Below are positions 1 through 64,000 of a stretch of 64,000 nucleotides of DNA, one piece after another. Source of the DNA: an uncultured Nitrososphaerota archaeon (GTDB taxonomy: Archaea > Thermoproteota > Nitrososphaeria > Nitrososphaerales > Gagatemarchaeaceae). The stretch covers positions 448,001 to 512,000 of the forward strand of contig CAWISW010000003.1 in assembly GCA_963838925.1 (NCBI GenBank). The letters are read 5' to 3'. A model generated the notes under the pieces. That model had not been told where the DNA came from and made no database searches. It saw only the letters and a list, made by a program, of their open reading frames with translations. The translations under genes were made by a program, and so were the position numbers. How positions within the stretch are numbered: the first letter of the stretch is position 1; the number at the start of each line of letters is the position of its first letter.

Positions 1-745
1 AGCAGTTGTTGCTTTCATTGCACGTGTAATTCCCTTGCGTCCCTGTTTGGACGACCTCGCCTGTGCCGCTTATGGAACCTCCTCCGTCGTACGTGCTGTT
101 TTGGAGTCCCACCCATGAATCAAAGAGACATTCGGTGTTGGAGTCATACCCCGTCGAAACACATTTGGGTTCTCCACTGCCCGAGGGCTGGTAAAGAGTA
201 GGGGCGTACCAATTAGAACTGGCATAATCCACCGCTTGCGACTCTGCTGAGTTATTCGCAATTGCATATCCTGAATAGGTGTAAGTCGGACCTGTTGCTA
301 TTGCCGTCGCGTATGCGATCCCGTGCCTTGTAACGTTATAGATAATGCCCAATGTGGGATTTTCTTCTACGGTCAAGATGTAGTTGTGCCCCTGACTATT
401 AGTCAGTAGGAAGTTCGCTGCCGCATCATGCCAAGAGATTGAGCAATTTGTTACGTTCGCTGACCACTCATTCGCAAACCCTGAAAAACTTGCGTTGAAT
501 CCATTCACAGCTGTTTTGAACGCCGTAGATTGAAGAGCGAAGTCCTGTAAAGCTTCCGAACTAACCTGGTCTCCAGCATCGACGATCTTGGAGGACAGCA
601 TCTGACTTGTGCAGTTTCCAGCCGTGTCAGCCGACGCTGAGCTTACCATAGTCAGCATTGCGATTGGAGAAATGATTAGGAGAAAGAGCATCAGAATTGG
701 AACGGTTCTTGCCCCGGACCCTTGAGTATTGAACGCAGAGGCCAC
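1..745 (-). CDS. Secreted G1-family (eqolisin-like) glutamic peptidase-like protein, runs off left edge
   Basis: Not in ORF track. Manual translation from GTG at 745 stays open to position 1: hydrophobic signal (ILMLFLLIISPIAMLTMVSSASA), then YSGY..ASSNWYAP..DSWVGLQ..VVQTGT, matching G1 motifs WSGY / W-x-VP / S-x-WVG / QTG. Confidence 0.65.
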   Translation of the reverse strand, partial: MASAFNTQGSGARTVPILMLFLLIISPIAMLTMVSSASADTAGNCTSQMLSSKIVDAGDQVSSEALQDFALQSTAFKTAVNGFNASFSGFANEWSANVTNCSISWHDAAANFLLTNSQGHNYILTVEENPTLGIIYNVTRHGIAYATAIATGPTYTYSGYAIANNSAESQAVDYASSNWYAPTLYQPSGSGEPKCVSTGYDSNTECLFDSWVGLQNSTYDGGGSISGTGEVVQTGTQGNYTCNESNNC

Positions 746-1585
746 ATGTTACTAATGAAGTTCCCCACGTTTAATTCTTGTGAAATGATGTTCTACATCG
801 TTTTCTCCTATAGTAGTCTGCAACTTTACAGTCCCTTCGAGCACTTGGCGATTTAATGCGCCTTTTTTGTTACGATACAGTTCCGAGTTCGGCGCTGTGA
901 CGTTTATTTTACGGTGCCAGAGGTTCCGTGCCGCAAGGGCGGTCATCTTTTGGCCGACTTCAAACCTCATTACTATTCGTATGGTTTCTGTGTATACACA
1001 TCTAGCAGAATCTGCGGTTTCGGACTTCTGGCCCTGGAAAAATGTCACGGCACCAACTCCATCTCTAGGAGTACTCCTGATGGGAGCAAACCAAAACGGC
1101 TTACGCCTGCCTCGCCGGGGCAAACCCTAGAAAACCGACGACGACCCGCAGGTTTCGCCGCTCCGATGGGAAATCATCCACGCAAGCGTGTCATCAAACT
1201 TTTTGTCGTTTGACCACTGGAGCCTGTTGCCATGCCTGTCTAGGATACGTCCCCTCGGCCGTCGCCATTCTTATGTTCTGATTGAAGTCTGCCGTCAAAG
1301 GACATGGGGGCCATTCCTGTGGAGGAATATCCCTCGCAATTCTCAGTGGATTTTAAATAGGCAAGCCATGTTATCATCGAGTTGCTGGAAAGAACCATGT
1401 CGAGGAAAAGCCTGGTTCACCACCATTTAGTGGCAGGGACCGGCGGGTCTGCCACCATTCTTGGCGAAGACTCTTCCTACTTTTTCCACCCTCCGCGCTC
1501 GACCACGGAAGCGATTCTCAATGTGTAGAAACGTGTCTGTGTGTTATTAGGCAGCGCCCCCTCTCAATGTCCAGGTAGAATACCA

Positions 1586-2182
1586 ATGCAAAACGTCGGC
1601 TACAGACCCGCAGTCACCAACACTGTGTTCGCGGGAGTGACAATCGTCCTGATAATCATCGCCGCGGCAGGCTTCGGCCTTTACGCGACAAAGACCGCAA
1701 CCACGGCGACCTCAACAGTGACCGAGACGATGACCGCCTCGGCAGCGGCATCTACTGGAAGCTCACAGTTGCTCGTCGCGATATGGAACACCAATGCAGG
1801 GGACACGCTCCCTGCCCCGACTGTTACGGTGACCGCTCAGACTGCCGGAGCCACGGTCACGCCTTCAAGTGCGAACCCACCAGGCATATCCCCCGGCAAC
1901 ATAGCGACCTACGGCTACACAATCACGGGGGCGGTTGCGGGCTCACTACCGATCGTCGTATCCATAACGAACAATAGCGGAGTTGCATATGACCCGAACG
2001 TCGCGGTTGTGTCCAGCACTCCTGGGGCAATGGTCACGCCGGCAAGTACCAACCCGACATCCGTATCAGCAAGTAGCACGCAGTCCTTCGACTTCGCGGT
2101 CACAGGAGGAGGAACAGGCCTCATCACGATCAGCCTTTCGTTTCCAGGCCCAGGCCCCATCAGCGTCGCAATATCCATTTAG
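1586..2182 (+). CDS. Membrane-anchored Thr/Ser-rich surface protein
   Basis: MQNVGYRPAV followed by a hydrophobic helix, a Thr-rich linker and two internally similar beta-rich repeats (GATVTPSSANP / GAMVTPASTNP). ORF track starts at 1541. Confidence 0.6.
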   Translation: MQNVGYRPAVTNTVFAGVTIVLIIIAAAGFGLYATKTATTATSTVTETMTASAAASTGSSQLLVAIWNTNAGDTLPAPTVTVTAQTAGATVTPSSANPPGISPGNIATYGYTITGAVAGSLPIVVSITNNSGVAYDPNVAVVSSTPGAMVTPASTNPTSVSASSTQSFDFAVTGGGTGLITISLSFPGPGPISVAISI

Positions 2183-2440
2183 AGCCTATCCCAAGAATGA
2201 CACCCTGGGACTACCGGGCGCGTCGCCTGGACCAATCCAGGCATCCACGCGTCGATCCAATAATCGGTTTGCAGGGACAGCGTCTCTTTACGAGGCCAGA
2301 GCGTTCGAAGCAGTTTCTCCATGCACACTGCTCGCCGCCTTTTGATTGCCGATCTTCGAGCGGCCCAAGCCGAGGAGCCCAATCAATTGGTGGGCTCTGC
2401 CGCCATTTTTAATACCGCCAGACGGCCGGGCCTTGCTGGA

Positions 2441-2572
2441 GCGGGGGTCGCCTAGCCTGGTAGGGCGAAGGATTGCTAATCCTTTGTCCGCAAGGATTCG
2501 TGGGTTCGAATTCGGGGCAGATCTTCGTGGCGGACCTGGTCTGCCCGGACGAGTGTCCCACCCCCCGCGCCA
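2441..2572 (+). tRNA. tRNA-Ser(GCT) with 45-nt intron at position 59/60 (2511-2555); CCA encoded
   Basis: Acceptor GCGGGGG/CCCCCGC, D arm, anticodon arm AAGGA-TTGCTAA-TCCTT, long variable arm, T arm GTGGG/CCCAC interrupted by a bulge-helix-bulge (TTCG/CGAG helix). TTTTAATA box about 30 nt upstream. Confidence 0.92.
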
Positions 2573-2574
2573 TT

Positions 2575-2904
2575 CTATTCTAGCTTGCTGAAGAAGCAGC
2601 TGTGCTTGCCGGTGTGGCAGGCCGGGCCGGTCTGGTCGACGACATAGAGCAGCGTGTCGTTGTCGCAGTCGACAAGTACCCGCCTCACCTTCTGGATGTG
2701 CCCCGAGGTGTCGCCCTTCTTCCAGAGCTCGTTCCTGCTCCTGCTCCAGTAGGTCGCAAGCTTGGTCTTCATGGTCGTCTCGACCGCCTCGCGGTTGGCG
2801 TAGGCCAGCATCAGGACCTTGCCGGTCTTCGCCTCCTGGGTCACGACCGGTACCAGGCCGCTGCCCTTTGCGAAATCGATCTCGTCTATCTTCGACGCTT
2901 TCAA
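2575..2904 (-). CDS. hisI: Phosphoribosyl-AMP cyclohydrolase
   Basis: [29 protein letters not shown] motifs; TTG start overlapping the hisF stop (TTGA). Confidence 0.95.
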
Positions 2905-3659
2905 GGTCTGACCACGACCCCATTCGCCGCCAGATAATCTTTCACCTGCTTGACCGTGAGCTCGCGGTAGTGGAAGAGGGACGCGGCAAGCGCCGCGTCG
3001 CACCCGCCGTCGACGAAGGCCTCCAGGAAGTGCCTCAGCGTCCCTGCGCCTCCGCTCGCCACCACCGGGATCCTGACCTTCTGCGTGATCGACCTAAGCA
3101 GCCCGATGTCGTATCCCATCTTCGTGCCGTCGCGGTCTATCGAGGTGACCAGCAGCTCTCCGGCCCCGAGCTCCGCTGCCCTCTGAGCCCACGCGACCGC
3201 GTCGACGCCGGCCGACCTCGTCGCCGAGTGGCTGAAGACCTGGTACCCGTCCTTCACCCTCCTCGCGTCTATGGCGACCACGACGCACTGCGATCCGAAG
3301 ACGTCCGCTAGCTTGGTGATGAGCCCTGGCTGCCTCAGGGCCGCGGTGTTGACCGCCACCTTGTCCGCCCCGCTCGCCAAGGCCAGCCTCGCGTCCGCCA
3401 TGCTCCTTATCCCGCCTCCCACGGTGAACGGGATGTCGAGGCTCGCGGCGACGCTCCTCACGAGGGAGCGCATGGTCGCCCTCTTCTCGAGGCTCGCGGT
3501 GATGTCTAGGAAGACCACCTCGTCAGCGCCCTCGTCCCTGTATCTGGAGGAGAGCTCGACCGGGTCTCCCGCGTCCCTCAATCCCTCGAACTTGACTCCC
3601 TTCACCACCCTGCCCGCCTTGACGTCCAGGCAGGGCACTATCCGCTTCGCGAGGGTCAT
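2901..3659 (-). CDS. hisF: Imidazole glycerol phosphate synthase cyclase subunit
   Basis: [43 protein letters not shown]. Confidence 0.97.
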
Positions 3660-4387
3660 CTCAGGGTGCCTCCTATCGCCGCCTTCGCGTCGCCTAGCTC
3701 TATGGTGCCGTCGTAGAGGGCCCGTCCCATGATCGCCCCAGCCGCGCCTCTCCTCTCTATCTCGATGAGGTCGTGCAGGTTCCTTATTCCGCCGGACGCC
3801 AGGACCCTCAGCTTCTTGCTGAAGGCGCAGAGAACCCTCAGCGTCTCCAGGTCGGGCCCCGTCGCCATCCCGTCCCTCCCGACCGCGGTGGTCAGCAGGT
3901 TGACGACCCCCGCCTCCTCGAACCTCCTGGCAGCCTCGAGGACCCCTACGCCCTGGCTCGAGGTCCAGCCGCTCGTCACGACCTTGCCGTCAGAATAGTC
4001 CGAGGCCACGACTATCTTCTCCGGCCCTCTTTGTCTCAGGAGATCCGAGAGCGTCTCTGGCTCCTTGTACGCGAGCGTCCCTAGGATCACTCTGGCGGCG
4101 CCAGACCCCAGCCACGACTCCGCCGCCGCCCGCGACCTCACCCCGCCCCCCACCTCGACGGGGATCTTCGCCCTCTCGATGATCTTCGATATCGTCTTGC
4201 CGTTGGACCCCTTGCCGAAGGCGGCGTCGAGGTCGATGATGTGGAGCCCGTCCGCGCCCTCCTGCTCCCATCTCGCGGCGACTTCGACGGCCCCATCCTC
4301 CCACGTCGTCTTCATCTCCTCCTTCCCCTGCTTGAGGGTCACGACCGACCCGGAGAGCAGGTCTATCGCGGCCCAGAGTTCAAGCAA
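3656..4387 (-). CDS. hisA: ProFAR isomerase
   Basis: AIDL..G.VV.L.QG, LHIIDLDAA, VGGGVRS, ASGGI; operon context. Confidence 0.95.
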   Translation of the reverse strand: MLELWAAIDLLSGSVVTLKQGKEEMKTTWEDGAVEVAARWEQEGADGLHIIDLDAAFGKGSNGKTISKIIERAKIPVEVGGGVRSRAAAESWLGSGAARVILGTLAYKEPETLSDLLRQRGPEKIVVASDYSDGKVVTSGWTSSQGVGVLEAARRFEEAGVVNLLTTAVGRDGMATGPDLETLRVLCAFSKKLRVLASGGIRNLHDLIEIERRGAAGAIMGRALYDGTIELGDAKAAIGGTLR

Positions 4388-4393
4388 GACGGC

Positions 4394-4990
4394 TTACCTC
4401 TTCACCGCTCTCAAGAAGTTCTTGAGGATGAGCCCGCCCGCCTCCCCCGACTTCTCCGGGTGGAACTGCGTGCCGTAGACGTTCTTCTCGCTCACCAGAG
4501 CGGGAAACTCGACGCCGTACTCGGTCGTCGCGACGACCCACTTCCCCTTCGTCGCCGGGTAGAAGGAGTTCACGTAGTAGACCCACGACTCCTCGCCGAG
4601 GCCCTCGGTCAGCTCGGACTCCCTCCTCACGGTGAGCGTGTTCCACCCGATCTGGGGGACCTTCACGGCGAACGAGCGGAACTTCTTGACCTCGCCAGGG
4701 AAGAGCGAGAGCCCCCTGCCCGCGCCCTCCTCGCTCTTCGAGAAGAAGAGCTGGAGCCCGAGGCACACCCCGAGCAGCGGCTTGCCCGCGTCGACCGCGT
4801 CTCGGATCTTTCGCATCGGCAGCATCTTGGCTGCCTGGTTGAAGCTGCCCACTCCCGGAAGCACCACCGCGTCCGCCTCGCCGAGCCGCTTCCCGTCCTT
4901 GGTGAGCGCGGTCTTCGCCCCTTGCTTCCTCAGGGCGGCCTGTATGCTGAAGAGGTTCCCGGCGCCGTAGTTGAATATCTCTATGCGCAT
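4394..4990 (-). CDS. hisH: Imidazole glycerol phosphate synthase glutaminase subunit
   Basis: YGAGNL.S, LPGVGSF, GVCLGLQ, VPQIGWN, QFHPEKSG. Confidence 0.96.
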   Translation of the reverse strand: MRIEIFNYGAGNLFSIQAALRKQGAKTALTKDGKRLGEADAVVLPGVGSFNQAAKMLPMRKIRDAVDAGKPLLGVCLGLQLFFSKSEEGAGRGLSLFPGEVKKFRSFAVKVPQIGWNTLTVRRESELTEGLGEESWVYYVNSFYPATKGKWVVATTEYGVEFPALVSEKNVYGTQFHPEKSGEAGGLILKNFLRAVKR

Positions 4991-5000
4991 GCCGCTCCGC

Positions 5001-5591
5001 TCACATCGACCCCTTGGACGAGGGAGGGGCCTTGATCTTGGCGCGCCGGGGGTCAGGGGCGACTGCCTCCCGGAGGGCCAGGGCGAACGCCTTGACGGCG
5101 GCCTCGAACATGTGGTGGTCGTTGCTCCCTTCGAGGACCTTGATGTGGATGGTCGCCTCCAGGGCTTGCGCTATGGAGCCGAAGAAGTGCTCGAGGTCCT
5201 CCCTCGGGGCGTCCTCGAGCATGACCCTCTGCAGCTTCAGGTCGACTACGGAGTAGGGTCGCTTGACCAGGTCGACCGAGGCCAGGGCGAGGGCGTCGTC
5301 CATGGGCACGACGGCGTCCCCGAACCTCCGTATCCCCACCCTGTCGCCGAGGGCCTTTCCGATGGCCTTGCCCAGCGTTATCGCGACGTCTTCGACGACG
5401 TGGTGCTGGAGGTCTCCCTTCGCCGTCACGGTGACGTCGATCAGGCTGTGGGTGGCGAGCGACTCGACCATGTGGTCGAGGAACCTGACGCCCGTCTTCG
5501 CGCTCGACTTGCCCGTCCCGTCGTCCAGCCTCACGCGGACGGTGATGTCCGTCTCCTTCGTCTTCCTGGTGACCTCAGCTGTTCTCTTCAA
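5001..5591 (-). CDS. hisB: Imidazoleglycerol-phosphate dehydratase
   Basis: RKTKETDI, FLDHM, HHVVED, PMDDALA, NDHH..EA. Confidence 0.96.
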   Translation of the reverse strand: MKRTAEVTRKTKETDITVRVRLDDGTGKSSAKTGVRFLDHMVESLATHSLIDVTVTAKGDLQHHVVEDVAITLGKAIGKALGDRVGIRRFGDAVVPMDDALALASVDLVKRPYSVVDLKLQRVMLEDAPREDLEHFFGSIAQALEATIHIKVLEGSNDHHMFEAAVKAFALALREAVAPDPRRAKIKAPPSSKGSM

Positions 5592-6694
5592 TCTTCTCGT
5601 GCCCCATCGCTCTTCGGCGCCAGCAATAACCCTGACGGGAGGCGGTTCACGGTCTCGACCACGACGTCCGAGCCCTCCCGCTGGAAGAACGACGCCTGGT
5701 CTGCCCGCGCCGACGTCTCGTAGACCCCCGCGAAGAGGAACCCCTTGAGCCCCTTCCGCCTCGCGTTCTGGACCATCATGAGGTCCTCCGCGGAGTCGCC
5801 CACGTAGAGGAGCGTCTCCGAGGAGAGCTTCTCCTGCGCCCGCACGAGGGCCTTCGGGCTGGGCTTCCTGTATCCGTCGTACTCCGCCCGGAGCGAGGGG
5901 TCGATGTCGGCGTCCCCGATGAACATCGACGCGTCCATGTCGAAGTACCGCATGATCTCCTTGCCCAGCGAGTGCTCCGTCCCGAGGAACGGCCTCCCGG
6001 TGACCATCGCGAGCCGCCCGTCGCCGAGCCTCTCCCCAAGGGATTCCAGGGTCTTCCTGCTGACGAGCGTCCGCTCCAGCTCGATGAGCCCCTTGGCGCG
6101 CGGGTCGCTCGCTCGGACGCCGTGGACCTTCTCGAAGAGCGAGCCTCCGAAGTACAGCTCGTCGAAGACGGTCGTCAGCCGGCCCTGCGGCGGCGTCGAC
6201 GGGTACCCGAGGTACTCGCGAGACTTGTCGAGGCTGTCCTTCATCGAGGGGAACTCCGACTCTAGGAACGAGTCGACCGCCAGCTGTCCTCTCCCGCGTG
6301 GGGAAGAGCCGAACCCCGCCGTCACTCCAGCCAGCGCCTCGACCGCGCCGGAGCCCTTAGAGTCGCGCCCTGCCCTGCGCTGTGCCAGGGCGACGAGCGA
6401 GAAGAGGGTGAGCGCGTAGGTGGTGTCCCAGTCGCTGTTGAACCCGCCTGTCCTCCTGATCGTCGCGATGAGCCCCGGGGTCGCCCTAGCAAGGCGGAGC
6501 CTTACCCCGGTCATCCCCTCGACCATGGTCTCGACCACCACCCTGATGGTCGCGTCGTATGACCTCCTCGCGTCGATGAGCACGCCGTCGCAGTCAAAGA
6601 CCACGGCGTCCACCTTGCCGAGGAGCGCGCTACTCGACCTGTTGACTTGCAGCAGGCCCCCTCTGGGCGTCGGCACGCGCAGGTACTGGCTCAT
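5588..6694 (-). CDS. HAD-superfamily hydrolase (candidate histidinol-phosphatase)
   Basis: FDCDGVL, VTGR, KPSP and YVGDS.ED HAD motifs; overlaps hisD and hisB. Confidence 0.8.
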   Translation of the reverse strand: MSQYLRVPTPRGGLLQVNRSSSALLGKVDAVVFDCDGVLIDARRSYDATIRVVVETMVEGMTGVRLRLARATPGLIATIRRTGGFNSDWDTTYALTLFSLVALAQRRAGRDSKGSGAVEALAGVTAGFGSSPRGRGQLAVDSFLESEFPSMKDSLDKSREYLGYPSTPPQGRLTTVFDELYFGGSLFEKVHGVRASDPRAKGLIELERTLVSRKTLESLGERLGDGRLAMVTGRPFLGTEHSLGKEIMRYFDMDASMFIGDADIDPSLRAEYDGYRKPSPKALVRAQEKLSSETLLYVGDSAEDLMMVQNARRKGLKGFLFAGVYETSARADQASFFQREGSDVVVETVNRLPSGLLLAPKSDGARED

Positions 6695-8010
6695 CGCTTC
6701 CTGAACCTCGCCTGCGCCGACAGGAAGTGGTTCGGCAGGCCCTCGGCCGTCGCGAGCTCCTTGAGCGACGGGAGCAGCTCCCTCAGGCCCTGCTTCGTGC
6801 CGCTCACGACCCAGCTCACCTTCACAAAGTCTAGGGCGGTCAGCCCCGCGCGGAGCCTCGCCACCCCCTCGGTGGGGAGCACGTGGTCAGTCCCGATGAC
6901 GTAATCGCTCGCCGCACCGGGCGCGTACGCGCCGGTCAGGATCAGCCCTGCGTTGGAGATCGACTCGGAGATCGACGGGTCCTCGACCATCAGCTCGAGG
7001 TGCTCCGGCGCCAGCGAGTTCACCAGCTCTATCGCGGTTTCCCGGTCCTTGCAGAGGGCTGTGAACCCGCGCCTCAGGCATCCGAGCACGAAGTCCTTCC
7101 TCTCAAGAGTGGGCGAGACCTGCTCGACGACCCTCCTGACGTCCTTCGCCAGCTTCGCGTCCCAGGTGACGAGGCCGCAGAGGCTGTCTTGTCCGTGCTC
7201 GGCCTGGGCCATGAGGTCCCACGCCGCGAGCCGCGCGTCCGCGTCGCCGTCCCCCACCACCACCATCTCAGTCGGCCCCGCGAGGAAGTCGATCGGGACG
7301 TCTGCGGATACGATCTTCTTCGCCGCCGAGACGTACAGGCCGCCGGGGCCCACTATCTTCGAGACCTTGGAGATGCTCTTGGTGCCGTACGCGAGCGCGG
7401 CGATCGACTGCGCGCCCCCTACCCGGTAGACCTCGTCGACGCCGCACAGCTTGGCGGCCGCCAGGATTGCGTCGCTGACCCTCGCTCCCTTCCCGTCCAT
7501 CCCGCCCGAAGGAGGAGAGCAGAGCACGACCCTCTTGACGCCCGCGAGCTTGGCGACCCCGGCGGTCATCAGAACGGTGCTGGCATACGACGCCCTCCCG
7601 CCGGGGATGTAGCAGCCCACCGAGTCGAGCGGCCGCGCGACGCAGCGGATCGCGTACCCGTCGGACACGTATGAGAACTGGAGCCTCCCCAGGAGCTGCC
7701 CCTGAGTCCTCTGGATGCGCTTGAGTGAGAACCGCATCGCGTCCAGGAGCTTGGGGCTCACCCTCCTGGAGGCCGCCTCGATCTCCTCCTTCGAGACCGC
7801 CAGCTCGCCGCCGCTGAGCGCCACGCCTTCCAGCTCCTCGGAGTAGCGAAGGAGCGCCGCGTCCCCCTTCTCCTTCACGGTCCGGACTATCCTCTCGGCT
7901 CCCTTGATTGCGGCTGACAGGCCGTCCGGCCTCGCCCTGATCCTCTCGGCTATCTTCTTGGCGTCTGTTTTCTTGTCGACTCGAATCAGGGGGAGTAGCT
8001 CGCTACTCAT
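6691..8010 (-). CDS. hisD: Histidinol dehydrogenase
   Basis: GCYIPGG, GGAQSIAALAYG, KIVGPG, AGPTE, QAEHG, APEHLE, GTDHVLPT. Confidence 0.96.
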   Translation of the reverse strand: MSSELLPLIRVDKKTDAKKIAERIRARPDGLSAAIKGAERIVRTVKEKGDAALLRYSEELEGVALSGGELAVSKEEIEAASRRVSPKLLDAMRFSLKRIQRTQGQLLGRLQFSYVSDGYAIRCVARPLDSVGCYIPGGRASYASTVLMTAGVAKLAGVKRVVLCSPPSGGMDGKGARVSDAILAAAKLCGVDEVYRVGGAQSIAALAYGTKSISKVSKIVGPGGLYVSAAKKIVSADVPIDFLAGPTEMVVVGDGDADARLAAWDLMAQAEHGQDSLCGLVTWDAKLAKDVRRVVEQVSPTLERKDFVLGCLRRGFTALCKDRETAIELVNSLAPEHLELMVEDPSISESISNAGLILTGAYAPGAASDYVIGTDHVLPTEGVARLRAGLTALDFVKVSWVVSGTKQGLRELLPSLKELATAEGLPNHFLSAQARFRKR

Positions 8011-8986
8011 TCCCTTCCCCGAACTCCTCGAGCGAGAGGATGTTCTGCGGCTCATGGATCACCAGGCCCTGAGCCAGCTTCTTCAAGGTGGGGAGCATGG
8101 CGTGCAGGTCCTTCTTGCTGATCACGGTGTTGACGTCGTACCACCCCTTCTCGGACAGAGGGCTGATCGTAGGGCGCTTGAGGGCTGGGAGCTGCTTGAG
8201 GAGCTTGTCGAGGTTCTTCTCCCTGACGTTCACGAAGATGTGCAGCCGCTTCTGGCCCTCGACGACTCCGCTCAGCATTATCTTGAGGTCGTAGATCTTC
8301 TCCCTCTTCCAGGGGTCCTTCACCGCCTCCTTGTTCGCCACCAGGCGCGCGGTCGACCTCATGAGCGTCCCGATCTGCTTGAGGTTGTTCTGCTCCAGCG
8401 TCGTCCCGGTCTCGGTGACGTCCACGATCATGTCGACTATCTCCGGCGGCTTCGCCTCCGTCGCGCCGAACGAGAGGTAGACCGCGGCCTTCGGGTTGTC
8501 TCCCTTCCGCCACCAGGGCGTGATTATCATCGGCTCCTTCTTGCCGAACCGCTTCTTGTACGCGGGCTGCGCCTTTAGGTAGTCGGCGGTGATGTTGAGG
8601 TACTCCGCGGAGACCCGGAACTCCTCGCCCTTGCTCCAGAAGCTCTCCATCAGCTCGTTCACGGTGTCGTATGGCTGCGACTTTGGTGTCGCAGCGACCA
8701 GCTTCACGCCGCCGAACTCGAGGTCCAGAACCTCGTCGACCCTGGCTCCAGTCTCCGTGATCCAGTCGATGCCGGTGATGCCGACGTCCTGGATCCCGTC
8801 CGCGACGTAGAGGGGGATCTCCTGCGGCCTTAGGACCCTGAGCTCGACGTCGGGGTCGCCGAACGCGGGACGGTAGCTCCTGTCCTGGCCAGAGATCTTG
8901 TAGTAGGCCTTCTGGAAGATCTCGATGCTCTTCTGGCCGAGGTGACCGTTGGGGATTGTAAGCTTCAGCTTCTTGCTGCTAGGCAT
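8003..8986 (-). CDS. hisG: ATP phosphoribosyltransferase, long form
   Basis: RPQEIP.YVADG..DVGITG.D, GATE, IVDVTETGTTL and C-terminal regulatory domain (LPALKRPTISPL); SD-like GGAGGGTG upstream. Confidence 0.96.
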   Translation of the reverse strand: MPSSKKLKLTIPNGHLGQKSIEIFQKAYYKISGQDRSYRPAFGDPDVELRVLRPQEIPLYVADGIQDVGITGIDWITETGARVDEVLDLEFGGVKLVAATPKSQPYDTVNELMESFWSKGEEFRVSAEYLNITADYLKAQPAYKKRFGKKEPMIITPWWRKGDNPKAAVYLSFGATEAKPPEIVDMIVDVTETGTTLEQNNLKQIGTLMRSTARLVANKEAVKDPWKREKIYDLKIMLSGVVEGQKRLHIFVNVREKNLDKLLKQLPALKRPTISPLSEKGWYDVNTVISKKDLHAMLPTLKKLAQGLVIHEPQNILSLEEFGEGNE

Positions 8987-9058
8987 TTGGCGACCACCCT
9001 CCACTTCCCAGAACGGGAGTAGAAATTCTTGAGCCTTCGGAAGATGCTTTGAAGAAGC

Positions 9059-9139
9059 TTACGCGTGAGCTGAGAAGGTTACTGATGAACAGAACCAGCT
9101 CCAGTCGCCGTGAACTGAATCGCCTTCCATTTGCTCCAC
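9059..9139 (-). CDS. Putative his-operon leader peptide (26 aa, MEQMEGDSVHGDWSWFCSSVTFSAHA)
   Basis: GTG 25 nt after CCCTTAAATA box (9173-9164); His at the penultimate codon; stop about 70 nt before hisG; hairpin overlaps the hisG SD. Confidence 0.5.
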   Translation of the reverse strand: MEQMEGDSVHGDWSWFCSSVTFSAHA

Positions 9140-9201
9140 TTGGATTTTCCGGTCCCAGAATATTATTTAAGGGTTTTTCGATGTCTTCGGGGTTTCTCGT
9201 C

Positions 9202-9636
9202 TCAGGCGGGCTGCAGCAAGGTCGACAGTGGGACCGAGACGTCGCTTTCCAGGTGGGAGATGTGGACAAGCGTGCCGTCCTTCGCCTTGACCATGTGACG
9301 CGTGGTCTTCGGAGGTAACTTTGGCCCCTCAATCGCGGCCCTGATGACGACATCCTTCGGGACGTGCGACTTTCGGTCCTTTGAGAGGACGACCACGTCC
9401 TCGTCCGAATAGTCCACCAGCCAGGCAGGCGCACGCACGGCGCCCAACATCCGCAGCGCGCTCAGCCTGTGGACGCCGTCCAGAACCACCATGGTGTTGG
9501 AGTCCACGATGATCGCCTTCTTCACCACCCCGTTGGACTGCATCTGCCTCATCACCCTCCGCACCCGGTCTGGCTCGGACTCCTCGTGGGTCTTGAGGTC
9601 GGCGATCGGCACGAGCGCGAAGCGGACTGAGACCAA
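9202..9636 (-). CDS. ParB/Sulfiredoxin-like domain protein
   Basis: L..HEE, AIIVD..TMVVLDGVHRL.AL..LG, LPPKTTRH. Confidence 0.8.
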   Translation of the reverse strand: MVSVRFALVPIADLKTHEESEPDRVRRVMRQMQSNGVVKKAIIVDSNTMVVLDGVHRLSALRMLGAVRAPAWLVDYSDEDVVVLSKDRKSHVPKDVVIRAAIEGPKLPPKTTRHMVKAKDGTLVHISHLESDVSVPLSTLLQPA

Positions 9637-9751
9637 ATCGGAACTCTCTTCGAAAGCGTGACGGCCGACGTGATATAAGCCATCGTCAGCCTTCAGGACC
9701 GTTCGGCATTCAATCCAAGACTTATTACCGGCTCGCCCCGACCGAAATTTC

Positions 9752-9860
9752 GGGCCAGTCGTCTAGCTCGGTTAGGACGTCAGAGAAATCCGTTAAGCCC
9801 TTACACGGCGAAAGAATATGGATTCCGCCACGGTCCCCAGTTCAAATCTGGGCTGGCCCA
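9752..9860 (+). tRNA. tRNA-Val(TAC) with two introns: 28/29 (9782-9796) and 44/45 (9813-9831)
   Basis: Acceptor GGGCCAG/CTGGCCC; T arm CCCAG-TTCAAAT-CTGGG. Removing both inserts gives TCGCC-CTTACAC-GGCGA-AGGTC. Each junction forms a BHB (GACG/CGTT and GGCG/CGCC helices). Confidence 0.9.
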
Positions 9861-9983
9861 TATCCGTCTCTCTAGATGGAATCTTGACGCACGACAGGAC
9901 GGGAGACGGTGTGCAAGTAAATTTCCGAGCCGGCGAATTGGTCCGACGAATCATTATTAGGGCAACCGTCTTTCACTTCAACA

Positions 9984-11258
9984 GTGACCAACTTCCTCTT
10001 CGTCTCGGACGAGGCGCTCTCGACCGACCTCGCTTGGCAGCTGACGAAGGCAGGGCACAAGGTGAAGCTGTTCACGAAGAGCCAGAGCGAGAAGGACGTC
10101 GGGGATGGCTTCGTCGAAAAGGTCGACGCCTGGGAGCCCCTAAAGGAGTGGGCAGATGTCATCGTCTTTGATGACATCGGCTTCGGCGAGCTTGCGGAGA
10201 AGCTAAGGATTGAGGGGAAGTTTGTCGTCGGAGGCTCCGTCTACACCGACAAGCTTGAGAACGACAGGGAGTTCGGACAGAAGGAGCTGACCGACGCGGG
10301 GGTCAACACACTCGACAGTTGGAACTTCACCTCGTTTGACGACGCTATAGATTTCGTGAAGAAGAACCCGGACCGGTACGTCATCAAGCCGAGCGGGAAC
10401 GCCCAGAACGAGAAGGAGCTCTTGTTCGTCGGGCAGGAGGCGGACGGTAGGGACGTCGAGCAGGTCCTCGTGCACTATAAGCTCAAGTGGTCCAACAAGA
10501 TCAAGTTCTTCCAAATCCAAAAGTACGAGACCGGGGTCGAAGTAGGGATTGGGGCGTTCTTCAACGGGAAGAACTTCGTGTACCCCATCAACATCAACTT
10601 CGAGCACAAGCGCCTCTTTCCAAAGAACATCGGACCATCAACAGGCGAGATGGGAAGCAGTATGTACTGGACCAAGGACAGCCCTCTCTTCGTGAGCACG
10701 CTCCTGAAGACGAAGGAGAGGCTCGCCGAGTCCAAGTATGTGGGATACATTGACCTGAACTGCATCGCCAACAGCAAGGGCATATTTCCGCTTGAGTGGA
10801 CGTCGCGCTTCGGATATCCGACAATCAGCATCCAGATGGAGGGGGTGACGAGCGAGTGGGGCGCGTTCCTCTCCGACATAGCCCAAGGGAAGGACGCCCA
10901 GCTCAAGACGAAGAAGGGCTACCAGGTCGGCGTCGTCGTCGCGATACCCCCCTTCCCCTTCGAGGACGACAAGGCGTTTAGAAAATACTCTGAAGACGCC
11001 ACGATTCTCTTCAAGAAGCCGCACCTGAGCGGCGTCCACATCGGCGAGGTGAAGCTCGTGGACGGAGACTGGCACGTGGCCGGGAAGTCTGGGTACTCGC
11101 TCGTGATCACCGGCTCCGGTCCTTCGATGCAGGACGCGATCAACGACGCATACCAGGCCGTGAGCAACGTCATGATCCCCAACATGTTCTACCGCGACGA
11201 CATCGGGCAGCGCTGGTTCAGGGACGTCGACATGCTGCTGAGCTGGGGCTACCTGTAA
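9984..11258 (+). CDS. purD: Phosphoribosylamine-glycine ligase-like ATP-grasp enzyme
   Basis: LENDREFG, YVIKP.G, EHKRLF..NIGPSTGEMG, LEWTSRFGYP, YRDDIG; divergent archaeal PurD type. Confidence 0.75.
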   Translation: MTNFLFVSDEALSTDLAWQLTKAGHKVKLFTKSQSEKDVGDGFVEKVDAWEPLKEWADVIVFDDIGFGELAEKLRIEGKFVVGGSVYTDKLENDREFGQKELTDAGVNTLDSWNFTSFDDAIDFVKKNPDRYVIKPSGNAQNEKELLFVGQEADGRDVEQVLVHYKLKWSNKIKFFQIQKYETGVEVGIGAFFNGKNFVYPININFEHKRLFPKNIGPSTGEMGSSMYWTKDSPLFVSTLLKTKERLAESKYVGYIDLNCIANSKGIFPLEWTSRFGYPTISIQMEGVTSEWGAFLSDIAQGKDAQLKTKKGYQVGVVVAIPPFPFEDDKAFRKYSEDATILFKKPHLSGVHIGEVKLVDGDWHVAGKSGYSLVITGSGPSMQDAINDAYQAVSNVMIPNMFYRDDIGQRWFRDVDMLLSWGYL

Positions 11259-11331
11259 CAGATTCGGCGTCTGAATCGGCTCTACCAAGGGTTAATAGGT
11301 CACGAACGCCCCTCAACCTCGAGAACCAGGC

Positions 11332-11541
11332 ATGGGAAGCAACTACCTTTGGAAGACGGACGACCAACTAAACCGCGTCGCGCAGGTGCGCTACGCGCAC
11401 GGCGCCGAGCTTACCGACTTGCCTGGGGTCACGGGGATCGGCATAGGGAAGGACCACATAATCGTCTATGTCTCGAGCGACACTGTCGAGGTGCCCGCCC
11501 AGATCGAGGAAGTCCCCATAATCAAGATACGTAGGATGTAG
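11332..11541 (+). CDS. Small hypothetical protein
   Basis: Host-like codon usage; GTTAATA box upstream; LPGVTGIGIG..IIVYV..VPAQIEEVP resembles small protease pro-domain-like folds. Confidence 0.5.
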   Translation: MGSNYLWKTDDQLNRVAQVRYAHGAELTDLPGVTGIGIGKDHIIVYVSSDTVEVPAQIEEVPIIKIRRM

Positions 11542-11635
11542 AAGCTGACTTCGGCTTCAATCACACATACGTTTAATTAGCTTGGGTGAGGCGGACCCCT
11601 CACTGAGGAACTTGCAGTAGGATGGGTGAAATGTA

Positions 11636-12016
11636 ATGAGTTATGGAAATCGTAGTGGAGGAAGGGGAGGCTACGGCAGTAGCAGAGGCGGTGGCTACGG
11701 CAGCGGCGGCGGAGGAGGTGGCGGAAGAAGCAGCAGCGGCGGCTTCGGCAGCTCTTTCAAACCAAAGCCAGTTGAGGTCGGTAAGGAGTACGACGTTACA
11801 ATCTCCGACACCAGCAGGCGAGGAGAGGGCATTGCCAAGATCGACGGCTTCGTCATCTTCGTCGCAGGCGCGAAGCAGGGCCAGAGCGCAAGGATCAAGG
11901 TCACCCGAGTCACTGACCGTTTCGCGACCGGTGAGGTCGTGTCCGGAGCAGGCGCGGGTGCAGCTGAGGCGACCTCCGAATCTGCAGACAGCGGCGACGA
12001 GCAGCCACAAGCGTAA
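11636..12016 (+). CDS. Single-TRAM domain RNA-binding protein with Gly/RGG-rich N-terminus
   Basis: PKPVEVGKEYDVTI...RRGEGIAKIDGFVIFV.GAK.G...IKVT.V..RFA. Confidence 0.9.
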   Translation: MSYGNRSGGRGGYGSSRGGGYGSGGGGGGGRSSSGGFGSSFKPKPVEVGKEYDVTISDTSRRGEGIAKIDGFVIFVAGAKQGQSARIKVTRVTDRFATGEVVSGAGAGAAEATSESADSGDEQPQA

Positions 12017-12290
12017 GAGCTAGGCTTCTCAAAACCCATCCTGGTTGCCCTTTGGGGCGCCAGGCACCTACTTTTTGTTAGACAGCCGACGGGAAGTGAT
12101 TTCAAATTTCCTGGGCTGGCTCCTTCTTTGCGAGCTATGGCTTGGAAGTCCTTAAGTGAGGGACATGGAGGGCGGACATTCATACCTCAACGTGAAGTGA
12201 CTCGTTTGTGCTGCACTCCCGCGTAAATCCCAGAAACCCCGACTCTCAGCCCGTTCTCCGAAGCACCATTCCCTCGGCAGGCTCCTTGCC

Positions 12291-13013
12291 ATGACCGCGA
12301 CTCCGGAGAGGGGAGCAATCGCCTTCGACTCCGTTACCAAAGCGTACTCCGCGAAAGACGAGACCGTGAAGGCCCTCGACTCCGTGTCTTTCAGTGTCGA
12401 GAAGGGAGGAATCGTGGCGGTCGTAGGACCATCTGGGAGCGGCAAGACGACCCTGCTCAACATGGCGGCAGCGCTTGACTTCCCGAGCCAGGGCACAGTG
12501 ATGGTGAACGGCGCCGTGACGTCGGCCCTCTCGAAGGACGACCTTCAGAAGTTCAGGAACGAGACCGTGGGCGTCGTCTTCCAGCAGTTCTTCCTGATAG
12601 GGCACCTGACCTTGTTCCAGAACGTCATGGTCCCGCTGATACCTCGGCACATCCCTTCTGCAGAGAAGGAGAAGAAGATCCTCGATGCGATAGCCAAGGT
12701 AGGCCTCGCGGGGAAGGCGGAGAGGCTCCCCTCGGAGCTCTCCGGCGGGGAGCTCCAGCGGGCGGCGATAGCACGAGGGCTGGTCGGGGACGCTCCGGTT
12801 ATCCTCGCCGACGAGCCCACGGGCAACCTGGACCACAAGAAGGGCGCCGAGATCATGGACATACTGGACGAAGAGAGCAGGGTCAGGGGCAAGACGATAC
12901 TGATAGCGACGCACGACCTCCGGATTGTGGACAGGGTGGACGGCATAGTCTATCTGGAGGACGGTGCGATTACAAAGATCGAGGGGAGGCGGGTCCAGAG
13001 GAATGGCGCGTAG
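12291..13013 (+). CDS. ABC transporter ATPase, LolD/FtsE-like
   Basis: GPSGSGKTT, LSGGELQR, ILADEPTGNLD, ATHD. Confidence 0.92.
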   Translation: MTATPERGAIAFDSVTKAYSAKDETVKALDSVSFSVEKGGIVAVVGPSGSGKTTLLNMAAALDFPSQGTVMVNGAVTSALSKDDLQKFRNETVGVVFQQFFLIGHLTLFQNVMVPLIPRHIPSAEKEKKILDAIAKVGLAGKAERLPSELSGGELQRAAIARGLVGDAPVILADEPTGNLDHKKGAEIMDILDEESRVRGKTILIATHDLRIVDRVDGIVYLEDGAITKIEGRRVQRNGA

Positions 13014-13518
13014 GCGCAGGCCGCTGCGCGCGGTCTCCCTGGTATTCGCCGGGTTCGTGACGCTGGTCCTGCTTTCTCAGCTCTCAGCATACTTCTTCGC
13101 CCAGGCCATCCCGAAGCACCTCCTCGCCAAGAACGCCGCAGAGCTCCTCCAGATTCAGAGGACCTCCACGGAGCTGGCCTTCGCGGCCGCCGCCATGGGG
13201 CTGATATTCAGCGGCGCGGTCCTCCTCATAACCAGGAGCAGGGTGGCGGCCGACGTTGACATCTACCGGGCCACAGGGCTCCCGCTCTCCTCGGCGTTCC
13301 TCCGCCTCCTCAGGTCTCACTCCGTCGTCCCCCTCGAGTGGGTGACGGGGGCAGCAGCGGTCACAGCCCTGATAGACCTCGACTACGGCCTCAACGCGCT
13401 CATCCCGATGGGGCTGGCCGTCGCCTTCGCGACCCTGCTGGTGGTCTGGCTGGCGTTCCTCACCTCGGTCTCCTTCTCCCAGAAGGGCGTCGAGGGAAGG
13501 TCAGCGAGGGCGGGGTGA
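13003..13518 (+). CDS. Four-TM membrane protein, probable FtsX-like permease
   Basis: Four hydrophobic segments; DVDIYRATG resembles the FtsX EIG..KA.G motif; overlaps the ATPase stop. Confidence 0.6.
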   Translation: MARRRRPLRAVSLVFAGFVTLVLLSQLSAYFFAQAIPKHLLAKNAAELLQIQRTSTELAFAAAAMGLIFSGAVLLITRSRVAADVDIYRATGLPLSSAFLRLLRSHSVVPLEWVTGAAAVTALIDLDYGLNALIPMGLAVAFATLLVVWLAFLTSVSFSQKGVEGRSARAG

Positions 13519-13524
13519 GCTCGA

Positions 13525-14064
13525 ATGGCATCGAAGGTCCAAGGCCTCCTGCGGATGGAGCTGGCGGCGCACGCTCCCACGATCATAGTGAGCTCCGTTG
13601 CGATGGCGTTCGCAGGATACCTGGCGACGTTCTTCGAGGACGCGTCTTGGATCGCCGCCGAGGCCTCCGGGACGACCTCCCCGACCTTCGCCCCGTCTGC
13701 GATCCTCGTCGGGATGGCGACGCTGCCTGCCATCTTCGTCGTCCTCGGGGTCTACGCCCTGATCGACGCGAACGAGGAGGCGCTGAGATACGAGGTCGGG
13801 GTCTACTGCAGCCAGGGGATGGACGGCGATTCCGTTGTCGACGTGTGGTCCGCTCTTTACGGCTGGATTCCGGTGGGCGCCTACCTGGTCGGCCTTATGT
13901 CCTATCTCGCCTTCACTCCGGGGGTAATCGGCAACCTCCAGAACGGCCTGCCCGACATCATCAGCGGTCTCTTCTTCATCACGGGCATGGCCACCCTCAT
14001 CCTGATACCCACCAAGCTGAACGGGGTCCTTGAGAGCTCTCCGTACGCGGTCGTGAAGTCGTAG
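13525..14064 (+). CDS. Four-TM membrane protein, probable FtsX-like permease
   Basis: Hydrophobic segments; RYEVGVYCSQG; C-terminal SPYAVVKS like the FtsX P..AL tail. Confidence 0.6.
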   Translation: MASKVQGLLRMELAAHAPTIIVSSVAMAFAGYLATFFEDASWIAAEASGTTSPTFAPSAILVGMATLPAIFVVLGVYALIDANEEALRYEVGVYCSQGMDGDSVVDVWSALYGWIPVGAYLVGLMSYLAFTPGVIGNLQNGLPDIISGLFFITGMATLILIPTKLNGVLESSPYAVVKS

Positions 14065-14176
14065 ACGCGGCCGTCCGACCTCCAACCCCCACGCTCGCGC
14101 ATCATCAATCCCTTAAATAGGACACGAAATCTCTTTATTTCTAGGACATAAGTAAATCCTAGATATGTGATTTGTT

Positions 14177-15121
14177 ATATCAAGTGCATATGCGAGAGAC
14201 CCTGGAAGACAGCGACGCTACGAGGGTGCAACCGACAAGTGCCCCCGATGCGGAAAGACTACGATGGTGACGGACAACCCCAGAGGGGAAGTGTATTGCA
14301 CCAGCTGCGGCTTTGTGATTAAGGAGAACGTGATAGAGACCGGGCCCGAATGGCGCTCGTTCTCTAACGAGGAGAAGGACGAGAGGAGCAGGACAGGCCT
14401 CCCAACCTCCGTTGCGATCCACGACATGGGGCTCGCGACGATAATCGGCGGGGAGAACAAGGACGCGGCCGGGCGGTCGCTCACCGGCGCGATGAAGTCG
14501 AGCGTCGAGCGCATGAGGACGTGGGACAGGAGGAGCCAGGTACACGAGTCCCAGGACAGGAACCTCAAGCAGGCCTTCAGCGAGCTAAGGAGGCTCTCCG
14601 AGAAGCTCTCCGTCTCCGAGGCCGTCACCGAGCGCGCCGCGTACATCTACAGGAAGGCCCTCGAGAGGAACCTCGTCAGAGGAAGGTCGATCACAGCGAT
14701 ATTAGCCGCATCCCTCTACGCCGCCTGCAGGGACAGGGAAGTCCCCAGGACGCTGAAGGACGTCGCGGCCGTCGGCTTCATCAAGAAGAAGGACCTCGCA
14801 AGGTCTTACCGGTTGCTGCTCAAGGAGATGGACATCCAGATGCCGGTCGTGGACCCGATGAAGTGCATGTCCAAGATCGCCTCTAGGGCGAACGTCAGCG
14901 GGAAGACCCAGAAGCGGGCTCGCGAGATACTACTCAGGGCTGAGCAGGCAAGGATTTCCGCGGGGAAGGACCCCATGGGCATCTCTGCCTCGGCGCTCTA
15001 CGTGGCGTGCATCCTGGAGGGTGAGAACATGACCCAGCGGGACATCGCCGACGCGGCGGGTGTCACCGAGGTCACCATCAGGAACCGGTACAAGGGCCTC
15101 AGGCTCGCTCTCGGAATCTAA
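14177..15121 (+). CDS. tfb: Transcription initiation factor IIB (start uncertain)
   Basis: Zn ribbon CPRC (14240)..CTSC, GPEWRSF, two cyclin repeats, AGVTEVTIRNRYK. The ORF-track ATG at 14264 lies inside the Zn ribbon. Confidence 0.93.
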   Translation: MSSAYARDPGRQRRYEGATDKCPRCGKTTMVTDNPRGEVYCTSCGFVIKENVIETGPEWRSFSNEEKDERSRTGLPTSVAIHDMGLATIIGGENKDAAGRSLTGAMKSSVERMRTWDRRSQVHESQDRNLKQAFSELRRLSEKLSVSEAVTERAAYIYRKALERNLVRGRSITAILAASLYAACRDREVPRTLKDVAAVGFIKKKDLARSYRLLLKEMDIQMPVVDPMKCMSKIASRANVSGKTQKRAREILLRAEQARISAGKDPMGISASALYVACILEGENMTQRDIADAAGVTEVTIRNRYKGLRLALGI

Positions 15122-15122
15122 A

Positions 15123-15731
15123 CTAGAACCGCTCGACCTGTCCGAGGACACCGTCATCCCCCGTCCGGCCTTCGATCACGACCGAGAGGATCCTCTCTGT
15201 CAGGCCCCAGATCACGAGGCCTCGGTGGACCAGCGAGGGGAATGCGACCTTCGCGCCGCCCTTGTCGTGAAGATACGTCGAGCGGGCCTCCTCCCGTACC
15301 AACTCCCTCAGGGATGCCCATTCGAACGAGGCCACCTCTCTGTTGGGTCTCACAAGGGAAGTCGCCGTGAGCTTGAAGACGGAGGGGACGACCGCGACCT
15401 CCCTTGTCCGGGCCTTGAACTCGCCCATGTATCCCATGAAGACCGCGGCTCCTTTCGAGAGGTCGACGCCGACCTCCTCAAGGGCCTCCCTCCTCGCGGT
15501 CTCCTCGAAGCTCCCGTCCTGGGAGCTCACCATCCCTCCGGGAAAGGCCACCTGGCCTGACCACGGGTCGCCCTCTCTCTCGGCCCTCCTGATGAGGAGG
15601 AGCTCCTCGTCGCCATCGGAGGAGACGCGGAGTATTACGGCGACTCCAGCGCTCCTTCCCGGGACGAGGCGGGCGGGGTGCTCTCGCATTAGGCTTGGAA
15701 GAAGTGAGTCGAGGAAGCTCCCTGTTGTCAA
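15123..15731 (-). CDS. Nudix hydrolase, CoA pyrophosphatase-like
   Basis: DPWSGQVAFPGG..ETARREALEEVG, IWGLT. Confidence 0.9.
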   Translation of the reverse strand: MTTGSFLDSLLPSLMREHPARLVPGRSAGVAVILRVSSDGDEELLLIRRAEREGDPWSGQVAFPGGMVSSQDGSFEETARREALEEVGVDLSKGAAVFMGYMGEFKARTREVAVVPSVFKLTATSLVRPNREVASFEWASLRELVREEARSTYLHDKGGAKVAFPSLVHRGLVIWGLTERILSVVIEGRTGDDGVLGQVERF

Positions 15732-15787
15732 GTCAGCAAAATCTCCAGAGAATCTTAAAATACGCTTTTCGCTTCAACGCAAGAGCA

Positions 15788-16192
15788 TTGTCCGATTCTG
15801 AACTTGATAAGATTCTTGCAGACAAAGCGAAGAGACTGGTTACCGAGACCTCTCAGCACGCCGCGCACGGCCACGTAGTCGAGCTGACCGAGGCGAACTT
15901 CGACAAGATCGTGAACGGCCCGAAAGTCACCCTCGTCGACTTCTGGGCGGTGTGGTGCGGCCCGTGCAGGACGATGGAGCCGGTGGTGCAGCGCCTCGCC
16001 GCCAAGCTGGGCGGGCACGTGAACTTCGGGAAGCTCAACGTCGACGCGCACCCATCGATTGCCACAAAGTTCGAGGTCCAGTCAATCCCGACGTTCATGA
16101 TCTTCAGGAACGGGAGGCCGGTCGACGCGGTCATCGGGACCATGCAGGAGGCACCTCTAGAGCAGCGCATCAGAAAGGCCGCAGGCGGCTAG
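15788..16192 (+). CDS. trxA: Thioredoxin
   Basis: DFWAVWCGPC, SIPT; probable TTG start at 15788. Confidence 0.92.
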   Translation: MSDSELDKILADKAKRLVTETSQHAAHGHVVELTEANFDKIVNGPKVTLVDFWAVWCGPCRTMEPVVQRLAAKLGGHVNFGKLNVDAHPSIATKFEVQSIPTFMIFRNGRPVDAVIGTMQEAPLEQRIRKAAGG

Positions 16193-16201
16193 GCGCCCAG
16201 A

Positions 16202-16957
16202 CTAGCCTACGCGCGTCCCGTCCAGCAGGAAGATGTCGGCGTCGGTCAGCCTGAACGAGCGCGACGAGAGGATGGGCCCAAAGTCGAAGCCGCCCTTGGC
16301 GTTGATAGCCTGACCTCCGACTAGGTTGTTGAACGGGGGCATAACTATCAGCTTTCCTTCTCCCTTCTTCACCGGGGGGTACCCCGCTTTGACGAGCATG
16401 TCGGCCACGTCATAGGCGGCGAAGAGCCAGACCGCCTCCTTGCTCCTAACCCCGAACCTGTCCCTCATCTCGTACCGAAAGTGCGAGTGGCCCATGACGA
16501 TGTTCCGAGACGTTATGACTTCCTGCGAGGGCCAGGAGTGCCCGTGTGTGATGCCGACCCTCTGCCTGGTTCCTATGACCGTCCCCTCCGCGGGGTGGAG
16601 CTTGACCCTACTCGGCAAGAGGAACTTTATCCCGCCGTCATGGTTCCCCGGGACGATCTCGACAGCAGAAAAGATGTCGAGGAGGGTGTCGAAGAACCAA
16701 GGTATCACCCCCCAGTCGATGTCCTCCACCTTCCCAATCGAGTGCTTGACGTCCCCGACTACGATTATCCTGTTGAGCCTGTTCTTCTCCGCCATCGAGT
16801 TGATCCTGTCGAGCATCTTCTGCGAATAGGGCGGGATCCTGAACCCCTTGGACGCCATCTCCTTCTCGAGACCAAGGTGGAGGTCGGAGACCAGCAGCGT
16901 GGCCGTCTCGCCCTCCTTGTGAATCAGGGCCGACTCGCCGGGGACCACTTTGAGCAA
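16202..16957 (-). CDS. Calcineurin-like metallophosphoesterase
   Basis: SDLHLG, GDVKH, GNHD, THGH, MGHSH, MPPFN. Confidence 0.88.
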   Translation of the reverse strand: MLKVVPGESALIHKEGETATLLVSDLHLGLEKEMASKGFRIPPYSQKMLDRINSMAEKNRLNRIIVVGDVKHSIGKVEDIDWGVIPWFFDTLLDIFSAVEIVPGNHDGGIKFLLPSRVKLHPAEGTVIGTRQRVGITHGHSWPSQEVITSRNIVMGHSHFRYEMRDRFGVRSKEAVWLFAAYDVADMLVKAGYPPVKKGEGKLIVMPPFNNLVGGQAINAKGGFDFGPILSSRSFRLTDADIFLLDGTRVG

Positions 16958-17121
16958 GGCGACCAACGCGGCCCGCCCCGTTGACTTTAATCCTTGCCCG
17001 GCCACCGAGAGTATAGAGGCCACTTAGGCCGACGTTGGGGGCAGTTGCCGACGAGGGCCAACTGAGCGACCGTCTTGTACTTCGGTAGCCGAGAAATAGC
17101 CAGCCGGTAAGAACTGGGCCC

Positions 17122-19527
17122 ATGAAAACACGGACGAAACTCTCAATCCTAATTCCACTAGTAATGTTGGGTGTGCTGCTGACGGCGAACGTCACGGCAT
17201 ACTCCTCAGACAACCAACAGTCAGACACGGCTACGCCGATAAAACACGTAGTCGTGATCTTCCAAGAGAACGTCTCAACCGACCACTATTTCGGGACATA
17301 TCCAAACGCGGCTAACCTGCCTAACGAGCCGTCGTTCATCCCGGTTCCGGATACTCCCACCGTCGTCGGCCTGACGGGCAATCTTCTCACCAGCAATCCT
17401 AACGAGCTGGTGACCGGCAACCCTGGCGACAATCCTGCTAGGCTTGACCGCACTCAGCCAGTGACCTGTGACAACGACCACGACTACACAGCGGAACAGG
17501 CGGCGTTCAACGGCGGACTGATGAACATGTTCCCAGAGCAAACGGGCTGCACGGGCGGCCCCGTCACTGTCCCAGGCAACGGCCTTGTCATGGACTACTA
17601 CGACGGCAACACCGTGACGGCCCTCTGGAACTACGCCCAGAACTTCGCGCTCAATGACAACGCCTTCGGGACAACCTTTGGCCCATCTACCCCAGGCGCG
17701 CTTAACGCGGTCTCAGGCCTCGGCGGCCCGGCGGTCGCCTCGACCGTCCAAGACGTCGCTGGCACGACAACGAACGTGCCTGGTCTGCTCGTCAACGGCC
17801 AAATCATAGGGGACGCCGACCCAACATACGACGATTGTTCCAGCGTATCCTCAACGAGTCCGACCCTCGCCATGACACCCGCGAGCGGCGCGGGGGCGCC
17901 CCTGAACATCGGGAACCTCCTCAACACCGCAGGCGACACCTGGGGCTGGTTCCAGGGCGGATTCACCCCGACGGTCCCGTACAACCCGACGACAGGCTCG
18001 CTGGCAGTATGCGGCTCCTCGAACGCGAATGTAGGAGGGACCACAGAAACGGCGTACAGCCCTCACCACGAGCCCTTCCAGTACTTCGCTTCGACCGCAA
18101 ATCCACACCACCTACCTCCAACCTCTCCATCGATGATCGGTCAGACCGACCAGGCGAACCACCAGTACGACCTCTCTTCCTTCTGGATAGCAGCCGACTC
18201 GGGCAACCTGCCGGCGGTCAGCTACCTGAAGGCGCCGAGATACCAGGACGGCCACCCGTCAAACTCTGACCCGCTCGACGAACAAGCGTGGCTGGTCAAC
18301 ACAGTCAACCAGCTCATGAGCCTCCCCACATGGAGCAGCACCGCGGTAATCATCAACTGGGACGACTCGGACGGCTGGTACGACAGCGTGATGCCCCCAA
18401 TCGTCAACCCATCGAGCACGTCCAGCGACGTCTTGAACGGAGCTGGAAGCTGCGGGGCGGGAACTTCGCCCCTCGGTGTTGAGGCTAGATGCGGCTACGG
18501 CCCGCGCATCCCCATACTGGTGATCTCTCCGTACGCCAAGTCAAACTACGTCGACAACACACTCGTCGACCAGAGCTCGATAGTCAGCTTCATCCAGTAC
18601 AACTGGCACCTCGGAAGCCTCGGCTCCGCGTCGTTCACCAACCTGGCCGGCTCGCTCCTGAACATGTTCGACTTCACGCACCCCCAGCCTCACGAGGGTG
18701 TGGTTCTCATGAACCCATCGACTGGCGAAGTGGTCCAGAACAACAACTTCCAGGGCCAGTTCCAGGGGCAGAGCCTGGATCAAGGCCAAGGGCAGAAGTT
18801 GGCTCCTGGCACGCCTAACCTCGGCACAACCTCAACTTGCACCGACGTCGACACGAACCCCGACGTCTGCGCAACCGAGAACGACTTCAGCAACAACGCG
18901 ATCGCCAGTGCGAACGACGTCTGGTTCAGCGCGTCAGCGGACATCACCCCCAAGGAGTCCTCTTTGCCGCTCACTGTCCACTTCACGGGACAGTGGATCA
19001 ACCTGCAGCTGCAGGGCGGTAACGGCCTCCCACTCCAAATCCCGGCGCCCAACGCCGAAGTGGTCTTCAGCTCGAGCGCGACCTCCGCCACGACGACTTA
19101 CACGGGAGGACAGTGGGTGACCACCGTACCCGTGGGCTTCACAGGAAACGTCTTCATCGGCGGAGTGGCCTACCAGGCGCCGAACGGCGTCTCCCTCGCG
19201 GGAGCCAAGGTGGACTGGACGGGCGTGTTCAGCGGGACGACCAACTCATTCACACTCCAGTGGCAATGGGGCGCCGCAGTCTATTCTAGCCTAGGCAGCG
19301 GCCTCGGCACCACCGCCTTCTACAACGCCCTCGGAGTCAAGCCAATCGACGCCAACGCAGGCAGCGCATACCTCAACAACGACAACGCAGGCACCCCAGA
19401 GAACTTCAAGGCGAGCTTCGTATCGAGCGCAACCGGAGGGCACGGCCCGTTCGGTCCCAATCAGTACACAGGCGTGTACAACCAGCCCGGGAACGCATAC
19501 TACCAGGCATACCTTCTCAACCAGTAG
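17122..19527 (+). CDS. Secreted phospholipase C / acid phosphatase (phosphoesterase family) with extra C-terminal domain
   Basis: Signal peptide; IKHVVVIFQEN.S.DHYFGTYP, GPSTPG, LPAVSYL, DGHP, WDDSDGWYD, GPRIP..VISPYAK. Confidence 0.88.
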   Translation: MKTRTKLSILIPLVMLGVLLTANVTAYSSDNQQSDTATPIKHVVVIFQENVSTDHYFGTYPNAANLPNEPSFIPVPDTPTVVGLTGNLLTSNPNELVTGNPGDNPARLDRTQPVTCDNDHDYTAEQAAFNGGLMNMFPEQTGCTGGPVTVPGNGLVMDYYDGNTVTALWNYAQNFALNDNAFGTTFGPSTPGALNAVSGLGGPAVASTVQDVAGTTTNVPGLLVNGQIIGDADPTYDDCSSVSSTSPTLAMTPASGAGAPLNIGNLLNTAGDTWGWFQGGFTPTVPYNPTTGSLAVCGSSNANVGGTTETAYSPHHEPFQYFASTANPHHLPPTSPSMIGQTDQANHQYDLSSFWIAADSGNLPAVSYLKAPRYQDGHPSNSDPLDEQAWLVNTVNQLMSLPTWSSTAVIINWDDSDGWYDSVMPPIVNPSSTSSDVLNGAGSCGAGTSPLGVEARCGYGPRIPILVISPYAKSNYVDNTLVDQSSIVSFIQYNWHLGSLGSASFTNLAGSLLNMFDFTHPQPHEGVVLMNPSTGEVVQNNNFQGQFQGQSLDQGQGQKLAPGTPNLGTTSTCTDVDTNPDVCATENDFSNNAIASANDVWFSASADITPKESSLPLTVHFTGQWINLQLQGGNGLPLQIPAPNAEVVFSSSATSATTTYTGGQWVTTVPVGFTGNVFIGGVAYQAPNGVSLAGAKVDWTGVFSGTTNSFTLQWQWGAAVYSSLGSGLGTTAFYNALGVKPIDANAGSAYLNNDNAGTPENFKASFVSSATGGHGPFGPNQYTGVYNQPGNAYYQAYLLNQ

Positions 19528-19575
19528 GACAGGACAGGGGAGCGCGGCGAGAGCCGCACCCCTCCCAAGCTTTTC

Positions 19576-20289
19576 TCACTGCGAAGCGATAAGAGGGAGT
19601 ATCTCGTTCCTTACGTACCTCTTGAAGTCGGGGAGCTCGGTCCGGCTGAAGACCGTCACCACACAGTTCCTCGTCACCCCGACGACGTAGCCATACTTCT
19701 GCGACTTCACCACCGCGTACCAGATCTTGCCGTGCGTGAGATAGTCGTTGTAGAGGTTCGTAGTTCCCAGCCCTTCCCCGTAGAGGGAGAGCTTGGAGAT
19801 GTTCGGGAGGTCGATGTCGTCGAAGAAGAGGATCTTCGTCATCTCGAAGTTCTCCTCGTGGAACCTCTTCAGGGTTTCCGGAGCGATCCTTCCCTCGACG
19901 ATCTGGCCGAGGCTCATGAAGAGGGCCTTGCTCATCTCGTTGGCGATGTTGTTCGCCCTGCTCTTCTTGTCGAAGACGCTGAGAAAGAGGTTCTTCCCGA
20001 AGAGGTCGAACGAGAACGGCGCTTCGTAAGTCCTGACCATGGGCACGGACTTGCCGTGCTGGTTTACCTGGAACACGGTGTCGAAGGAGAACGTCCCCTC
20101 GAGGCCCTCCTTGGAGATGTCCAGGTCGGTGATCTCGGAGAGGAGGTTGAAGCTGTCGCCTTCGATCCTGACCTCCTGCTCGAGCTTGAAGTCCTTCAGC
20201 TTCGATGCGACGAGCGGGAGGTTCCGCTCCTCCTTCACGACAAAGACCTTCGCTGCGAGGACCAAGACGGAGGGAGGCCCTTCGAGCAT
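19576..20289 (-). CDS. Hypothetical protein divergent from the SMC-like gene
   Basis: Long ORF with strong host codon bias; no motif recognised. Confidence 0.7.
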   Translation of the reverse strand: MLEGPPSVLVLAAKVFVVKEERNLPLVASKLKDFKLEQEVRIEGDSFNLLSEITDLDISKEGLEGTFSFDTVFQVNQHGKSVPMVRTYEAPFSFDLFGKNLFLSVFDKKSRANNIANEMSKALFMSLGQIVEGRIAPETLKRFHEENFEMTKILFFDDIDLPNISKLSLYGEGLGTTNLYNDYLTHGKIWYAVVKSQKYGYVVGVTRNCVVTVFSRTELPDFKRYVRNEILPLIASQ

Positions 20290-20402
20290 GTTCAAAAGGT
20301 AATCGCAGGAAGTCCTCGACGCGCCCGAATTACCGCGGTTTTTCGGCCGTTTTCATACCACAGGCCTAAAATACCATCGGGCTTTGGGAAGTTTAGCGTA
20401 CC

Positions 20403-22433
20403 TTGTCCGGACCTTTTGAAGAGCTGTCGACTGAGCAAGAGAAGGCGTTTTCCCCGCCCATCAAGGAGATAATCCTCGAGAACTTCATGAGCTACGAGTA
20501 CGCCCGGATCCCGCTCAACCAGGGCCTCAACCTCATCGTCGGTCCCAACGGGGCGGGCAAGTCGTCCATCCTGCTCGCCATATCCGTGGCCTTCGGGCAG
20601 GCCTACACCGAGCGCTCGAGGAAGCTGAGCGACCTCATCAGGAGGGGCAAGGACATCGCAAGGGTCTCCCTAATCTTCGACAACCGGGTCAGGGAAGGGA
20701 AGAGGCCCATCCCATACTCAAAGGCCGACACCTTCATGCTCTCCCGCTACCTTCGGAAGGACGGCTCCTACTGGTACGAGGCCGACTACAAGGAGATAGA
20801 CAAGAGCGAGGTCGTGAGGCTCCTTCGCGAGTTCGGGATAAACCCCGACAACCTACTGATCATCATGCACCAGGGGATGATCGAGGAGCTGGGCGCGATC
20901 TCGCAGGAGCAGCGGCTCGTCATGGTGGAGGAGGCGGTGGGCTTCCGCGAGTACAGGGAGAGGATCCTCGCCGCGGAGGCGGACCTCAACAGCATGGTGA
21001 GCGAGGAGGGCTCGCTCGTCCAGCTCATCGACAACGCCAACCAGACGATAGAGTACTGGAAGCAGATCTACGACAGGTACCTTGAGAAGAAGAGGCTCGA
21101 GGAGCACAGGACCCTCCTCGAGAGGGAGCTGCTCTGGGCGCAGGAGGGGAAGCTCTCCCGTTCGCTTTCCTCGATGGCAGAGAGGCTGGAGGCAAAGCGC
21201 GAGTCGCTCGCCGACCTGAGGGAGCAGCAGAAGAAGGCCGGGGGCGAGGCGGAGGGGCACCGCAAGGCCCTGGGCGAGAGGCAGGTCGAGGTCAGGAAGC
21301 TCTACGGGGCTCTCATCAGGGCAGAGAGGGACCGCTCCGGACGCGAGTCCGCCCGCGAGGCGATGAAGGGGCTCCACGACGAGCTCGAGACGCTAACGAA
21401 GGACCTCGAGGAACTGGTGGGCAGCCCCAACGCGCTGGACTCGCGCAGGTCGAAGCGCATCAAGGAGTTCATCGAGTTCGCATCGAAGAAGTCTGGCAGC
21501 GACTCCGAGGAGGCCGGACGCAAGAAGACCGAGCTCGACAGGGAGGTCTCGTCTCTGCAGGCGGAAGTGAGCGGCGTCGAGGACGCGATAAGGAAGGTCA
21601 CCGACGATTACATCGCCCAGCGCGTGAGGTTCGAGGTCCTCGAGTACAGGACCAAGGTCACCGAGTCCGAGATCAGGGAGCTGGAGAGGTCGGAGAGGGA
21701 GGTCAGGGGAGAGCTCGACGCCATGAAGCCCGACCTGGAGAGGGCGGGCGAGAGGATAGTGACGCAGCGCGCGCCCTACGAGGTCTCCGAGGAGCTGAAG
21801 CTCGTCTCGGCCCAGCTGCAGAAGCTTCAGGACCTCCCCGACGACGCCGAGAAGATCTACAGGGACTACACGGGGAACCTCGAGGGCCTGAAGGGCAAGC
21901 TCGAGGAGCTCCAAGGCAACAAGAAGCTGATGCTGCTAGAGCTCGAGGAGAGGAAGAAGGCGTGGAAGAACGCCGTCCAGAGCCTCATCGACGAGGTCGC
22001 GCCCATCTACAAGCAGGTTCTCTCGACGGTCGGGGCGACGGGCGCCATCAGGCTGGACGAGGGAGGCTCCGTCGCCGAGGCCGGGCTTCAGCTCCTCGTC
22101 GGCTTCAAGGGCGCTGAGCCGGCGATCCTCGACCCTTACACGCAGAGCGGAGGCGAGAGGTCGGTCGCGCTGGTCGCGTTCATGTTGTCGCTCCAGAGCA
22201 GGATCATCTCTCCGCTGAGGGCCATGGACGAGTTCGACATCCACATGGACCCGCGCAACAGGGAGGCGATCTTCAAGATGATCCTCGCTCAGGGGAAGAG
22301 GAACCCCAACTCGCAGCACATCGTCATCACGCCGTCGATAATCTCCGTGGCGGACAGGACCGCCCACGTGATCACTGTCCAGTCTGTCCACGGCTCGTCC
22401 CAGGTGAAGGAGTATTCCGGCAGCAGAAGATAG
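20403..22433 (+). CDS. Short SMC-family ATPase with SMC5/6-like head (ClsN/Sph-like, no obvious hinge)
   Basis: LENFMSY, GPNGAGKSS, Q-loop MHQG, coiled coil, QSGGERSV, SPLRAMDEFDIHMDPRNR; 676 aa. Confidence 0.88.
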   Translation: MSGPFEELSTEQEKAFSPPIKEIILENFMSYEYARIPLNQGLNLIVGPNGAGKSSILLAISVAFGQAYTERSRKLSDLIRRGKDIARVSLIFDNRVREGKRPIPYSKADTFMLSRYLRKDGSYWYEADYKEIDKSEVVRLLREFGINPDNLLIIMHQGMIEELGAISQEQRLVMVEEAVGFREYRERILAAEADLNSMVSEEGSLVQLIDNANQTIEYWKQIYDRYLEKKRLEEHRTLLERELLWAQEGKLSRSLSSMAERLEAKRESLADLREQQKKAGGEAEGHRKALGERQVEVRKLYGALIRAERDRSGRESAREAMKGLHDELETLTKDLEELVGSPNALDSRRSKRIKEFIEFASKKSGSDSEEAGRKKTELDREVSSLQAEVSGVEDAIRKVTDDYIAQRVRFEVLEYRTKVTESEIRELERSEREVRGELDAMKPDLERAGERIVTQRAPYEVSEELKLVSAQLQKLQDLPDDAEKIYRDYTGNLEGLKGKLEELQGNKKLMLLELEERKKAWKNAVQSLIDEVAPIYKQVLSTVGATGAIRLDEGGSVAEAGLQLLVGFKGAEPAILDPYTQSGGERSVALVAFMLSLQSRIISPLRAMDEFDIHMDPRNREAIFKMILAQGKRNPNSQHIVITPSIISVADRTAHVITVQSVHGSSQVKEYSGSRR

Positions 22434-22458
22434 GGCTCGCGACAAGAAGCTCGAGGAC
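22414..22458 (+). pseudogene. Displaced native 5' stub of the kleisin gene (IPAAEDRARDKKLED)
   Basis: GCGACAAGAAGCTCGAGGAC versus GCGACAAGAAACTTGAAGAT in the intact gene (27188-27207), differing only at third positions; overlaps the smc stop; GGTGA upstream of an ATT. Confidence 0.55.
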
Positions 22459-22566
22459 GGGCTCTCCCGTGGAACCCTGAGGCGCGGCGGGAACCACGCC
22501 GGCTGCGGATGCGCCGTCGGCGAGCAGGGCGAGAGAGTCCACATCCAGCCGATTTCCGGAGCCTAG
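22441..22566 (+). pseudogene. tes: 3'-terminal fragment of tetraether lipid synthase (radical SAM)
   Basis: KKLEDGLSRGTLRRGGNHAGCGCAVGEQGERVHIQPISGA*, near-identical to 41402-41512. Confidence 0.7.
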
Positions 22567-22689
22567 ACAGGAAAGAACGAACCTCGCCGAGGGACTTTCC
22601 GTTGGCCAGGCTAGGGTCAAGGCAATCTTTGGGCGTCTAGGCGGAAGAATCGGAATCTTATTTCAGCGAAGTAGCAAGAATGAGCGAAT

Positions 22690-23123
22690 TTGCCGAATTA
22701 GTTAGATAAGGCGTAAATAATCGCGACGATGTTAATGCGAATAGGGCGATATGACTATTGGCAACTTGGTGCCAATGACGTCTGCTTACTCAGGATGGGG
22801 CGCGGTTGGTCGAGACCAAAAGAGCGGAGGAAAGCGAAGGTCGCATATCGAGGTCGAAGCCGCGATTCTCAGAGCGCTCGTTTCCGAGTATCTCACGATA
22901 AACCAGCTCGCGATCCGTGTGAACCTGAACAGAGTCCTTGCTAAGAACTATGTCAAGGAACTGTCTCAGAAAGGGCGGGTCGAAAGCAAGAAGACAAAAG
23001 GGCTCGCTAGGTACTCGGCCTCTCAGAACGGAGTCGCATGGTTGAAGCGCTTCGAGACCTTGGCAAGTAATCCGAGATACGGATTATAGATACCGGATGA
23101 TAGTTTCTGCCTGCCTTAACTAG
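22690..23123 (+). repeat. Approx. 430-bp module (promoter + wHTH gene + trailer), copy 1
   Basis: Aligns with 37558-37990 from ATTAGTTAGATAAGGC to TACCGGATGATAGTTTCTGCCTGC.TTAACTAG. Confidence 0.9.
22751..23089 (+). CDS. Archaeal winged-helix transcription regulator
   Basis: KRRSHIEV..AILRAL..LTINQLAIRVNLN..AK.YVKEL..KG..Y..SQNG..WL; paralogue at 37618. Confidence 0.8.
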   Translation: MTIGNLVPMTSAYSGWGAVGRDQKSGGKRRSHIEVEAAILRALVSEYLTINQLAIRVNLNRVLAKNYVKELSQKGRVESKKTKGLARYSASQNGVAWLKRFETLASNPRYGL

Positions 23124-23146
23124 TTGACAATTGCCTTTAAGCGCCA

Positions 23147-24481
23147 ATGATGCCAATTGCGCACTCGACGCGGTCGATAATCTTCCTAAGATCCTCAAAA
23201 ACAAAGAAAAGCTCGGTCTCGGCGCATGCGATGAGAACTGCGTTAACGATATCGGTATTGCTTTTGCTGGTCGCGGCTCGAACTCAACCAATTGGCGCAA
23301 CAACTTCGACGAGCTCCCACACACCAACTTCGAGATATGATGCAACTCGGGCGGCAAGCTCTATGGTTGCCGCGGAATCCTCAAACGTCTACGTCGGTAG
23401 CTACTCTGCGATTTCAGGTCTGAGTGTGCAATCTGGCGGGGCTCCGCTCTTCTGCGGCCCTATTTTTGTGTCAAGTTCAACTATTCTCAACCTGACCACG
23501 ACAAAGGAACCCGACACAGTGACATCTAACTCTAAGGAATGCTACTACCTCCCCACTTTCTACTATCCAAGTCACAGCGCAGATTCATTTTCGTCAGAGA
23601 GGCAGGCGACTTTCTATGTCGACAATTCGACCATGAAGGTGGCGCTTGTCATGGACACTGCGCGCGAACCTGTTTCATATTGGAAGTGCAGTTACTGCTG
23701 GTCTGGATATGAGGTAAAGTAGACAGCATATGCAGTCGCCTCCTATGTGGACGTCCCCTATGTATCCGACTCTTCTTCAAATGGATTTGTGGGCACTGTT
23801 AACAGCACACAATGCTGCATAGTTTCCACATGGGTCGGTGAGGGTGATGCGCAGGGCGCATCGGACAACAATTGGTCGCAAGACGGCTATGTCATCAACG
23901 ATGCCGGTGCATGGAGTCACTACGGCTATACCTACGGATTCTGGTATGCCTTCTTCCATGTAGGTGGAATCTCAACCGACAATGTCTTCGATCAATATTC
24001 AATGGATTCGTGTGTCAACGCAGGCGACAACGTCGAGAGCTACCTGGAGAAGGATGTTAGTGGCCTAAACTACCTCTATTGGGCAGAGATTGACGACCTG
24101 TCGAGTTCGAGTTGCAGCTTGACGACCGGCAACTACAACATGGACCTCAACTATGATTGGTCCTATGTGGAGTCCGAGGCCCCCAGCTACCACACGGACT
24201 CGGGAACGCCACCTCAACCGCAAACGGCGCAATGGCCATATTTCAATAACTACGCCCAAGCCTCTGCTTCGATGGGCATCTCCGCGGACGCATACGACTC
24301 AAGCTACACCGCGTATGGCTTCGACTCATCGACCGTAACAAACTATGGTAGCAACCCCACGCAAGGCGATTCCGCGTACACGCCTTGCGACAGTGATGAC
24401 AACTCTTATCCTAGCTCTTGGGCCTCGTCAACCACATTCTATGCCATGTATGGAGACAGTGAGTACGAAACGACGTGCTAG
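23147..24481 (+). pseudogene. Secreted G1-like glutamic peptidase interrupted by one in-frame TAG (23720-23722)
   Basis: ORFs 23147-23722 and 23747-24481 share a frame. Readthrough gives WSGYEVK*TAYAVASYVDVP..STWVG..SQDG..FWY..VNAGD..ESEAP; signal peptide from ATG 23231. Confidence 0.6.
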
Positions 24482-24530
24482 GAGTGACCACTGAACAAAG
24501 CATCCATATGGATCTCGATTAAAAATCGCC

Positions 24531-24947
24531 TTAAGCAGGAGTTTCTTGAAAGGCCGAAATCGTTTGGTAAAGAAATATTACGAACCCTATGAAGATTACG
24601 ATTAAGGGAAATATGTAGTAAGAGATTGCCGGGACCGGCGGTCGAAGGATCGTAAGCAGGAAGACGAGCGCGGCTCCGAAAAACGCGGAAAAAGTGCCGG
24701 ACAATGGAATGACCATTCGCCGGAATCGTATCATGTTCTCGAAAACCAAACGGTCCGCCACGTAACCATCACGTGTCTCCTGAATCAGGCCAAACCGTAA
24801 GAGCTTTTGAACGTGATATTCCGCAACAGATGGTGAGCTGAGTCCGAGGTTTCGATGAATGTCGGAAAGACGAATCGGACCACGTCTGTAAACATGGCGA
24901 TAGACCTTGAGAGTAGTTCCCGAAATAGCATCGTTTGCCGTGGGCAA
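24531..24947 (-). CDS. wHTH regulator with two C-terminal TM helices
   Basis: GTTLKVY..LGLSSPSVAEYHVQKL..GLI; paralogue of 60227-60679. Confidence 0.8.
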   Translation of the reverse strand: MPTANDAISGTTLKVYRHVYRRGPIRLSDIHRNLGLSSPSVAEYHVQKLLRFGLIQETRDGYVADRLVFENMIRFRRMVIPLSGTFSAFFGAALVFLLTILRPPVPAISYYIFPLIVIFIGFVIFLYQTISAFQETPA

Positions 24948-25095
24948 TCATCGGGTTAATTGTCGACGCGGGTATTTTGCCTTTCGAAGAGGCGCTCGAA
25001 GTCCTCTGAAGAGAAGGAATACATAACACGTTTGAATTATTCGCGGAGAGGATTTCTAAACCATAGCAATATACTCGTCCGCGAACGTTTCTAAA

Positions 25096-25773
25096 GTGAT
25101 GTCAGAATATCGACGACAACTCCTCACTGGGGTAGTCCTAGCAATACTACTCTCGGCACTTTTTGCGTTCGAATTGGAGTCGTACTTCTCACCTGCTAAG
25201 AGTAACGAACCCTCCCTAGCCAAATCCAGTTCCATAGATACAGATTTGGGACTCAATTTCACTTTGACCGCTAAACCTTCAAGTCTTCAAGAGGGAGATA
25301 ACGTGACGATTGGGGTGTATCTCTTCAACATACTTCCTTCGACTAACAACCTTACTTCTCCGACTTCAAATCTTTATTCGCTGGGGCCGTGTCCCACGAC
25401 TCTTCCGTTTTGGTTCGAAGTTATTCAGGGAAACTATGAGGCCGATAACATGTCTCAAGGGCAGCCGCTCGCATTGTGGCAGGCATACCCTTACTGCGCA
25501 AATAGCATTCCTGTCCAGAACTACTCGTTTGAAGTGCGCAGCGATAATGTAACTGTCGCACTTGCTACCACAACTCTTGGTGAGAAGCAAGTCATTTTTT
25601 CCGAATCTGCTTCCTACATCGACAGCTATTTTGGATCATGGGGAGTGCTGACCCATCCCGACTCGCGTTTCGCGTTGTTCCAACCTGGAGAGTACACGGT
25701 AGCGGCGGGAGACTCTTGGGGGCAAGAAGACATACTACATTTCCGAGTTGTGGCTACACGAACAAGCCCGTAG
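25096..25773 (+). CDS. Membrane-anchored extracellular protein
   Basis: N-terminal TM, Ig-like beta pattern, many N-x-S/T sequons, FQPGEYTVAAGDSWGQ. Confidence 0.7.
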   Translation: MMSEYRRQLLTGVVLAILLSALFAFELESYFSPAKSNEPSLAKSSSIDTDLGLNFTLTAKPSSLQEGDNVTIGVYLFNILPSTNNLTSPTSNLYSLGPCPTTLPFWFEVIQGNYEADNMSQGQPLALWQAYPYCANSIPVQNYSFEVRSDNVTVALATTTLGEKQVIFSESASYIDSYFGSWGVLTHPDSRFALFQPGEYTVAAGDSWGQEDILHFRVVATRTSP

Positions 25774-25898
25774 CCTCACCTCAGCATCGCACTCTTCTGC
25801 TTGTTCAAGGTAATACACGAGTGGCACCGCGACAAGATTCACCAAAAGTGCGGCTCCCGATTGAGGTGTAGATAGCTAAGAACGACAAGAAGCTCGAA
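25774..25898 (+). pseudogene. tes: Degraded tes fragment
   Basis: PHLSIALFCLFKVIHEWHRDKIHQKCG(frameshift)PIEV*IAKNDKKLE aligns with PDLRIIPFCSFNVIPEWYRDKIQQKYGLPIEAWEAKNGKKLE at 41288-41413. Confidence 0.7.
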
Positions 25899-25961
25899 AG
25901 GCAATTGCCTCGAACTAAGCTGAGGGTGGGTGCAGATATCCTAGCGCAATCTTGATTTGTA

Positions 25962-27059
25962 GTGCAATCCAAGCTGAAATGCGAGTCTCACCTCTCAACT
26001 AGTCGGAATGAAGGTGTGACCAATCTCGACCAATTTGTCGTCTATGAAACCAAGGGAGGTCCTTCTCATTACCTCCGCCTACGTGAACGCCTTTACAACT
26101 TTGGAAGAGAAGACATCATTGAGGCTCGAGTAGCAAGAACTTCAGCGCCAGAGAAAGAACTCCGTCTTTACACAAGTGCAAGCTACGCAGATCCCCACCT
26201 CAACGTCTCTCATCTGAATCCAGCTCCGCGCGAGTCATTCCGAATATTGTCTCTCAGGAAATTTGGCGTACCGCATTTTGTAGCGAACTTCAACCAGCAC
26301 AAGCCGAAAGCCTTTCGAAATATCACGCTCTCCTATTCCGATGGCATAGTCAACATGAAAGTCGAGAATTTGGTCGCAGTGATCAAGAATCCCAAGCTCA
26401 GCGCTCGCGGGCAAGGACCTATTCTTGAAGGAAGCATAATAGAAGGCACAAGACGCGGGAACATCCGAATCGCCCAAGAATCCGAATCTTTCAGTCTGCA
26501 CTTCGGGGACTATTCGACCAACCATCCCCGGATAGTTCACATGAAGGCTATCGAGTCTTACATCGAGGTCGGATACGTGCAGAGTTCGCACGAGTCTGAC
26601 TATCGCACGAGACGCGTTCCTGCTGTTTCCATCGGGCCCGCGAAAGGCAAATCCGAGGACGAAGTGAAGAACAGATTCACCGAGATAGACAGCAGCAACA
26701 TGACAAAGAAGGAGATAAGGGCTTGGATTGACACTGAAGGTAACATCTACTCGAGGGGTATGGACGGTAAATCTGGCCCTCAACTGGCTGTCACTCAGAA
26801 GCACAGGGAACCGTTGGATGTCTTTGCAAGGAGCGTTGTAGGGTTGGGAGTGAGGTGCAAAGTCTCGCGGGATGGGCATGCGTGTTACGTAGCCAAAATT
26901 ACCGACACCGAAGGAGTTGCCAAGATAATCAAAGAGGTTGGGCCGTTTCGAACTCCTCAGAAATGTGAACAGGTACGTCAGTTCGAGAAGATGTTGAAAA
27001 GAGAGAGAAAGGAAAGGAGACGAGTGATAGAAAGATCGAAGGCACTGTTGGACCTGTAG
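25962..27059 (+). CDS. Free-standing LAGLIDADG endonuclease with uncharacterised N-terminal domain
   Basis: EIRAWIDTEGNI..PQLAVTQK.REPL..F..LGV..YVAKIT..KII..V.PF..K is a single-motif LAGLIDADG pattern. Confidence 0.75.
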   Translation: MQSKLKCESHLSTSRNEGVTNLDQFVVYETKGGPSHYLRLRERLYNFGREDIIEARVARTSAPEKELRLYTSASYADPHLNVSHLNPAPRESFRILSLRKFGVPHFVANFNQHKPKAFRNITLSYSDGIVNMKVENLVAVIKNPKLSARGQGPILEGSIIEGTRRGNIRIAQESESFSLHFGDYSTNHPRIVHMKAIESYIEVGYVQSSHESDYRTRRVPAVSIGPAKGKSEDEVKNRFTEIDSSNMTKKEIRAWIDTEGNIYSRGMDGKSGPQLAVTQKHREPLDVFARSVVGLGVRCKVSRDGHACYVAKITDTEGVAKIIKEVGPFRTPQKCEQVRQFEKMLKRERKERRRVIERSKALLDL

Positions 27060-27091
27060 AGTTCTCCGTGGGCATTATCTTCGTGCCAAGC

Positions 27092-27099
27092 TTATAATA
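27092..27099 (+). promoter_or_regulatory. TATA-like box supplied by island A for kleisin-KITE genes
   Basis: TTATAATA about 40 nt upstream of ATG 27139. Confidence 0.45.
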
Positions 27100-27138
27100 C
27101 AAGTCGGTAAGCGCGGCTCATCATTAGGGCGATATGAG

Positions 27139-27933
27139 ATGGCAACTCGGGAGGGAACTCCGAATAGAGAGAGTAGAAAGGACTCAAGCGACAAGAAACT
27201 TGAAGATATATTGCGCTTGATTGAATTATGCCGCAATATCCAGTCGAGCAGCGTTAACCCCTTCGAGGTGGACATCAAGGAGAAGCTCTTGGTCCTAAAG
27301 AGGCACCTGCCCGAGTGGAATGTAATTGACGTGATGCTGAAGGATTCAGAGGCGATGCAACAACTTGTTGCGATAGTAAAGTTACAAGATCTGTACATTA
27401 AACACAGGGCCTCCGCGCTCTACATCGACCCTCTGCTCCTCGAGCTCAAGATAACGCTCATCACCAAGGAGGAGCTCGCGGAGAGCTTCGCAAAGTGCTG
27501 GCACCCCATCGCGCAGCTCGACCAGCTCACCCCGCGCGGCCTCGAGAAGGCCTTCGTCTACTGGCGGGAGCTCGTACCATTCAGCGAGAGGTTCAAGGAA
27601 CAGTTCGGGAACTACGGGGAGCCGACCGGGATGATAGGGCTCGAGGAGCTCGAGTCGTTGAGCATCTTCACGAAGGAGGAGTTCCAGACCAGGATCAACG
27701 CGATCACCAAGGAACTGGTGGAGAGGTGCGACGGCAAGGAGATAGACTACCGCGGTTTCATAAAGGGGAAGGACCCCGAGGAGACGGCCTTGCGGGGATA
27801 TCTCATAGCGTTCGTGGTCACCGAGGGGAGGGCCACGCTGAGGACCGACCCGCTCACCGAGCAGATCTTCATCTCGGTGATCGAAGGGAAGCCGGACGAC
27901 GAGACGAAATCGGTGGCGATCGTAGTCAGATGA
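27139..27933 (+). CDS. Kleisin (ScpA-like) subunit; first 88 codons recoded
   Basis: VNPFEVDI (ScpA DPWDIDI-like N-terminus) and C-terminal winged helix; position between SMC-like and KITE genes. Confidence 0.7.
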   Translation: MATREGTPNRESRKDSSDKKLEDILRLIELCRNIQSSSVNPFEVDIKEKLLVLKRHLPEWNVIDVMLKDSEAMQQLVAIVKLQDLYIKHRASALYIDPLLLELKITLITKEELAESFAKCWHPIAQLDQLTPRGLEKAFVYWRELVPFSERFKEQFGNYGEPTGMIGLEELESLSIFTKEEFQTRINAITKELVERCDGKEIDYRGFIKGKDPEETALRGYLIAFVVTEGRATLRTDPLTEQIFISVIEGKPDDETKSVAIVVR

Positions 27934-28541
27934 GCGACGTAGCGAGCCCGCCCGACGCTGCCAGCCCTCCGCACGAGGCCGCCGCAGAGAGGGCATCGCT
28001 CGACCGCAAGACCAGGAAGGCCTTCCAGGTCTTGATACTCCAGCGCGGAAGAAACCCCGGCGTCAAGGGATGGGAGATGCGAAGGTACCTCGGTAAAGAC
28101 TACAAGAAGATACTAGATGTCCTTTCGAACGACCTGAAGCCCCTCGGCCTCGAGGTCCACCTGGTGCCCGGCCCGGAGGGCACCGACGACTCCACGCGCT
28201 TCCTGCTCAGGTTCAGGGACCCTCCGACTCTGACCGAGGCGGAGACCGCGGGGTTCAGGATCGACGACCTCGCTGTCCTCGCGGCCACCATAGCCCTGGT
28301 CAACTCCAAGCAGGGGAGAATCTCTAGGAAGGAGCTCGAGAGCTTCCTCAAGACAAAGTTCCCGCGCTGGAGGATAGACTACTCGATCGACAGATACATC
28401 AAGCGGGGGTACATCGACCAGGACGACAAGGACCTCGTCCGCATCGGGTGGAGGACGAGGGCAGAGATAGACGAGAGGTCGTTGATGACGCTGATACTCG
28501 CTCAGGGGACACAGTCGAAGGCCGGAAGCGGCAAACAGTAG
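27930..28541 (+). CDS. KITE (ScpB/Nse1/Nse3-like tandem winged-helix) protein
   Basis: ATGA overlap with kleisin; two wH-like halves; YIKRGYI..IGWRTRAEI. Confidence 0.7.
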   Translation: MSDVASPPDAASPPHEAAAERASLDRKTRKAFQVLILQRGRNPGVKGWEMRRYLGKDYKKILDVLSNDLKPLGLEVHLVPGPEGTDDSTRFLLRFRDPPTLTEAETAGFRIDDLAVLAATIALVNSKQGRISRKELESFLKTKFPRWRIDYSIDRYIKRGYIDQDDKDLVRIGWRTRAEIDERSLMTLILAQGTQSKAGSGKQ

Positions 28542-28583
28542 GATTACAGGCACTGCGTCAAGGAAGGATATTGCGTAATCGTC

Positions 28584-29087
28584 TTACCTTCTAGATTCGA
28601 GTTCGTGGACCTTCCCTTCGACGACCGTGAGACGCTGCGTCACGTCCATGCGCTTGTCCAAGCCGTCAACCTTCTTGTCCACGCCGTCTATCTTCTGGCC
28701 CAGGGCTTGCTCGAAGCCGTCGATTCTTTGGACAAGTTTCTGCTCAACATTATCAATCCTCTGACCGAGTTTTTGCTCCAAGCCATCAATCCTTTGACCC
28801 AGCTTTTGCTCCAAGCCGTCCACTCTCTGACCAAGCCCTTTCTCCACGCCACCAAGCCCTTTCTCCACGCCGTCGATCCGCTGACCAAGCCCTTTCTCCA
28901 CACCATCAATCCTCTGACCGAGGTTAAGGTTCACGCCTTCGATTTTTTGGTCCAATCTCCTTATCTCTGTGTGGACGACCTTGAACTCCCCATCGATTTT
29001 CGCGTTCGTCGCCTTGATCTCTCCCTTCAGCTCGCTTATCTGGGGCAGCAGCACCCTCTCAAGCCAACCGGGAATCTTCTCGGCCAT
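28584..29087 (-). CDS. Coiled-coil protein with 11-residue repeats
   Basis: LGQRIDG(V/L)E(K/Q)(G/K) repeats. Confidence 0.75.
   Translation of the reverse strand: MAEKIPGWLERVLLPQISELKGEIKATNAKIDGEFKVVHTEIRRLDQKIEGVNLNLGQRIDGVEKGLGQRIDGVEKGLGGVEKGLGQRVDGLEQKLGQRIDGLEQKLGQRIDNVEQKLVQRIDGFEQALGQKIDGVDKKVDGLDKRMDVTQRLTVVEGKVHELESRR
28690..28925 (-). repeat. Imperfect 33-bp tandem repeat with one 21-bp unit
   Basis: Recurring ACCAAGCCCTTTCTCCAC and CCATCAATCCT units. Confidence 0.8.
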
Positions 29088-29150
29088 TTCTTACTCGGGA
29101 ATACCCGCTGGTGATATTTAACCGCATATTTCGGTTCAAGCGACTTCGTG

Positions 29151-32072
29151 TCAGCTTACGAAGTACCTACGCCTCAGAGCCTCCCGCTCGCCCTCTATCA
29201 CGCAGTCGATGAGGTCTTGGCCGGTCTCCTTCCTCTTCTTCAGCAGGTTAGGGGCCTCCGAGAGCCTGATGCCCCTCCCCGCGATAACGAAGAGCGCGTC
29301 GTCCCCGAACTCGTTCTTGACCTGCGTCGACTTCTTCAACGCCTCTAGCACCTTCTGGGCCTTGCCGTGCATCTGGAGCCTACTCCTCGCCTTGAGCGTC
29401 GCGCCGAAGACCGCCTCGTAGGACTCGGTGGTGTAGCCTATCGTGTCCTTCCTCCCGCACCGGGGGCACCTCTCGGGTGAGCCGTCGCCCACCCTCCTGA
29501 GCTCGACGTACTCCCAGCAGTTGGTGCAGGCCGCGACCAGGAAGCTCTCGCGAATCCTCGCCTCGGTGGACTGGCGGATTATCGCCCTGAGCCTCTCGGG
29601 CGAGACAATCTCGCCCCTCCTGCTCACTTCCTCCAGGCCGATCCTCGCGATGGGCGAGGGCCCTGCCTCTGGCTCCAAGATCACTATGCCGATTTCCTTG
29701 CGGGCGATCTGCGAGATGATTGACTCCGCGGCCTCGGTGTCAAAGTCGTCGTGGAAGATGACGCTGAGCGCCTCGTCGTAGACGGGCGTCCCCCTCAGCG
29801 CCTCCATGAGCCCCGAGATCGAGACGCTCGCGTAGTCCGCCTCCCTCGCGATGGCTCCGCACTTCTTCGCGACGTGGATGAGGCGTCGCTTGAATATCCC
29901 CGACCGCTCCACGGCCGCCCGCGCGAGCTCCTTGATGTCCTTCCCGTAGAGGTCGCGGATGACGCTCTCCACCAGCTTGGGCGACGACTCGACCTCCAAG
30001 ATGATCCTGTAGGGGTCTTGGTGGACGGCCACCGACTGTCCCATCCGCTCGGAGATGATGTGGGCGACCACGCGGGCGAGGAGCCTGTTCACCTTGTGCC
30101 CGAACGTCGCTTGTATCACCACGAACTTATCCCATTTCTCTATGGTGATGAGCCTGTCCGAAGGAACGGCGAGGCCCAGGGACGTCTGCTCCTTCACCTC
30201 GCTCAATGACTCGAGGATCGCCCCTTCGTCCACGGGGTAGCGCTCGCGGAGGGACGCGACTACCGACTTCTCCCCTCTCCCCTCGCTGCCGAGGGCCTCT
30301 GCATACTCCCTCCTTATCGACCCGACCTCGAGGGCGACCGGGAGCGGGACGGGGATCTCGTCGCCGACCCAGCTCGGGACCGCTCCGGTCGGGTCCTCCT
30401 CTGGAGCGACGTAGACCTTGTTCTCGTATATCTCTAATATCTTCCAGCACCTCCCCGCCTCGACGAACTTCACGCCGATCTGCCCGTACTCGGACACGAA
30501 GGCCTCGTCCAGGACACCGATCGCCCGGTCGCCCTCGGCGATCACGACGTACTGCTTCTCGTCGGGGATCATCGAGAGGTTCTCGAAGTAGTATTCGAAG
30601 AGCGGCTTGAAGTCCTTGGCGCGCTTGACGATCCCGTCGTTCTCGGTGAAGAAGAGCAGGCGCGGGTACCTGTCGCGCATGTAGACCAGGTACTTGCCCA
30701 TCGTCTCGATGCTGAGGGTCGAGTACGCGTAGGTCTTCCTCAGGAGGGAGTACAGGTCGTCGAGCTTCCACGAGCTGCTCTCGATGAGGAGTCCTGCTAT
30801 CTGGTGTATCGCGGGGTCGGCGGCGTTCCGGAAGGGGAGGAGCGGCTCGAGCTCGCCGTGGAGGGATTTCCTGCAGAGGACCATGGCCTCGAGCGTGTCG
30901 TCCGAGTCCTGCGTGATTATCATCCCCTTCGATATCTGTCCTATGGAGTGGCCAGCCCTCCCGATGCGCTGGATGAGCCTCGTGACCTGACGAGGGGAGT
31001 TGTACTGTATGACGCAGTCGAGGAAGCCGATGTCGATGCCGAGCTCGAGACTGCTCGTGCAGATTACGCCGGACAGCTTCCCCTCCCTGAGGTTCCTCTC
31101 GGTCGCCTCGCGAGTGGCCCTCGACAGAGAGCTGTGGTGGATGCCTATGGGCAGCCTCTCGTTCCAGACCCTGAACCTGTTCGCGAGCGCCTCCGCCTCT
31201 GACCTGGTGTTCGTGAATATCAGCGTCGACCTGTTCTGGTCGACAGTGTCCCGAATGGTCCTGAGCCTAGCCGCCACCTCGGGGAACGTGAAGATGCTGT
31301 CGGCGAGCGCGATGTCCTCCCCCGTCGCCTTCGGCCTCACCACCTGGAGCTGGAGCATCTTCTCCACGGGCACCCTGACTATCTCGCACTCCCTTCCCTC
31401 TCCTACGAGGAACCTGGATATCGTCTCGGGGGAGCCGATCGTCGCCGAGAGCCCGATCATTTGGATCTCCTTCCCGACCACACGCTTCAGCCGCTCGAGC
31501 GCTATCGAGAGCTGGCTTCCTCGCTTGTCCTCGGCCAGCTCGTGGATCTCGTCGACGACGACCCACTTCAGCTTCATCAGACCGTCCTTTATCCTCCTTC
31601 CAGTGAGGAGTGCCTGTAGCGTCTCAGGCGTCGTGATCATTATGTCGGGCGGCACCATGCTCTGGCCTGCCCTCTCCTGAGCGCCGGTGTCGCCGTGCCT
31701 CACCCCCAGCCTGACGTCGAACCTCTTGCACCACCATTGCATCCTCTCGAGCATGTCCCTGTTGAGCGCCCTGAGCGGCGTGATGTAGAGGAGCTTGATC
31801 CCGCCCGTCCGGGCGAGGCCGTTCCTGATCATCTTGTCGAGTATGGGCAGGAACGCAGCCTCCGTCTTCCCGGTCCCCGTCGGAGCCATCAGCAGCGCGT
31901 TGCGGCCGTCCGCGACGAGGGGGACCATCTTCGACTGCGGGTCTGTGGGGTTGCTGAACCCCCTCTCCTCGAGCGCCTTCAGGAGGGGCGGGGAGAAGAG
32001 CCTCTGGAAGACGTTGCCCTGGTCACCACTTGGCTGGTTCTCGGTGAGACTCGCCTCAGGGGTGCCGGGCAA
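29151..32072 (-). CDS. lhr: Lhr-family SF2 helicase
   Basis: APTGTGKT, PLRALNRD, TTPETL, DEIH, SAT, TSSLELGIDIG, QRIGRAGH, PSW.G, C-terminal Zn finger. Confidence 0.92.
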   Translation of the reverse strand: MPGTPEASLTENQPSGDQGNVFQRLFSPPLLKALEERGFSNPTDPQSKMVPLVADGRNALLMAPTGTGKTEAAFLPILDKMIRNGLARTGGIKLLYITPLRALNRDMLERMQWWCKRFDVRLGVRHGDTGAQERAGQSMVPPDIMITTPETLQALLTGRRIKDGLMKLKWVVVDEIHELAEDKRGSQLSIALERLKRVVGKEIQMIGLSATIGSPETISRFLVGEGRECEIVRVPVEKMLQLQVVRPKATGEDIALADSIFTFPEVAARLRTIRDTVDQNRSTLIFTNTRSEAEALANRFRVWNERLPIGIHHSSLSRATREATERNLREGKLSGVICTSSLELGIDIGFLDCVIQYNSPRQVTRLIQRIGRAGHSIGQISKGMIITQDSDDTLEAMVLCRKSLHGELEPLLPFRNAADPAIHQIAGLLIESSSWKLDDLYSLLRKTYAYSTLSIETMGKYLVYMRDRYPRLLFFTENDGIVKRAKDFKPLFEYYFENLSMIPDEKQYVVIAEGDRAIGVLDEAFVSEYGQIGVKFVEAGRCWKILEIYENKVYVAPEEDPTGAVPSWVGDEIPVPLPVALEVGSIRREYAEALGSEGRGEKSVVASLRERYPVDEGAILESLSEVKEQTSLGLAVPSDRLITIEKWDKFVVIQATFGHKVNRLLARVVAHIISERMGQSVAVHQDPYRIILEVESSPKLVESVIRDLYGKDIKELARAAVERSGIFKRRLIHVAKKCGAIAREADYASVSISGLMEALRGTPVYDEALSVIFHDDFDTEAAESIISQIARKEIGIVILEPEAGPSPIARIGLEEVSRRGEIVSPERLRAIIRQSTEARIRESFLVAACTNCWEYVELRRVGDGSPERCPRCGRKDTIGYTTESYEAVFGATLKARSRLQMHGKAQKVLEALKKSTQVKNEFGDDALFVIAGRGIRLSEAPNLLKKRKETGQDLIDCVIEGEREALRRRYFVS

Positions 32073-32125
32073 CTGAAAACTTCAACCGCCTTCTCCGTCG
32101 CTTACCTAACTACGTTTCCCTTAGG

Positions 32126-33823
32126 TCAGAAGGCCGAAGTCTCGCCAGGCACCATGCAGACGGCCCCCTTTGACGAGGACGTGACGAGCTCCGCGTACTT
32201 TGCAAAGACTCCGTGCTTGTACTTGATCGGTCGGGGCTTCCAGGTCTTCCTCCTCTCCGCTAGCTCTTGGTCGGAGACCTCGACGTTGAGAGACCTCTTG
32301 GCGACGTCGATGGAGATGATGTCGCCGTCCTTCAGGAGTCCTATTGTTCCGCCGACCTGTGCTTCAGGCGCGATGTGCCCGATCATGAATCCGTGGGTGG
32401 CTCCGGAGAACCTCCCGTCGGTAAGAAGCGCTACCGAGTCCTTCAAACCCTGTCCCACCAACGCGGCGGTGACGACGAGCATCTCGCGCATGCCTGGCCC
32501 GCCCTTCGGCCCCTCGTAGCGGACGACGACAACGTCGCCCGGGTTGATCTTCTTCTCGATTATCGCTTGACGCGCATCCTCCTCCCTCTCGAAGACTCTC
32601 GCCGGTCCCCGATGGGCGTTCTTCGTGGAACCTGCGGTCTTGAGCACGCCGCCCTCGGTGGCCAGGTTCCCTCTGAGGACGGCGAACCCCCCGGACTTTC
32701 TAACCGGGTTCGATATGGGGTGGATGACGTCCTGGCCGGATGGGAGCTTGACGCCATTCAGCCTCTCCGCGAGGCTCTCGCCCGTGACGGTCCGCGCGTC
32801 GCCGTGGAGCAAGCCTGCATCGAGGAGCTGCCTCATGACCAGCTTGACGCCCCCCACTCTGTCGACGTCCGACATCACGTACTTGCCTGCCGGGCGCAGG
32901 TCCGCGAGCTCTGGCACGTTGACGCCGACCCTTTCGATGTCTTCGTAGGTCAGCTTCACTCCTGCCTCATATGCGATTGCTAGCAGGTGGAGCACCGCGT
33001 TGGTGGAACCGCCCATTCCTGCGACAACGGCGATTGCGTTCTCGAACGCGTTCTTCGTAAGGATGTCGCGCGGGCGAGTGTTGCTATCGAGCGCCTTCAT
33101 CACGCCCCATCCGCTCTCGTAAGCAATCTTCTTCCTCTGCTCGCTCGGTGCCACCGGAGCGGCGCTGTCGGGGACGGTGAGTCCGATCGCTTCGAGGGCT
33201 GATGCCATCGTGTTTGCGGTGAACATCCCGCCGCAGGCACCATAGGTGGGGCAGGCGTTGCACTCCAGGTCCTTGAGCTGTTGGACCGTCATTGTCCCCC
33301 TCGAAACCTGCCCCATCGCCTCGAAGACGTCTTGGATCGTGACCTCCTTCCCGTTGAACTCTCCGGGCGGGATGCTCCCACCGTAGAGGTAGACTCCGGG
33401 TATGTTGACGCGCGCCAAGGCCATCGCGGAGGCTGGCTGGGTCTTGTCGCAGCCGCCTATCGTAACCAGCCCGTCGAACTGATATCCGGCAGCACAGAGC
33501 TCAATCGAGTCGGCGATGACCTCGCGGCTGATTAGCGAGGCCTTCATCCCCTCGTGCCCCATCGCCATTGCGTCGTTGATTGCGATGCTATTGAACTCCA
33601 AGGGCGTGCCTCCTGCGTCTCTCACGCCCCTCTTCACCTCGTTGGCAAGTTCCCTTAGGTTATAGTTGCAGGGCTGGGCCTCGATCCATGTGTTAGCGAT
33701 GCCGATGATGGGCTTGTCAAAGTCCTCGTCGGTCAAGCCGATGGCGCGCAGCATCGCCCGCTGGGGGGTCCTCTCGATGCCCGCGGTGAGTTTGGCCGGG
33801 TGCCCCTTTGTTACACTTTGCAA
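32126..33823 (-). CDS. ilvD: Dihydroxy-acid dehydratase
   Basis: PCN, GCDKT.P, CGGMFTANTM, GGSTNAVLHL, GPKGGPGMREM, TDGRFSG. Confidence 0.97.
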   Translation of the reverse strand: MQSVTKGHPAKLTAGIERTPQRAMLRAIGLTDEDFDKPIIGIANTWIEAQPCNYNLRELANEVKRGVRDAGGTPLEFNSIAINDAMAMGHEGMKASLISREVIADSIELCAAGYQFDGLVTIGGCDKTQPASAMALARVNIPGVYLYGGSIPPGEFNGKEVTIQDVFEAMGQVSRGTMTVQQLKDLECNACPTYGACGGMFTANTMASALEAIGLTVPDSAAPVAPSEQRKKIAYESGWGVMKALDSNTRPRDILTKNAFENAIAVVAGMGGSTNAVLHLLAIAYEAGVKLTYEDIERVGVNVPELADLRPAGKYVMSDVDRVGGVKLVMRQLLDAGLLHGDARTVTGESLAERLNGVKLPSGQDVIHPISNPVRKSGGFAVLRGNLATEGGVLKTAGSTKNAHRGPARVFEREEDARQAIIEKKINPGDVVVVRYEGPKGGPGMREMLVVTAALVGQGLKDSVALLTDGRFSGATHGFMIGHIAPEAQVGGTIGLLKDGDIISIDVAKRSLNVEVSDQELAERRKTWKPRPIKYKHGVFAKYAELVTSSSKGAVCMVPGETSAF

Positions 33824-33854
33824 TAGAATCTGACCTGAAGCCGGCTCCGGAGTT

Positions 33855-34250
33855 TTATAAGCGTAATTGCGCGACGATGGCCAGTTCGGCAGAAGACCTG
33901 AACAGGTTGGCCATCACCGGCTCCAGTGAGCAAGTTACCGGGTTGACCTTCAGACGCAGCGTCTCCAACGTGGTCACTCCGAGCAGGAGTTCGTCTCCCG
34001 GCCCCACCATTACGGGAATCGCTCTTCTGGATGACCCATATTCGACTCTGGCGTCAGCGAGGCCGGCCTCCTTGACACTGCCGTCTGCGAGCTTGACGCG
34101 GATTACCTCGTTGGGAACGATTCCTAACCTTCTGGCGAGCGAAGGCGAAATCTTCGTGTAGAGGGCGCCGGTGTCAACCAGCATCTCGACATCCTCGTTG
34201 CCCTTCTCGCCTTGCAAGCGCACAGTCGCCCAAGTCTCGCCCATCTTCAT
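33855..34250 (-). CDS. Clan AA (retropepsin-like) aspartic protease
   Basis: LVDTGA, LADG, LLGVTTLE.L.L.VNP. Confidence 0.85.
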   Translation of the reverse strand: MKMGETWATVRLQGEKGNEDVEMLVDTGALYTKISPSLARRLGIVPNEVIRVKLADGSVKEAGLADARVEYGSSRRAIPVMVGPGDELLLGVTTLETLRLKVNPVTCSLEPVMANLFRSSAELAIVAQLRL

Positions 34251-34369
34251 TGGTCACCAGTGGAGACAGTCCGCAGATAAATATTAACGCCAATGAGTCG
34301 CGTCAGAGCCAAGTCGCCAGCCATCTCCCAAACTTATATCATGTGGCGCGGACGGCGCCTCCGGAAAAC

Positions 34370-35371
34370 ATGGCAAGGATGTGGCACGACGACGACGTCA
34401 GTTTGGGGCCGATAAAGGGCGAAACGATCGCTGTCATCGGCTACGGTATCCAAGGAGCGGCCCAGGCGAGCAACCTGAGGGACTCAGGGCTAAAGGTGGT
34501 CGTGGGGCTGCGCGAGGGAGGGAAGAGCTGGGCCAAGGCCAAGAAGGAGGGCCACAAGGTCATGACCGTCCCCGACGCGGTGAAGGCGGCGGATTTGGTC
34601 CATGTGCTGATTCCTGATATGCAACAAGCCCGCACCTTCAAGGAAGAGATTCGTCCGTATCTGAAGAAGGACATGGCTCTCTCCTTCTCGCATGGCGCAG
34701 CAATCCATTGGAAGTGGATAGTTCCCCCAAAAAACGTCGACGTAATCATGCTCGCTCCAAAAGCACCAGGGCAGAGAGTGAGAGAGCTTTACCTTGAAAA
34801 CTTTGGCACACCGGCGCTCGTTGCGGTCTACCAAGACGCAACTGGAAGAGCTTGGGACAGAATACTGGGGATGGCGAAGGGCGTCGGGACGACGAGGGCT
34901 GGCGTTCTGGAGACGACCTTCCGGGAGGAGACCGAGACGGATTGGTTCGGAGAACAAGTCGATCTCTGCGGCGGGTCGCACCGGATGATCTTGAGCGCAT
35001 TCGAGACTTTGGTCGAAGCAGGTTATTCCCCTGAAGGGGCTTACTTCGAAGTCCTGCACGAACTCAAGCTCATCGTGGACTTGATGCAAAAATACGGGAT
35101 TGCAGGCATGTATCGCAGAGTTAGCGAAACCGCGAGATATGGTGGTCTGACTAGGGGGCAAGTTGCCATCGGACCCGAGGTCAAGAAGAACATGAAGAAG
35201 GTCCTCAAGGAGATACAGAGCGGCAAGTTCGCGAAGGAATGGGTCAGCGTCTACGAGAAGGAGGGGGAGAAGAGCTTCGGCAAGTACATGGCTGAATTGG
35301 ACAAACACCAAATCGAGGTCGTGGGCAGGAAGCTGCGGAAGATGATGTGGCCCAACGACCAAGTGACGTAA
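34370..35371 (+). CDS. ilvC: Ketol-acid reductoisomerase; mosaic, recoded from about 34592
   Basis: IGYGIQG..QA.NLRDSG, LIPD, FSHG, APKAPG, ETETDWFGEQ, YFEVLHELKLIVDL, SETARYG; TATA-like CTTATAT upstream. Confidence 0.96.
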   Translation: MARMWHDDDVSLGPIKGETIAVIGYGIQGAAQASNLRDSGLKVVVGLREGGKSWAKAKKEGHKVMTVPDAVKAADLVHVLIPDMQQARTFKEEIRPYLKKDMALSFSHGAAIHWKWIVPPKNVDVIMLAPKAPGQRVRELYLENFGTPALVAVYQDATGRAWDRILGMAKGVGTTRAGVLETTFREETETDWFGEQVDLCGGSHRMILSAFETLVEAGYSPEGAYFEVLHELKLIVDLMQKYGIAGMYRRVSETARYGGLTRGQVAIGPEVKKNMKKVLKEIQSGKFAKEWVSVYEKEGEKSFGKYMAELDKHQIEVVGRKLRKMMWPNDQVT

Positions 35372-35401
35372 TTCTTCAGAAGCTCTCTAGCCAAAGACGC
35401 G

Positions 35402-37057
35402 CTATTCCTTTGGCCACACTTTTCGAAGGTGTAGCTCGCCTGTCGAGTTCGCACAATCCCAATCGAGTAAGGCCGCATAGGCCCCCTTGACCTTTCGAGT
35501 TTCCGGCCCAATATCGTAATTCTTGTACTGCCCCAACTGGATGCTTGCTTGTTTGAAGGCCGGTTCTAGGTAAGTCCACCACTTGTGCTCGAAGAAATAC
35601 AAGTCGCTCGAGGATTCTCGCCGCATCAAGCTGTCTGGACCAGGATACGTCGACCCCATCTGCCATTGGCCTTCTGAGCTGGGATGTCTCCGCACCTCTA
35701 TCCAGCCAGCATGAGACAAAATAGCGGGGTTAATCTCCTCGGCCACCTTGCCTTTCTCAGCGATTATTTCGTATTTGCTTTCGGCATGCGAAAGACGGGA
35801 GTTTACGTGATTCTGCACCGACGAATCCACCTCAAACGAAAAGCGATTCTCCGTCCCCTCTTCCTTCGAAAGCAGCCTCACCTTGTCGATAATCAGGCCA
35901 GTCTTGAACTGCTCAATTTCCTGACGAAGAGAGGCTCTCGCCGCAGTCACTTCTCTTTCCTTGGGGACGAAGACAAACTTCAAACGATCTCGAGTTGCGA
36001 TGAATCTGCTGATTTTTCCGGTCCCGTCATACGCTGCCCTCGAATGTTCGCCATCGAACCAGAACCTGAATTGCCTTTTTCCCTCTTGAAACCGTGCAAC
36101 CAGAAGTACTTCGAGGCTGTAAGAATCCAGATGAGAATCTTTGAAGGGGAAAAAGTGGCCATCGACCTTTAGGCCCAACGTATTTTCTCGGAAGCTCAGT
36201 CTAGCATTTTTCATGTCTTCCTGTCTATGACTATTGAAGTCTTTGATGAACTGTTCTTGGGAATATGCCCTGACAGTCAGCAGTTCAAACAAATCCCCCT
36301 GCTTTCCCCCGAGCTTGCCTACACGGAGGTGAACAATTTTGCTCTCTCTATTGAGCTGCATTTCCCCGAAGACTTTCCTTGTCAGGTTCTCAGACGCGGA
36401 AAGGCTTCGTATTCCCAGTTCTAGTATTCCTCTCCTGTCTTTCGAAAAGCGCTCGTGAGGCAAGCCGGCCGATTCCAACGCAGCTTGTCTAAAGGTCAGC
36501 TGAGGCCAACCACGGATGGTCTCAACTCTGAATGACTTTCTTTGCTCGATGGAGATGAGTACGATCTTGTAGCTTTCGCGAGCCTTGAGATTCTGCCTGT
36601 ACTCGAAGGGAGCATACAAGAAGATACATTTTCTCTTTGCTCCGATGTGCATCGCATCGAAGCTCCCGACGCCTTCGATTCTACCCTTGATGCTGTATAC
36701 CCTGCCCACCCGTAGATGGAAACCAGCTGCTTTCTCGAACGCAGACTGCAATATTCGAAACCTGAAATTTCCGTCAACAGTTGCCATTCTAGATGCTCTG
36801 GCAGTAAAGATTCCAAGGTATTGGTCTCTGCTCTTTGAAGTGCTTCCGACGGCGATAGCGGATTCATGCTCAGGGGTGTGCCTACTCATTCCTTCATCTG
36901 AATCAGGCGCGGATTTCACAGCCGCAGATTGGGATCCAGTGTCGGGGCGAACCGAAGAAATCGAGGGTTCGACGGGAGGGACCGGAGACAGCGCAGCATC
37001 TGAGACTCGTATTCCCAACTTTGGAGTCGCAGTTATGGACGAGATAACATCGGCCAT
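35402..37057 (-). CDS. Putative PD-(D/E)XK endonuclease with N-terminal domain shared with the LAGLIDADG protein
   Basis: KGKVAEE..GPDSL..YFFEHKW..A..QLGQY catalytic pattern; true start may be downstream of 37057. Confidence 0.68.
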   Translation of the reverse strand: MADVISSITATPKLGIRVSDAALSPVPPVEPSISSVRPDTGSQSAAVKSAPDSDEGMSRHTPEHESAIAVGSTSKSRDQYLGIFTARASRMATVDGNFRFRILQSAFEKAAGFHLRVGRVYSIKGRIEGVGSFDAMHIGAKRKCIFLYAPFEYRQNLKARESYKIVLISIEQRKSFRVETIRGWPQLTFRQAALESAGLPHERFSKDRRGILELGIRSLSASENLTRKVFGEMQLNRESKIVHLRVGKLGGKQGDLFELLTVRAYSQEQFIKDFNSHRQEDMKNARLSFRENTLGLKVDGHFFPFKDSHLDSYSLEVLLVARFQEGKRQFRFWFDGEHSRAAYDGTGKISRFIATRDRLKFVFVPKEREVTAARASLRQEIEQFKTGLIIDKVRLLSKEEGTENRFSFEVDSSVQNHVNSRLSHAESKYEIIAEKGKVAEEINPAILSHAGWIEVRRHPSSEGQWQMGSTYPGPDSLMRRESSSDLYFFEHKWWTYLEPAFKQASIQLGQYKNYDIGPETRKVKGAYAALLDWDCANSTGELHLRKVWPKE

Positions 37058-37203
37058 CGTAACGGGGTAACGGAGACAGGGCGGGGTAGAAGGAAAACGG
37101 AGGTGAGGCAGGAAGGAGGATAGGAGAACACAACGGGGCAGTGAAGGTCGGAGACGAAAAATGAACGTGAGATGATACGTTACCTTCGCATAAAAGCATA
37201 TGT

Positions 37204-37315
37204 TTGACTAGTCTCCACTTAACGCAACGTCAACAATCGCGTTGACATCAGAGAGTCTCATCGTGTCAAATGTCTGATAGTCAATTCGCAAAATCATGTC
37301 AAGTAGATAGTTGAC
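37204..37315. promoter_or_regulatory. GTCAA-N8-TTGAC palindrome array
   Basis: Full sites at 37229-37246 and 37298-37315; half sites at 37204, 37265 and 37280. Confidence 0.5.
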
Positions 37316-37423
37316 TCTGGGAAAAGCGAATCTTGCAATGAATTGCTATTCTTGGAACTAGAATTTCCAGCTCTATGATTGGCTAAAAGCCGTTTGTGTG
37401 GACCTCGCTCTCATGACGACTCA

Positions 37424-37470
37424 TAGCAAAGAGGAGGAATTCCGCAGGTAGCCGATTATGGGGACCAAGA
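37424..37470 (+). pseudogene. tes: Heavily degraded tes 3'-terminal remnant
   Basis: GAGGAATTCCGCAGGTAGCCGATT versus GAGGAAGTCCACATCCAGCCGATT (41489-41512), 19/24 identical; the following sequence resembles 22574-22600. Confidence 0.45.
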
Positions 37471-37557
37471 GAACAAGCATTCGCCCCGGGTGATTTCTTG
37501 AGGGTAGAGGATATTGAGGGGAAACAATTCGCCAATAGGAGAGAAGAATCGGCGCAA

Positions 37558-37990
37558 TTGCCAGATTAGTTAGATAAGGCATAAATAATCGCGACTACGT
37601 TAATGCAAATAGGTCTCATGACTATTGGCAATCTCGTGCCAATGACGTTTTCCTACTCCGCATGGGGCACAGCGGATGAAGATCGAAAGAACAGAGGAAA
37701 GCGAAGGTCGCACATCGAGGTTCAGGCATCGATTCTCAGGGCGCTCGCTTCCGAGTATCTCACGATAAACCAGCTTGCAATCCGCGTGAACCTGAACAGG
37801 GTTCTCGCCAAGACCTACGTAAAAGAGCTGTCACAGAAAGGACGGATCGAGAGCAAGAAGATGAAAGGGCTGGAGAGATACTCCGCCACGCAGAGCGGAG
37901 TCGCCTGGCTGAAGCGCTTCGAGACCTTGGTCCGTGATTAGAGATACGGATTCTAGTTACCGGATGATAGTTTCTGCCTGCTTTAACTAG
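37558..37990 (+). repeat. Approx. 430-bp wHTH module, copy 2
   Basis: Aligns with 22690-23123. Confidence 0.9.
37618..37941 (+). CDS. Archaeal winged-helix transcription regulator
   Basis: Near-identical core to 22751-23089 (SEYLTINQLAIRVNLNRVLAK). Confidence 0.8.
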   Translation: MTIGNLVPMTFSYSAWGTADEDRKNRGKRRSHIEVQASILRALASEYLTINQLAIRVNLNRVLAKTYVKELSQKGRIESKKMKGLERYSATQSGVAWLKRFETLVRD

Positions 37991-38029
37991 GCGCGCTGAA
38001 ATCTATACGTCTGAGTATGTGACTGCTTA

Positions 38030-39760
38030 ATGGTCGTCTATGATCGGAAAGCGCTGACCGCAAAAACTGGTTTGAACGCCGCAATCACACTTTCCATCCT
38101 CTCTCTGTTGATTCTCTCAAGAGGACTTCCGAGCCAAAGTCTCGTGTTTGGCTACCCTTCAACCGCATCATCCGTGCCTCCGAAGCCGGTTGTTCTCGGG
38201 GCGGCCACGGGCTTTGGGGCTGTTGCTGGTCTGGGAGTCAATAACAGCGGTGATTCGAAAGTTGCGGGAAATCTTGGTTCTACCGGCCCAATCACAGGAT
38301 TTCCGCCTGGGAACGTGACGGGTACAATACACTCTGACGACTCGCTCGCTCATCAAGCAACTGACGATTTGGCAAGGTCGTACGGTGCACTCTCAGAGGA
38401 TTCATGCAACGTGGAACTGGCAAGCCAGAACTTGGCGGGACTAGATCTCCAACCAGGAGTATACTGCTATTCCTCGGGGGCATTATTGTCAGGAACGCTC
38501 ACGCTCAACCCAAATCATGATGCTAACGCCATGTATGTCTTCGAGATAGGTGGCGGGTTAACCCTATCGAATGACTCCCAGATTACAATGATAGGTGGCG
38601 ACGGATGCAACGTCTTTTGGGAAATTAGTGGCACCACGTTCATCGGTGCTCAAACCACGTTCGCCGGAAGTATACTATCAGCGGGCAATATCATGATGGG
38701 TGCTGGCGCGAACATCACGGGGGCAGCAATGTCCGAACACGGTTCTTTGGTGATGCATTCCGATTCTGTCGGTGCCCAGTGTTCTAGTTACATGTGGAAG
38801 CATCAGGTAGCGGCCACCAGCGCAGGGACAACAGGTTGCTTCCAGGTCTCCTATCCTAGTGCAGAGTGGGTGAGCGAACCTTGTCTGTACCATGTTGGCC
38901 AACCGCATACCGTTGGCCCTCCAGTCGGAGGTTGCGACACTGAGACCAGCACAGGGACGTGCGATTATGCGGGAAAGAGCAGTGGAACTCTGATCAACCA
39001 TGCCGAGGACAGCTTCCTAACTGGAGGTGGTTACAGCGTTAATGGAATCAGTGGCTCCTGCTCAGCTGGCACTCGGGAATATGACCAATCAAGCGGAGAC
39101 AACTGCGCATACTCAATCCAATTGAATTCGAATAGATGGGTGATTTCGGGGATATGTGGGACGGGAACCAATGCTTGCTGGGGTTGGGAGCAATTCGTGT
39201 TTACGAGTGATTACACTCAGGCTAGTTACTACGTAGACGTGGAACTGGAGGTAATCAATTACGAGAACTACTACGGCTCTGGAAGTTGCAGCAACCTCGG
39301 AACAGACTGGGGTTATGTTGGCGCGGGGAACTGTGGAACCTTCGAGATCAAGTTGGGGGTGACCAGCGCCGCCGAAGTCGATCCGGCGAATTCTCCATCA
39401 GCGTTCAGCTCTCTCTACATAGACGCGGCGGTAGCCTCTAGCGGTAACGACCTCGCTAACGTCTGCGACAGTTCACAATGTTGGGAGAACACCGTGCCCG
39501 ATAATCTGTTTCCAACGGGGTACAACCTCGTCAACGAATGGACCTACGAAGAATACAATGTATTTGGATCAGGCGGAGGCGACGAAGCCATCTGGAATAC
39601 TGGAACCAACATGACCATTTACGGGAACATGTATGACTCTAGCGGCAGCTTAATTTCGGACTCGTGTACTCAGTTCAGCGACACGGGCGAGAGTAGCAAT
39701 CTCGGAGCCGGCACATGCACCGCGGGTACTGGAACCTGGCATTTCACAGAAACGGCGTGA
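38030..39760 (+). CDS. Secreted DUF3494 ice-binding-like domain fused to a Cys-rich thermopsin-like domain
   Basis: Signal/TM; V.LGAA..F..AG, ITGFPPG..TGTIH, L.PGVYC, GTLTL, NVFW, F.GSIL (DUF3494); then YSIQLNSN, WEQFV, VFGSGGG, DTGESSNL. Confidence 0.75.
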   Translation: MVVYDRKALTAKTGLNAAITLSILSLLILSRGLPSQSLVFGYPSTASSVPPKPVVLGAATGFGAVAGLGVNNSGDSKVAGNLGSTGPITGFPPGNVTGTIHSDDSLAHQATDDLARSYGALSEDSCNVELASQNLAGLDLQPGVYCYSSGALLSGTLTLNPNHDANAMYVFEIGGGLTLSNDSQITMIGGDGCNVFWEISGTTFIGAQTTFAGSILSAGNIMMGAGANITGAAMSEHGSLVMHSDSVGAQCSSYMWKHQVAATSAGTTGCFQVSYPSAEWVSEPCLYHVGQPHTVGPPVGGCDTETSTGTCDYAGKSSGTLINHAEDSFLTGGGYSVNGISGSCSAGTREYDQSSGDNCAYSIQLNSNRWVISGICGTGTNACWGWEQFVFTSDYTQASYYVDVELEVINYENYYGSGSCSNLGTDWGYVGAGNCGTFEIKLGVTSAAEVDPANSPSAFSSLYIDAAVASSGNDLANVCDSSQCWENTVPDNLFPTGYNLVNEWTYEEYNVFGSGGGDEAIWNTGTNMTIYGNMYDSSGSLISDSCTQFSDTGESSNLGAGTCTAGTGTWHFTETA

Positions 39761-39909
39761 GAAGTCATTGATTGATGAATGGACGACCTGGATGCCCAGG
39801 CAACCGATGCGGGTGGCATTTCGGATTCGGTCGAAGATCCTTCAATATCACTTCAGCAAAGTCCCAGTGCATCTCTTATTAGAAACCTGAGCCCGTCTTC
39901 TATCTTGGG

Positions 39910-41196
39910 TTGGAGTTCTTGTCAGGGCATCGAAACCATTCTGAGTCGAATCGCACATGGATTGTGGTCGCGGGTACTGTCGCGGCGGGCCTCATCGCCT
40001 CGGGTCTGCTACTTGCGCCTTCGCTAGGAGCTGTACGAACGGTGACGCAAACGGTTACGTCGACATCGACAGAGACGCTGACGTCGATTTCCTCTTCTCT
40101 AAATAATTCTACTTCCCCAACCCACATCGGTGCAAGTATCCTCGCGAACATTACTGTCGGGACTGATCCTCAAACCCCTCTATTCGATTCAATGAATGGG
40201 GACCTATACGTGCCTAATCATAGCTCCGACGATATCTCCGTCATCTCGGGAGCGACTAACTCATTAGTAGCTACGGTGAAAGTTGGCTCTAGCCCCACCA
40301 CACCTGCACTGGACCCGACCAATGGGCAAGTATACGTCCCGAACGAAGGCTCAGAGAGTGTCTCCGTAATTTCTGGAGTAACAAACGTCGTTATCGCGAC
40401 GATACGAGTAGGTTCTGATCCCCGTACTCCCGTCTTCGATCCCACCAACGACGACATGTACGTCGCCGACCGGCTTTCGGGCGAAGCCTCGGTGATATCT
40501 GGGACCACAAACACTGTTGTCTCAACCATAACCTTCGCGGCTAATCCGCTCCCTCCTGCCTTCGACCAAATCACTCGCGACCTTTACTTTCCCGTCTCGA
40601 ATGGCACAATGTATGACACCATTGCCGTCGTATCAGGTGACACCAACACGCTTGTAGCAAGTGTGCTAGTGGGGCCTGTCCCGTGGACACCTGCCTTCAA
40701 TCCTCTAAACGGAGACATCTACGTTCCAGTATCGGGCCTCCCGGGGCGGCCGAATGACACGGTTTCGGTGATAGACGGAGAGACCAACAATGTGGTCGCG
40801 ACGGACGAGGTCGGTACTTCCCCGTACACGCCAGTCGTAGACTTGGCAAATGGAGAAATCTTCGTTCCTCATCTTAATGCAGATAACATTCCAATCTCAA
40901 TCCTTTCCGGGAAAACGAATTCGGTTGTCGGATTTTTGGCGATTGGCAATGGCTCGCAAACGACGTTGTTTGATCATGTTTCCGGAAACCTTTGGGTTTT
41001 CGGATTTGCTGCAGGCTCAATCACAATGTTAGTCATGGGACAGGACAACTTCGTCGCCACAATCGGGTTACCAAACGGCGAAGGCCGGGGCCTTGGGATT
41101 GGTGTGTCGACACCAGCGATTGACACGACAAACGGAGACATCTATGTACCCGCTGGAGCCTGCATCCTGGTTATTGGGCCTTCAACCGGGGACTGA
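39910..41196 (+). CDS. Membrane-anchored YVTN/YncE-like beta-propeller protein
   Basis: TM plus Thr/Ser linker, then about seven repeats of VG..P.TP..D..NG..YVPN..S..VSVISG.TN.VVAT. Confidence 0.85.
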   Translation: MEFLSGHRNHSESNRTWIVVAGTVAAGLIASGLLLAPSLGAVRTVTQTVTSTSTETLTSISSSLNNSTSPTHIGASILANITVGTDPQTPLFDSMNGDLYVPNHSSDDISVISGATNSLVATVKVGSSPTTPALDPTNGQVYVPNEGSESVSVISGVTNVVIATIRVGSDPRTPVFDPTNDDMYVADRLSGEASVISGTTNTVVSTITFAANPLPPAFDQITRDLYFPVSNGTMYDTIAVVSGDTNTLVASVLVGPVPWTPAFNPLNGDIYVPVSGLPGRPNDTVSVIDGETNNVVATDEVGTSPYTPVVDLANGEIFVPHLNADNIPISILSGKTNSVVGFLAIGNGSQTTLFDHVSGNLWVFGFAAGSITMLVMGQDNFVATIGLPNGEGRGLGIGVSTPAIDTTNGDIYVPAGACILVIGPSTGD

Positions 41197-41236
41197 CGGC
41201 AAAAACGACTCTTCCGGGTATAGAGGCAACTGGAAT

Positions 41237-41513
41237 TACAATCAGGACGAGGAGCGCCTACAGCGCTGCGACATCCACTACCTCACTCCTGACCTGAGGA
41301 TCATCCCCTTCTGCAGCTTCAACGTCATCCCCGAATGGTACAGGGACAAGATCCAGCAAAAGTATGGACTGCCAATCGAGGCCTGGGAAGCGAAGAACGG
41401 CAAGAAGCTCGAGGACGGCCTCTACCGTGGGACCTTGAGGCGGGGCGGCCACCACGCCGGCTGCGGCTGCGCAATAGGCGAGCAGGGCGAGGAAGTCCAC
41501 ATCCAGCCGATTA
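41237..41513 (+). pseudogene. tes: 3' fragment of tetraether lipid synthase (GDGT-MAS, radical SAM)
   Basis: YNQDEERLQRCDIHYLTPDLRIIPFCSFNVIPEWYRDKIQQKY matches the recalled Tes C-terminal motif (YNxDxERxxRCxIHYxTPDxRIIPFC); host-like codons; no start or radical SAM core. Confidence 0.78.
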
Positions 41514-41570
41514 ACGGACTTAATAGGCCGTCAAAAGCAAGTCAAAAAGATAAACAGATGGGAATCGTAG

Positions 41571-41879
41571 CTGAAGCTCATCGTCGACCTGGTCCAGAAA
41601 TACGGGATCTCCGGGATGTATCGCAGAGTGAGCGAGACCGCGAGATACGGCGGCCTGACGCGAGGGCAGCGGGCCATCGGCCCTGAGGTGAAGAAGGGTA
41701 TGAAGAAGGACCTCAAGGAGATCCAGGACGGGACCTTCGCGAAGGAGTGGGTCAGCGTTTACAACAAGGAGGGCCAAAAGTCATTCCAGAAGTACATGGA
41801 CAAGCTGGAAGCCCACCAGATCGAGAAGGTGGGGAAGAAACTCCGGAAGATGATGTGGCCCAACGACCAGGTAACCTGA
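41571..41879 (+). pseudogene. ilvC: Displaced 3' stub of ilvC (102 codons)
   Basis: LKLIVDL..WPNDQVT*; 16 aa differences from the intact copy; no 5' part. Confidence 0.92.
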
Positions 41880-41885
41880 CCTGGC

Positions 41886-42452
41886 TCACGCGCCGCTGAT
41901 CGGCGCCTGGACCTCGAGGTTGACAAAGTTCCACGTCTCGCTCGAGATGAGCCACTCTCCGTTGACATGCGCGTACGTTGCGCTTGTGGCCACCTGTCCC
42001 ATTATCGATTGGACATTCTGGCCCCCGCCAAGAAGGTTGAGGGTTCCGTTTACAGTGGCTCCACCACCAACGACCTGGACCGCGTAGGTGACGTTGCTGA
42101 TGGAGAAGCTCGGGAACTTCGTGAAGAACCGAGAGTAGAAGTTGCTGATGAGGCTCGGAGAACTGACGGTTGTCACACCCGGCGTCCCCCCAAGCCCTCT
42201 CGTCTCGCCGACCCACGAAAGCGTCGCGTTGGGTGCGAAGTCGCCCACGAGAAGGGTAGTGTTCGCGGAGGTGAAGTCCACAAGGTGCCGGGCGAACGCC
42301 CCGTGGACCTGTGACGCTGTGGCGGCCGCCTGGGCGTTGTTGTAAAGTGTAAACGCGAAGACACCGCCCAGCACCACGAGCGTGACGACAACCACCGCCA
42401 CCACTCGCCGCAGCCTCCCACGGCCTGCCGAACCCCCGGCGCCCGTGCTCAT
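41886..42452 (-). CDS. Membrane-anchored NTF2/SnoaL-like domain protein
   Basis: N-terminal TM; FAPNATLSW, YAHVNGEWLISSETW pattern. Confidence 0.6.
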   Translation of the reverse strand: MSTGAGGSAGRGRLRRVVAVVVVTLVVLGGVFAFTLYNNAQAAATASQVHGAFARHLVDFTSANTTLLVGDFAPNATLSWVGETRGLGGTPGVTTVSSPSLISNFYSRFFTKFPSFSISNVTYAVQVVGGGATVNGTLNLLGGGQNVQSIMGQVATSATYAHVNGEWLISSETWNFVNLEVQAPISGA

Positions 42453-42539
42453 CCGCGACGGAGACGCCTCGCTTCTTATTATGGGTGAGGCCGAGAACCC
42501 TTTATTACACTACGGACCCTTTCCCCTACGGCGATTCAT

Positions 42540-42770
42540 GTGATATCCGCCTGCATCCTGATAAGGACGGAGCGAGGGAGGATGGAAGACCTCGCGAAGA
42601 AGCTCAAGCAGATACCCGAGATCAAGAGGGCCTTCCCAGTCTTGGGCCGCTACGACATCGTCGCTGACGTGGAGGCGGCGAACGGGAAGGCGCTCGCTCG
42701 CGCAGTGACGAAGACGATGAGGCTAGGCGGAATCGTGTTCACGGAGACGCTCCCGGAGGTCGAGGAGTGA
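42540..42770 (+). CDS. Stand-alone Lrp/AsnC ligand-binding (RAM) domain
   Basis: ACILIRTE, VLGRYDIVADVE, TETL. Confidence 0.85.
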   Translation: MISACILIRTERGRMEDLAKKLKQIPEIKRAFPVLGRYDIVADVEAANGKALARAVTKTMRLGGIVFTETLPEVEE

Positions 42771-43000
42771 CCGTGGGGCTCAACGCCTGCATCCTGATCA
42801 AGACCACCCCGCTGGAGGCGAACGACGTCCTCCTAAAGTCGAGGAAGATCAAGGGCGTGAGGAAGGCCTTCTTGGGCTACGGCCGGTACGACATCATCGC
42901 GTTCGGAGAGGCCCCTGACTACTCAGAGCTTCGGAAGATCTCGGAGCGCATCAACGAGATAGCCGGCGTCCGGAGCACCGAGACCCTAGTAGAAGGCTAG
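42767..43000 (+). CDS. Stand-alone Lrp/AsnC ligand-binding (RAM) domain
   Basis: ACILIKT, YGRYDIIA, I.GVRSTETL; overlaps the previous gene. Confidence 0.85.
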   Translation: MTVGLNACILIKTTPLEANDVLLKSRKIKGVRKAFLGYGRYDIIAFGEAPDYSELRKISERINEIAGVRSTETLVEG

Positions 43001-43016
43001 CCAGCGCAACCGGGGC

Positions 43017-44237
43017 TCAGAGGATCTCGGCGAGCAGCAGCTTCGGGTCTTCTATCACGCTGATGACCTTGTTCATGAACCTCGCGGCGTAGGCGCCGTC
43101 GAGGATCCTGTGGTCGAAGCTCAACGACAGGTACATCACGTCTCGAATCTCGACCTTCCCTTCCCTGACCAGCGGCCTCTTCGAGATCTTGTGGGTCCCC
43201 AGAATCGCGGCCTCTGGGTAGTTGATGATGGGCGTCGCGAAGAGGCCCCCCACGGACCCCTGGTTCGTAATCGTGAACGTGGAGCCGTGCACGTCGTCGA
43301 GGGTCAGCTGCCCCGACCTCGCCTTCGCGGCCAGCTGCTGTATCTCCGCGGCGATCTCGAAGACGTCCTTCCTGTCCGCGTCCTTCACCACCGGGACGAC
43401 GAGCCCGTTCTCGGTGTCCGTCGCGATCCCGATGTTGTAGCTCTTCTTCAGGACGATCTCGTTGGTCTGCTCGTCGAGCGTCGAGTTGACGTACGGGAAC
43501 TCCTTCAGCGCCGGGATGACCGCCTTGATCATCAGCGGGAGGAAGGTCAGCTTGACACCGCGCTTCTCAGCGCTCCCCTTGAACGCCTCGCGGAGCAGCA
43601 CGAGCTCCGTCATGTCCGCCTCGTCGACGTGGGTCACCTGGGCGGTCGTGTGGATGGACTTGCTCATCCGCTCCGCGACGATCTTCCTCAAGCCCTTGAC
43701 GGGCACCCTCTCCTCGTTCGGCCTTCCTACGGAGGGTGATGCAGGAGACGTCTGCTGAGGGCTTGTCCTCGCCGGCCCCGCGGCCCTCCTCACGTCCTCC
43801 TCGGTTATCCTCCCAGTCGAGCCAGAGCCACGAACCTTCGAGACGTCGACGCCCAGCTCGCGAGCGAGCTTGCGGGTAGCGGGGGTCGCCAGGACCCCCT
43901 CCGAGGACGCGGCCCCGGCCTGCCTGGGTGCCTGGAACTGCTGGCTGACCGTCACTCCGGGCTTCGACGCCTCCGCGGGCTTTGAAGCGGACGGCTGGTC
44001 TTCCGCTCCCGAGTCGATGACTATTATCACCTGTCCGACTTTTACGGTCTCCCCCTCCTTGGCAAGAATCCTGGACACCTTCCCTGTCCTCGGGGAGGGG
44101 ATCTGCACATTGACCTTGTCGGTCATCACTTCGACGAGCGGCTGCTCCTCTCTGACAGCCTCTCCCTCCTTCACCAACCATTTCAGAATCTCGCCCTCCG
44201 CGATGCCCTCGCCGATGTCGGGAAGTTTGAGATCCAT
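43017..44237 (-). CDS. pdhC: 2-oxoacid dehydrogenase E2 dihydrolipoamide acyltransferase
   Basis: Lipoyl domain (EVMTDKV), E3-binding ATPATRKLARE, FDHRILDG. Confidence 0.93.
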   Translation of the reverse strand: MDLKLPDIGEGIAEGEILKWLVKEGEAVREEQPLVEVMTDKVNVQIPSPRTGKVSRILAKEGETVKVGQVIIVIDSGAEDQPSASKPAEASKPGVTVSQQFQAPRQAGAASSEGVLATPATRKLARELGVDVSKVRGSGSTGRITEEDVRRAAGPARTSPQQTSPASPSVGRPNEERVPVKGLRKIVAERMSKSIHTTAQVTHVDEADMTELVLLREAFKGSAEKRGVKLTFLPLMIKAVIPALKEFPYVNSTLDEQTNEIVLKKSYNIGIATDTENGLVVPVVKDADRKDVFEIAAEIQQLAAKARSGQLTLDDVHGSTFTITNQGSVGGLFATPIINYPEAAILGTHKISKRPLVREGKVEIRDVMYLSLSFDHRILDGAYAARFMNKVISVIEDPKLLLAEIL

Positions 44238-44254
44238 CTATGAATCGCGTCTGC

Positions 44255-45232
44255 CTAGTAGCTTGCGGCCTTTCTAATAGACCTGAGCACTCTCTCAGGA
44301 GAAGGAAGGTAGATGTTCTCGAGCGCGTACGGGAAGGGCGCGTCAATCCCGCCGAGCCGCACTATTGGCGCCTGCAGAGAGTCGATGGCGCGTTCGGCAA
44401 TCTGCGCCGCCAGCTCCCCGCCGAACCCCGAGACCTTCGTGGCCTCGTGCGCGATGACCACCCTCCCGGTCTTCCTCACCGAAGACAGGACCGTCTCGAT
44501 GTCGAACGGCATCAGCGTCCTCATGTCTATGAGCTCCACCGAGATGCTCTCCTTCGAGGCGAGCTCGACCGCGGCCTTGCACGTGTGGACCATCGCCCCC
44601 CAGCTCACGAGCGTGATGCCCGTCCCCTCCTTCAGGACCTTCGCCTTCCCGAAAGGAATGGCAAACTCCTCGTCCTTGGGGAGCTCCTCCTTCACGGTGC
44701 GGTAGACCCGCTTCGGCTCGAGGAACATGACGGGGTCGGAGCCCCTCATCGCAGTGCGGAGGAGGCCCATCGTGTCCGTAGGCGTGGATGGCGTCGCGAC
44801 GAAGAGCCCGGGCGTGTGGGTGAAGTAGGCCTCAGTGCTCTGGGAGTGATAGAGGCCGCCCCTGATGCCGCCCCCGCTGGGCGCCCTGATCACCACGTGG
44901 ACGGGGAAGTGGCCGCCCGACCGGTACCTGAGCTTCGCGAGCTCGCTCACTATCTGGTTGAACCCGGGATAGATGAAGTCGAGGAACTGTATCTCCACCA
45001 CGGGCTCGAGCCCGTTCATCGACATCCCGATCGCCATCCCTATGATGCCGTCCTCGGCAATGGGCGTGTCGATGACCCTCTCCTGGCCGAACTCGTTCTG
45101 GAGGCCGGCCGTCGCCCTGAAGACGCCGCCGTCCTTGCCTATGTCTTCGCCAAGGAGGACGACGTTCCCGTTCCTCCTCATCTCCGTCCTGAGCGTCTCA
45201 TTTACCGTCTGGACGATGTTGGAGATTGTCAA
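44255..45232 (-). CDS. pdhB: 2-oxoacid dehydrogenase E1 beta (pyruvate or branched-chain)
   Basis: GEDIG..GGVFRAT, DTPIAE, EIQF.DF, HSQS.E, FLEPK; TTG start overlapping the E1 alpha stop. Confidence 0.93.
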   Translation of the reverse strand: MTISNIVQTVNETLRTEMRRNGNVVLLGEDIGKDGGVFRATAGLQNEFGQERVIDTPIAEDGIIGMAIGMSMNGLEPVVEIQFLDFIYPGFNQIVSELAKLRYRSGGHFPVHVVIRAPSGGGIRGGLYHSQSTEAYFTHTPGLFVATPSTPTDTMGLLRTAMRGSDPVMFLEPKRVYRTVKEELPKDEEFAIPFGKAKVLKEGTGITLVSWGAMVHTCKAAVELASKESISVELIDMRTLMPFDIETVLSSVRKTGRVVIAHEATKVSGFGGELAAQIAERAIDSLQAPIVRLGGIDAPFPYALENIYLPSPERVLRSIRKAASY

Positions 45233-46344
45233 AAGGAGCCGGGCTCCTTCTCGTACTCCTCTCCCTTGGGGCCGTTCTCGCCCTCCTCCCTCATGAACTC
45301 CTCGGCCTCCTCGCGTAGGTGCCAGGGCATCTCGGCGAAGACGTCGGTGAAGAGCGTCGATGCCGCGGGCGGAGGGATCCTCTCCCTCTCCTTTACCACC
45401 GCCGACATCTCGGCGTCGACCTGCTCGGCGAGCTTCTTGTTCTCCTGCTCGGAGATTATCCCCTTCTTGATGAGATAGGCGGTGAACCTCGCTATCGGGT
45501 CCCTCTTCTTCCAGAGCTCGACCTCCTCGGAGCTCCTGTAGACCGACGGGTCGTCCGAGGTCGAGTGCCCTCCAATCCTGTAGGTGATCGCCTCGATGAG
45601 CGTCGGTCCCCCGCCTGAGCGGGCCTTGTCGACCGCCGACTTCGTCGCCTTGTAGACGGCGAGGATGTCGTTCCCGTCGATCTGGACGCCCTCGAAGCCG
45701 TAGGCCTCCGCCTTTATCGCGATGCTCTCGGAGGCGGTCTGGCGCCTTGTCGGGAGCGAGATCGCGTACTGGTTGTTCTCGCAGAAGAAGACGACCGGCG
45801 CCTTGTACACGCCCGCGAAGTTCATGGCCGCGTGGAACTCCCCCTGGGAAGTGGCTCCTTCTCCCAACGATGCGAGGACGACAGACTTCTCCCCCCTGAA
45901 CTTCGCCGCGTACGCGACCCCGACCGCGTGGGGAAGCTTTGCGGCGATCGGGCTCGATAACGAGACTATCTTCCACTTGCTGAACCCCCAGTGCACGGGC
46001 ATCTGCCTACCCTTGGCCTCGTCCGCCGAGTTGCCCATTATCTGGTCGAAAAGCGCGCTGAGAGGCACGCCCCTTACAAGGCACGTCCCCGGGTCGCGGT
46101 AGCTTGGGAACGCCCAGTCGATGGGCGTGAGAGTGTACGACATGCCGATCTGGCAAGCCTCCTGTCCGGTAGACTCCATGAAGAATCCGATGCGCCCCTG
46201 CCTCTGCAGGGACATGCCCTTCTCGTTGAACCTCCGCACGGTGAGCATGTACCTCTGCATCTTCAGGAGATCCTCATGGCTGAGGTCTGGTTCTACCTTA
46301 GGATCGAATTCGCCGTCCGCCCTGATTACCTGGAGCATTTCCAC
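45229..46344 (-). CDS. pdhA: 2-oxoacid dehydrogenase E1 alpha (pyruvate or branched-chain)
   Basis: QRQGRI, GQEA, KGRQMPVH, GEGATSQG..NNQYAIS, HSTSDDP..YR. Confidence 0.93.
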   Translation of the reverse strand: MEMLQVIRADGEFDPKVEPDLSHEDLLKMQRYMLTVRRFNEKGMSLQRQGRIGFFMESTGQEACQIGMSYTLTPIDWAFPSYRDPGTCLVRGVPLSALFDQIMGNSADEAKGRQMPVHWGFSKWKIVSLSSPIAAKLPHAVGVAYAAKFRGEKSVVLASLGEGATSQGEFHAAMNFAGVYKAPVVFFCENNQYAISLPTRRQTASESIAIKAEAYGFEGVQIDGNDILAVYKATKSAVDKARSGGGPTLIEAITYRIGGHSTSDDPSVYRSSEEVELWKKRDPIARFTAYLIKKGIISEQENKKLAEQVDAEMSAVVKERERIPPPAASTLFTDVFAEMPWHLREEAEEFMREEGENGPKGEEYEKEPGSF

Positions 46345-46420
46345 GCTTGGTCGAGCTCGGCTGTTCTGGCCGGCCGTTTTCTAACAGATAAGAGTTACGA
46401 ATTCTCGGTTCCAACGTTCG

Positions 46421-47326
46421 TTAATCGTTGTGCCTTTGCTTCAGGAGCGAGCCGATGAAAAGCTCCCCCGCCCTGTAGCTCGACCTGACCAGCGGCCCGG
46501 AGGCGACGTACCTGAAGCCGTACTCCTTCTCGCCCACCTGCTTGTAGTGCTCGAAGGTCTCGGGCGAGACGTACTCCGCGACAGGCAGGTGCCGCGCCGA
46601 CGGCCTCAGGTACTGCCCGACCGTCAGGAAGTCCACGCCCGCGCCCCTCAGGTGCATCATCGCGAGCCTCACCTCCTCCTCCTTCTCCCCCAGCCCTAGC
46701 ATTATCGAGGACTTTGTGAACATCTCTCCGTCGAGCTTCTTGATGCTCCTCAACACGGAGAGCGACTGCCAGTATCCTGCGCGGGGGTCCCTGACCCTCC
46801 CGCTCAGGAAGAGCGTCGTCTCGATGTTGTGCGCGATCACGTCTGGCCTCGCCTCGACCACCGTCCTGATCGCGTCTACGTCGTTCTGGAAGTCGGGGAT
46901 GAGCACCTCCACGCGGATGCCCGGGTTCATCTCCTTGGTCGCGCGTATCGTGCGTGCAAAGTGCTCCGCCCCTCCGTCAGGGAGGTCGTCCCTGTCCACA
47001 GACGTGAGGACGACGTAGGAGAGCCCCATCCTCGAAAGAGTGAGCGCGACGTTCTCGGGCTCGAGCGGGTCGGGCGGGCTCCCCTCTGGCCTCCCTGGAG
47101 TGACCATGCAGAACCTGCAGGCCCTCGAGCAGACGTCCCCCATCAGCATCAGCGTCGCCGTGCCGCTCCCCCAGCACTCCGCGACGTTCGGGCAGTGAGC
47201 CTCCTCGCATACGGTGTGCAGCTTGAGCTCTTTGAAAAGCCCCTTGAGCCTCTGGTAGTTCTCTCCCTCGTCCGCCACGGCGGTCGGGGGGAGCACCGTG
47301 AGCCACTGCGGCTTTGGTTCCATCAA
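46421..47326 (-). CDS. lipA: Lipoyl synthase
   Basis: CEEAHCPN..EC, CSRACRFC, TSVDRDDL, GQYLRP, VRSSYRA. Confidence 0.96.
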   Translation of the reverse strand: MMEPKPQWLTVLPPTAVADEGENYQRLKGLFKELKLHTVCEEAHCPNVAECWGSGTATLMLMGDVCSRACRFCMVTPGRPEGSPPDPLEPENVALTLSRMGLSYVVLTSVDRDDLPDGGAEHFARTIRATKEMNPGIRVEVLIPDFQNDVDAIRTVVEARPDVIAHNIETTLFLSGRVRDPRAGYWQSLSVLRSIKKLDGEMFTKSSIMLGLGEKEEEVRLAMMHLRGAGVDFLTVGQYLRPSARHLPVAEYVSPETFEHYKQVGEKEYGFRYVASGPLVRSSYRAGELFIGSLLKQRHND

Positions 47327-47366
47327 CGCGATGCGGCGCCCCTTTGCTACGCAGTCTTTAGCTTAG

Positions 47367-47789
47367 CTAGGGAGCGACCTTGAGCTTTATGATCCCGCTG
47401 TCGGGCGGGAGGCTCCCGAGACACGCGTAGCATCCCTCGGTCTTGAAGCCCGGCTCGAGCTCTTCGTGAAGCGCGCACAAGGTGTGGTTGAACCTGACGT
47501 AGTCGCAGACCTCGGTCATCAGACGGAGCGCCTCCCGCTGGTCCGGCCTCTCCGATGCCAGCAACTGGGCGACCTGGTCGGCCGCCTTTGCGATGTTCTC
47601 GTCGATCTCGAGGTCTAGCATCATCCCCCTCGCCTTGCGAGCGTAGTTGCTCACGGACGCCTGCGTCACTCCCAGACGAGTGGCGACCTCCTGCTGCGTG
47701 AGGTTGTAGTTCTCGGTGAGCCTCTTCGAGACCATGGCCCTGAAGGCCGGAAGCGCCGATTTCGACACTATCTCGTAGGGATGAATCAA
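47367..47789 (-). CDS. Archaeal XRE-like HTH transcription regulator
   Basis: P.EI....LPAFRA, LTQQEVA..LGVTQASVSNY...RG, C-terminal C/H cluster. Confidence 0.85.
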   Translation of the reverse strand: MIHPYEIVSKSALPAFRAMVSKRLTENYNLTQQEVATRLGVTQASVSNYARKARGMMLDLEIDENIAKAADQVAQLLASERPDQREALRLMTEVCDYVRFNHTLCALHEELEPGFKTEGCYACLGSLPPDSGIIKLKVAP

Positions 47790-47924
47790 GCGAGCTCAAT
47801 ATCAGGCCGTTATATTTAAGTCTGACCGGGTTCTGCGTGGCCCACCCAAGTCGCCCGATGACCAAGCAGAACCGAAGAAAGAAGTCACCACCCTTAAATA
47901 TCAGTGGAGGTCGAAGGGGTATTA

Positions 47925-48008
47925 ATGCAACGCATCAGCAACGGCAGCTCGAGTCTAGGGTCCTTTTCACTCGACAGCATGACGGTTGCGTTGTTAGTTT
48001 TAGTCTAG
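47925..48008 (+). CDS. Putative ilv/leu leader peptide (27 aa, MQRISNGSSSLGSFSLDSMTVALLVLV)
   Basis: ATG 25 nt after CCCTTAAATA (47891-47900); ends GTT GCG TTG TTA GTT TTA GTC TAG; hairpin GCCTCGC/GCGAGGC follows. Confidence 0.65.
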   Translation: MQRISNGSSSLGSFSLDSMTVALLVLV

Positions 48009-48076
48009 CGCCTCGCTCAGAGGTCTTTGCATATGCGAGGCATTACTCGAGGTTTCAATCTTGGTGAATCCATAGA

Positions 48077-49801
48077 ATGACAGAAAAGATGTCCGGCGCG
48101 CGCGCCGCAGTGGAGGCTCTGGAGCGGGAGAAGGTGGAGTACATCTTCGGGATGCCCGGAGGAGCCAACCTTCCGTTCTATGACGCCCTCTGGGATTCGA
48201 AGATCAAGCACGTCCTGGTTAGGCACGAGCAGCTTGCCGCACACATGGCCGACGCCTACGGCAGGGTGTCGAGGAAGGCAGGAGTCTGCTCCGCGACCTC
48301 AGGGCCAGGCGCGACGAACCTGATAACCGGCATCGCGACGGCCTACGCCGACTCCTCCCCGGTCGTTGCGATAACTGGCCAGGTCCCGAAGGCCATGACG
48401 GGCAGGAACGCATTCCAGGAGACCGACATCGTTGGGATAGCGACCCCCGTGACAAAGTACACCCTCCAACCGCTCTCTCCTGCCGAGGTCCCCTTCGCGG
48501 TGAAGGAGGCCTTCTACCTTGCGACCACCGGCAGGCCGGGCCCGGTGCTCCTCGACCTCCCCAAGGACGTACAGCAGGACGAGGCGGAGATGACCTTCCC
48601 CGAAAGCGTCACCGTGCGAGCGTACAGGCCCAACGTCCCCGTCGACGTCCAGGACGTCGAGCGAGCCGCCGCGATGATAGTCAAGTCGGAGAGGCCGATA
48701 TTCTGGGGAGGCGGCGGTGTCAGGATCGCCGACGCCGCGCAGCCCTTCGCGGCCCTCGCAGAGCTGCTGATGGCCCCGGTCATCACGACCCTCCAGGGGA
48801 AGGGCGACTTCCCGGAGGACCACCCGCTCTCCCTCGGACCGATAGGCATGCACGGGCGTGCGGAGGCGAACAGGCTTGTCTCCGAGTGCGACCTCCTGGT
48901 CGCAGTCGGCGTCAGGTTCTCGGACCGCTCCACCGGGAACTTCAACGAGTTCGCCCCGAGCGCCAAGATAATCCACATCGACGCCGACCCCACCGAGTTC
49001 AACAAGAACAGGATGGTGGACCTCTCGATACTCGGCGACGCGAACCAGGTCCTGGCGATGCTCTTCGACGCGGTCGCGAAGAAGCTGGCGAAGAGCAGGG
49101 ACCCGAACAACAACCCGTGGCTCAAGCGCGTGAACGACGTCCGCGAAGAGCTGAAGGGGATCCCCGCCTACAAGGACTCCTACGCGGAGCTGTCAGGGCC
49201 CAAGATCGTCAAGAGGCTGAGGGACATCCTCCCCCCCGACGCGATACTCACTACGGGCGTGGGCAGGCACCAGATGTGGTGCGAGATCCACTACAAGGTC
49301 CTCAGGCCGAGGACCTGGATAACGTCGACCGGGCTCGGGACGATGGGCTTCGGCCTGCCCGCCGCAGTCGGCGCGAAGTTCGCGCAGCCTGACGTGCCGG
49401 TCGTGGACTTCGACGGCGACGGGAGCTTCGTCATGACCGAGCAGGCGCTCGCAACGGCAGTGGAGGAGAGGCTCCCGATAGTCACGGTCATCCTCAACGA
49501 CCGCAGCCTCGGGATGGTCGAGCAGTGGCAGAGGCTCATGTACAACAGGCACTTCATAGGGATCAAGTTCCCCAACGTCCCCGACTTTGTGAAGCTGGCG
49601 GAGGCGTACGGCGCCCACGGAAAGACCGTGGGCTCGCTCGACGAGTTCGCAAAGGCGATGCGCGAGGGGCTCAGGATGGAGGGGCCGACGGTCATCGAGG
49701 TCCCGGTCTCGCCGGAGGAAGACGTCTTCCCCTTCCTCCCCCCAGGCAAGGGCATCAAGGACACGGTCTACGGCTCGTCGAAGGAGATGGCGGTCTTTTG
49801 A
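48077..49801 (+). CDS. ilvB: Acetolactate synthase large subunit
   Basis: FGMPGG, RHEQ, TSGPGATN, FQE.D, GLGTMGFGLP, GDGSF, LGMV.QWQ. Confidence 0.96.
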   Translation: MTEKMSGARAAVEALEREKVEYIFGMPGGANLPFYDALWDSKIKHVLVRHEQLAAHMADAYGRVSRKAGVCSATSGPGATNLITGIATAYADSSPVVAITGQVPKAMTGRNAFQETDIVGIATPVTKYTLQPLSPAEVPFAVKEAFYLATTGRPGPVLLDLPKDVQQDEAEMTFPESVTVRAYRPNVPVDVQDVERAAAMIVKSERPIFWGGGGVRIADAAQPFAALAELLMAPVITTLQGKGDFPEDHPLSLGPIGMHGRAEANRLVSECDLLVAVGVRFSDRSTGNFNEFAPSAKIIHIDADPTEFNKNRMVDLSILGDANQVLAMLFDAVAKKLAKSRDPNNNPWLKRVNDVREELKGIPAYKDSYAELSGPKIVKRLRDILPPDAILTTGVGRHQMWCEIHYKVLRPRTWITSTGLGTMGFGLPAAVGAKFAQPDVPVVDFDGDGSFVMTEQALATAVEERLPIVTVILNDRSLGMVEQWQRLMYNRHFIGIKFPNVPDFVKLAEAYGAHGKTVGSLDEFAKAMREGLRMEGPTVIEVPVSPEEDVFPFLPPGKGIKDTVYGSSKEMAVF

Positions 49802-50283
49802 CCAGGTCGTCTAAGGTCCTCTCGACGCTGGTCGAGAACAAGCCTGGGACTCTGTTCCGCGTGGTCCACCTCGTAAGGCTGATGCGCCTCAACGTCGAGG
49901 GGCTCACGCTGGGCGTCACCAACGGAGGGGCGGACTGCAGGATGACCATGACCCTGAGCGGAGACGACGCCGCCATCGAGCACGTCGCAAAGCAGCTCAT
50001 GAAGGTCATCGACATCCTCGAGGCCCACACCTACGGGCCAGAGGAGGTCACCGCGAGGGAGCTCGCGCTGGTAAAGATCAACACGGACAAGATCTCCGTC
50101 GCAGAGATACAGAGGAACACAGGCTGCAGGATCGTCGACTCTTCCAAGCACTCGGTGGTCGCCGAGATTGTCGGTTCCGCCAAGCAGATCGACGAGTTCG
50201 TGGAGAGGCTCGGGGAGTCCAACGTCCTCGACATCGCGAGGACGGGGGTCGCGGCGCTGCCCAAGGAGACGACGTCGCGATGA
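49798..50283 (+). CDS. ilvN: Acetolactate synthase regulatory subunit
   Basis: LVENKPG.L.RV ACT domain, RELALVK, IARTG; TTGA overlap. Confidence 0.92.
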   Translation: MTRSSKVLSTLVENKPGTLFRVVHLVRLMRLNVEGLTLGVTNGGADCRMTMTLSGDDAAIEHVAKQLMKVIDILEAHTYGPEEVTARELALVKINTDKISVAEIQRNTGCRIVDSSKHSVVAEIVGSAKQIDEFVERLGESNVLDIARTGVAALPKETTSR

Positions 50284-51839
50284 CAGAGAGGATAATCCGG
50301 GTCCTGGACACCACTCTCAGGGACGGCGAGCAGACTCCCGGAGTCTCCCTGACCCCAGACGAGAAGCTCGAGATAGCGGAGGCGCTGGACAGACTGGGGG
50401 TCGACGTCATCGAGGCGGGGTTCCCGATAACATCCAAGGGCGAGCAGGAGGGCGTCCGGAGGATAGCGAGGGCTGGCCTCAAGGCCGAGGTCTCCGGCCT
50501 CGCGAGGGCAGAGAAGGTCGACATAGACACGGCCATCAACTGCGGGGTCAAGGGCGTCCACGTCTTCCTGGCGTCCTCGGACATCCACCTCCAGCACAAG
50601 CTCCACATCACCAGGGAACAGATGCTGAAGCAGTCGGCAGACATGGTCAGGTACGCCAAGAGCTTCGGCGTAAAGGTCGAGTTCTCGGCGGAGGACGCCA
50701 CGCGGACCGAGATCCCGTTCTTCAAGCAGGTCGTCAAGGCCGTCACCGACGCTGGAATCGACCGGTTCGACATCCCAGACACAGTAGGGATAGCCACGCC
50801 CCAGAAGATGGCGGAGTACGTCCAGGCGGCGCGCTCTGTCTCGGACGTGATGATCAGCGTCCACTGCCACAACGACTACGGCCTCGCGGTCGCCAACAGC
50901 CTGGCCGGAGTGGTGGCCGGGGCGGACCAGGCGCACCTGACGATCAACGGCATCGGGGAGAGGTCGGGGAACACGTCCCTCGAGGAGTTCGTGATGGGCT
51001 GCTTCAACCTCTACGCGCTGAGGACCAACGTCAACTACTCGCTGCTCTACGAGACCTCGCGCCTCGTCTCGAGGCTGACGGGGGTAGTCATCCAGCCCAA
51101 CAAGGCGATAATCGGGGACAACGCGTTCGGGCACGAGTCGGGCATCCACACCCACGGCATACTGAGCAACCCCTCCACCTACGAGCCCTTCGACCCATCG
51201 ATGGTCGGCAGGACCAGGTGGCTGCAGGCGGGCAAGCACGCGGGGAGGCATGGGATCGCCTACCAGCTGCGGGGTATGGGGCTGAAGCCCAAGGAGGACA
51301 GCCTCAGGCTGATAGTGGAGAAGGTCAAGGAGATGGGCGACCAGGGGCGGAGCATAACCGACAGCGACCTCTACCAGCTCGCCATCCAGATAATGGGCGG
51401 AGGCAAGGCCGAGTCCGCGGAGATCGTCGAGCTCGAAGGGCTCGAGGTGGTCACCGGGATAAAGCGCCTCCCCAGCGCGACCGTCAAGCTGCTCATCAGG
51501 GGCCAGCTCCACGAGGCGACGGACGTGGGCTCGGGCCCGGTGGACGCAGCTGTCAACGCCATCCAGAAGATATTCAGCACCATCGACGTCATCAAGCTCA
51601 AGGAGTACAGGCTCGAGGCGCTCACGGGCGACGCCCAAGCGGTGGCCGACGTCTCGGTCAAGGTCGAGGACAGCACCGGCCTCACGGCCTCCGGGAGGGG
51701 GATGAAGAGGGACATCGTGGTGGCGAGCGTCGAGGCCATAGTCAGCGGGATAAACGCCCTGATGGCCAAGAAGCTGCAGTCCCAGCCCGCGGCTTCCATC
51801 TCTCCGCAAGGCGAGCAGAAGCCCATCGAGGGCATCTAA
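50280..51839 (+). CDS. leuA: 2-isopropylmalate synthase (or citramalate synthase)
   Basis: [35 protein letters not shown] regulatory domain. Confidence 0.88.
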
Positions 51840-51854
51840 GGGAGAGCGAGGGAC

Positions 51855-53183
51855 ATGCCAGGCGCGACAATCTCAGAGAAGATAGTCTCACGCGCGATGG
51901 GGAGGAAGGCGAGGGCGGGCGACCTCATCGAGGCCCTCCCGGTCGACAAGCTCTACTTCAACGAGGTCATCGGGCCGCCAGCCATACTCAACTTCGAGAA
52001 GGACTTCGAGGACGTCTACACCGAGTCGGGCAAGAAGATGCAGGTCTTCAACCCCTCGCGCATCGCGTTCATGCCCGACCACACGGTCCCGTCGTGCTCG
52101 ATCAAGGTGAGCCAGGGCATCCGCCTCATGTCCGACTTCGCGAATGACCAGGGGATAGCCATGTACAAGGAGGGCGACGGCATCGAGCACACCATCGCCT
52201 CCGAGGAGGCGTTCGTCCTTCCGGGAGAGATAGCGGTGGCGACGGACTCCCACACGTGCACCCAGGGGGCGCTCGGCGCGCTGGCGTTCGGGATAGGGAC
52301 CACCGAGGGGGAGAACCTCCTCGCGACGGGCGAGCTCTACTCGTTCACCGTCCCCGAGACGATAAAGTTCAAGGTCAGCGGCAACTTCCAGAGGGGCGTC
52401 TACGCGAAGGACCTCGTCCTCCACGTCCTGGGGATGATGGGCGAGGGGGGAGCCTCCAAGCGCGTCGCCGAGTACACCGGGCCCACCATCGACTCGCTCG
52501 ACATGGAGGGCAGGTTCACAATCTGCAACCTCTCCGTCGAGATGAGCGCCAGGACCGCTATCATCAACCCGGACGAGAAGACCCTCGCCTACGTCGGCGA
52601 GGCGCTCGCCCGAAGGAAGATGACGATGACCGACGAGATCCGCGGGATGATGGCGAGGAGCGACCCCGACGCCATCTACGCAGAGTCGGTGGACGTCGAC
52701 GCCTCCTCGGTCGAGCCGACGGTCTCGCTCCCACACTCGCCCGCGAACGCCAAGCCGGTCAGCCAGGTGAGCGACCCGATCGACACGGTCTTCCTCGGCT
52801 CGTGCGCCAACGCGCGAGAGGCCGACCTCGCCATCGCGGCGAAGATCCTGAAGGGCAGGAAGGTCAGCCCGAAGACGAACCTCCTGGTCATCCCGGCCAG
52901 CAGGCGCGTGTACAACTGGGCGATGGACAACGGCCTGCTGAAGGTCTTCGCGGACGCAGGCGCAAACATCGAGTCCTCGAACTGCGGCCCCTGCTTCGGC
53001 AAGCACATGGGCATACTCGCCCCAGGCGACAGGTGCCTGAGCACCAGCAACCGCAACTACAAGGGAAGGATGGGCTCGCCCGAGGCCTACATCTACCTGG
53101 GCTCCCCCGCGCTCGCAGCGGCGACCGCGATAGAAGGGAGGATCGCCGACCCGAGGAAGTACCTGCCTGCCGGAGGGACCTAG
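51855..53183 (+). CDS. leuC: 3-isopropylmalate dehydratase large subunit
   Basis: DH, DSHTCT.GA, GSCAN, CGPC.G, STSNRNY.GRMG. Confidence 0.92.
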   Translation: MPGATISEKIVSRAMGRKARAGDLIEALPVDKLYFNEVIGPPAILNFEKDFEDVYTESGKKMQVFNPSRIAFMPDHTVPSCSIKVSQGIRLMSDFANDQGIAMYKEGDGIEHTIASEEAFVLPGEIAVATDSHTCTQGALGALAFGIGTTEGENLLATGELYSFTVPETIKFKVSGNFQRGVYAKDLVLHVLGMMGEGGASKRVAEYTGPTIDSLDMEGRFTICNLSVEMSARTAIINPDEKTLAYVGEALARRKMTMTDEIRGMMARSDPDAIYAESVDVDASSVEPTVSLPHSPANAKPVSQVSDPIDTVFLGSCANAREADLAIAAKILKGRKVSPKTNLLVIPASRRVYNWAMDNGLLKVFADAGANIESSNCGPCFGKHMGILAPGDRCLSTSNRNYKGRMGSPEAYIYLGSPALAAATAIEGRIADPRKYLPAGGT

Positions 53184-53185
53184 CG

Positions 53186-53719
53186 ATGCAGATGAGGGGT
53201 AAGGTAGCCAAGAGGTTCGGGGACGACATCAACACCGACTACATCATCCCCGCGTACCTCCTCCAGGAGAGTTGGGACAAGCAGTTCTTCGCCGACCATG
53301 CGTTCGAGGGGTACGACCCCACCTTTGGCGCGGCGTGCAGGGCTAACAAGGAGAGCATAGTCGTTGGCGCGAACAACTTCGGCTGCGGCAGCTCGAGGGA
53401 GCAGGCCGTCTACGCCATCAAGTACAACAACGTCTTGGCCGTGGTCGCCCAGAGCTTCCCGGACATCTTCTTCCGCAACTGCCTCAACAACGGGCTGCTG
53501 CCAATCCAGATCAATGACACCAGCGGGATCTCAATCGGGGACGAGCTCGTGGTCGACCTCGACTCCCGGAGTCTGAGGGACGACACCTTAGGGGTTGCCT
53601 ATCCCATCATCGCGACCGACGCGGCGATAGAGACGATGAAGAGGGGCGGCTTCCTGGGCTTCGTCCGGGAGAGGCTCCGGCAGAAGCTAAAAGCAGAGCC
53701 GATGAAGGCCCCGTCCTAG
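53186..53719 (+). CDS. leuD: 3-isopropylmalate dehydratase small subunit
   Basis: GDDINTD.IIP, NFGCGSSREQA, IFFRN..NNG. Confidence 0.93.
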   Translation: MQMRGKVAKRFGDDINTDYIIPAYLLQESWDKQFFADHAFEGYDPTFGAACRANKESIVVGANNFGCGSSREQAVYAIKYNNVLAVVAQSFPDIFFRNCLNNGLLPIQINDTSGISIGDELVVDLDSRSLRDDTLGVAYPIIATDAAIETMKRGGFLGFVRERLRQKLKAEPMKAPS

Positions 53720-53726
53720 TAGCAGG

Positions 53727-54785
53727 TTGTCGCGACAACAGCCCCGCCTCAAGTCGAAGCAGAAGCAATATTCCATCGCGCTGATCAAAGGCGACGGCGT
53801 CGGCCCAGAGATATCCGAGTCGTCGCTCCTCGTCCTCGACGCGCTGCACGACAAGCTCGGACTTGGCTTCTCGGTGAAGGAGTCGCCTGCGGGGGACAAC
53901 TGCAGGATGAAGACGGGCGTCCCGCTCCCAGAGGCTTCCCTGAAGATCATACGCTCCTCAGACGCGTGCCTGAAGGCACCTGTGGGCGAGACCGCAGCAG
54001 ACGTGATAGTGAAGCTCAGGCAGATGCTCGACCTCTACGCGAACGTGAGGCCGGCCAAGAGCCTCCCCAACGTCCCCTCGCTGAAGCCGGGGATAGACAT
54101 GGTGATCGTGCGCGAGAACACGGAGGACCTCTACAAGGGCCAGGAGTTCGAGTTCGACGGAGGCGTGGTCGCCCTAAGGACGATTACCAGGTCTGCGTCC
54201 GAGAGGATCGCAGAGTACGCCTTCGAGGCGGCAGAACTACGCGCGGGGGCACGAAAGGTTGTAGCCGTGCACAAGTCCAACGTCCTCAGGAAGAGCGACG
54301 GCCTGTTTGCGCAGGTTTGCAGGGATGTTTCCAAGTCGCACCCGAAGATAACCTTCAGCGAGATGCTGGTCGACGCGGCGGCGATGAACCTCATACGGGA
54401 CCCCGCATCGTTCGACGTCATCGTCACCACGAACCTCTACGGCGACATCCTCTCCGACGAGGCTGCCCAGCTGGTGGGGGGGCTCGGGATGACGCCCTCC
54501 GCCAACATAGGCAAGGACTTCGCCCTCTTCGAGCCGGTCCACGGGGCCGCCCCCGACATCGCAGGGAAGGGCGTGGCAAACCCAGTGGCGATGATCCTCA
54601 CTGTGGGGATGATGCTCGACTGGCTCGCGAAGACCCGCCAGGACAAGGCTTGCGCTGCGGGGGCCGTCGCCATCCGGACGGCCGTCAACCGGGTCCTTGA
54701 GACGAGCACCAGGACCCCCGACCTGGGCGGGAAGGCGACCACGAAGCAGGTCGGAGAGGCGGTCGCCGCAGCGATAAGTAAATAG
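53727..54785 (+). CDS. leuB: 3-isopropylmalate dehydrogenase
   Basis: GDGVGPE, RENTED.Y, HKSN, NLYGDILSD, EPVHGAAPDIAG. Confidence 0.88.
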   Translation: MSRQQPRLKSKQKQYSIALIKGDGVGPEISESSLLVLDALHDKLGLGFSVKESPAGDNCRMKTGVPLPEASLKIIRSSDACLKAPVGETAADVIVKLRQMLDLYANVRPAKSLPNVPSLKPGIDMVIVRENTEDLYKGQEFEFDGGVVALRTITRSASERIAEYAFEAAELRAGARKVVAVHKSNVLRKSDGLFAQVCRDVSKSHPKITFSEMLVDAAAMNLIRDPASFDVIVTTNLYGDILSDEAAQLVGGLGMTPSANIGKDFALFEPVHGAAPDIAGKGVANPVAMILTVGMMLDWLAKTRQDKACAAGAVAIRTAVNRVLETSTRTPDLGGKATTKQVGEAVAAAISK

Positions 54786-54837
54786 GCAAGTAGGGGTATC
54801 CTAACTATCTTCGGAGTAAGAGGCAGAGACTATAGCG

Positions 54838-55791
54838 ATGCAGCCGACGAAGAAGATATGGTTCGACGGGGCGTTTGTCCCCTGGGAGGACGCCAACGTG
54901 CACGTCCTCACCCACGCCTTACACTACGGTTACGCTATCTTCGAGGGCATCAGGGCGAACTCGACGCCAAAGGGACCGGCGGTGTTCCGCCTGCGCGAGC
55001 ACATCAAGCGCCTCATGAACGGGACCAAGGCCTACAGGATGAAGCTCCCCTTCACCGAGGACGAGCTCGTGCAGGGGTGCCTCGACCTCGTCAAGGTCAA
55101 CGGCCTCAGCGAGTGCTACATCCGCCCGATAGTCTTCAGCTCATACGGTGAGATGGGGGTGAACCCGATGAAGAACAAGATCTCGGGCGCCATCGCCGCG
55201 TGGGAGTGGGGCTCATACCTGGGCGACGAGGGGATGGAGAAGGGCATCAGGGCCACGATATCGAGCTGGGCGAGGATCGACCCGAGGACGCTGCCTCCCC
55301 ACGCCAAGTGCTCCGCTAACTACGCGAACTCGATACTCGCCAAGATGGACGCGCTATCCGCGGGGTTCGACGAGGCGATTCTGCTCACTGTCAACGGGCT
55401 GGTGGCCGAGGGCACCGGGGAGAACATCTTCCGCATCAGGGACGGCGTGCTCACAACACCGACGAAGTCCGCCGGCGTCCTGGAGGGAATAACAAGGGAC
55501 TCGGTCATCCAGATTGCAAAGGACAACGGCATCCCGTTCAAGGAGGAGGACTTCATCCGAGAAGACGTCTTCTCGGCTGACGAGCTCTTCCTCTGCGGCA
55601 CGGCGGCGAACGTCACGCCGATTAGGGAGGTGGACAACCGGACGATAGGCAACGGGAGCTTCCCCATCACGAGGAAGATCCAAGAGGCCTACCTCAGCGC
55701 CATCCACGGCAAGACGCAAAAGTACGAGTCATGGCTGTCCTACGCGAGCCTGCCTCCCATCTACAACAGATCCTCTTCCGAGAAGGTTTAA
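54838..55791 (+). CDS. ilvE: Branched-chain amino acid aminotransferase
   Basis: HALHYG..IFEGIR, YIRP, AK..ANY, EG.GEN.F, LEGITR, GTAA. Confidence 0.96.
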   Translation: MQPTKKIWFDGAFVPWEDANVHVLTHALHYGYAIFEGIRANSTPKGPAVFRLREHIKRLMNGTKAYRMKLPFTEDELVQGCLDLVKVNGLSECYIRPIVFSSYGEMGVNPMKNKISGAIAAWEWGSYLGDEGMEKGIRATISSWARIDPRTLPPHAKCSANYANSILAKMDALSAGFDEAILLTVNGLVAEGTGENIFRIRDGVLTTPTKSAGVLEGITRDSVIQIAKDNGIPFKEEDFIREDVFSADELFLCGTAANVTPIREVDNRTIGNGSFPITRKIQEAYLSAIHGKTQKYESWLSYASLPPIYNRSSSEKV

Positions 55792-55827
55792 GCGGAAGAT
55801 TTTCGGCTCCGGCAACGGAATAGCTGC

Positions 55828-57230
55828 TTGTCGAGAGAAGCAGACGTCGTGGTCATCGGCGGAGGCCCGGGGGCTATGTCTGCGCCATCAGGGCAGCCCA
55901 GCTCGGGCTGAAGACAGTCCTCGTTGAGAGAGACCAGCTGGGCGGAGTTTGTGTCGCAATGGGCTGCATCCCCTCCAAGGCGCTGATTACCATGGCAAAG
56001 CTCTACGAGAGGGCGAAGGAGGGCGCGAGCTTCGGGATAGTCGCCGACGGCATCAGGGTCGACCTGCCGGCCCTCCAAAAGTGGAAGGCGGGCGTCGTCT
56101 CGACGCTCGAGACGGGGGTCGCGACCCTCTGCCGAGGCAACAAGGTCGAGGTCATCGAGGGGAGCGCGGAGGTCATCGACGCGAAGAGGGTCAAGGTGAT
56201 GACCAGCTCGGGGACCGAGGAGATCAAGACGAAGAACCTGGTGATAGCGACAGGCTCGCGAGCCATATCCCTGCCCGGATTGGAGTTCGACGGGGCGCTC
56301 GTCCTCAGCTCCATGGAGGCGCTCGCGCTGGAGAAGGTCCCGGAGAGCATCTTGGTGGTGGGCGGGGGGTACATCGGCCTCGAGATTTGCGGGGTCTACC
56401 AGAAGCTCGGCAGCAAGGTCACGATAGTGGAGCTCACCGACCAGCTTCTCCCGGGCACCGAGCCCGACCTCGTGAGGCTCCCCCAGAGGAATCTCGAAAG
56501 GAAGGGGGCGAAGGTCCTGCTAAAGTCGAAGGTCCTCTCGCTCGAGAAGCGCGGGGGCGCGGTCAAGGCCCGAGTCTCAACACCCAGCGGAGAGGTCATC
56601 GTGGAGGCGAGCGTCGCGCTCGTCAGCGTCGGGAGGGAGCCGCTGACCGCTGAGATGAACCTCGTGGGAATCGGGGTGAAGACCGACGCCAAGGGCTACA
56701 TCGTCACCGACGAGAGGATGAAGACGAGCGCGGAGGGGGTCTACGCCATCGGGGACGTGCGGGGGCAGCCCCTTCTCGCCCACAAGGCGATGAAGGAAGG
56801 CGCCGTGGCAGCGGAGGTCATCGCTGGCCTGCCTAGCGCCGCCGACTGGAAGACCGTCCCCTGGGCGATCTTCACCGATCCGGAGATCGCCGGCGTCGGG
56901 CTCACGGAGAAGGCGGCGGTGGAGGCCGGTCTGCAGGTCAAGAGGAGCCGATTCTCGTTCGGCGCCCTGGGGCGCGCTCTAGCCGCAGGCGAGGGGGAGG
57001 GATTCGTCAGGATCGTCTCCGACGCGAAGACGGGCCTTGTCCTCGGAGTGCAGATCGTCGGGCCAGACGCCTCCAACCTCATCAGCGAGGCGGCCCTCGC
57101 GATAGAGATGGGGGCCACAGTCGAAGACATCGCGCTCACCATCCATCCTCACCCGACCCTGCCCGAAGCCATCATGGAGGCCGCCGAGGTCGCGGCGGGC
57201 AGGCCCATCCACCAGATGAAGGGGCTGTAG
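55828..57230 (+). CDS. lpdA: Dihydrolipoamide dehydrogenase with apparent 1-nt deletion in G run at 55869-55873
   Basis: TTG..DVVVIGGGPG in one frame, then GYVCAIRAAQLG..GGVCVAMGCIPSK..HPHPTLPE in the ORF-track frame; G6 would restore the frame. Confidence 0.9.
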
Positions 57231-57890
57231 TTGACGACCCTCACGCTGCTCGACCGCGGTCGGGAACCGTACCAGGCCACTTGGGAGCTGCAGAAGGACC
57301 TTGTCAGGAGACGGACACAAGGTGAGACCGACGTGGACGCCCTCATCCTAGTGGAGCACGACCACGTCATCACCCTAGGGAGGAAGACCACTGTCGAGAA
57401 CTTCAAGCCCCAGGACATCCCCGTCTTCCAGGTGGAGAGGGGCGGCGACGCCACATACCACGGCCCCGGCCAGCTCGTGGGCTACCCTATCATCAGGCTC
57501 TCGACGCCAAACGTCCAGCGCTTCGTCCGCGACCTCGAGGAGGTGCTCATCCAAGCGACCGGGAGCTTCGGAATCGAGGGAGCCCGCGTTGAGGGCCATC
57601 CAGGGGTGTGGGTGGGCGGGCGCAAGGTCGCATCCATCGGCGTCGCCGTGACCAACTGGGTCACCTACCATGGCTTCGCCCTGAACGTCAACACCGACCT
57701 CTCCTACTTCGCCCTCATCAAGCCCTGCGGCTTGGACCCAGAAAAGTTGACTTCGATGAAGAAGATCCTCGGGAAAGACGTCTCTTTCGACGAGGTCAAG
57801 AGGGTGGTCGTCGCGAAGTTCACAGGCGTGTTCGGGTACGGCCCTCCCCAGGTCACGACGGGAAAAGCGCTCTCCGCACCTCAAGCCTGA
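57231..57890 (+). CDS. lipB: Octanoyltransferase
   Basis: EH..V.TLGR, RGG.ATYHGPGQLVGYP, KVASIG, HGFALN, PCG. Confidence 0.95.
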   Translation: MTTLTLLDRGREPYQATWELQKDLVRRRTQGETDVDALILVEHDHVITLGRKTTVENFKPQDIPVFQVERGGDATYHGPGQLVGYPIIRLSTPNVQRFVRDLEEVLIQATGSFGIEGARVEGHPGVWVGGRKVASIGVAVTNWVTYHGFALNVNTDLSYFALIKPCGLDPEKLTSMKKILGKDVSFDEVKRVVVAKFTGVFGYGPPQVTTGKALSAPQA

Positions 57891-57928
57891 GCAAAGATTA
57901 AGAAGCGGAGTCTGCGCGCGAGTTTTTT

Positions 57929-59503
57929 GTGCCAAAGGCTCCAAAGATCACTTACACGACGCTCTTCGGTGACGAGAGCATACATCCGAAGTACGAGGCA
58001 GCCCTGAAGAGGTTCGCATCGACGCAGCTCGGCAAGCACCACAAGATGCACATCGGCTTCGGAGAGGTGAGCTCCGAGGCGGGCGAGTTCGAGCACAGAA
58101 GCCCGATAGACACCACGGTCGTCGTCAGCTACTTCCCCATCGGGCAGCAGGAGCACGCGAAGCGGGCCATCGAGGAGGCGAAGCGGGCCTTCCCAGGCTG
58201 GAGCGAGACGCCGTGGCGCGAGAGGGTCAGAATCCTGAGGAGGGCCGCCGAGTTGATCGACGAGCGGAAGTTCGACATCGCCGCAACAATCACCTACGAG
58301 GTGGGGAAGAACCGGCTCGAGTCCCTCGCCGAGGCCTGGGAAGCGATGGACGCCATCAAGCTCTACGCCAAAGTGATGGAGGAGAACAAGGGATACACCA
58401 GGGAGACCGAGGGGGTCGCAGGCGAGCATGGGAAGATCATCGCCAAGCCACTCGGGGTCTGGCCGGTCATATCCCCCTTCAACTTCCCCTTCATGCTCGC
58501 GAACGGAATGGCCACGGGCGCCCTCCTGACCGGGAACACCGTCATACTGAAGCCCACGAGCGAGGCACCGCTCACGGGCCTGATGCTCTACCAGGTCTAC
58601 CGGGACGCCGGCGTCCCCGCCGGCGCTGTGAACTTCGTCACCGGCCCCGGCCCCAACTTCTCTAGCGAGTTCACCGAGAACCGCGACGTCGCGGGAATCA
58701 CCTTCACGGGCTCGAGGGCGGTGGGGATGAGCCTCTACCACGAGTTCCTCACCCACCAGCCGTACGCGAAGCCCGTCCTGATGGAGCTGGGCAGCAAGAA
58801 CCCCGCCATCATCACGGCGAAAGCGGACCTGAAGAAGGCCGTCGAAGGCGTCGTCAGAGCGGCCTACGGATACAGCGGGCAGAAGTGCAGCGCCAACTCA
58901 AGAGTATACGTCCAGAAGGAGGTCAAGAACGAGTTTCTCGACATGCTGAAGCAGAGGCTCGCCTCGCTCTCGGTCCAGGACCCGAGGGAGAAGAGCGCGT
59001 TCATGGGCCCGGTAATCAACCCAGCGGCGATGGAGACCTTCGCCAAGGCGGTAAGAGAGGCGAAGCAGGACGGAGGGAGGGTGGTCTTCGGCGGGGAGGC
59101 AATCACCAAGGGCGCCTTCGGGAGGGGCTACTACGTCCAGCCGACCGTCGTGACCGGCCTTCCCGTGGACAACGACCTCTTCAAGAGGGAGCTCTTCGTC
59201 CCGCTCCTGGTAGTCGCCGAGTTCAAGACCCTCGACGACGCCCTCGACGAGGCCAACGACACCGACTACGGCCTGACGGCGGGGATCTTCAGCGAGGACA
59301 AGAAGGAGGTCGCGAAGTTCATGGACAAGATCCAGTTCGGCGTCGTCTACGCCAACAGGAGCGGCGGCGCCACCACGGGCGCGTGGCCAGGGCCCCAATC
59401 CTTCGTAGGGTGGAAGGCCAGCGGCTCCACAGGGAAGGGGATCGGCGGCCCCAGCTACCTGCTCACTTTCCTGAGAGAGCAGTCTCAGACCGTCGTCTCC
59501 TAG
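57929..59503 (+). CDS. Aldehyde dehydrogenase, P5C dehydrogenase-like
   Basis: ISPFNFP, FTGS, ELGSKN, GQKCSA, ELF.P, TTGA..F.GWKASG. Confidence 0.88.
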   Translation: MPKAPKITYTTLFGDESIHPKYEAALKRFASTQLGKHHKMHIGFGEVSSEAGEFEHRSPIDTTVVVSYFPIGQQEHAKRAIEEAKRAFPGWSETPWRERVRILRRAAELIDERKFDIAATITYEVGKNRLESLAEAWEAMDAIKLYAKVMEENKGYTRETEGVAGEHGKIIAKPLGVWPVISPFNFPFMLANGMATGALLTGNTVILKPTSEAPLTGLMLYQVYRDAGVPAGAVNFVTGPGPNFSSEFTENRDVAGITFTGSRAVGMSLYHEFLTHQPYAKPVLMELGSKNPAIITAKADLKKAVEGVVRAAYGYSGQKCSANSRVYVQKEVKNEFLDMLKQRLASLSVQDPREKSAFMGPVINPAAMETFAKAVREAKQDGGRVVFGGEAITKGAFGRGYYVQPTVVTGLPVDNDLFKRELFVPLLVVAEFKTLDDALDEANDTDYGLTAGIFSEDKKEVAKFMDKIQFGVVYANRSGGATTGAWPGPQSFVGWKASGSTGKGIGGPSYLLTFLREQSQTVVS

Positions 59504-59513
59504 ACGCCTGGGC

Positions 59514-60185
59514 TCAGGACGAGGCGTCCTGGCGCCTCGAGTAGGCGCCATAGACTAGGGCGGCGATCAGCAGCCCCACGAGCAGCGGCGAGAGGGTCGC
59601 CACCAGGCTCCCCACACCTTCTCCGGGAAGCACCGTGAGGAGCGAGCTTGGCTTCGCCTGCGCCTCGGCTGAGGTGGTGGTTGACTCGAGGTTTCCGAGA
59701 ACCGTCGTCGACGAAACCGTGGTCGAGCCCACGACCGTTGTCGTACTCATCGTCACGGTCTCTGTCGAGGCCGTGATCGCAGCCTGCGCCGGAGAGGCTT
59801 GGGGAGACGTCGCGGTTGACGCCGCGCTCCCTCCAGCGAACGTCGCGGAGGTGGCGACCGTAGTGGTGGAAGCGGTAGTTGTCGCAGTGGTCGTGGCTTC
59901 TGACGAGGCGGGGCCTGAGTTCGTCGAGGCGACGCTAGTACCCGAAGACGTAAGGGGCGCGGTCGGGAGAATGACCGGCGGTGCGGTGGAAGTCGTGGCG
60001 ATGCCCAAAGAAGTCGATGTTGACATCGCTGCCTGGGTAGCCGAGGTCCCGGAATTCACCAATCCCGTTTGGAGGGATGGATTCGACTGGGGGAAGATTG
60101 AACCCGCCCCTACCAGCAGGAGAGCCAGGGCCAGACCAGCTATCGCGCCCACGAAGAAGCCCCTCCCCGTCATCCCGCCGCTCAT
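59514..60185 (-). CDS. Thr/Ser-rich membrane protein with N- and C-terminal TM helices
   Basis: Hydrophobic termini with a low-complexity T/S/A centre. Confidence 0.7.
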   Translation of the reverse strand: MSGGMTGRGFFVGAIAGLALALLLVGAGSIFPQSNPSLQTGLVNSGTSATQAAMSTSTSLGIATTSTAPPVILPTAPLTSSGTSVASTNSGPASSEATTTATTTASTTTVATSATFAGGSAASTATSPQASPAQAAITASTETVTMSTTTVVGSTTVSSTTVLGNLESTTTSAEAQAKPSSLLTVLPGEGVGSLVATLSPLLVGLLIAALVYGAYSRRQDASS

Positions 60186-60226
60186 CTCTATACTCTGAGC
60201 TCCCCGGGGCTACTTAGTTCTAACAT

Positions 60227-60679
60227 CTAGAACGGCTTCCTCCTCCACAACCTGGCCGCCTCGAACCAGAAGGCTGCCGCCGCGCCCACAACCCCGACGA
60301 GGGCGTAGAGGTCCAGGAAGCTATAGTCCTCTATCACGTAGGCCGCGGCCACGCTTGTGAAGAAGACTGCGTAGAACCCGAGCCTGGGGAGGCTGAACTT
60401 TCCCACGTTGACGAAGGCCTGGAGGATCCCCGGGTCGACCTTCTTGCTCAGGAGGTAGTTTCCCATCGCGTCCTGCTCTATTATTCCCAGCCGCGTGAGC
60501 TTCTCGATGTGGTGGAAAGCCACGCTCGGGCTCGAGAACCCGAGCTCCCGCTGGACCTCCCTCACCCCGACCGGCTTCCCCTGCCTGAGGACGTAGAGGT
60601 AGACCTTGAGCGTCTTGCCGCGGAGCTCGTACTCGATCCTCGCCTTGTCCTCCGCCTCCGACGGCGCCGGGGCTCCCAT
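60227..60679 (-). CDS. wHTH regulator with two C-terminal TM helices
   Basis: LRGKTLKVYLY..GVREVQRELGFSSPSVAFHHIEKL..LG. Confidence 0.82.
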   Translation of the reverse strand: MGAPAPSEAEDKARIEYELRGKTLKVYLYVLRQGKPVGVREVQRELGFSSPSVAFHHIEKLTRLGIIEQDAMGNYLLSKKVDPGILQAFVNVGKFSLPRLGFYAVFFTSVAAAYVIEDYSFLDLYALVGVVGAAAAFWFEAARLWRRKPF

Positions 60680-60752
60680 CGCCTTGGTGCTGCGCGCCCC
60701 TTGCTGATAAAACATACACCTCTTATGACCGGCGGAAGGAGACTTCCGCCGG

Positions 60753-61598
60753 ATGACACTCGTCGGGAAGAGGGTGTGCGTGGCAATCCCCGACACCGTC
60801 CTGGAGGAGCAGGAGTCAGTACGGGAGAAGACCACGAAGCTCGGCCAGATCGCGCGCTATTGCTCCATCTTCGGGGTCGACAAGATACACGTCTTCCACG
60901 ACCCGCGCGGAAGAGGGGAGTCGAACCTGATCAAGAAGATTCTGGAGTACCTCGAGACGCCCCAGTACCTCCGGAGGCGCCTCTTCCCCCTGAGCGAGGA
61001 CCTGAGGTACGCGGGCCTTCTCCCGCCCCTGCGCATCCCCTCCCACAAGCCCAAGGTCCCGATGGGCAGGCTCCAGCCGGGGGAGTTCAGGGAGGGCGTC
61101 GTCCTGGCCGACGGGTTCTCGGTCGATGCCGGCCTCGACCTGCCGATAAAGCTCAGGAAGAAAGAGACGCCTCAGAGGCGCGTCACGCTGAGGGTCACCT
61201 CCGCCTCGTCCTCCGGGGCCGAGGGCCAGCTAGTCGACCGCCGGGACGTCCCCACCTACTGGGGCTACTCCGTGGAGGTCTCGGGGACGGGCGCCCTGCT
61301 CGCGGACCCGGCCTTCCCTCTCAAGGTCGCCACCTCGCGCCTCGGGGACCCGGTGGCGAGGGTCGCGCGCGGCCTGAGGATAGACCTCCAGGGCTCTGGC
61401 GGGGTGATGCTCATCTTCGGCTCCCCTTCGAGGGGCCTCTTCGAGACGGTCGGGAAGGACCTCCGGAGCCGGGTGAGCTACGTGCTGAACCTCTTCCCCG
61501 ACCAGAACGTGGTCACGATGAGGTCGGAGGAGGCAATCCTCTCGGCCCTCTATCTCGTGGGGCTCCTTGCCAGCCGCGATTTGCCTCCCTTCATCTGA
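60753..61598 (+). CDS. SPOUT RNA methyltransferase (DUF171/MTH1-like)
   Basis: VAIPD, KLGQIAR..IFGVD, YLETPQYLR, GLLPPL..P.H, YWGY, FG.P..G, P.Q...TMRSEEA. Confidence 0.9.
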   Translation: MTLVGKRVCVAIPDTVLEEQESVREKTTKLGQIARYCSIFGVDKIHVFHDPRGRGESNLIKKILEYLETPQYLRRRLFPLSEDLRYAGLLPPLRIPSHKPKVPMGRLQPGEFREGVVLADGFSVDAGLDLPIKLRKKETPQRRVTLRVTSASSSGAEGQLVDRRDVPTYWGYSVEVSGTGALLADPAFPLKVATSRLGDPVARVARGLRIDLQGSGGVMLIFGSPSRGLFETVGKDLRSRVSYVLNLFPDQNVVTMRSEEAILSALYLVGLLASRDLPPFI

Positions 61599-61765
61599 CC
61601 GACGACTGAGTTCGAATATCTTCGAGATTGACGAAAAACGGCGTTTTTGCCCCGCTTTAGGCAACGTTTTTATCGGGTTTGCACCATTCGTTTCATCTTA
61701 TAGGTATCAGGTGGTTAGAGATCTCCAGCCTGGCGCAACGAAAGACACTCGAACTCAAAACGTAC

Positions 61766-64000
61766 ATGCCCCTCCCCACTTCGAGGGCGAGGGAGTTCTG
61801 GACCAGGTGGAAGATACTCCACATAAGGCAGCTTTCTGAGACCGGGCACGCGACCAACGAGCTGTGGCTCCCCGAGGCGGAGAGGACCGGGAGGGCGCTA
61901 GACCAGCTCTACCTCAAGCACGGCGACGCGCCGAAGCAGGACGTCCCAGTCGACACCTCCGTCAGGTTCGCGGCCGGCTCGCCAATCAGGCTTTCTTCGC
62001 CGATGTACCTCGGAGACATGTCCTTCGGGGCGCTCTCTGGCGTCCCCAACGCGGCGATCGCAAAGGCGGCCGACCTCACCGGAATCATGGCGGGCACCGG
62101 AGAGGGCGGGCTCCTGAAGGAGGTTGCAGAGTGCAGCCGCATCACAGTCCAGTGGGCGTCCGCGAGGTTCGGGGTTGACGCTAACTCCCTTTCAAAGGGC
62201 CAGGCGGTGGTCATCAAGATTGGCCAGGGGGCGAAGCCCGGCATCGGAGGCCACCTCCCCGGGGTCAAGGTCACGACGCCCATCTCCGAGACAAGGAGGA
62301 TACCGGTGGGCACGGACGCCATCTCGCCCGCCCCTCACCACGACATCTACTCCATCGAGGACCTCGGCCAGCGCATCCTCGGGCTGAAGGAGGCCACGAA
62401 GAAACCGGTCTTCGTGAAGGTCGGCGCCACGAACTACATCCCGTACATCGCGTCGGGCGTGGCAAGGATGGGCGCCGCAGGGATCATCATCGACGGAGCC
62501 GGCGCGGGGACGGGAGCAGCCCCCTCGGTCGTAAAGAACAACGTCGGCGTCCCCATCGAGCTGGCGGTCGCCTCAGTCGACTCGATTCTGAGGCGCGAGG
62601 GGCTGCGCGACAACTTCACGGTAATCGCGGCAGGACGGGTGAGCACCCCCGAGGACTCTCTGAAGCTCATCGCCCTCGGGGCAGACGTCACCAGCGTGGG
62701 CACGGGCGCCCTGCTCGCCATCGGTTGCCTGATGGTGCACAAGTGCCACCTCGGCTTCTGCCCGGCGATCCTAACCAACAAGATCTCGGACAGCCCGGCA
62801 CGGACGCTCTCGTTCGACCAGTCCGTCACCTGGCTCGCCAACATGGTGAGAGGCTGGACCGAGGAGATGAAGCTGATCATGGAGCTCGTTGGCGTGTCCA
62901 AGGTGGAGGAGCTGCGGTCACGGCGCGACCTCCTCTTCCACAACGGCTCGCTCAACTCGGAGACGCTGCACATCCTCGGCATCGAGGAGAAGCAGCTCGG
63001 CGGCTCAGCTCCCTCGGCAGCCCCTGTCGTGCCCTCGAGGGCCCCTCCAAAGGGCTTGAACCTCTGGGACCCGGCCAGGTCCACCGCCCTGTGGGAGCTA
63101 GCGGGGACGACGGGCAAGTCCCCCGGCGAGGCACAGATCTCGAGCATGGGCTCCATCGGCCCGCCCTTCGTCGAGGCGCCTTCCAGGCTCACGGACTGGG
63201 TCGTGACCGACGGAGCACAGGTGACGCGCCCCAGCATCGACCCCTACAGGGAGGAGATCGAGATAGTCACGCACCTCGCGCAGGGCCGGGTAAGGCTCGC
63301 AGCCCCCTTCTTCTTCACGCACCTCCCAGAGACGGTGCCGGACAGCGTCCGGACCATCTTCGCGAGGACGGCCTCCTCGATGGGCCTTCTGTACGACGAC
63401 TCCACGGGCAAGCTCGGCGGAGGAAAGTACCCGGCGAGGGTGATCACGTCCTCTCAGGCGTCCAGCCCGGGATCGATGATCACGGCGGTGGACCTCAAGC
63501 GCCAGGCATCGGGCGCGTCCGTCCCGAGGGAGGGCAATGGCAAGCAGGGTGCGCACTACCTCAGGATCCCGTCCTCGACCAAGGCGCTCGAGTGGGTGCA
63601 CTCTAACATCCAGGGCCTCGACGCGTTCCAGGGCTTCCTGGTCGACGAGGACGACGAGGAGAGCGACCTTCAGCTTGAGCTCTCAGTCTCGAAGCTCGAC
63701 CGCGAGCTCATAGAGAGGGACGTGAGGTGGAGGTTCGACATCCTAGCCGAGAGCAACATGGTGAGGGGGTCGGAGGACATCGTGAAGCTGGTGGCGATGG
63801 GAGCCGACTGCGTCGGGTTCGGAAAGGCGGCGCTGGTCGCGGTGGGGTTCGAGGACGACCAGGAGGTCGTCATAGAGATGCAGAAGCTAGGCGAGCACCT
63901 TGAGAACCTCGTGGTCGCCTTCGTCAAGGACATCAAGCTGCTGGCGGGCGCCGCGGGCATGAGCAGCGTGGCGTCCTCGCTCGTGGGCAACAGGGAGATC
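61766..64000 (+). CDS. Glutamate synthase FMN-binding subunit with second degenerate domain; runs off right edge
   Basis: Not in ORF track. MSFGALS, TGEGG, QWASARFG, KIGQGAKPG.GGHLPG.KV, SPAPHHDIYSIEDL, GC...KCH...CP; later AQVTRPSIDPYRE. Confidence 0.9.
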   Translation, partial: MPLPTSRAREFWTRWKILHIRQLSETGHATNELWLPEAERTGRALDQLYLKHGDAPKQDVPVDTSVRFAAGSPIRLSSPMYLGDMSFGALSGVPNAAIAKAADLTGIMAGTGEGGLLKEVAECSRITVQWASARFGVDANSLSKGQAVVIKIGQGAKPGIGGHLPGVKVTTPISETRRIPVGTDAISPAPHHDIYSIEDLGQRILGLKEATKKPVFVKVGATNYIPYIASGVARMGAAGIIIDGAGAGTGAAPSVVKNNVGVPIELAVASVDSILRREGLRDNFTVIAAGRVSTPEDSLKLIALGADVTSVGTGALLAIGCLMVHKCHLGFCPAILTNKISDSPARTLSFDQSVTWLANMVRGWTEEMKLIMELVGVSKVEELRSRRDLLFHNGSLNSETLHILGIEEKQLGGSAPSAAPVVPSRAPPKGLNLWDPARSTALWELAGTTGKSPGEAQISSMGSIGPPFVEAPSRLTDWVVTDGAQVTRPSIDPYREEIEIVTHLAQGRVRLAAPFFFTHLPETVPDSVRTIFARTASSMGLLYDDSTGKLGGGKYPARVITSSQASSPGSMITAVDLKRQASGASVPREGNGKQGAHYLRIPSSTKALEWVHSNIQGLDAFQGFLVDEDDEESDLQLELSVSKLDRELIERDVRWRFDILAESNMVRGSEDIVKLVAMGADCVGFGKAALVAVGFEDDQEVVIEMQKLGEHLENLVVAFVKDIKLLAGAAGMSSVASSLVGNREI

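What the first reader, a model, noticed from the sequence alone, without database searches (positions are those of the whole stretch)
22414..41879. Candidate new mobile system: integrase-free 'home-and-rescue' nuclease cassettes that recode their host target gene and carry cargo
Seen: two islands 7 kb apart share one plan. (i) A conserved host gene (kleisin; ilvC) stays intact through a segment with atypical A/T-ending codons. (ii) A nuclease gene's 3' end lies directly next to that segment. (iii) A wHTH-led cassette of secreted-protein genes is bounded by tes remnants. (iv) A displaced piece of the same host gene sits at the far end. Neither island has a recognisable integrase, transposase or terminal inverted repeats. 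Established: free-standing homing endonucleases (e.g. phage T4 Seg/Mob, 'intronless homing') cut naive alleles of neighbouring genes and spread by recombinational repair. Inference: the nuclease cuts the naive allele, the native gene ends serve as homology arms, and the recoded segment both rescues the gene and is immune to cutting, like engineered home-and-rescue gene drives. I do not know this architecture from archaeal chromosomes.
Basis: partly seen in the sequence, partly recalled or inferred. Interest (0 to 1): 0.92.

Follow-up and report, generated by a model that had tools for sequence, protein, structure and literature searches.

The report
Archaeal homing-nuclease islands that patch host genes
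Two small foreign islands in an archaeal chromosome each pair a nuclease gene with a replacement copy of part of the essential gene it interrupts, an arrangement known from fungal mitochondria and seen here in archaea with extra cargo genes.

Summary
Both low-GC islands (22.4-27.4 kb and 34.6-41.9 kb) are insertions. Relatives have smc directly abutting kleisin (13 of 15 loci read) and ilvC followed directly by its usual neighbours (4 genomes). Each island has an intact nuclease gene 30-80 nt from a foreign, AT-richer replacement segment of the host gene. One nuclease is LAGLIDADG type and the other PD-(D/E)xK type, and they share an N-terminal beta-barrel module. The plan recurs in other genomes. 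All 4 full-length LAGLIDADG homologues with readable context sit at smc|kleisin. A nuclease only 33% identical sits at ilvC in another genome, with its stub starting within 1-3 nt of the same position. A third homologue abuts a recoded GTPase 3' end. No integrase, transposase, inverted repeats or tRNA were found. The best reading (about 0.6) is free-standing homing endonucleases of the "gene hybrid" type. This type is already known from fungal mitochondrial mobile ORFs, so this is a new variant and not a new kind. In island 1 the cargo entered secondarily, through a 15-nt microhomology. Cleavage is untested.

The parts
20403..22433 (+). SMC-like ATPase gene, native left flank of island 1
   Evidence: SMC_N at 1.3e-34. 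GC3 0.92. In relatives its 3' end abuts or overlaps the kleisin start.
22434..22459 (+). Displaced native 5' stub of the kleisin-like gene (codes ..DKKLED)
   Evidence: The sequence after the smc stop matches the native kleisin start of relatives. Longer stubs occur in G007 and in metagenome locus L143.
22440..22566 (+). tes 3' remnant (left), joined to the kleisin stub at a shared 15-nt AAGAAGCTCGAGGAC
   Evidence: 84-87% identical to other tes remnants. The junction was read directly.
22676..23089 (+). wHTH gene with conserved upstream stretch, copy 1
   Evidence: HTH_45 at 4.6e-7. 82-86% identical to 37544-37917.
23147..25773 (.). Cargo: three genes with signal-like N-termini (23147-23722, 23747-24481, 25096-25773, all +) and a wHTH-TM gene (24531-24947, -)
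   Evidence: ORFs and translations. No Pfam family for the three; weak wHTH hits for the fourth. GC3 0.49-0.63.
25774..25898 (+). tes remnant (right), ending at AAGAAGCTCGA
   Evidence: 74-79% identical to the part of tes remnants just upstream of the left remnant's part, with a 16-nt overlap.
25962..27059 (+). 365-aa nuclease: N-terminal beta-barrel module plus a single LAGLIDADG domain
   Evidence: EIRAWIDTEG is invariant in 15 sequences. Model pLDDT 81.5. Residues 240-357 match PI-PfuI at Z 11.0 and I-CreI at Z 9.9, and the top 19 rows are all LAGLIDADG proteins.
27139..27378 (+). Replacement (AT-richer) 5' segment of the kleisin-like gene
   Evidence: GC3 0.61. Identity to empty-site relatives is 31-87% here against 82-97% further 3'.
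27379..27933 (+). Native-like remainder of the kleisin-like gene
   Evidence: GC3 0.87. Alignment.
34250..34580 (+). ilvC, native 5' part
   Evidence: 85-97% identical to G018 and G006 up to about nt 300. The 5' tree places it in the native clade.
34581..35371 (+). ilvC, foreign tract (about nt 330 to the stop)
   Evidence: 58-78% identical to G018 but 77-93% to G017. Clade G000_res+G017+G008 has support 100/100 (middle) and 99/97 (3').
35402..37057 (-). 551-aa nuclease: disordered N-terminus, beta-barrel module, C-terminal PD-(D/E)xK domain
   Evidence: E440, H458, P459, G473 and E490 are invariant, and D475 and K492 are at least 90% conserved, in 10 sequences. Model pLDDT 73.7. Residues 430-551 match PD-(D/E)xK folds at Z 5.8-7.1; residues 78-175 match PHS018 at Z 9.6.
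37058..37286 (.). Region upstream of the nuclease gene, conserved with G031
   Evidence: 83-85% identical to L051 10494-11002, while the nuclease bodies are only 33% identical as proteins.
37544..37941 (+). wHTH gene, copy 2
   Evidence: HTH_45 at 1.3e-8. Repeats D2 and D7.
38030..41196 (+). Cargo: ice-binding-like protein (38030-39760) and YVTN beta-propeller protein (39910-41196)
   Evidence: Ice_binding at 2.7e-38. beta_rpt_yvtn at 3.7e-24.
41261..41545 (+). tes 3' remnant
   Evidence: 90-95% amino-acid identity to other remnants and to full-length Tes of relatives.
41570..41879 (+). Displaced native 3' stub of ilvC, 103 codons with no internal stop
   Evidence: KARI_C at 7e-23. 88-89% identical to G018 and G006. 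Groups with G018 at 91/89. Starts within 1-3 nt of the start of the G031 stub.

Best explanation
Both islands are built around free-standing homing-endonuclease genes of the 'gene hybrid' type. Each nuclease gene travels physically linked to a foreign copy of part of its target gene: the 5' end of the kleisin-like gene, or the 3' part of ilvC. Inferred mechanism: the nuclease cuts the naive allele, near ilvC nt 812 and near codon 30 of kleisin. The break is repaired from an element-bearing copy. On one side the linked replacement segment, together with the native gene beyond it, serves as a homology arm. On the other side either the stub plus downstream DNA serves as the arm, or the end is joined directly at the break. 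The host gene stays whole through the replacement segment, which differs from the native sequence around the junction and is therefore presumed uncuttable. The native remainder is left as a stub. DNA lying between the nuclease promoter and the stub rides along as cargo. In island 1 that cargo (a wHTH gene plus surface-protein genes) arrived later from a tes-linked cassette array, through a 15-nt microhomology. If repair copies only the replacement allele, the result is a nuclease-free resistant allele, as seen in G017 and G008. What is shown: the architecture, the empty sites, the foreign origin of the segments, the recurrence at fixed sites, and the intact catalytic motifs. What is inferred: cleavage, immunity and the repair route.
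For: Empty sites: ilvC is followed directly by its usual neighbours in G017, G008, G018 and G006. smc abuts kleisin in 13 of 15 loci read (4 further loci were not read). Nuclease identity: LAGLIDADG fold at Z up to 11.0 with an invariant motif; the PD-(D/E)xK motif E..PD..ExK conserved in 10 of 10 sequences, with fold matches at Z 5.8-7.1. Site fidelity: all 4 full-length LAGLIDADG homologues with context (G000; G031 at 81%; G007 at 46%; metagenome L143 at 46%) sit at smc|kleisin, and stubs are visible in G000, G007 and L143. At ilvC, G000 and G031 carry nucleases only 33% identical and replacement 3' ends only 67% identical. Their stubs nevertheless start within 1-3 nt of each other, with unrelated DNA upstream. 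A decayed stub in G018 starts at the same place. G031 is a clean case: native up to about nt 800, then foreign with GC3 0.53-0.6, and its stub is native-like. Third target: in G009 a homologue lies 3'-to-3' with an Obg-like GTPase. The last ~240 nt of that gene drop to GC3 0.45-0.75 and to 67-77% identity, next to a 9.1-kb insertion. Patchy carriers: G000 and G031 are not each other's closest relatives. No integrase or transposase was found in the islands of G000, G031 or G009 among the ORFs scanned. The assembly holds one PF00589 match, about 434 kb from the window's start. G007 has the nuclease with no cargo. Precedent with biochemical support: fungal mitochondrial mobile ORFs (PMC3630166, passages).
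Against: No cleavage or immunity data exist. The PD-(D/E)xK fold matches are only middling (Z under 8). A LAGLIDADG fold is also used by non-nuclease regulators: WhiA scores Z 10.8. In G000 the foreign ilvC tract begins about 480 nt upstream of the stub boundary and is shared with island-free G017 and G008. The 'recoded' allele therefore also exists as an ordinary allele, and the history is not a single simple event. Many homologues of the 551-aa protein sit in a different setting, behind a membrane HerA-like ATPase and before a ~200-aa partner, which suggests a cellular or defence role for part of the family. No stub was found for the GTPase or Dph6 cases. Carriers are few, and G000 and G031 may share some ancestry. 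The genome is 87% complete, so an integrase could lie in unassembled DNA.
Confidence: 0.6

Rival explanations
1. The islands are decayed integrase-borne integrated elements. A tyrosine recombinase that is now lost, or encoded elsewhere, inserted elements at att sites inside the genes. The elements brought replacement gene ends, as e14 does at icd (recalled from memory, from no call) and as thaumarchaeal integrated elements do at 3' ends of protein genes.
For: Thaumarchaeal integrated elements do integrate into 3'-distal parts of protein genes, including dihydroxy-acid dehydratase and a diphthamide biosynthesis gene (PMC6563490, passages). The stub boundary is fixed. One PF00589 gene exists in the assembly.
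Against: No integrase was found in the islands of G000, G031 or G009 among the ORFs scanned. Resident and stub copies share only 11-14-nt identical runs (my reading of the alignments). The duplicated segments are about 300 nt long at 67-78% identity, unlike the short att sites described. tes stubs start at many different positions, aa 397 to 544. Nuclease genes, not recombinase genes, are the constant partner.
Confidence: 0.12
2. These are ordinary flexible genomic islands acquired by homology-facilitated illegitimate recombination, with conserved genes as anchors. The nucleases are passengers, for example defence or repair genes, and do not drive the insertion.
For: Cargo consists of surface-protein cassettes that also occupy other hot spots without a nuclease, such as G000 C3:286022-288464 upstream of Dph6 and the tes arrays. 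Island 1 cargo entered by microhomology. Part of the nuclease family is linked to HerA-like ATPases.
Against: This does not explain why nucleases 46% identical always sit at smc|kleisin (4 of 4). It does not explain why G007 has the nuclease with a stub but no cargo. It also does not explain why two very different nucleases share one ilvC junction.
Confidence: 0.15
3. The LAGLIDADG protein is a domesticated DNA-binding or accessory subunit of the SMC-kleisin operon, and is not mobile.
For: It lies in operon orientation between smc and kleisin. WhiA, a LAGLIDADG-derived regulator, is among the best structural matches at Z 10.8.
Against: It is absent from 13 of 15 loci read. Its GC3 is 0.55 against about 0.9 for its neighbours. 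A kleisin stub and a replaced kleisin 5' end mark an insertion. The acidic motif residues are invariant.
Confidence: 0.05
4. The structure is an assembly chimera of a metagenome-assembled genome.
For: The public contigs laid on 34000-42500 were short (151-538 nt among the pieces listed) and did not bridge the junctions.
Against: The same architecture occurs in separately held genomes and contigs: G031 for both islands, G007 (a single 2.25-Mb contig), and metagenome L143. The window lies in an 818-kb contig.
Confidence: 0.02

Closest known systems
Fungal mitochondrial mobile endonuclease ORFs that create gene hybrids (Allomyces macrogynus atp6; Glomus sp. atp6, atp9, cox2, nad3)
   Same: An endonuclease ORF (LAGLIDADG or GIY-YIG) is inserted in the 3' part of a conserved gene. 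It comes with a foreign, in-frame C-terminal replacement. The native C-terminus is left downstream and is closer to relatives than the inserted copy. For Allomyces the endonuclease is reported as biochemically responsible for mobility (PMC3630166, passages read; the original 1994 paper was not read).
   Different: Here the setting is an archaeal chromosome. The nuclease is on the opposite strand at ilvC, or is a separate upstream gene at kleisin, and is not fused in frame. A 5' end is replaced as well as a 3' end. The nuclease architectures are new (a shared beta-barrel module plus LAGLIDADG or PD-(D/E)xK). The islands carry kilobases of cargo.
Free-standing homing endonucleases of T4-like phages (Seg, Mob; 'intronless homing')
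   Same: The nuclease gene lies between or beside conserved genes. It cuts nuclease-less genomes nearby, and flanking markers are co-converted (PMC2790892, abstract only; the rest is recalled). The G009 GTPase case fits this: a recoded 3' tract with no stub.
   Different: The phage enzymes are GIY-YIG or HNH and act during co-infection. No duplicated stub or replacement gene end is typical for them.
Integrase-borne integrated elements at 3' ends of protein genes in Thaumarchaeota
   Same: Same lineage and same kind of target (3'-distal parts of conserved genes). The gene end is restored by the element (PMC6563490, passages).
   Different: Those elements encode integrases or casposases and have short att or target-site duplications. 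Here no recombinase was found, and the duplicated segments are long and diverged.
I-Ssp6803I, a PD-(D/E)xK homing endonuclease
   Same: A homing enzyme with a PD-(D/E)xK catalytic core; structural match at Z 5.8.
   Different: It is intron-encoded and small (148-residue chain), and has no beta-barrel module. The match is weak.
Engineered home-and-rescue gene drives
   Same: The logic is the same: cut the naive essential gene and supply a recoded, uncuttable rescue copy linked to the nuclease (recalled, from no call).
   Different: Those drives are synthetic and RNA-guided, in diploid animals. This is an analogy only.

Membership tests
LAGLIDADG homing endonucleases | LAGLIDADG alpha-beta fold | tested here: met
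   Residues 240-357 match PI-PfuI at Z 11.0 (rmsd 2.4, 105 aligned) and I-CreI at Z 9.9. The top 19 rows are all LAGLIDADG proteins. Pfam LAGLIDADG_3 reaches only E 0.0086, below its cut-off.
LAGLIDADG homing endonucleases | Conserved motif with a metal-binding acidic residue | tested here: met
   E251-G260 (EIRAWIDTEG) is invariant in 15 sequences. Equating E259 with the catalytic Asp of I-CreI is recalled and was not computed.
LAGLIDADG homing endonucleases | Presence/absence polymorphism at one conserved site | tested here: met
   All 4 full-length homologues with context are at smc|kleisin. 13 of 15 loci read are empty.
LAGLIDADG homing endonucleases | Site-specific cleavage of the naive allele | not testable with these tools
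   Needs a biochemical assay.
PD-(D/E)xK nucleases | Motif E..PD..(D/E)xK | tested here: met
   E440, H458, P459, G473 and E490 are invariant; D475 and K492 are at least 90% conserved, in 10 sequences.
PD-(D/E)xK nucleases | Restriction-endonuclease-like fold | tested here: inconclusive
   Residues ~430-551 match LHK-Exo at Z 7.1, Hjc at Z 6.1 and I-Ssp6803I at Z 5.8. All are under the Z 8 the tool calls secure. The domain was not folded on its own.
Mitochondrial-type mobile-ORF gene hybrids | Endonuclease ORF beside a foreign, in-frame replacement end of a conserved gene | tested here: met
   ilvC in G000 and G031; kleisin in G000, G031 and G007.
Mitochondrial-type mobile-ORF gene hybrids | A native end retained downstream, closer to relatives than the inserted one | tested here: met
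   The G000 stub is 88-89% identical to G018 and G006, against 74-76% for the resident 3' end. The G031 stub is 84-87%, against 72-74%. Tree.
Mitochondrial-type mobile-ORF gene hybrids | The endonuclease cuts the ORF-less allele at the insertion point | not testable with these tools
   Indirect only: the same junction in G000, G031 and a G018 relic.
Integrase-mediated integrated elements | A recombinase gene within the element | tested here: not met
   Pfam on the island ORFs scanned in G000, G031 and G009 found none. The one PF00589 match in the assembly lies about 434 kb from the window's start.
Integrase-mediated integrated elements | Identical att core at both ends | tested here: inconclusive
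   Only 11-14-nt identical runs lie inside the 300-nt diverged duplication (my reading). A short core cannot be excluded.
Tes (tetraether lipid synthase) for the 'tes remnants' | Match to the curated Tes model on a full-length copy | tested here: met
   L094:91-1773 scores 691 bits on NF045702, cut-off 450. The remnants are 84-95% identical as protein to its C-terminus. No full-length tes was found in this assembly.
Kleisin (ScpA/Nse4) | Family model match | tested here: inconclusive
   No Pfam or NCBIfam hit. Atlas feature score 0.95 to clusters in which 11-76% of members carry Nse4_C. Position after an SMC-like gene.

The most novel reading that the evidence does not exclude
One family of Nitrososphaerales archaea carries its own set of modular free-standing homing endonucleases. 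These combine one beta-barrel targeting module with interchangeable LAGLIDADG or PD-(D/E)xK cutters. They act as natural home-and-rescue drives on essential chromosomal genes (ilvC, an SMC partner, an Obg-like GTPase, perhaps a diphthamide synthase). Their islands also serve as landing pads that move surface-protein cassettes between hot spots, so a selfish nuclease spreads adaptive cell-surface variation between species.
Probability: 0.35. Interest if true: 0.85.

Novelty: new variant of a known kind. Interest (0 to 1): 0.68.

Why it matters
Homing endonucleases in archaea are known mainly from introns and inteins. My literature searches listed no report of free-standing ones that split essential chromosomal genes and repair them with a carried replacement end. 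If the nucleases cut as inferred, this shows that the mitochondrial "gene hybrid" strategy evolved independently in archaeal chromosomes. It would explain mosaic housekeeping genes in these soil archaea, including nuclease-free resistant alleles. It would add two new nuclease architectures with long, predictable target sites. It would also give a natural example of a drive that carries cargo.

Tried and rejected
- tblastx self-comparison of 20 loci to find stubs was swamped by compositional matches and was dropped.
- tblastn for stubs of kleisin, GTPase and Dph6 found none. The kleisin stub was later seen by eye. A whole-genome search of G009 found no GTPase stub.
- Foldseek on the whole 551-aa model gave only spurious beta-propeller matches. 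The one good match was PHS018, with probability 1.00 over 100 columns.
- My guess that G000 C3:436872-438206 encodes an integrase got no Pfam support.
- The Dph6 loci of G011 and G012 show a nuclease or a remnant upstream of the gene, but only a mild GC3 dip and no clear stub. I count them as suggestive only.
- In G015 a HerA-linked homologue lies next to ilvC, but ilvC there has uniform GC3 and no stub. I treat this as possibly coincidental.
- Sequencing runs: no RNA holder was listed. The laid contigs were short (151-538 nt among the pieces listed), had low depth and bridged no junction, so they neither confirm nor question the assembly.
- PADLOC gave no hit for either nuclease.
- Supplementary tables of PMC6563490, which list its target genes, were not seen.

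Full report
SETTING. The window is C3:448001-512000 of a 1.84-Mb, 3-contig assembly with about 61% GC. Two of its relatives carry record titles naming Thaumarchaeota or Nitrososphaerales metagenome-assembled genomes. Two stretches of about 50% GC stand out, at 22.5-27.5 kb and 35-41.5 kb.

ANATOMY OF THE TWO ISLANDS.
- Island 1, in order: an SMC-like gene (20403-22433); a wHTH gene; two genes with signal-like N-termini; a wHTH-TM gene on the other strand; another secreted-type gene; a 365-aa gene (25962-27059); then the kleisin-like gene (27139-27933).
- Island 2, in order: ilvC (34250-35371); a 551-aa gene on the minus strand (35402-37057); a second wHTH gene 82% identical in DNA to the first; an ice-binding-like protein; a YVTN propeller protein; a tes-like remnant; and an 87-codon ORF (41616-41879) that lies within the stub and matches the C-terminal KARI domain at E 7e-23.
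- No integrase or transposase domain, terminal inverted repeat, tRNA or Rfam family was found.

THE ISLANDS ARE INSERTIONS. In G017, G008, G018 and G006 the order is lhr-ilvD-ilvC, then about 1 kb, then E2 and a 573-aa gene, with nothing in between. I read 15 kleisin loci of the genus. In 13 the SMC-like gene ends at or inside the kleisin start. The other 2 (G031, G007) carry a homologue of the 365-aa gene there. Four further loci returned (G004, G013, G005, G014) were not read.

THE NUCLEASES.
- The 365-aa protein has only 19 relatives at E <= 1e-3 among 5.8 billion clustered proteins.
  - An alignment of 15 sequences has EIRAWIDTEG invariant.
  - In the AlphaFold model (pLDDT 81.5), residues 240-357 match LAGLIDADG enzymes: PI-PfuI at Z 11.0 and I-CreI at Z 9.9. 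The top 19 rows are all LAGLIDADG proteins, including the regulator WhiA at Z 10.8.
  - Residues 19-107 match the small beta-barrel protein PHS018 at Z 6.5.
- The 551-aa protein has 174 relatives at E <= 1e-3 among 1.84 billion representatives and no Pfam, NCBIfam or PADLOC family.
  - Ten sequences conserve E440, H458-P459, G473, D475, E490 and K492, which is the E..PD..ExK pattern.
  - In its model (pLDDT 73.7), residues 78-175 match PHS018 at Z 9.6. Residues ~430-551 match PD-(D/E)xK proteins at Z 5.8-7.1 (lambda-type exonuclease, Hjc, I-Ssp6803I). That is suggestive but below the secure range.
- The two proteins share an 87-residue stretch at 25% identity, E 2e-8.
- They are therefore one N-terminal module joined to two different cutting domains. 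In a sample of 401 genomes of the order, the profile built from the 365-aa family matched 35, of which 33 are in this family and 1 in another, besides G000 itself.

ilvC IS A MOSAIC WITH A NATIVE STUB.
- G031 is the clean case. Its resident ilvC is 80-97% identical to G018 and G006 in 60-nt windows up to about nt 780, with GC3 0.8-0.9. Over the last 300 nt it falls to 65-74% identity to every other sequence and GC3 0.53-0.6. A stub 7.6 kb downstream is 84-87% identical to the native clade.
- In the window, the stub (41570-41879; 103 codons with no internal stop; GC3 0.86) is 88-89% identical to G018 and G006 and groups with G018 (support 91/89). The resident gene is native-like only up to about nt 300. 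From there to the stop it belongs to a separate clade with G017 and G008, with support 100/100 in the middle segment and 99/97 in the 3' segment.
- G017 and G008 have this foreign allele but no island and no nuclease remnant.
- The stubs of G000 and G031 start within 1-3 nt of each other, before CTGAAGCTCATCGT, although the DNA just upstream is unrelated. A decayed 150-nt ilvC fragment elsewhere in G018 starts at the same place.
- The two nucleases at this site are only 33% identical. Their first ~45 codons and upstream region are about 84% identical in DNA.

THE KLEISIN SITE FOLLOWS THE SAME PLAN.
- The first 80 codons of the resident gene have GC3 0.61 against 0.87 for the rest. They carry many A/T third-position changes relative to empty-site relatives.
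- Directly after the smc stop the window retains the native kleisin start, coding ..DKKLED (22434-22459).
- G007 has smc, a ~50-nt kleisin stub, the nuclease gene, and a recoded kleisin whose start region overlaps the nuclease stop. It has no cargo at all.
- A metagenome contig (L143) has smc (92% identical), a stub coding DKKLEDILRLIELC, then a nuclease 46% identical to the window's.
- So all 4 full-length homologues whose context could be read are at this one site.

A THIRD TARGET. In G009 a homologue of the 551-aa protein (33% identical) lies 3'-to-3' with an Obg-like GTPase, at the edge of a 9.1-kb insertion relative to G000. Over the last ~240 nt of the GTPase gene, GC3 falls to 0.45-0.75 (from 0.85-1.0) and identity to the G000 orthologue falls from about 88% to 67-77%. 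No stub exists anywhere in G009. This matches ordinary intronless homing with co-conversion.

CARGO.
- The full-length gene behind the 'tes remnants' scores 691 bits on the curated Tes model.
- In relatives its 3' end is followed by arrays of remnants that start at many different codons, 397 to 544. This argues against one fixed att site.
- In island 1 the left remnant runs from the KKLED codons of tes to its stop. The right remnant runs up to those codons. The kleisin stub ends in the same 15 nt. The cassette is therefore a circularly permuted array unit that entered the stub by microhomology, after the nuclease.
- Island 2 has a remnant on one side only. G031's cargo is different: a LamG-domain protein.
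- A similar wHTH-plus-secreted cassette lies upstream of Dph6 in G000, without any nuclease.

INTERPRETATION. The constant parts are the nuclease gene, the adjacent foreign gene segment and, usually, a stub at a fixed boundary. The cargo varies.
- Carriers are not sister genomes. Flank identity of G000 is 84-90% to G017 and 79-84% to G031.
- This architecture matches the mobile endonuclease ORFs of fungal mitochondria. In those, a foreign C-terminus and an endonuclease ORF are inserted, and the native C-terminus persists downstream (PMC3630166, passages read).
- I infer homing of this kind, at about 0.6. A fixed chromosomal boundary next to variable DNA is what a site-specific break with homologous repair on one side would give.
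- The nuclease-free foreign alleles of G017 and G008 are what repair from the resident copy alone would give.
- Integrase-borne elements are known at 3' ends of protein genes in this phylum (PMC6563490, passages). They remain the main rival, together with plain illegitimate acquisition. Neither explains the fidelity of nuclease to site.
- Cleavage, immunity and the repair route are untested.

NOVELTY. Five literature searches listed no description of such elements in archaeal chromosomes. The principle is known, so I rate this a new variant of a known kind.

Noticed in passing
L054, L055, L057, L058, L059, L060 (G015, G006, G014, G016, G033, G034): Longer homologues of the 551-aa protein (670-1070 aa, nuclease part at the C-terminus) recur in a three-gene set. 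Upstream is a ~770-1000-aa HerA/DUF87 ATPase whose N-terminus looks hydrophobic and which matches CedD weakly. Downstream is a ~200-aa protein of no known family. Some copies are frameshifted. This may be a defence or DNA-transfer system.
   Followed up: partly
G000 C2:1-9000; C3:441346-441600; relatives L101-L107: The 3' end of tes is followed by arrays of tes 3' remnants of varying length, separated by cassettes. It is a hypervariable hot spot found in many genomes of the genus. No full-length tes was found in this assembly.
   Followed up: partly
window 36924-37057 and 37058-37286; hits in G009, G034, G006, G018, G001, G031: The first ~45-60 codons of the 551-aa gene (predicted disordered) and its upstream DNA are far better conserved (about 84% in DNA) than the rest of the protein (33%). 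They also occur as isolated fragments, or at the head of otherwise different proteins. The reason is unexplained.
   Followed up: no
G034 locus L073: In G034 the kleisin match lies in a 1049-aa open frame, so the SMC-like gene and the kleisin-like gene appear fused in one frame.
   Followed up: no
G018 locus L016, 7473-7583 and 13060-13170: Two decayed ilvC 3' fragments lie in a low-GC region about 780 kb from ilvC. They start at the same position as the stubs in G000 and G031, as if stub-bearing DNA had been moved.
   Followed up: partly
G000 C3:286022-288464: A low-GC cassette (a wHTH gene plus two genes with signal-like N-termini) lies upstream of the diphthamide synthase gene, with no nuclease. 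In G011 and G012 the same site holds a homologue or a remnant of the 551-aa gene.
   Followed up: partly
window 28584-29087 (-): A 167-aa coiled-coil protein built from 33-nt (11-residue) tandem repeats lies between the scpB-like gene and lhr.
   Followed up: no
G009 locus L017, about 9200-10210: ilvC of G009 is read in two overlapping frames, with a stop inside the match. This is either a frameshifted gene or a sequencing error.
   Followed up: no
G000 C3:443960-445527 (locus L148 9960-11527): An AbiEii-type nucleotidyltransferase toxin gene sits next to a wHTH gene (a type IV toxin-antitoxin-like pair), just upstream of the window.
   Followed up: no

Follow-up and report, generated by a model that had tools for sequence, protein, structure and literature searches.

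A probable homing endonuclease cassette that replaces the 5' end of a kleisin gene in an uncultured soil archaeon, a prokaryotic mirror of fungal mitochondrial mORFs

An smc-kleisin operon carries an insertion, island A (22.4-27.4 kb), in a 64,000-nucleotide stretch of an uncultured Nitrososphaerota archaeon (the window; GCA_963838925.1, contig CAWISW010000003.1, positions 448,001 to 512,000). It contains a LAGLIDADG-type homing endonuclease gene (HEG), and its features in window coordinates are:

20403..22433, + strand: short SMC-family ATPase gene (smc; 676 aa), native, upstream partner of the kleisin gene (Pfam SMC_N, 1.3e-34)
22414..22458, + strand: stub of the native kleisin start, ATT..DKKLED, overlapping the smc stop; resembles the native starts of HEG-free relatives
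22440..22454, + strand: left 15-nt direct repeat flanking the cargo, CGACAAGAAGCTCGA (read in the sequence and aligned)
22440..22566, + strand: 3' remnant of tes (tetraether lipid synthase), distal half, to the tes-frame stop (blast identity)
22567..25773, no strand: AT-rich cargo by composition (GC ~0.49)
22751..23089, + strand: cargo wHTH gene
23147..23722 and 23747..24481, + strand: cargo ORFs of unassigned family (no Pfam match)
24531..24947, - strand: cargo HTH-membrane ORF
25096..25773, + strand: cargo ORF of unassigned family (no Pfam match)
25774..25897, + strand: tes 3' remnant, proximal half, ending in the right 15-nt repeat (25883-25897; blastn against contiguous tes copies)
25962..27059, + strand: free-standing LAGLIDADG-type HEG (365 aa), predicted to encode N-terminal beta-rich domains and one C-terminal LAGLIDADG domain
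27092-27099, + strand: TATA-like box TTATAATA, 40 nt before the new kleisin ATG; putative promoter
27139..27402, + strand: cassette-borne recoded kleisin 5' end, codons 1-88, with codons 1-17 as the new N-terminus (A/T-ending codons 36/88)
27403..27933, + strand: native 3' kleisin part, codons 89-264, with a putative C-terminal winged-helix domain (A/T-ending codons 18/176)
27930..28541, + strand: third operon gene (203 aa), ScpB/kite-like by position only; directly after kleisin in relatives

The interrupted operon has a compact counterpart in relatives. The kleisin is encoded beside the SMC_N gene, whose product matched the NCBIfam SMC models below cut-off, and is followed by a third conserved gene, whose 203-aa product gave no Pfam or NCBIfam match. 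In 24 of 26 loci from relatives, smc runs right up to the start of the kleisin gene or overlaps it. HEG-free relatives have a GC-rich kleisin 5' end that opens with (I/M/L)P.AEDRERDKKLEDILRL and overlaps the smc stop. The preliminary description had expected as much of island-free relatives, and their M/I/L-P-A-A-E-D-like starts indeed overlap the smc stop with no separate promoter region; the opposite outcome, an AT-rich 5' end with its own promoter, was not seen in them. The kleisin protein itself has no match in Pfam or NCBIfam. A profile of 11 homologues matches EID3 (E 0.0013) and Nse4 (E 0.025-0.069) over their C-terminal domain, and the structural model folds residues 179-247 as helix-helix-helix-strand-strand (pLDDT 67-87), a weak indication of a kleisin-type winged helix; the N-terminal two thirds are modelled as helical at pLDDT below 60.

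The 5' end of the kleisin gene differs in codon usage and divergence from the rest. A recount returned the figures first obtained by hand, 36 A/T-ending codons among the first 88 and 6 among the next 66; over codons 89-264 the count is 18/176 (Fisher p = 2.5e-8). Among 2778 windows of 88 codons taken from five native genes on the flanks, none reached 36 (maximum 31). The AT-rich stretch is bimodal, with codons 1-~33 and ~58-88 AT-rich and codons ~36-55 native-looking. GC3 over codons 18-88, a check proposed in advance, is 44/71 here (42-44/71 in the three HEG-bearing genes with visible kleisin) against 53-69/71 in same-genus genes without the insert, which counts in favour of a homing cassette. 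Compared with HEG-free relatives, codons 24-88 are saturated at synonymous sites (pS 0.70-0.82; downstream 0.36-0.44) and pN there is low, 0.08-0.13. In trees, the recoded 5' end groups with that of relative G020 (clade 99/97, long stem) and the 3' parts of the two genes are joined weakly (71/41); the 3' part is 88-90% identical in nucleotides to that of G022. The recoded copy reads in frame into the native gene, leaving the kleisin protein intact.

The original kleisin codons are a dead stub overlapping the smc stop (TAG, 22431-22433). The stub resembles relatives' native starts, for example IPAAEDRERDKKLED in G017, and the features first noted in it were located, with GGTGA at 22403-22407 and ATT at 22414. 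An ATG had been expected in place of the ATT; the ATT is no sign of decay, being the start codon there in four intact HEG-free relatives. Stub codons 1-7 overlap the smc coding end and would be retained in any case for that reason. Positions 22414-22443 are kleisin-type, and 22444-22458 (AAGAAGCTCGAGGAC) are also the start of the tes 3' remnant, which runs on to 22566. No more than about 10 nt (22434-22443) lie beyond smc and are specific to kleisin, in keeping with the earlier caveat that the stub is short and overlaps the tes remnant. The GC-rich DKKLED codons offered as evidence for the stub are common to the tes remnant and are ambiguous alone; the stub itself stands. Homology to G020 extends through this region to 22458. 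The reading is secured by longer, unambiguous stubs in G020, G007 and the metagenome locus L054, the other three HEG loci, each of which keeps a native stub ending at kleisin codon 30/31 (after ..ILRLIELC in G020 and L054, after ..ILRLIEL in G007).

Island A is composite. It had been described as one 5-kb unit replacing the kleisin 5' end; the replacement holds and the single unit does not. Its core is the HEG cassette at ~25.9-27.4 kb; in G007 (where the insert is the HEG only, about 1.1 kb), G020 and L054 this cassette does the replacement by itself. The 3.4-kb cargo at 22440-25897 is a separate insertion within the stub, truncating it at DKKLED, and is absent from those three loci. Att-like direct repeats (22440-22454 and 25883-25897) flank the cargo only, and junction alignment shows the tes halves at 22440-22566 and 25774-25897 to be a circularly permuted tes 3' end. 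Four contiguous tes 3' copies at other places in the genome share 84-87% identity with the distal half; the copy in the window's other island, island B, matches NCBIfam Tes models at 1.8e-18. Pfam matches in the cargo were HTH_45 (4.6e-7) and HTH_27 (6.7e-4), the remaining ORFs giving none. Pfam and NCBIfam searches returned no recombinase or integrase among the 6 island A proteins, the 551-aa protein of island B and 14 ORFs near other tes remnants. To the right of the second repeat, nothing significantly resembles the missing stub codons; an additional deletion must therefore be assumed for the cargo insertion, a point against the reading favoured here. Related wHTH genes, along with tes remnants, are present in island A and island B alike.

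The cassette encodes a predicted LAGLIDADG protein. In its AF2 model (pLDDT 81.8), residues ~241-357 take the alpha-beta-beta-alpha-beta-beta-alpha LAGLIDADG fold and align with known LAGLIDADG structures at Z 8.3-10.9 (PI-PfuI 10.9, I-CreI 1af5 10.1, I-CvuI 9.8, I-TnaI 9.8, I-MsoI 9.4, I-DmoI 8.7). Foldseek gave probability 1.00 with a whole-protein E of about 5e-3, and Pfam LAGLIDADG_3 matched at E 0.0086, below the model cut-off. The motif EIRAWIDTEG contains a putatively metal-binding acidic residue, E259, which we take to be the equivalent of the catalytic Asp of I-CreI; the motif is invariant in 17 sequences, E259 included, as are Q279, K280 and R282. A dN/dS of about 0.12 against G020 indicates purifying selection. 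WhiA also scored Z 10.9 in this search, so the fold alone is no proof of nuclease activity. An enzyme with one LAGLIDADG domain would be expected to work as a homodimer, yet no 22-bp pseudo-palindrome is prominent around kleisin codon 31/32 (2-6 of 11 pairs), which counts against a homing cassette. The HEG stop (27057-27059) lies 79 nt before the kleisin ATG at 27139, close to the 80 nt estimated at the outset, and the TATA box reported at 27092 is present, conserved with its flanks in G020.

The HEG is patchily present among close relatives at one same site. Of 23 genus genomes, 3 encode a full-length homologue of the 365-aa protein, and these fall in both main clades; a further copy lies on a metagenome contig. 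The carriers are G020 (81% identity), G007 (46%), the contig L054 (46%) and, as the third genome, the present one (G000). All four loci lie directly downstream of smc, and kleisin comes next in the three that reach that far. Beside the endonuclease ORF, G000 shows both the stub and the recoded codons 1-88, and the stubs of G020, G007 and L054 are unambiguous. HEG lineages are 43-48% identical in amino acids in hosts whose smc genes are 79-87% identical in nucleotides; the L054 smc is as close to that of G000 as the G020 smc is, with a HEG just 46% identical. Such divergence in close hosts suggests transfer without proving it. Among HEG-free kleisin genes, 3 of 10 have runs of cassette-type alleles around codons 24-33, with 7 consecutive diagnostic sites in L007, 4 in L006 and 3 in L004, as expected after HEG loss or gene conversion. 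Three points count against homing. For G000 and G020 the cassette may have been inherited vertically: an AU test on smc did not reject the two as sisters (p 0.40), and their HEG dS of 0.78 resembles the 0.71 of the kleisin 3' part. The new kleisin copy of G007 has no ATG, GTG or TTG upstream of the conserved region. Genomic context was inspected for 4 of the homologue clusters (n=19).

A mirror arrangement exists at ilvC. At the far end of island B lies a native ilvC 3' stub (41571-41876; residues 272-373, 84% amino acid identity), in line with the proposal that island A is the mirror image of island B, and we count this second case in the same genome as support for a homing cassette.

We consider it probable that the locus holds a free-standing homing endonuclease with kleisin 5'-end replacement, a prokaryotic mirror of the mORFs of fungal mitochondria. 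Beyond the observed anatomy, fold, distribution and divergence pattern, cleavage, its site and homing would run as follows. The preliminary description had placed the target broadly in kleisin codons 15-90; the stub ends in three loci narrow the likely insertion and target point to codon 31/32. The endonuclease would cut HEG-free kleisin alleles at or near this point, and repair from a HEG-bearing copy would bring in the cassette (spacer, HEG, TATA-like promoter and its own kleisin 5' copy) and copy the downstream flank, here to about codon 88. Original codons 1-31 would be left behind as the dead stub. HEG-bearing chromosomes would be immune, their stub lacking the right half of the site and their new copy carrying synonymous changes in the left half (ATC GAG CTC to ATT GAA TTA). 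In this genome a second element then entered the stub: a 3.4-kb cargo ending in the two halves of a tes 3' fragment, which probably recombined where tes and the kleisin DKKLE codons agree over 15 nt, with removal of stub codons 24-31.

An unlikely alternative is a single ancient insertion that brought a LAGLIDADG gene together with a duplicate of the kleisin 5' end, was inherited vertically with many losses and has become fixed and domesticated. Its protein would no longer home and may be inactive or a WhiA-like DNA-binding regulator of the operon, and the AT-rich 5' end would be local drift after duplication. The G000-G020 clade that flanking genes do not reject, the HEG dS near host dS in that pair, the orientation of the HEG with the operon, and an identical stub end in all loci fitting a single origin are all compatible with this account, as is the high score of WhiA-type folds beside nucleases. 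It sits poorly with the invariant acid at the catalytic position and QK pair in 17 sequences under a dN/dS of about 0.12, with HEG lineages so divergent in hosts so similar, with carriage by only 3 of 23 genus genomes across both main clades, and with cassette-type tracts in HEG-free genes. Nor does drift explain saturated pS with low pN confined to codons 24-88.

Improbable too is the idea that all of island A entered as one integrative element by site-specific recombination, with the LAGLIDADG gene as cargo and the kleisin 5' copy within the attachment site, much as elements targeting tRNA genes carry a copy of the target-gene end there. The 15-nt direct repeat and permuted tes fragment do imply that at least part entered as a circle, and the related wHTH genes and tes remnants of both islands speak for it. 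Yet the repeat brackets 22440-25897 only, excluding the HEG and new kleisin end; neither island A, nor 14 ORFs surrounding two further tes-remnant clusters, nor the one island B ORF examined yielded an integrase or recombinase family; G007, G020 and L054 have replacement and stub without this cargo; and had the element simply integrated at the repeat, codons 24-88 would still be native, which they are not. We give very little weight to a misjoin of foreign low-GC DNA into the contig during assembly or binning. The genome is a MAG, 87% complete in 3 contigs, and the region is low in GC; against this, three other assemblies have the same architecture, and public-run contigs bridge the left, repeat/HEG and HEG/kleisin junctions with 0 differences (over 22238-22889, 25864-26357 and 26708-27337; 6 over 27285-27572). 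These contigs possibly derive from the source sample and are therefore not independent support.

A homing cassette with gene-end replacement, the reading we favour, has its closest known parallel in mORFs. As outlined in PMC3630166, these comprise a free-standing LAGLIDADG or GIY-YIG endonuclease ORF and a foreign copy of a host-gene end fused in frame, the native end staying adjacent as an unexpressed duplicate and the inserted end diverging far more in DNA than in protein; hosts are atp6 of Allomyces macrogynus (as cited there) and atp6, atp9, cox2 and nad3 of Glomus sp. The kleisin cassette shares each of these traits: endonuclease, foreign in-frame end, native duplicate and excess DNA divergence. 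Set beside mORFs as outlined there, it differs in lying on an archaeal chromosome rather than in an organelle, in the large extra N-terminal domain of its enzyme, and in replacing the 5' end instead of the 3' end (C-terminus), although the window also holds the 3'-type arrangement, at ilvC. With the 5' end replaced, the cassette must bring a start codon and promoter, uncoupling the kleisin from its upstream partner.

Other homing systems share less. In T4 Seg/Mob-type intronless homing, an endonuclease gene between or beside genes cuts the allele without it and co-converts flanking markers, the spread predicted here; those enzymes are GIY-YIG or HNH and lie in intergenic DNA, with no gene end duplicated or recoded and no stub, whereas the kleisin locus has both a duplicated, recoded end and a stub. 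The archaeal enzymes I-DmoI, I-Vdi141I, I-Tsp061I and PI-PfuI share the fold (Z 7.7-10.9) and an archaeal host. Archaeal homing endonucleases are known from rRNA introns and inteins, where splicing restores the product at the RNA or protein level; here, with no splicing element, a duplicated, recoded end keeps the host gene whole. To our knowledge, gene-end replacement by an endonuclease cassette has until now been known mainly from fungal mitochondria.

A wider reading is one that we offer tentatively and would on balance not yet bet on. The chromosomes of these soil archaea may harbour "gene-end replacement" cassettes that form a modular family, in which a shared N-terminal DNA-binding module is paired with a LAGLIDADG nuclease (the 5'-end type, at kleisin) or with a second, PD-(D/E)xK-like C-terminal domain (the 3'-end type, at ilvC), each bringing a recoded essential-gene end with promoter or stop signals. 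Cargo genes might use the cassettes as landing sites and vehicles, the numerous tes 3' remnants scattered through the genome might be a fossil record of repeated tes invasions, and the kleisin locus might display, in one genus, empty sensitive, occupied and empty resistant stages of homing.

If homing occurs as predicted, the strategy of fungal mitochondrial mORFs also operates in a prokaryotic chromosome, in the opposite orientation. The insertion has rewired an operon, leaving a kleisin gene without translational overlap with smc and with its own promoter-like box. Mosaic genes made by such cassettes can mislead phylogenies and gene callers, and the family offers new LAGLIDADG scaffolds with an extra predicted DNA-binding domain. 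With occupied, empty and apparently ex-occupied alleles side by side, the genus is a natural test of the homing-gene gain-loss cycle.

Island A, the low-GC stretch at about 22.4–27.4 kb, separates smc from the kleisin gene and extends into the kleisin start. The genome (G000) is a 1.84-Mb metagenome-assembled genome in three contigs; GC is about 0.60–0.65 in native DNA and about 0.49 across about 22560 to 27400. The locus contains:

20403..22433, SMC-family ATPase, 676 aa
between smc and the 365-aa ORF, five small ORFs of the island, two encoding HTH proteins and three unknown
25962..27059 (+), 365-aa ORF with a weak LAGLIDADG_3 match, here called the homing-endonuclease gene (HEG)
27139..27933, "kleisin" gene, 264 aa
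27930..28541, third gene, 203 aa

As the preliminary description had counted by hand, the third base is A or T in exactly 36 of kleisin codons 1–88 and in 6 of the next 66; the rest of the gene has 18 of 176 (Fisher p 2.5e-8). Across five native genes nearby, 2778 windows of 88 codons were scored and all fell short of 36. The tract is uneven, with codons 1 to ~33 and ~58–88 AT-rich and codons ~36–55 native-like. GGTGA, ATT, TAG, TTATAATA and the 79-nt gap between HEG and kleisin lie where that description placed them. Contigs from public sequencing runs contained no joint bypassing island A.

Divergence patterns and retained stubs support the claim that the kleisin 5′ end was replaced and its native start left behind. 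Against HEG-free relatives, codons 24–88 are saturated at synonymous sites (pS 0.70–0.82; pN 0.08–0.13), and codons 89–264 have a pS of 0.36–0.44. Nucleotide identity to the relative G022 is 69–72% in two cassette-type blocks and 88–90% elsewhere. The cassette-type 5′ end is common to G000 and the relative G020 at 92–93% identity, and the two form a clade (99/97) on a 0.15 stem in the 5′ tree; the TATA-like box at 27092, ahead of the recoded start, is conserved in G020. A contig of a co-occurring relative matches G000 solely from 27404 on, with native-type sequence ahead of that, in keeping with a boundary of the replaced segment at about 27402. What did not stand is the view of island A as one unit. 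It is a composite of a HEG cassette (spacer, HEG, TATA-like box and recoded codons 1–88) and a separately inserted cargo.

Relatives reveal the native kleisin start. The protein is present in 27 of the 41 genomes searched, G000 counted, and, within the genus, in 19 of the 22 other genomes. At 24 of 26 other loci the 3′ end of smc runs up to or into the kleisin start; the exceptions are G020, whose smc is located on another contig than kleisin, and the relative G007, with a ~1.1-kb gap. Close-clade genomes have a native start of the form (I/M)P(A/T)AEDRERDKKLEDILRL.., which lies 3′ of AGGTGA-AGGAGT and overlaps the smc stop. The stub at 22414 has this same sequence, bearing out the predicted M-P-A-A-E-D-like start in island-free relatives. 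At codons 18–88, GC3 is 53–69 of 71 in insert-free genes of the genus versus 44/71 in G000, 42/71 in G020 and 44/71 in G007. We looked for island-free relatives in which the 5′ end is likewise AT-rich and has its own promoter, and found none.

Start codons vary at this conserved position. It holds ATG in two genomes, TTG in eight of the genus and ATT in four HEG-free genomes; the ATT of the stub is no sign of decay. Genomes G002 and G013 have TCG there, with no canonical start close by. Every variant start (loci L004, L005, L006, L022 (kleisin start), L012 and L013) lies 3′ of AGGTGA-AGGAGT and 17–20 nt ahead of the smc stop, which suggests either translation coupled to smc or non-canonical initiation. 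In G022 (L003, G022:C22; junction near locus position 1497–1516), no stop separates the smc frame from the kleisin frame; the resulting 1049-aa open frame may be either a natural SMC–kleisin fusion or an assembly indel error. In G007 (L029 2150–2340 (−)), the recoded kleisin copy and the HEG overlap over the final ~45 nt of the latter. None of ATG, GTG and TTG occurs in this copy ahead of the conserved LCEAVQSSS region; a GTG at about residue 45 is the earliest.

Stubs elsewhere indicate a likely insertion point. Three other loci, in G020, G007 and the metagenome contig L054, keep an unambiguous native kleisin start 3′ of the smc stop. The G020 and L054 stubs are native through ..DKKLEDILRLIELC and the G007 stub through ..DRKLEDILRLIEL, each divergent beyond, so one junction, at kleisin codon 30/31, is common to three HEG lineages only 43–48% identical. 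From these junctions we take codon 31/32 as the putative insertion point and, probably, the cleavage point; it replaces the broad target at codons ~15–90 proposed earlier. No HEG-bearing chromosome would carry an intact site, because the right half of the inferred site is missing from the stubs and the left half is synonymously changed in the new copies (ATT GAA TTA in G000 and G020 versus native ATC GAG CTC).

Pseudo-palindromes did not single out codon 31/32. No strong 22-bp example lies at codon 31/32 (2–6 of 11 pairs). The best in the six native genes scanned, with 6–9 of 11 pairs, is centred at codon 23/24; we rejected it as the HEG target because it is intact in the G020, G007 and L054 stubs. 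It spans kleisin codons 20–27 in HEG-free relatives (e.g. L003, L005), with a core of abutting halves, GAGGAC/ATCCTC, and corresponds to window 22447–22458 in the stub. Its centre is the exact cut-off of the G000 stub, beside a 15-nt repeat, and it may be relevant to cargo insertion.

The 3.4-kb cargo (22440–25897) is bounded by pieces of a tetraether lipid synthase gene, tes, identified by NCBIfam on the island B copy (1.8e-18). Positions 22440–22566 align at 84–87% identity with four contiguous tes copies at their 3′ ends, and 25774–25897 matches the part of tes immediately upstream. The two halves bracket the cargo in circularly permuted order, and each joins its flank at one copy of a 15-nt direct repeat (22440–22454 and 25883–25897). 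Left of the first repeat is kleisin-type CGC GAC, where tes copies have AAC GGC. A circular element with a tes 3′ fragment may have entered the kleisin stub by recombination across 15 nt that happen to be identical, KKLE codons being found in both genes; this would have taken away stub codons 24–31. Circle recombination is the least secure step of our reconstruction; no recombinase was found, and the right flank is without trace of the lost codons. Pfam and NCBIfam gave no recombinase or integrase among six island A proteins, the 551-aa protein of island B and 14 ORFs near tes remnants, and codons 24–31 sought right of the second repeat gave no alignment above shuffled controls. The GC-rich DKKLED synonyms, earlier cited as stub evidence, are in this window common to the tes remnant and so do not independently attest a kleisin stub.

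Remnants of tes recur in the genome, which holds at least four contiguous 3′ ends, a further one that is split and several smaller pieces (G000:C2:198–8973; G000:C3:441344–441600; window 22440–22566, 25774–25897 and 41200–41560). The stretches inspected around them contain no full-length tes ORF; an AbiEii-family ORF lies close to one.

The cassette has a mirror image in the same window, as had been proposed. Island B, at window 34250–41876, has a 3′-type arrangement at ilvC, with AT-rich codon patches in the ilvC 3′ end:

35402..37057 (−), 551-aa ORF
37603..37941, wHTH paralogue after the 551-aa ORF, then large secreted-looking ORFs
41200–41560, contiguous tes 3′ remnant
41571–41876, native ilvC 3′ stub, 84% aa to residues 272–373

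The 551-aa protein adjoining ilvC has an 87-residue segment in common with the HEG N-terminal region (E 2e-8) and a different C-terminal domain. It is also homologous over ~400 residues (E 6e-32) to a 628-aa protein encoded in a different genus (G424, L071:1445–3331 (−)), whose gene sits amid duplicated HicB-like fragments. Neither protein has a Pfam match; an aligned C-terminal D...E-x-K pattern looks, by eye, like a PD-(D/E)xK nuclease motif. Other genes with this N-terminal module had no duplicated gene ends beside them within the inspected stretches of G357, G060 and G073.

Of 23 genomes in the genus, only the three whose kleisin start is AT-rich have a full-length HEG homologue: G000, G020 (81% aa identity) and G007 (46%). 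Four others have weak partial matches. In G007 the HEG is the sole content between smc and kleisin. Contig L054 carries a 46% homologue immediately 3′ of an smc whose protein is 92% identical to that of G000. A database search gave 19 clusters of homologues, all unnamed, and we inspected genomic context for four. The 365-aa model (pLDDT 81.8) has beta-rich N-terminal domains and a C-terminal domain that aligns with LAGLIDADG endonucleases (Z 8.3–10.9; Foldseek probability 1.00). Across 17 sequences neither an EIRAWIDTEG motif nor a QK pair varies, and dN/dS between G000 and G020 is ~0.12. Because WhiA, a non-nuclease of the same fold, scores as high as the endonucleases, we call the protein a predicted nuclease. 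The G020 homologue (L042 2340–3290, L028 1–700) apparently has a long acidic low-complexity N-terminal extension, which interrupts the assembly between contigs C29 and C77; two longer database homologues, of 517 and 624 aa, are extended in a similar way.

We consider a free-standing HEG with replacement of a gene 5′ end the probable mechanism, and the cassette may be mobile, on indirect evidence. HEG presence is patchy across both main clades of the genus, and hosts that are close relatives hold deeply diverged HEGs: compared with G000, the smc 3′ end is 86.7% identical in L054 and 87.3% in G020, and the HEG 46% and 81%, respectively. Three of ten HEG-free kleisin genes carry cassette-type allele runs around codons 24–33, with seven consecutive diagnostic sites in L007. 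Such runs are expected upon cassette loss, which would proceed by recombination between stub and new copy, or alternatively upon repeated break repair. The separate 5′ and 3′ kleisin trees suggested earlier showed no conflict for G000 and G020: the 3′ tree already joins the pair, weakly. A very long L007 branch in the 3′ tree is due to a third gene located elsewhere in that locus. Recent transfer between G000 and G020 is disfavoured, because flanking genes do not reject sisterhood (AU test on 814 nt of smc, p 0.40) and HEG dS resembles host dS.

Kleisin is a reasonable, weakly supported name for the 264-aa protein. Pfam and NCBIfam gave it no family, a profile built from 11 homologues matches the C-terminal domain of the Smc5/6 kleisins EID3 and Nse4 at low significance (E 0.0013–0.069), and the sole confident part of its model (mean pLDDT 51.6) is a C-terminal winged helix. 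Its closest solved relatives by profile are thus Nse4 and EID3, not ScpA. Its partner is an unusually short (676-aa) SMC-family ATPase, and of 19 genera sampled across the order, 8 yielded the three-gene set.

Among systems already described, the mobile ORF elements (mORFs) of fungal mitochondria come closest. In those cases, a LAGLIDADG or GIY-YIG ORF brings along foreign sequence for the C-terminal part of atp6, atp9, cox2 or nad3, leaving the native C-terminus downstream of the insert (PMC3630166). The ilvC arrangement is of this 3′ type. Unlike mORFs, the kleisin cassette resides in an archaeal chromosome and has the reversed orientation, replacing a 5′ end; it therefore brings a start codon and a promoter-like box. 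Literature on free-standing LAGLIDADG endonucleases, archaeal genomes and mobile ORFs yielded no archaeal case and no 5′-end case. The 'N-terminal duplication' described in PMC7315562 is a duplicate of the downstream exon, and so again of mORF type. The kleisin cassette is probably a selfish element like the mORFs, in a new form that is archaeal and takes over the 5′ end of its host gene.

Follow-up and report, generated by a model that had tools for sequence, protein, structure and literature searches.

Two genes of a soil archaeon, here called A and B, encode proteins in which homologous all-beta modules precede nuclease heads of unrelated fold. We consider it highly probable that A and B are old paralogues from a small, previously unannotated nuclease family, whose members share this module and have exchanged their heads. 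The hallmark of the family is a module of about 160-190 amino acids, in which a small RIFT-like barrel leads into another beta subdomain that has a single helix. Judging by their sequences, most members appear to be PD-(D/E)XK-headed and a minority LAGLIDADG-headed, the latter of at least three kinds with the A type commonest. Within the searches made, the family is confined to one Nitrososphaerota (Thaumarchaeota) family known from metagenome-assembled genomes. A wider proposal would add that A is a homing-type cassette and that the module is the DNA-targeting part; for this package as a whole the prospects seem to us slightly better than even.

The genome (G000) measures 1.84 Mb and is 87% complete; within it A and B are the sole relatives of each other. 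The window is the whole stretch of DNA analysed, 64,000 nucleotides long, and its features are collected in Table 1.

Table 1. Features of the A and B loci, in window positions
Feature	Position	Strand	Basis
Island of low GC, about 4.7 kb, separating smc from scpA	22459..27189	+	GC, empty sister sites
Left junction, original scpA 5' segment GACAAGAAGCTCGAGGAC	22441..22458	+	7 nt past smc stop
Third motif copy GACAAGAAGCTCGA	25884..25897	+	64 nt before A, where a decayed gene fragment ends
Gene A	25962..27059	+	ORF, GTG start, 365 aa, beta-module and single LAGLIDADG domain
A shared module, aa 22-222	26025..26627	+	hhalign to B family, AF2 secondary structure
A LAGLIDADG head, aa 240-365	26679..27056	+	VIA-align, Foldseek, invariant columns
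TATA-like box (27088-27103) and new scpA ATG (27139), inside A cassette	27088..27141	+	sequence
Right junction, recoded scpA 5' segment GACAAGAAACTTGAAGAT	27190..27207	+	junction alignments
Island after ilvC, about 6.2 kb	35372..41568		comparison with sister genomes, Pfam of ORFs
Gene B	35402..37057	-	ORF, ATG start, 551 aa
B nuclease head, aa 388-551	35405..35896	-	alignments and fold matches
B shared module, aa 208-369	35951..36436	-	hhalign
B extra barrel, aa ~78-174	36536..36823	-	VIA-align Z 9.7 (2d9r), 9.2 (2glw, PhS018)
Leader, first ~43-45 codons of B	36923..37057	-	DNA 85-93% identical in four sister species
Leader upstream region	37058..37213	-	DNA alignment of 7 loci
ilvC 3' end remnant	41569..41879	+	direct repeat of 35063-35362, 78%

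A shared module with exchanged nuclease heads

The first-pass annotation had claimed from three blocks aligned by eye that A and B share a region. BLASTP gives one significant HSP (A79-165 with B243-329, 22/87 identical, E 2e-8), and hhalign of the A family (15 sequences) against the B family (7) gives 96.7% and E 3.5e-10 over 157 columns (A49-211, B208-369); all three blocks lie inside this alignment, in identical register. HMMs built separately from the two families pick the same 27-28 frames in relatives. The shared domain was said to be N-terminal. This holds for A, with the small barrel at residues ~25-100 and the second subdomain at ~103-220, but not for B, where a 45-aa leader, a disordered linker and an extra barrel precede the module and the PD-(D/E)XK-like head follows it. 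The internal position in B is a point that the annotation missed, as are the strain-variable islands and the HerA-ATPase cassettes described below.

An extra, similar-looking module had also been described in B. The likeness stands at the level of fold, where A 21-100 (Z 6.7 for each) matches the same barrels, 2d9r and 2glw, as the extra barrel does, but fails in a profile comparison of extra barrel and module (probability 1.3%, non-significant). Relatives of B have zero to two copies of the extra barrel, and small barrels of the PhS018/PG0164 type occur one to three times per protein. Since the Z scores of the module itself reach no more than 6.7, within the range that the tool states to be unspecific or noise, the assignment of its fold and of a DNA-binding role is weak. 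The check proposed for a B3/EcoRII-N fold recovered a single row, FUS3 B3 at Z 5.0, and sequence searches found no DNA-binding family in the module. The modelled resemblance of its first subdomain and of the extra barrel to the RIFT-type barrels PhS018/PG0164 is the sole hint of DNA recognition. We take the strand-helix motif at the start of the module, for instance LRVPKTVLEANGF, to resemble AbrB-type DNA binders.

The C-termini are unrelated, as had been claimed: that of A has a LAGLIDADG fold and that of B a restriction-endonuclease-like fold, and both heads are predicted to be active nucleases. Gene A has 19 relatives, 42-87% identical except for the genome's own shorter call P0005 (100%). 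In its AF2 model (mean pLDDT 81) residues 240-357 are closest in fold to PI-PfuI (VIA-align Z 11.8), I-CreI (10.7) and I-TnaI (10.1), within about 15 LAGLIDADG structures matched at Z 11.8-8; WhiA is also among the fold matches (Z 10.4 and 8.1), and Foldseek places I-CreI among the top matches. The motif IRAWIDTEG, from which this head had been named, is invariant in 15/15 relatives, and so are E259 and 25 further positions in 15 sequences with identity down to 42%. Against Pfam LAGLIDADG_3, A reaches 16.8 bits, under the cutoff of 22.5, and the family member P0107 clears it at 27.6 bits.

Apart from P0020, the genome's own shorter call, B has six relatives (33-83% identical) that share 58% or more of its length. 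Its 551-aa AF2 model has a mean pLDDT of 65.5 and is good for 390-551; residues ~429-551 match restriction-endonuclease-fold proteins only, at VIA-align Z 5.5-6.5 (LHK-Exo 6.5, Hjc 5.9, HamA 5.6, I-Ssp6803I 5.5; also RPA0323). The head residues E440, H458-P459, G473-P-D475, E490-H-K492 and Q507...Y511 agree with the PD-(D/E)XK reading of the first pass. E440 and E490 are conserved in 18/18 aligned heads and D475 in 17/18; of the 18, 15 have K and three have R at position 492, and Q507 is mostly kept. The pattern is E...D...ExK, followed in about half of the sequences by Q(x3)Y, which is presumably RecB-like. Searches of Pfam, NCBIfam, PADLOC and PDB families gave no sequence match to the B head.

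In an exhaustive search the module profile found 174 clusters among 1.84 billion. Among the 150 of these that were listed, 99 have B-type heads, 17 A-type LAGLIDADG heads and 34 neither, in keeping with the interchangeable heads that had been supposed. A listing of further C-terminal domains, which the annotation had recommended, adds two more LAGLIDADG kinds in three further listed clusters: P0155 and P0161, together with locus L048, have a second LAGLIDADG-motif head and a wHTH, and P0148 has a third kind. Separate wHTH/HTH domains follow the head in all three clusters, and the P0155 head shows homology with each of the two units of leader protein P0035 (E 8e-42 and 3e-33). Several swaps are visible on the module tree (129 rows, quick search, unrooted, with SH-aLRT as the only support), on which the A-type label needs at least three changes forced by well-supported branches. 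The wHTH-type LAGLIDADG heads form one clade (support 100) and arise separately from the A type; P0148, nested in a PD-(D/E)XK clade (support 99), has a separate origin. Branches with support 99 set A and B apart.

Insertion sites of A and B

A lies in an island of GC 0.49-0.53, against about 0.60-0.63 nearby, which also holds a wHTH gene copy, four unannotated ORFs and a decayed gene fragment. Six of the seven sister genomes fetched have smc directly abutting scpA, with no cassette. In the seventh, G007, an A homologue (46% amino acid identity) is all that separates the two genes, its cassette lying about 36 nt deeper in scpA than that of G000. Full-length A-type genes are present in 3/23 genomes of the genus, each immediately upstream of scpA. 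An 18-nt scpA segment is duplicated, one copy on each side of the island. The right copy, beyond which scpA runs on as in sister genomes, differs from the left copy, and likewise from 6/6 empty sites, at four synonymous third positions, about the expectation for six codons at 80% nucleotide identity. The 15-nt core of the segment, AAGAAGCTCGAGGAC, is identical in all six empty sites and the left copy and altered in 3/3 working copies beside A, these seven unchanged and three changed copies being from related genomes and non-independent. The same 15-nt string recurs in an unrelated multi-copy gene, in some 20 of its copies, so that A would cut its own genome if this string were the entire target.

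We propose the third copy of the motif as the left border of an A cassette of ~1.3 kb within the scpA 5' end. The cassette includes the TATA-like box, a putative scpA promoter by its sequence, and the new ATG, in a region conserved between the G000 and G020 cassettes. Homing of A does not account for the larger part of the island, 22459-25897. One environmental contig, of a related organism, passes straight from 22415 to 27188, skipping 4772 bases (weak evidence).

A is, in our judgement, probably a homing-type cassette, that is, a free-standing endonuclease gene placed in the first codons of scpA. In genomes lacking the cassette, a homodimer of its product would cut the smc|scpA junction where it is still uninterrupted, and repair would copy the cassette into the cut allele. 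Alleles that already carry the cassette would be protected, their site being split and their working copy recoded. The essential scpA, which serves chromosome maintenance, would stay intact because a TATA-like box and a start codon for it come with the cassette.

The island of B is missing between ilvC and the downstream genes in six of the seven sister genomes fetched and present in G020. With B and its leader it holds a wHTH gene, a gene for an ice-binding-like protein, a 428-aa ORF and a member of a small multi-copy family. The ilvC remnant at its end is 90.6% and 89.7% identical to ilvC of G018 and G022, respectively; for the working ilvC the figure is 75-77%. The leader is also found in a fifth sister species (DNA 73% identical). 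Across these species it is joined to different cargo, and it is common to otherwise unrelated LAGLIDADG-type genes of the same genus. Upstream of it a conserved block (37213-37155, with TATA-like GCTTTTATG and CATCTCACGTTCAT) is followed by a pyrimidine-rich spacer of variable length and then by GTTACCCCGTTACG before the ATG of B; the block is a putative promoter. We read B as a solitary PD-(D/E)XK-headed member that lost HerA-type company and gained the promoter and 43-codon leader common to LAGLIDADG genes of the genus.

The islands might have moved otherwise, by recombination between homologous stretches, short or long, or through an unseen integrase, with A and B as mere cargo. The 3.4 kb of A's island that are unrelated to A would suit this, bordered as they are by halves of the multi-copy gene that shares the 15-nt string with scpA, and so would the 300-nt ilvC repeat at B's island and the blocks common to both islands, a wHTH gene (82-86% identity) among them. 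We nevertheless find it unlikely, given that eight island ORFs scanned include no integrase or transposase family and that the G007 insertion is the A gene alone. Less likely still is that A is an inactive, domesticated or decaying LAGLIDADG gene, kept since loss of the cassette would remove the promoter and start codon of scpA. Some regulators have a LAGLIDADG fold, WhiA being a case in point, and retention through embedded promoters is described for T4 in passages of PMC2988022. Against such decay stand the invariant metal-binding E259, with the 25 other invariant positions, and an ORF uninterrupted in G000, G020 and G007, which argue for purifying selection on an enzyme. A homing-type cassette remains the reading that we prefer for A.

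HerA neighbours and the role of the module

HerA ATPases pair with nucleases, as in HerA-NurA and the Sir2-HerA and DUF4297-HerA defence systems. A HerA-like ATPase gene stands immediately upstream of the B-type gene in 16/26 loci and a conserved gene of ~190-220 aa immediately downstream in 13/26, the trios being mostly co-oriented with overlapping ends. Pfam DUF87/HerA is over cutoff in all three ATPase neighbours tested, and PADLOC HerA models match the neighbours with E 1e-15 to 1e-20. Outside the window the B-type gene is usually the middle one of a three-gene cassette led by the ATPase. This association points to a multi-subunit machine, for defence or DNA-end processing, over homing; the module could dock on it.

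If so, the B-type proteins, B included, would be effector nucleases acting against viruses or plasmids, or in end processing like that of HerA-NurA, with the module docking on the ATPase ring or sensing the substrate and B a decaying or re-deployed orphan. We regard this as a serious possibility, though the lesser one. The sporadic, multi-copy distribution of B-type genes, with highly divergent copies, speaks for it, as does HamA of the Hachiman defence system among the fold matches of B. However, neither B-type proteins nor their downstream neighbours match any PADLOC model, and the module is kept where the sequence fetched shows no HerA neighbour: in the window's B, the leader-bearing L006 and L008, all A-type genes, L046, L061 and L065. 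The only HerA-like gene of G000 is distant (31-34%) and on another contig, and the module was repeatedly joined to LAGLIDADG heads, which belong to homing enzymes or their derivatives and not to defence effectors. The module might also be an oligomerisation, regulatory or partner-binding domain, kept with any nuclease head, that has no part in DNA recognition. LAGLIDADG catalytic domains usually recognise DNA themselves, the wHTH/HTH domains of P0155, P0161 and P0148 would be redundant if the module targeted DNA, and the HerA association and the failure to detect a DNA-binding family in the module fit as well. This seems somewhat unlikely to us, as solitary genes keep the module, its barrel type recurs within proteins, and its strand-helix motif has an AbrB-like look. 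Free-standing homing enzymes, moreover, often have accessory DNA-binding domains, according to passages of PMC2988022. That the module may be a DNA-targeting part common to different heads is the reading that we hold, tentatively and at a little under even chances.

Comparison with known systems

The barrels PhS018/PG0164 resemble B 78-174 (Z 9.7/9.2, rmsd 2.4/2.1, 82-83 residues) and A 21-100 (Z 6.7) in fold, but they have no sequence similarity to them and are stand-alone proteins of unknown function; PhS018 is named a RIFT protein in part of PMC11258233. The B head has the fold class and the E...D...ExK pattern of lambda-exonuclease/RecB-like enzymes, Hjc and I-Ssp6803I. It has no sequence-level match to them, and only B's family has the N-terminal barrels and the module. 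B-type cassettes resemble the HerA-NurA, Sir2-HerA and DUF4297-HerA pairs in having the HerA-family ATPase gene right upstream of the nuclease gene, and differ in their third conserved small gene and in that the window's B is without an ATPase. Judged by PADLOC or Pfam, the B-type nuclease is not itself NurA, Sir2 or DUF4297.

I-CreI, I-TnaI, I-MsoI and I-Vdi141I share with A one LAGLIDADG domain of ~110 aa and the same fold (Z 8.7-10.7), and in both a conserved acidic residue ends the motif helix. Introns encode these enzymes, which have nothing beyond the domain, whereas A carries 220 additional aa at its N-terminus and lies outside any intron; no Rfam family was found in the window. Thaumarchaeota LAGLIDADG genes are reported within rRNA group I introns in part of PMC6125680, and the portions of literature searched mention free-standing LAGLIDADG only in organelle-genome papers.

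A further close parallel is with the free-standing homing endonucleases of T-even phages, the seg/mob genes of 'intronless homing'. Those are GIY-YIG or HNH genes of phages, while A is a LAGLIDADG gene with an unannotated beta-module in an archaeal chromosome. According to passages of PMC2988022, free-standing endonuclease genes of T4 sit between conserved genes and embed promoters for the downstream gene. As far as that account goes, seg/mob genes and A are alike in standing beside conserved genes, co-oriented with them and missing in relatives, in carrying expression signals for a downstream essential gene, and in joining a catalytic domain to a separate, presumed DNA-binding region.

The shared module and its heads

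Two genes of the window, which we call A and B, were proposed in a first-pass annotation to share an N-terminal domain and to differ in their C-terminal nuclease domains. Both are present as the reading frames named there (see the table), in DNA whose G+C content is 0.49-0.53 against 0.60-0.63 in the surroundings. The source genome (1.84 Mb in three contigs, 87% complete) contains no other relative of either: the single relative of A is B, and vice versa. We gathered 19 relatives of A, of which 15 were aligned, and 7 full-length relatives of B, all of which were aligned. Relatives with a name, two records from a profile search with alignment A1, are metagenome-assembled Nitrososphaerota/Thaumarchaeota. 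The sole significant BLASTP segment joins A79-165 to B243-329 (25% identity, E 2e-8). Comparison of the two family profiles covers 157 columns, A49-211 against B208-369, with a probability of 96.7% and E 3.5e-10, which establishes the homology, and the three blocks originally aligned by hand all lie inside this alignment. HMMs built separately from the module of A and from that of B also find the same frames in the loci that we fetched. Together with the BLASTP and profile matches, this rules out chance similarity.

The assignment of the heads is borne out for A (LAGLIDADG) and reasonable for B (PD-(D/E)XK-like). In an AlphaFold model of A (mean pLDDT 81), residues 25-220 are all beta, and a disordered linker leads on to an alpha/beta domain at 249-362. 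The head, at pLDDT 80-92 over 250-360 (AF2), has the alpha-beta-beta-alpha-beta-beta-alpha order of the LAGLIDADG fold. With VIA-align it matches PI-PfuI (1dq3, Z 11.8), I-CreI (1af5, 10.7), I-TnaI (5gkk, 10.1) and I-DmoI (9.3); 96-105 residues align on the first three at an rmsd of 2.4-3.1, and Foldseek concurs. There is a single motif helix with a conserved terminal acidic residue: all nine residues of IRAWIDTEG, including E259, are invariant in 15 of 15 sequences. The Pfam model LAGLIDADG_3 gives A 16.8 bits, below its curated threshold of 22.5; among relatives, P0107 exceeds the threshold (27.6 bits), and P0010, P0014 and P0019 carry precomputed PF14528 matches. A complex prediction for a dimer of the A head scores 0.39 against a mark of 0.42 and speaks neither for nor against such a dimer.

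The model of B has a mean pLDDT of 65.5 (43.7-55.2 in the other four models) and is good over 390-551. Structural matches of its head (429-551, taken from the whole-protein model) all have the restriction-endonuclease fold, with Z 5.5-6.5: LHK-Exo and RPA0323 (6.5), tRNA-splicing endonuclease (6.4), Hjc (5.9 and 5.6), HamA (5.6) and I-Ssp6803I (5.5). The order of elements (H428-449, E452-457, E476-480, E486-493, H497-509, E523-532) is consistent with an alpha-beta-beta-beta-alpha-beta core. Among 18 diverse heads of this type, E440 and E490 occur in all 18, D475 in 17, and position 492 is K in 15 and R in three; Q507 is retained in most, and about half have a Y four positions after it. The putative catalytic residues, a D...(D/E)xK motif with an acidic residue upstream, are invariant in the seven close relatives too. 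No curated PD-(D/E)XK family in Pfam, NCBIfam, PADLOC or the PDB profiles matches the B head. Such Z values would not convince alone; combined with the motif, they make a PD-(D/E)XK-type head a reasonable reading of the model.

What the module itself resembles is less distinct. The extra barrel of B (78-174) matches PG0164 (2d9r) at Z 9.7 and PhS018 (2glw) at 9.2, above the noise range of the tool, and residues 21-100 of A match the same two barrels at Z 6.7, within that range. PhS018 is termed a RIFT-fold protein in PMC11258233. The second half of the module matches generic small barrels only (for example 5hal, Z 5.8 with A 98-193 and 5.1 with B 264-350). Of the folds suggested beforehand, an AbrB-like barrel is thus loosely favoured for the first subdomain through its small-barrel matches, and B3/EcoRII-N is not. 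The extra barrel was also considered as a sequence homologue of the module and rejected, the profile comparison being not significant (probability 1.3%).

A family with exchanged heads

Known families account for little of this. A and B have no match above threshold in Pfam or NCBIfam; two sets of ten diverse members match no known family above threshold, save LAGLIDADG_3 on P0107; 18 heads and 26 modules yield no recurrent known-family match, and ten of the module frames from fetched loci have no match in Pfam. PDB sequence and profile searches with four alignments (A2, A3, A4 and A8) and two relatives (P0155 and P0148) gave no usable match, and A1 found I-DmoI alone, at E 0.19. A protein atlas searched with the module had no usable match, a viral structure library matched the LAGLIDADG part alone (best E 1.8e-3) and not the module, and PHROGs matched neither A, B nor three B-type proteins. 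Nothing like this family turned up in the paper library searched. Since the family escapes sequence searches of Pfam, NCBIfam, PADLOC and the PDB, it provides an annotation for some 170 protein clusters from soil archaea that have received little study.

The family-A profile matches in 38 of 97 genomes of the taxonomic family, spanning 8 of 10 genera, and its module part and LAGLIDADG part often match separate genes. We fetched 26 module-bearing loci with 28 module frames, 21 of which have a B-type head and zero to two extra barrels. At a limit of E <= 0.001, a profile of 26 modules (A3) searched against 1.84 billion cluster representatives finds 174 proteins, between 78 and 1341 aa long; at E <= 1e-10 there are 154. 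Among the best 150 of the 174, the head is B-type in 99, A-type LAGLIDADG in 17 and neither in 34, many of which are fragments.

There are further C-terminal domains. Among these 34, P0155 and P0161 (and, besides them, locus L048) have a different LAGLIDADG-type motif followed by a winged helix, and P0148 has a third LAGLIDADG-type motif. Each of the two repeats of P0035 shows homology to the head of P0155 (E 8e-42 and 3e-33). That head also matches phrog_5046, labelled 'HNH endonuclease', at E 1.2e-13; the matching region (residues 244-354) contains the LAGLIDADG-type motif DRAWLAGLIIGEGSFF despite that label. A phage protein labelled HNH also matched the LAGLIDADG fold of A, and both families are probably mislabelled.

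A quick, unrooted tree of 129 modules (SH-aLRT support; the best-scoring module represents two-module proteins) places A and B in opposite halves. A belongs to a 13-member A-type clade (support 99) amid PD-(D/E)XK-headed lineages. Because A-type sequences also occur outside this clade, supported branches force at least three changes of head. The winged-helix LAGLIDADG type forms one clade (100), and P0148 is nested in a PD-(D/E)XK clade (99). Architecture counts and tree together support the idea, put forward in the first-pass annotation, of interchangeable heads on a common module.

A in scpA and B after ilvC

Features of the window discussed in the text
Feature	Position	Strand	Remarks
smc, end	22433
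Split multi-copy gene, two halves	22440-22560 and 25778-25897
18-mer, left copy	22441-22458
HTH_45 winged-helix gene, one copy per island	22745-23071 and 37603-37941	+	79% aa identity
Third motif copy	25884-25897
Gene A	25962-27059	+	365 aa
18-mer, second copy	27190-27207
scpA, resumption	27208
ORF with seven 33-nt tandem repeats	28584-29087	-	11-residue units, e.g. GQRIDGVEKGL
Repeat partner of ilvC 3' fragment	35063-35362
Gene B	35402-37057	-	551 aa
Promoter-like block, spacer and 43-codon leader, fused in frame to unrelated nuclease genes	36923-37213	-	loci L006-L010, L014
Protein with ice-binding-like domain, in B island	38030-39760	+	576 aa; Pfam E 2.7e-38
Six ~45-nt repeats, possibly beta-propeller-like	39910-41196		126-282-nt spacing
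Multi-copy small gene, window copy	41093-41686	+
ilvC 3' fragment	41569-41879		310 nt

Of the 22 other genus genomes, 20 keep the scpA-scpB flank, but only G020 has the DNA of A. Full-length A-type genes occur in three of 23 genus genomes (the window's own, G020 and G007), each directly upstream of scpA. Among seven sister loci fetched, the SMC gene abuts scpA in six (G022, G018, G009, G008, G017 and G015), and in G007 an A homologue alone (46% identical) lies between the two. Such presence/absence polymorphism at one conserved site is a trait of homing endonuclease genes. Next to the A homologue of G007 (contig C1, 1296431-1298438), the match to the SMC gene is broken into two pieces that overlap and lie in separate frames (427 and 359 aa), possibly a frameshift or a split.

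At the empty sites, the smc stop is followed by 7 nt, GACAAGAAGCTCGAGGAC and ATCCTC..., the scpA codons being D-K-K-L-E-D-I-L. In the window, the 18-mer GACAAGAAGCTCGAGGAC is followed by foreign DNA, and a second copy, GACAAGAAACTTGAAGAT, by the remainder of scpA. The second copy has four differences from the first, at consecutive third positions and all synonymous; the working copy of G020 has one of these four. A 15-nt core is preserved in the left copy and in six of six empty sites; three of three working copies that adjoin A have it altered. Indirectly, the split site and the 1-4 synonymous differences of its working copy, in G020 and in the window's genome, would fit an occupied allele that is immune to an enzyme cutting the empty one. 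The contrast is no more than suggestive: these are related genomes, and at 80% identity many third positions are expected to differ. Between the stop of A and the junction, G000 (the window's genome) and G020 have in common a TATA-like box and a new ATG, which gives scpA a different 17-residue start.

The third copy of the motif is the end of a decayed fragment of a multi-copy gene, intact copies of which read ...KNGKKLEDGLYRG..., and the other half of the split gene lies at the left junction. The two halves border 3.4 kb of island beside A. Within the genus this family of small genes (...KIQQKYGLPIEAWEAKNGKKLEDGLYRGTLRRG.HHAGCGC...) numbers about 20 copies (loci L081-L100); it has a 15-nt string in common with the 5' end of scpA. 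The present arrangement may have arisen in two events: arrival of an A cassette (about 25898-27189), and later recombination of the 3.4-kb segment into the left copy of the motif. The island form is present in public soil runs, where contigs run across both junctions at full identity. The sole candidate for an empty site within the population is a single contig joining 22415 to 27188 (163 nt, depth 2.7), from a ~90%-similar organism. None of the public runs listed with sequence is an RNA run. On this evidence, A is probably, though by no means surely, a free-standing LAGLIDADG homing-type cassette in scpA. As a candidate case of intronless homing on the chromosome of an archaeon, it has the advantage that empty and occupied sites are both available.

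For B, the ilvD-ilvC synteny holds across the genus, and besides the window B follows ilvC only in G020. Homologues of the window from 42490 onward lie within 0.3-1.8 kb of ilvC in six of seven fetched loci and 6.2-7.6 kb from it in G000 and G020. The island ends, 6.2 kb downstream of the working ilvC, in an ilvC 3' fragment. This fragment is ~90% identical to ilvC of G018 and G022, to which the working ilvC is 75-77% identical; since the fragment is the closer of the two, part of ilvC seems, from the sequences, to have been replaced along with the insertion. No recombinase family turned up in those island ORFs that were scanned. The islands of A and B have the HTH_45 gene (82-86% identity) and other blocks in common. 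The 5' ~100 nt of the tandem-repeat ORF is multi-copy in the genus.

The leader of B and the HerA ATPases

The first ~43 codons of B also open ten proteins that differ in their remaining parts, with 75-98% amino acid identity over the leader (the search covered proteins of 303-965 aa). One is B-type, and nine have HTH and/or LAGLIDADG-type motifs, two with precomputed LAGLIDADG_3. Of the 22 other genus genomes, four match the leader DNA at 85-93% identity and a fifth does so at 73%. A search of 38 genomes from beyond the genus did not find it, and one genome has two copies with different cargo. Conservation covers a TATA-like block, a pyrimidine-rich spacer whose length varies greatly, GTTACCCYGTTACG-ATG and ~130 coding nt, and stops sharply after GGATCC.

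A protein under purifying selection does not fit the codon pattern of the leader: variable columns number 8, 14 and 12 at codon positions 1, 2 and 3, without third-position bias, and pairs of leaders differ by 4-5 synonymous against 4-9 non-synonymous codon changes each, all of these being small numbers. There is no sign of a structured RNA either: the fold is no stabler than shuffles (z +0.95), the covariation term is 0.34, 2 of 30 pairs are compensatory, and no Rfam family matches the window or any of six leader loci. The winged-helix gene next to B was considered as a travelling regulator and is absent beside the leader in ten other loci. Our guess is that the leader is spread by recombination as an expression cassette shared among selfish nuclease genes.

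B itself can be read in two ways. Clustering of neighbours across the 26 loci shows that 16 of them have a large gene next to the module gene on its upstream side, and that 13 have a gene of ~190-220 aa next to it downstream, mostly in the same orientation. The upstream gene encodes a HerA-family ATPase (Pfam DUF87 above threshold in three of three; E values from 1e-15 to 1e-20 with the HerA models of PADLOC), and the downstream gene has no match. Three-gene cassettes of HerA-like ATPase, nuclease with barrel, module and PD-(D/E)XK head, and ~200-aa protein are seen in L045, L049, L050, L055, L057, L059, L060, L062, L064, L066 and other loci; PADLOC did not match the cassette as a system. These counts place the PD-(D/E)XK-headed class mostly within the cassette, making B an orphan of that class: in the window B has neither a HerA-like neighbour nor the downstream ~200-aa gene, and its genome has only a distant HerA-like homologue elsewhere, on contig C1. 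The HerA association weakens the case for homing by B. We read B as a solitary, putative PD-(D/E)XK nuclease, for which a homing-like role and descent from a HerA system are about evenly balanced. The HerA cassettes may hold a new nuclease partner of that ATPase family.

The usual view is that LAGLIDADG enzymes locate their long targets through the catalytic domain. An extra module found with LAGLIDADG heads as well as with PD-(D/E)XK heads suggests a separable part for targeting or docking, which is a goal of genome engineers. The module may dock on the HerA ATPase. A bolder suggestion, which we consider rather unlikely, is that the module is a self-contained, sequence-specific DNA-targeting domain of an undescribed kind, plugged at least five times into PD-(D/E)XK and three LAGLIDADG types and into HerA machines, with the promoter-leader as a second exchangeable layer in this genus. 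If true, archaea would possess a natural 'mix-and-match' kit for selfish nucleases. A parallel from phage can be drawn for the A cassette: its TATA-like box and new ATG resemble the embedded promoters of the free-standing endonuclease genes of T4, as these are described in PMC2988022.
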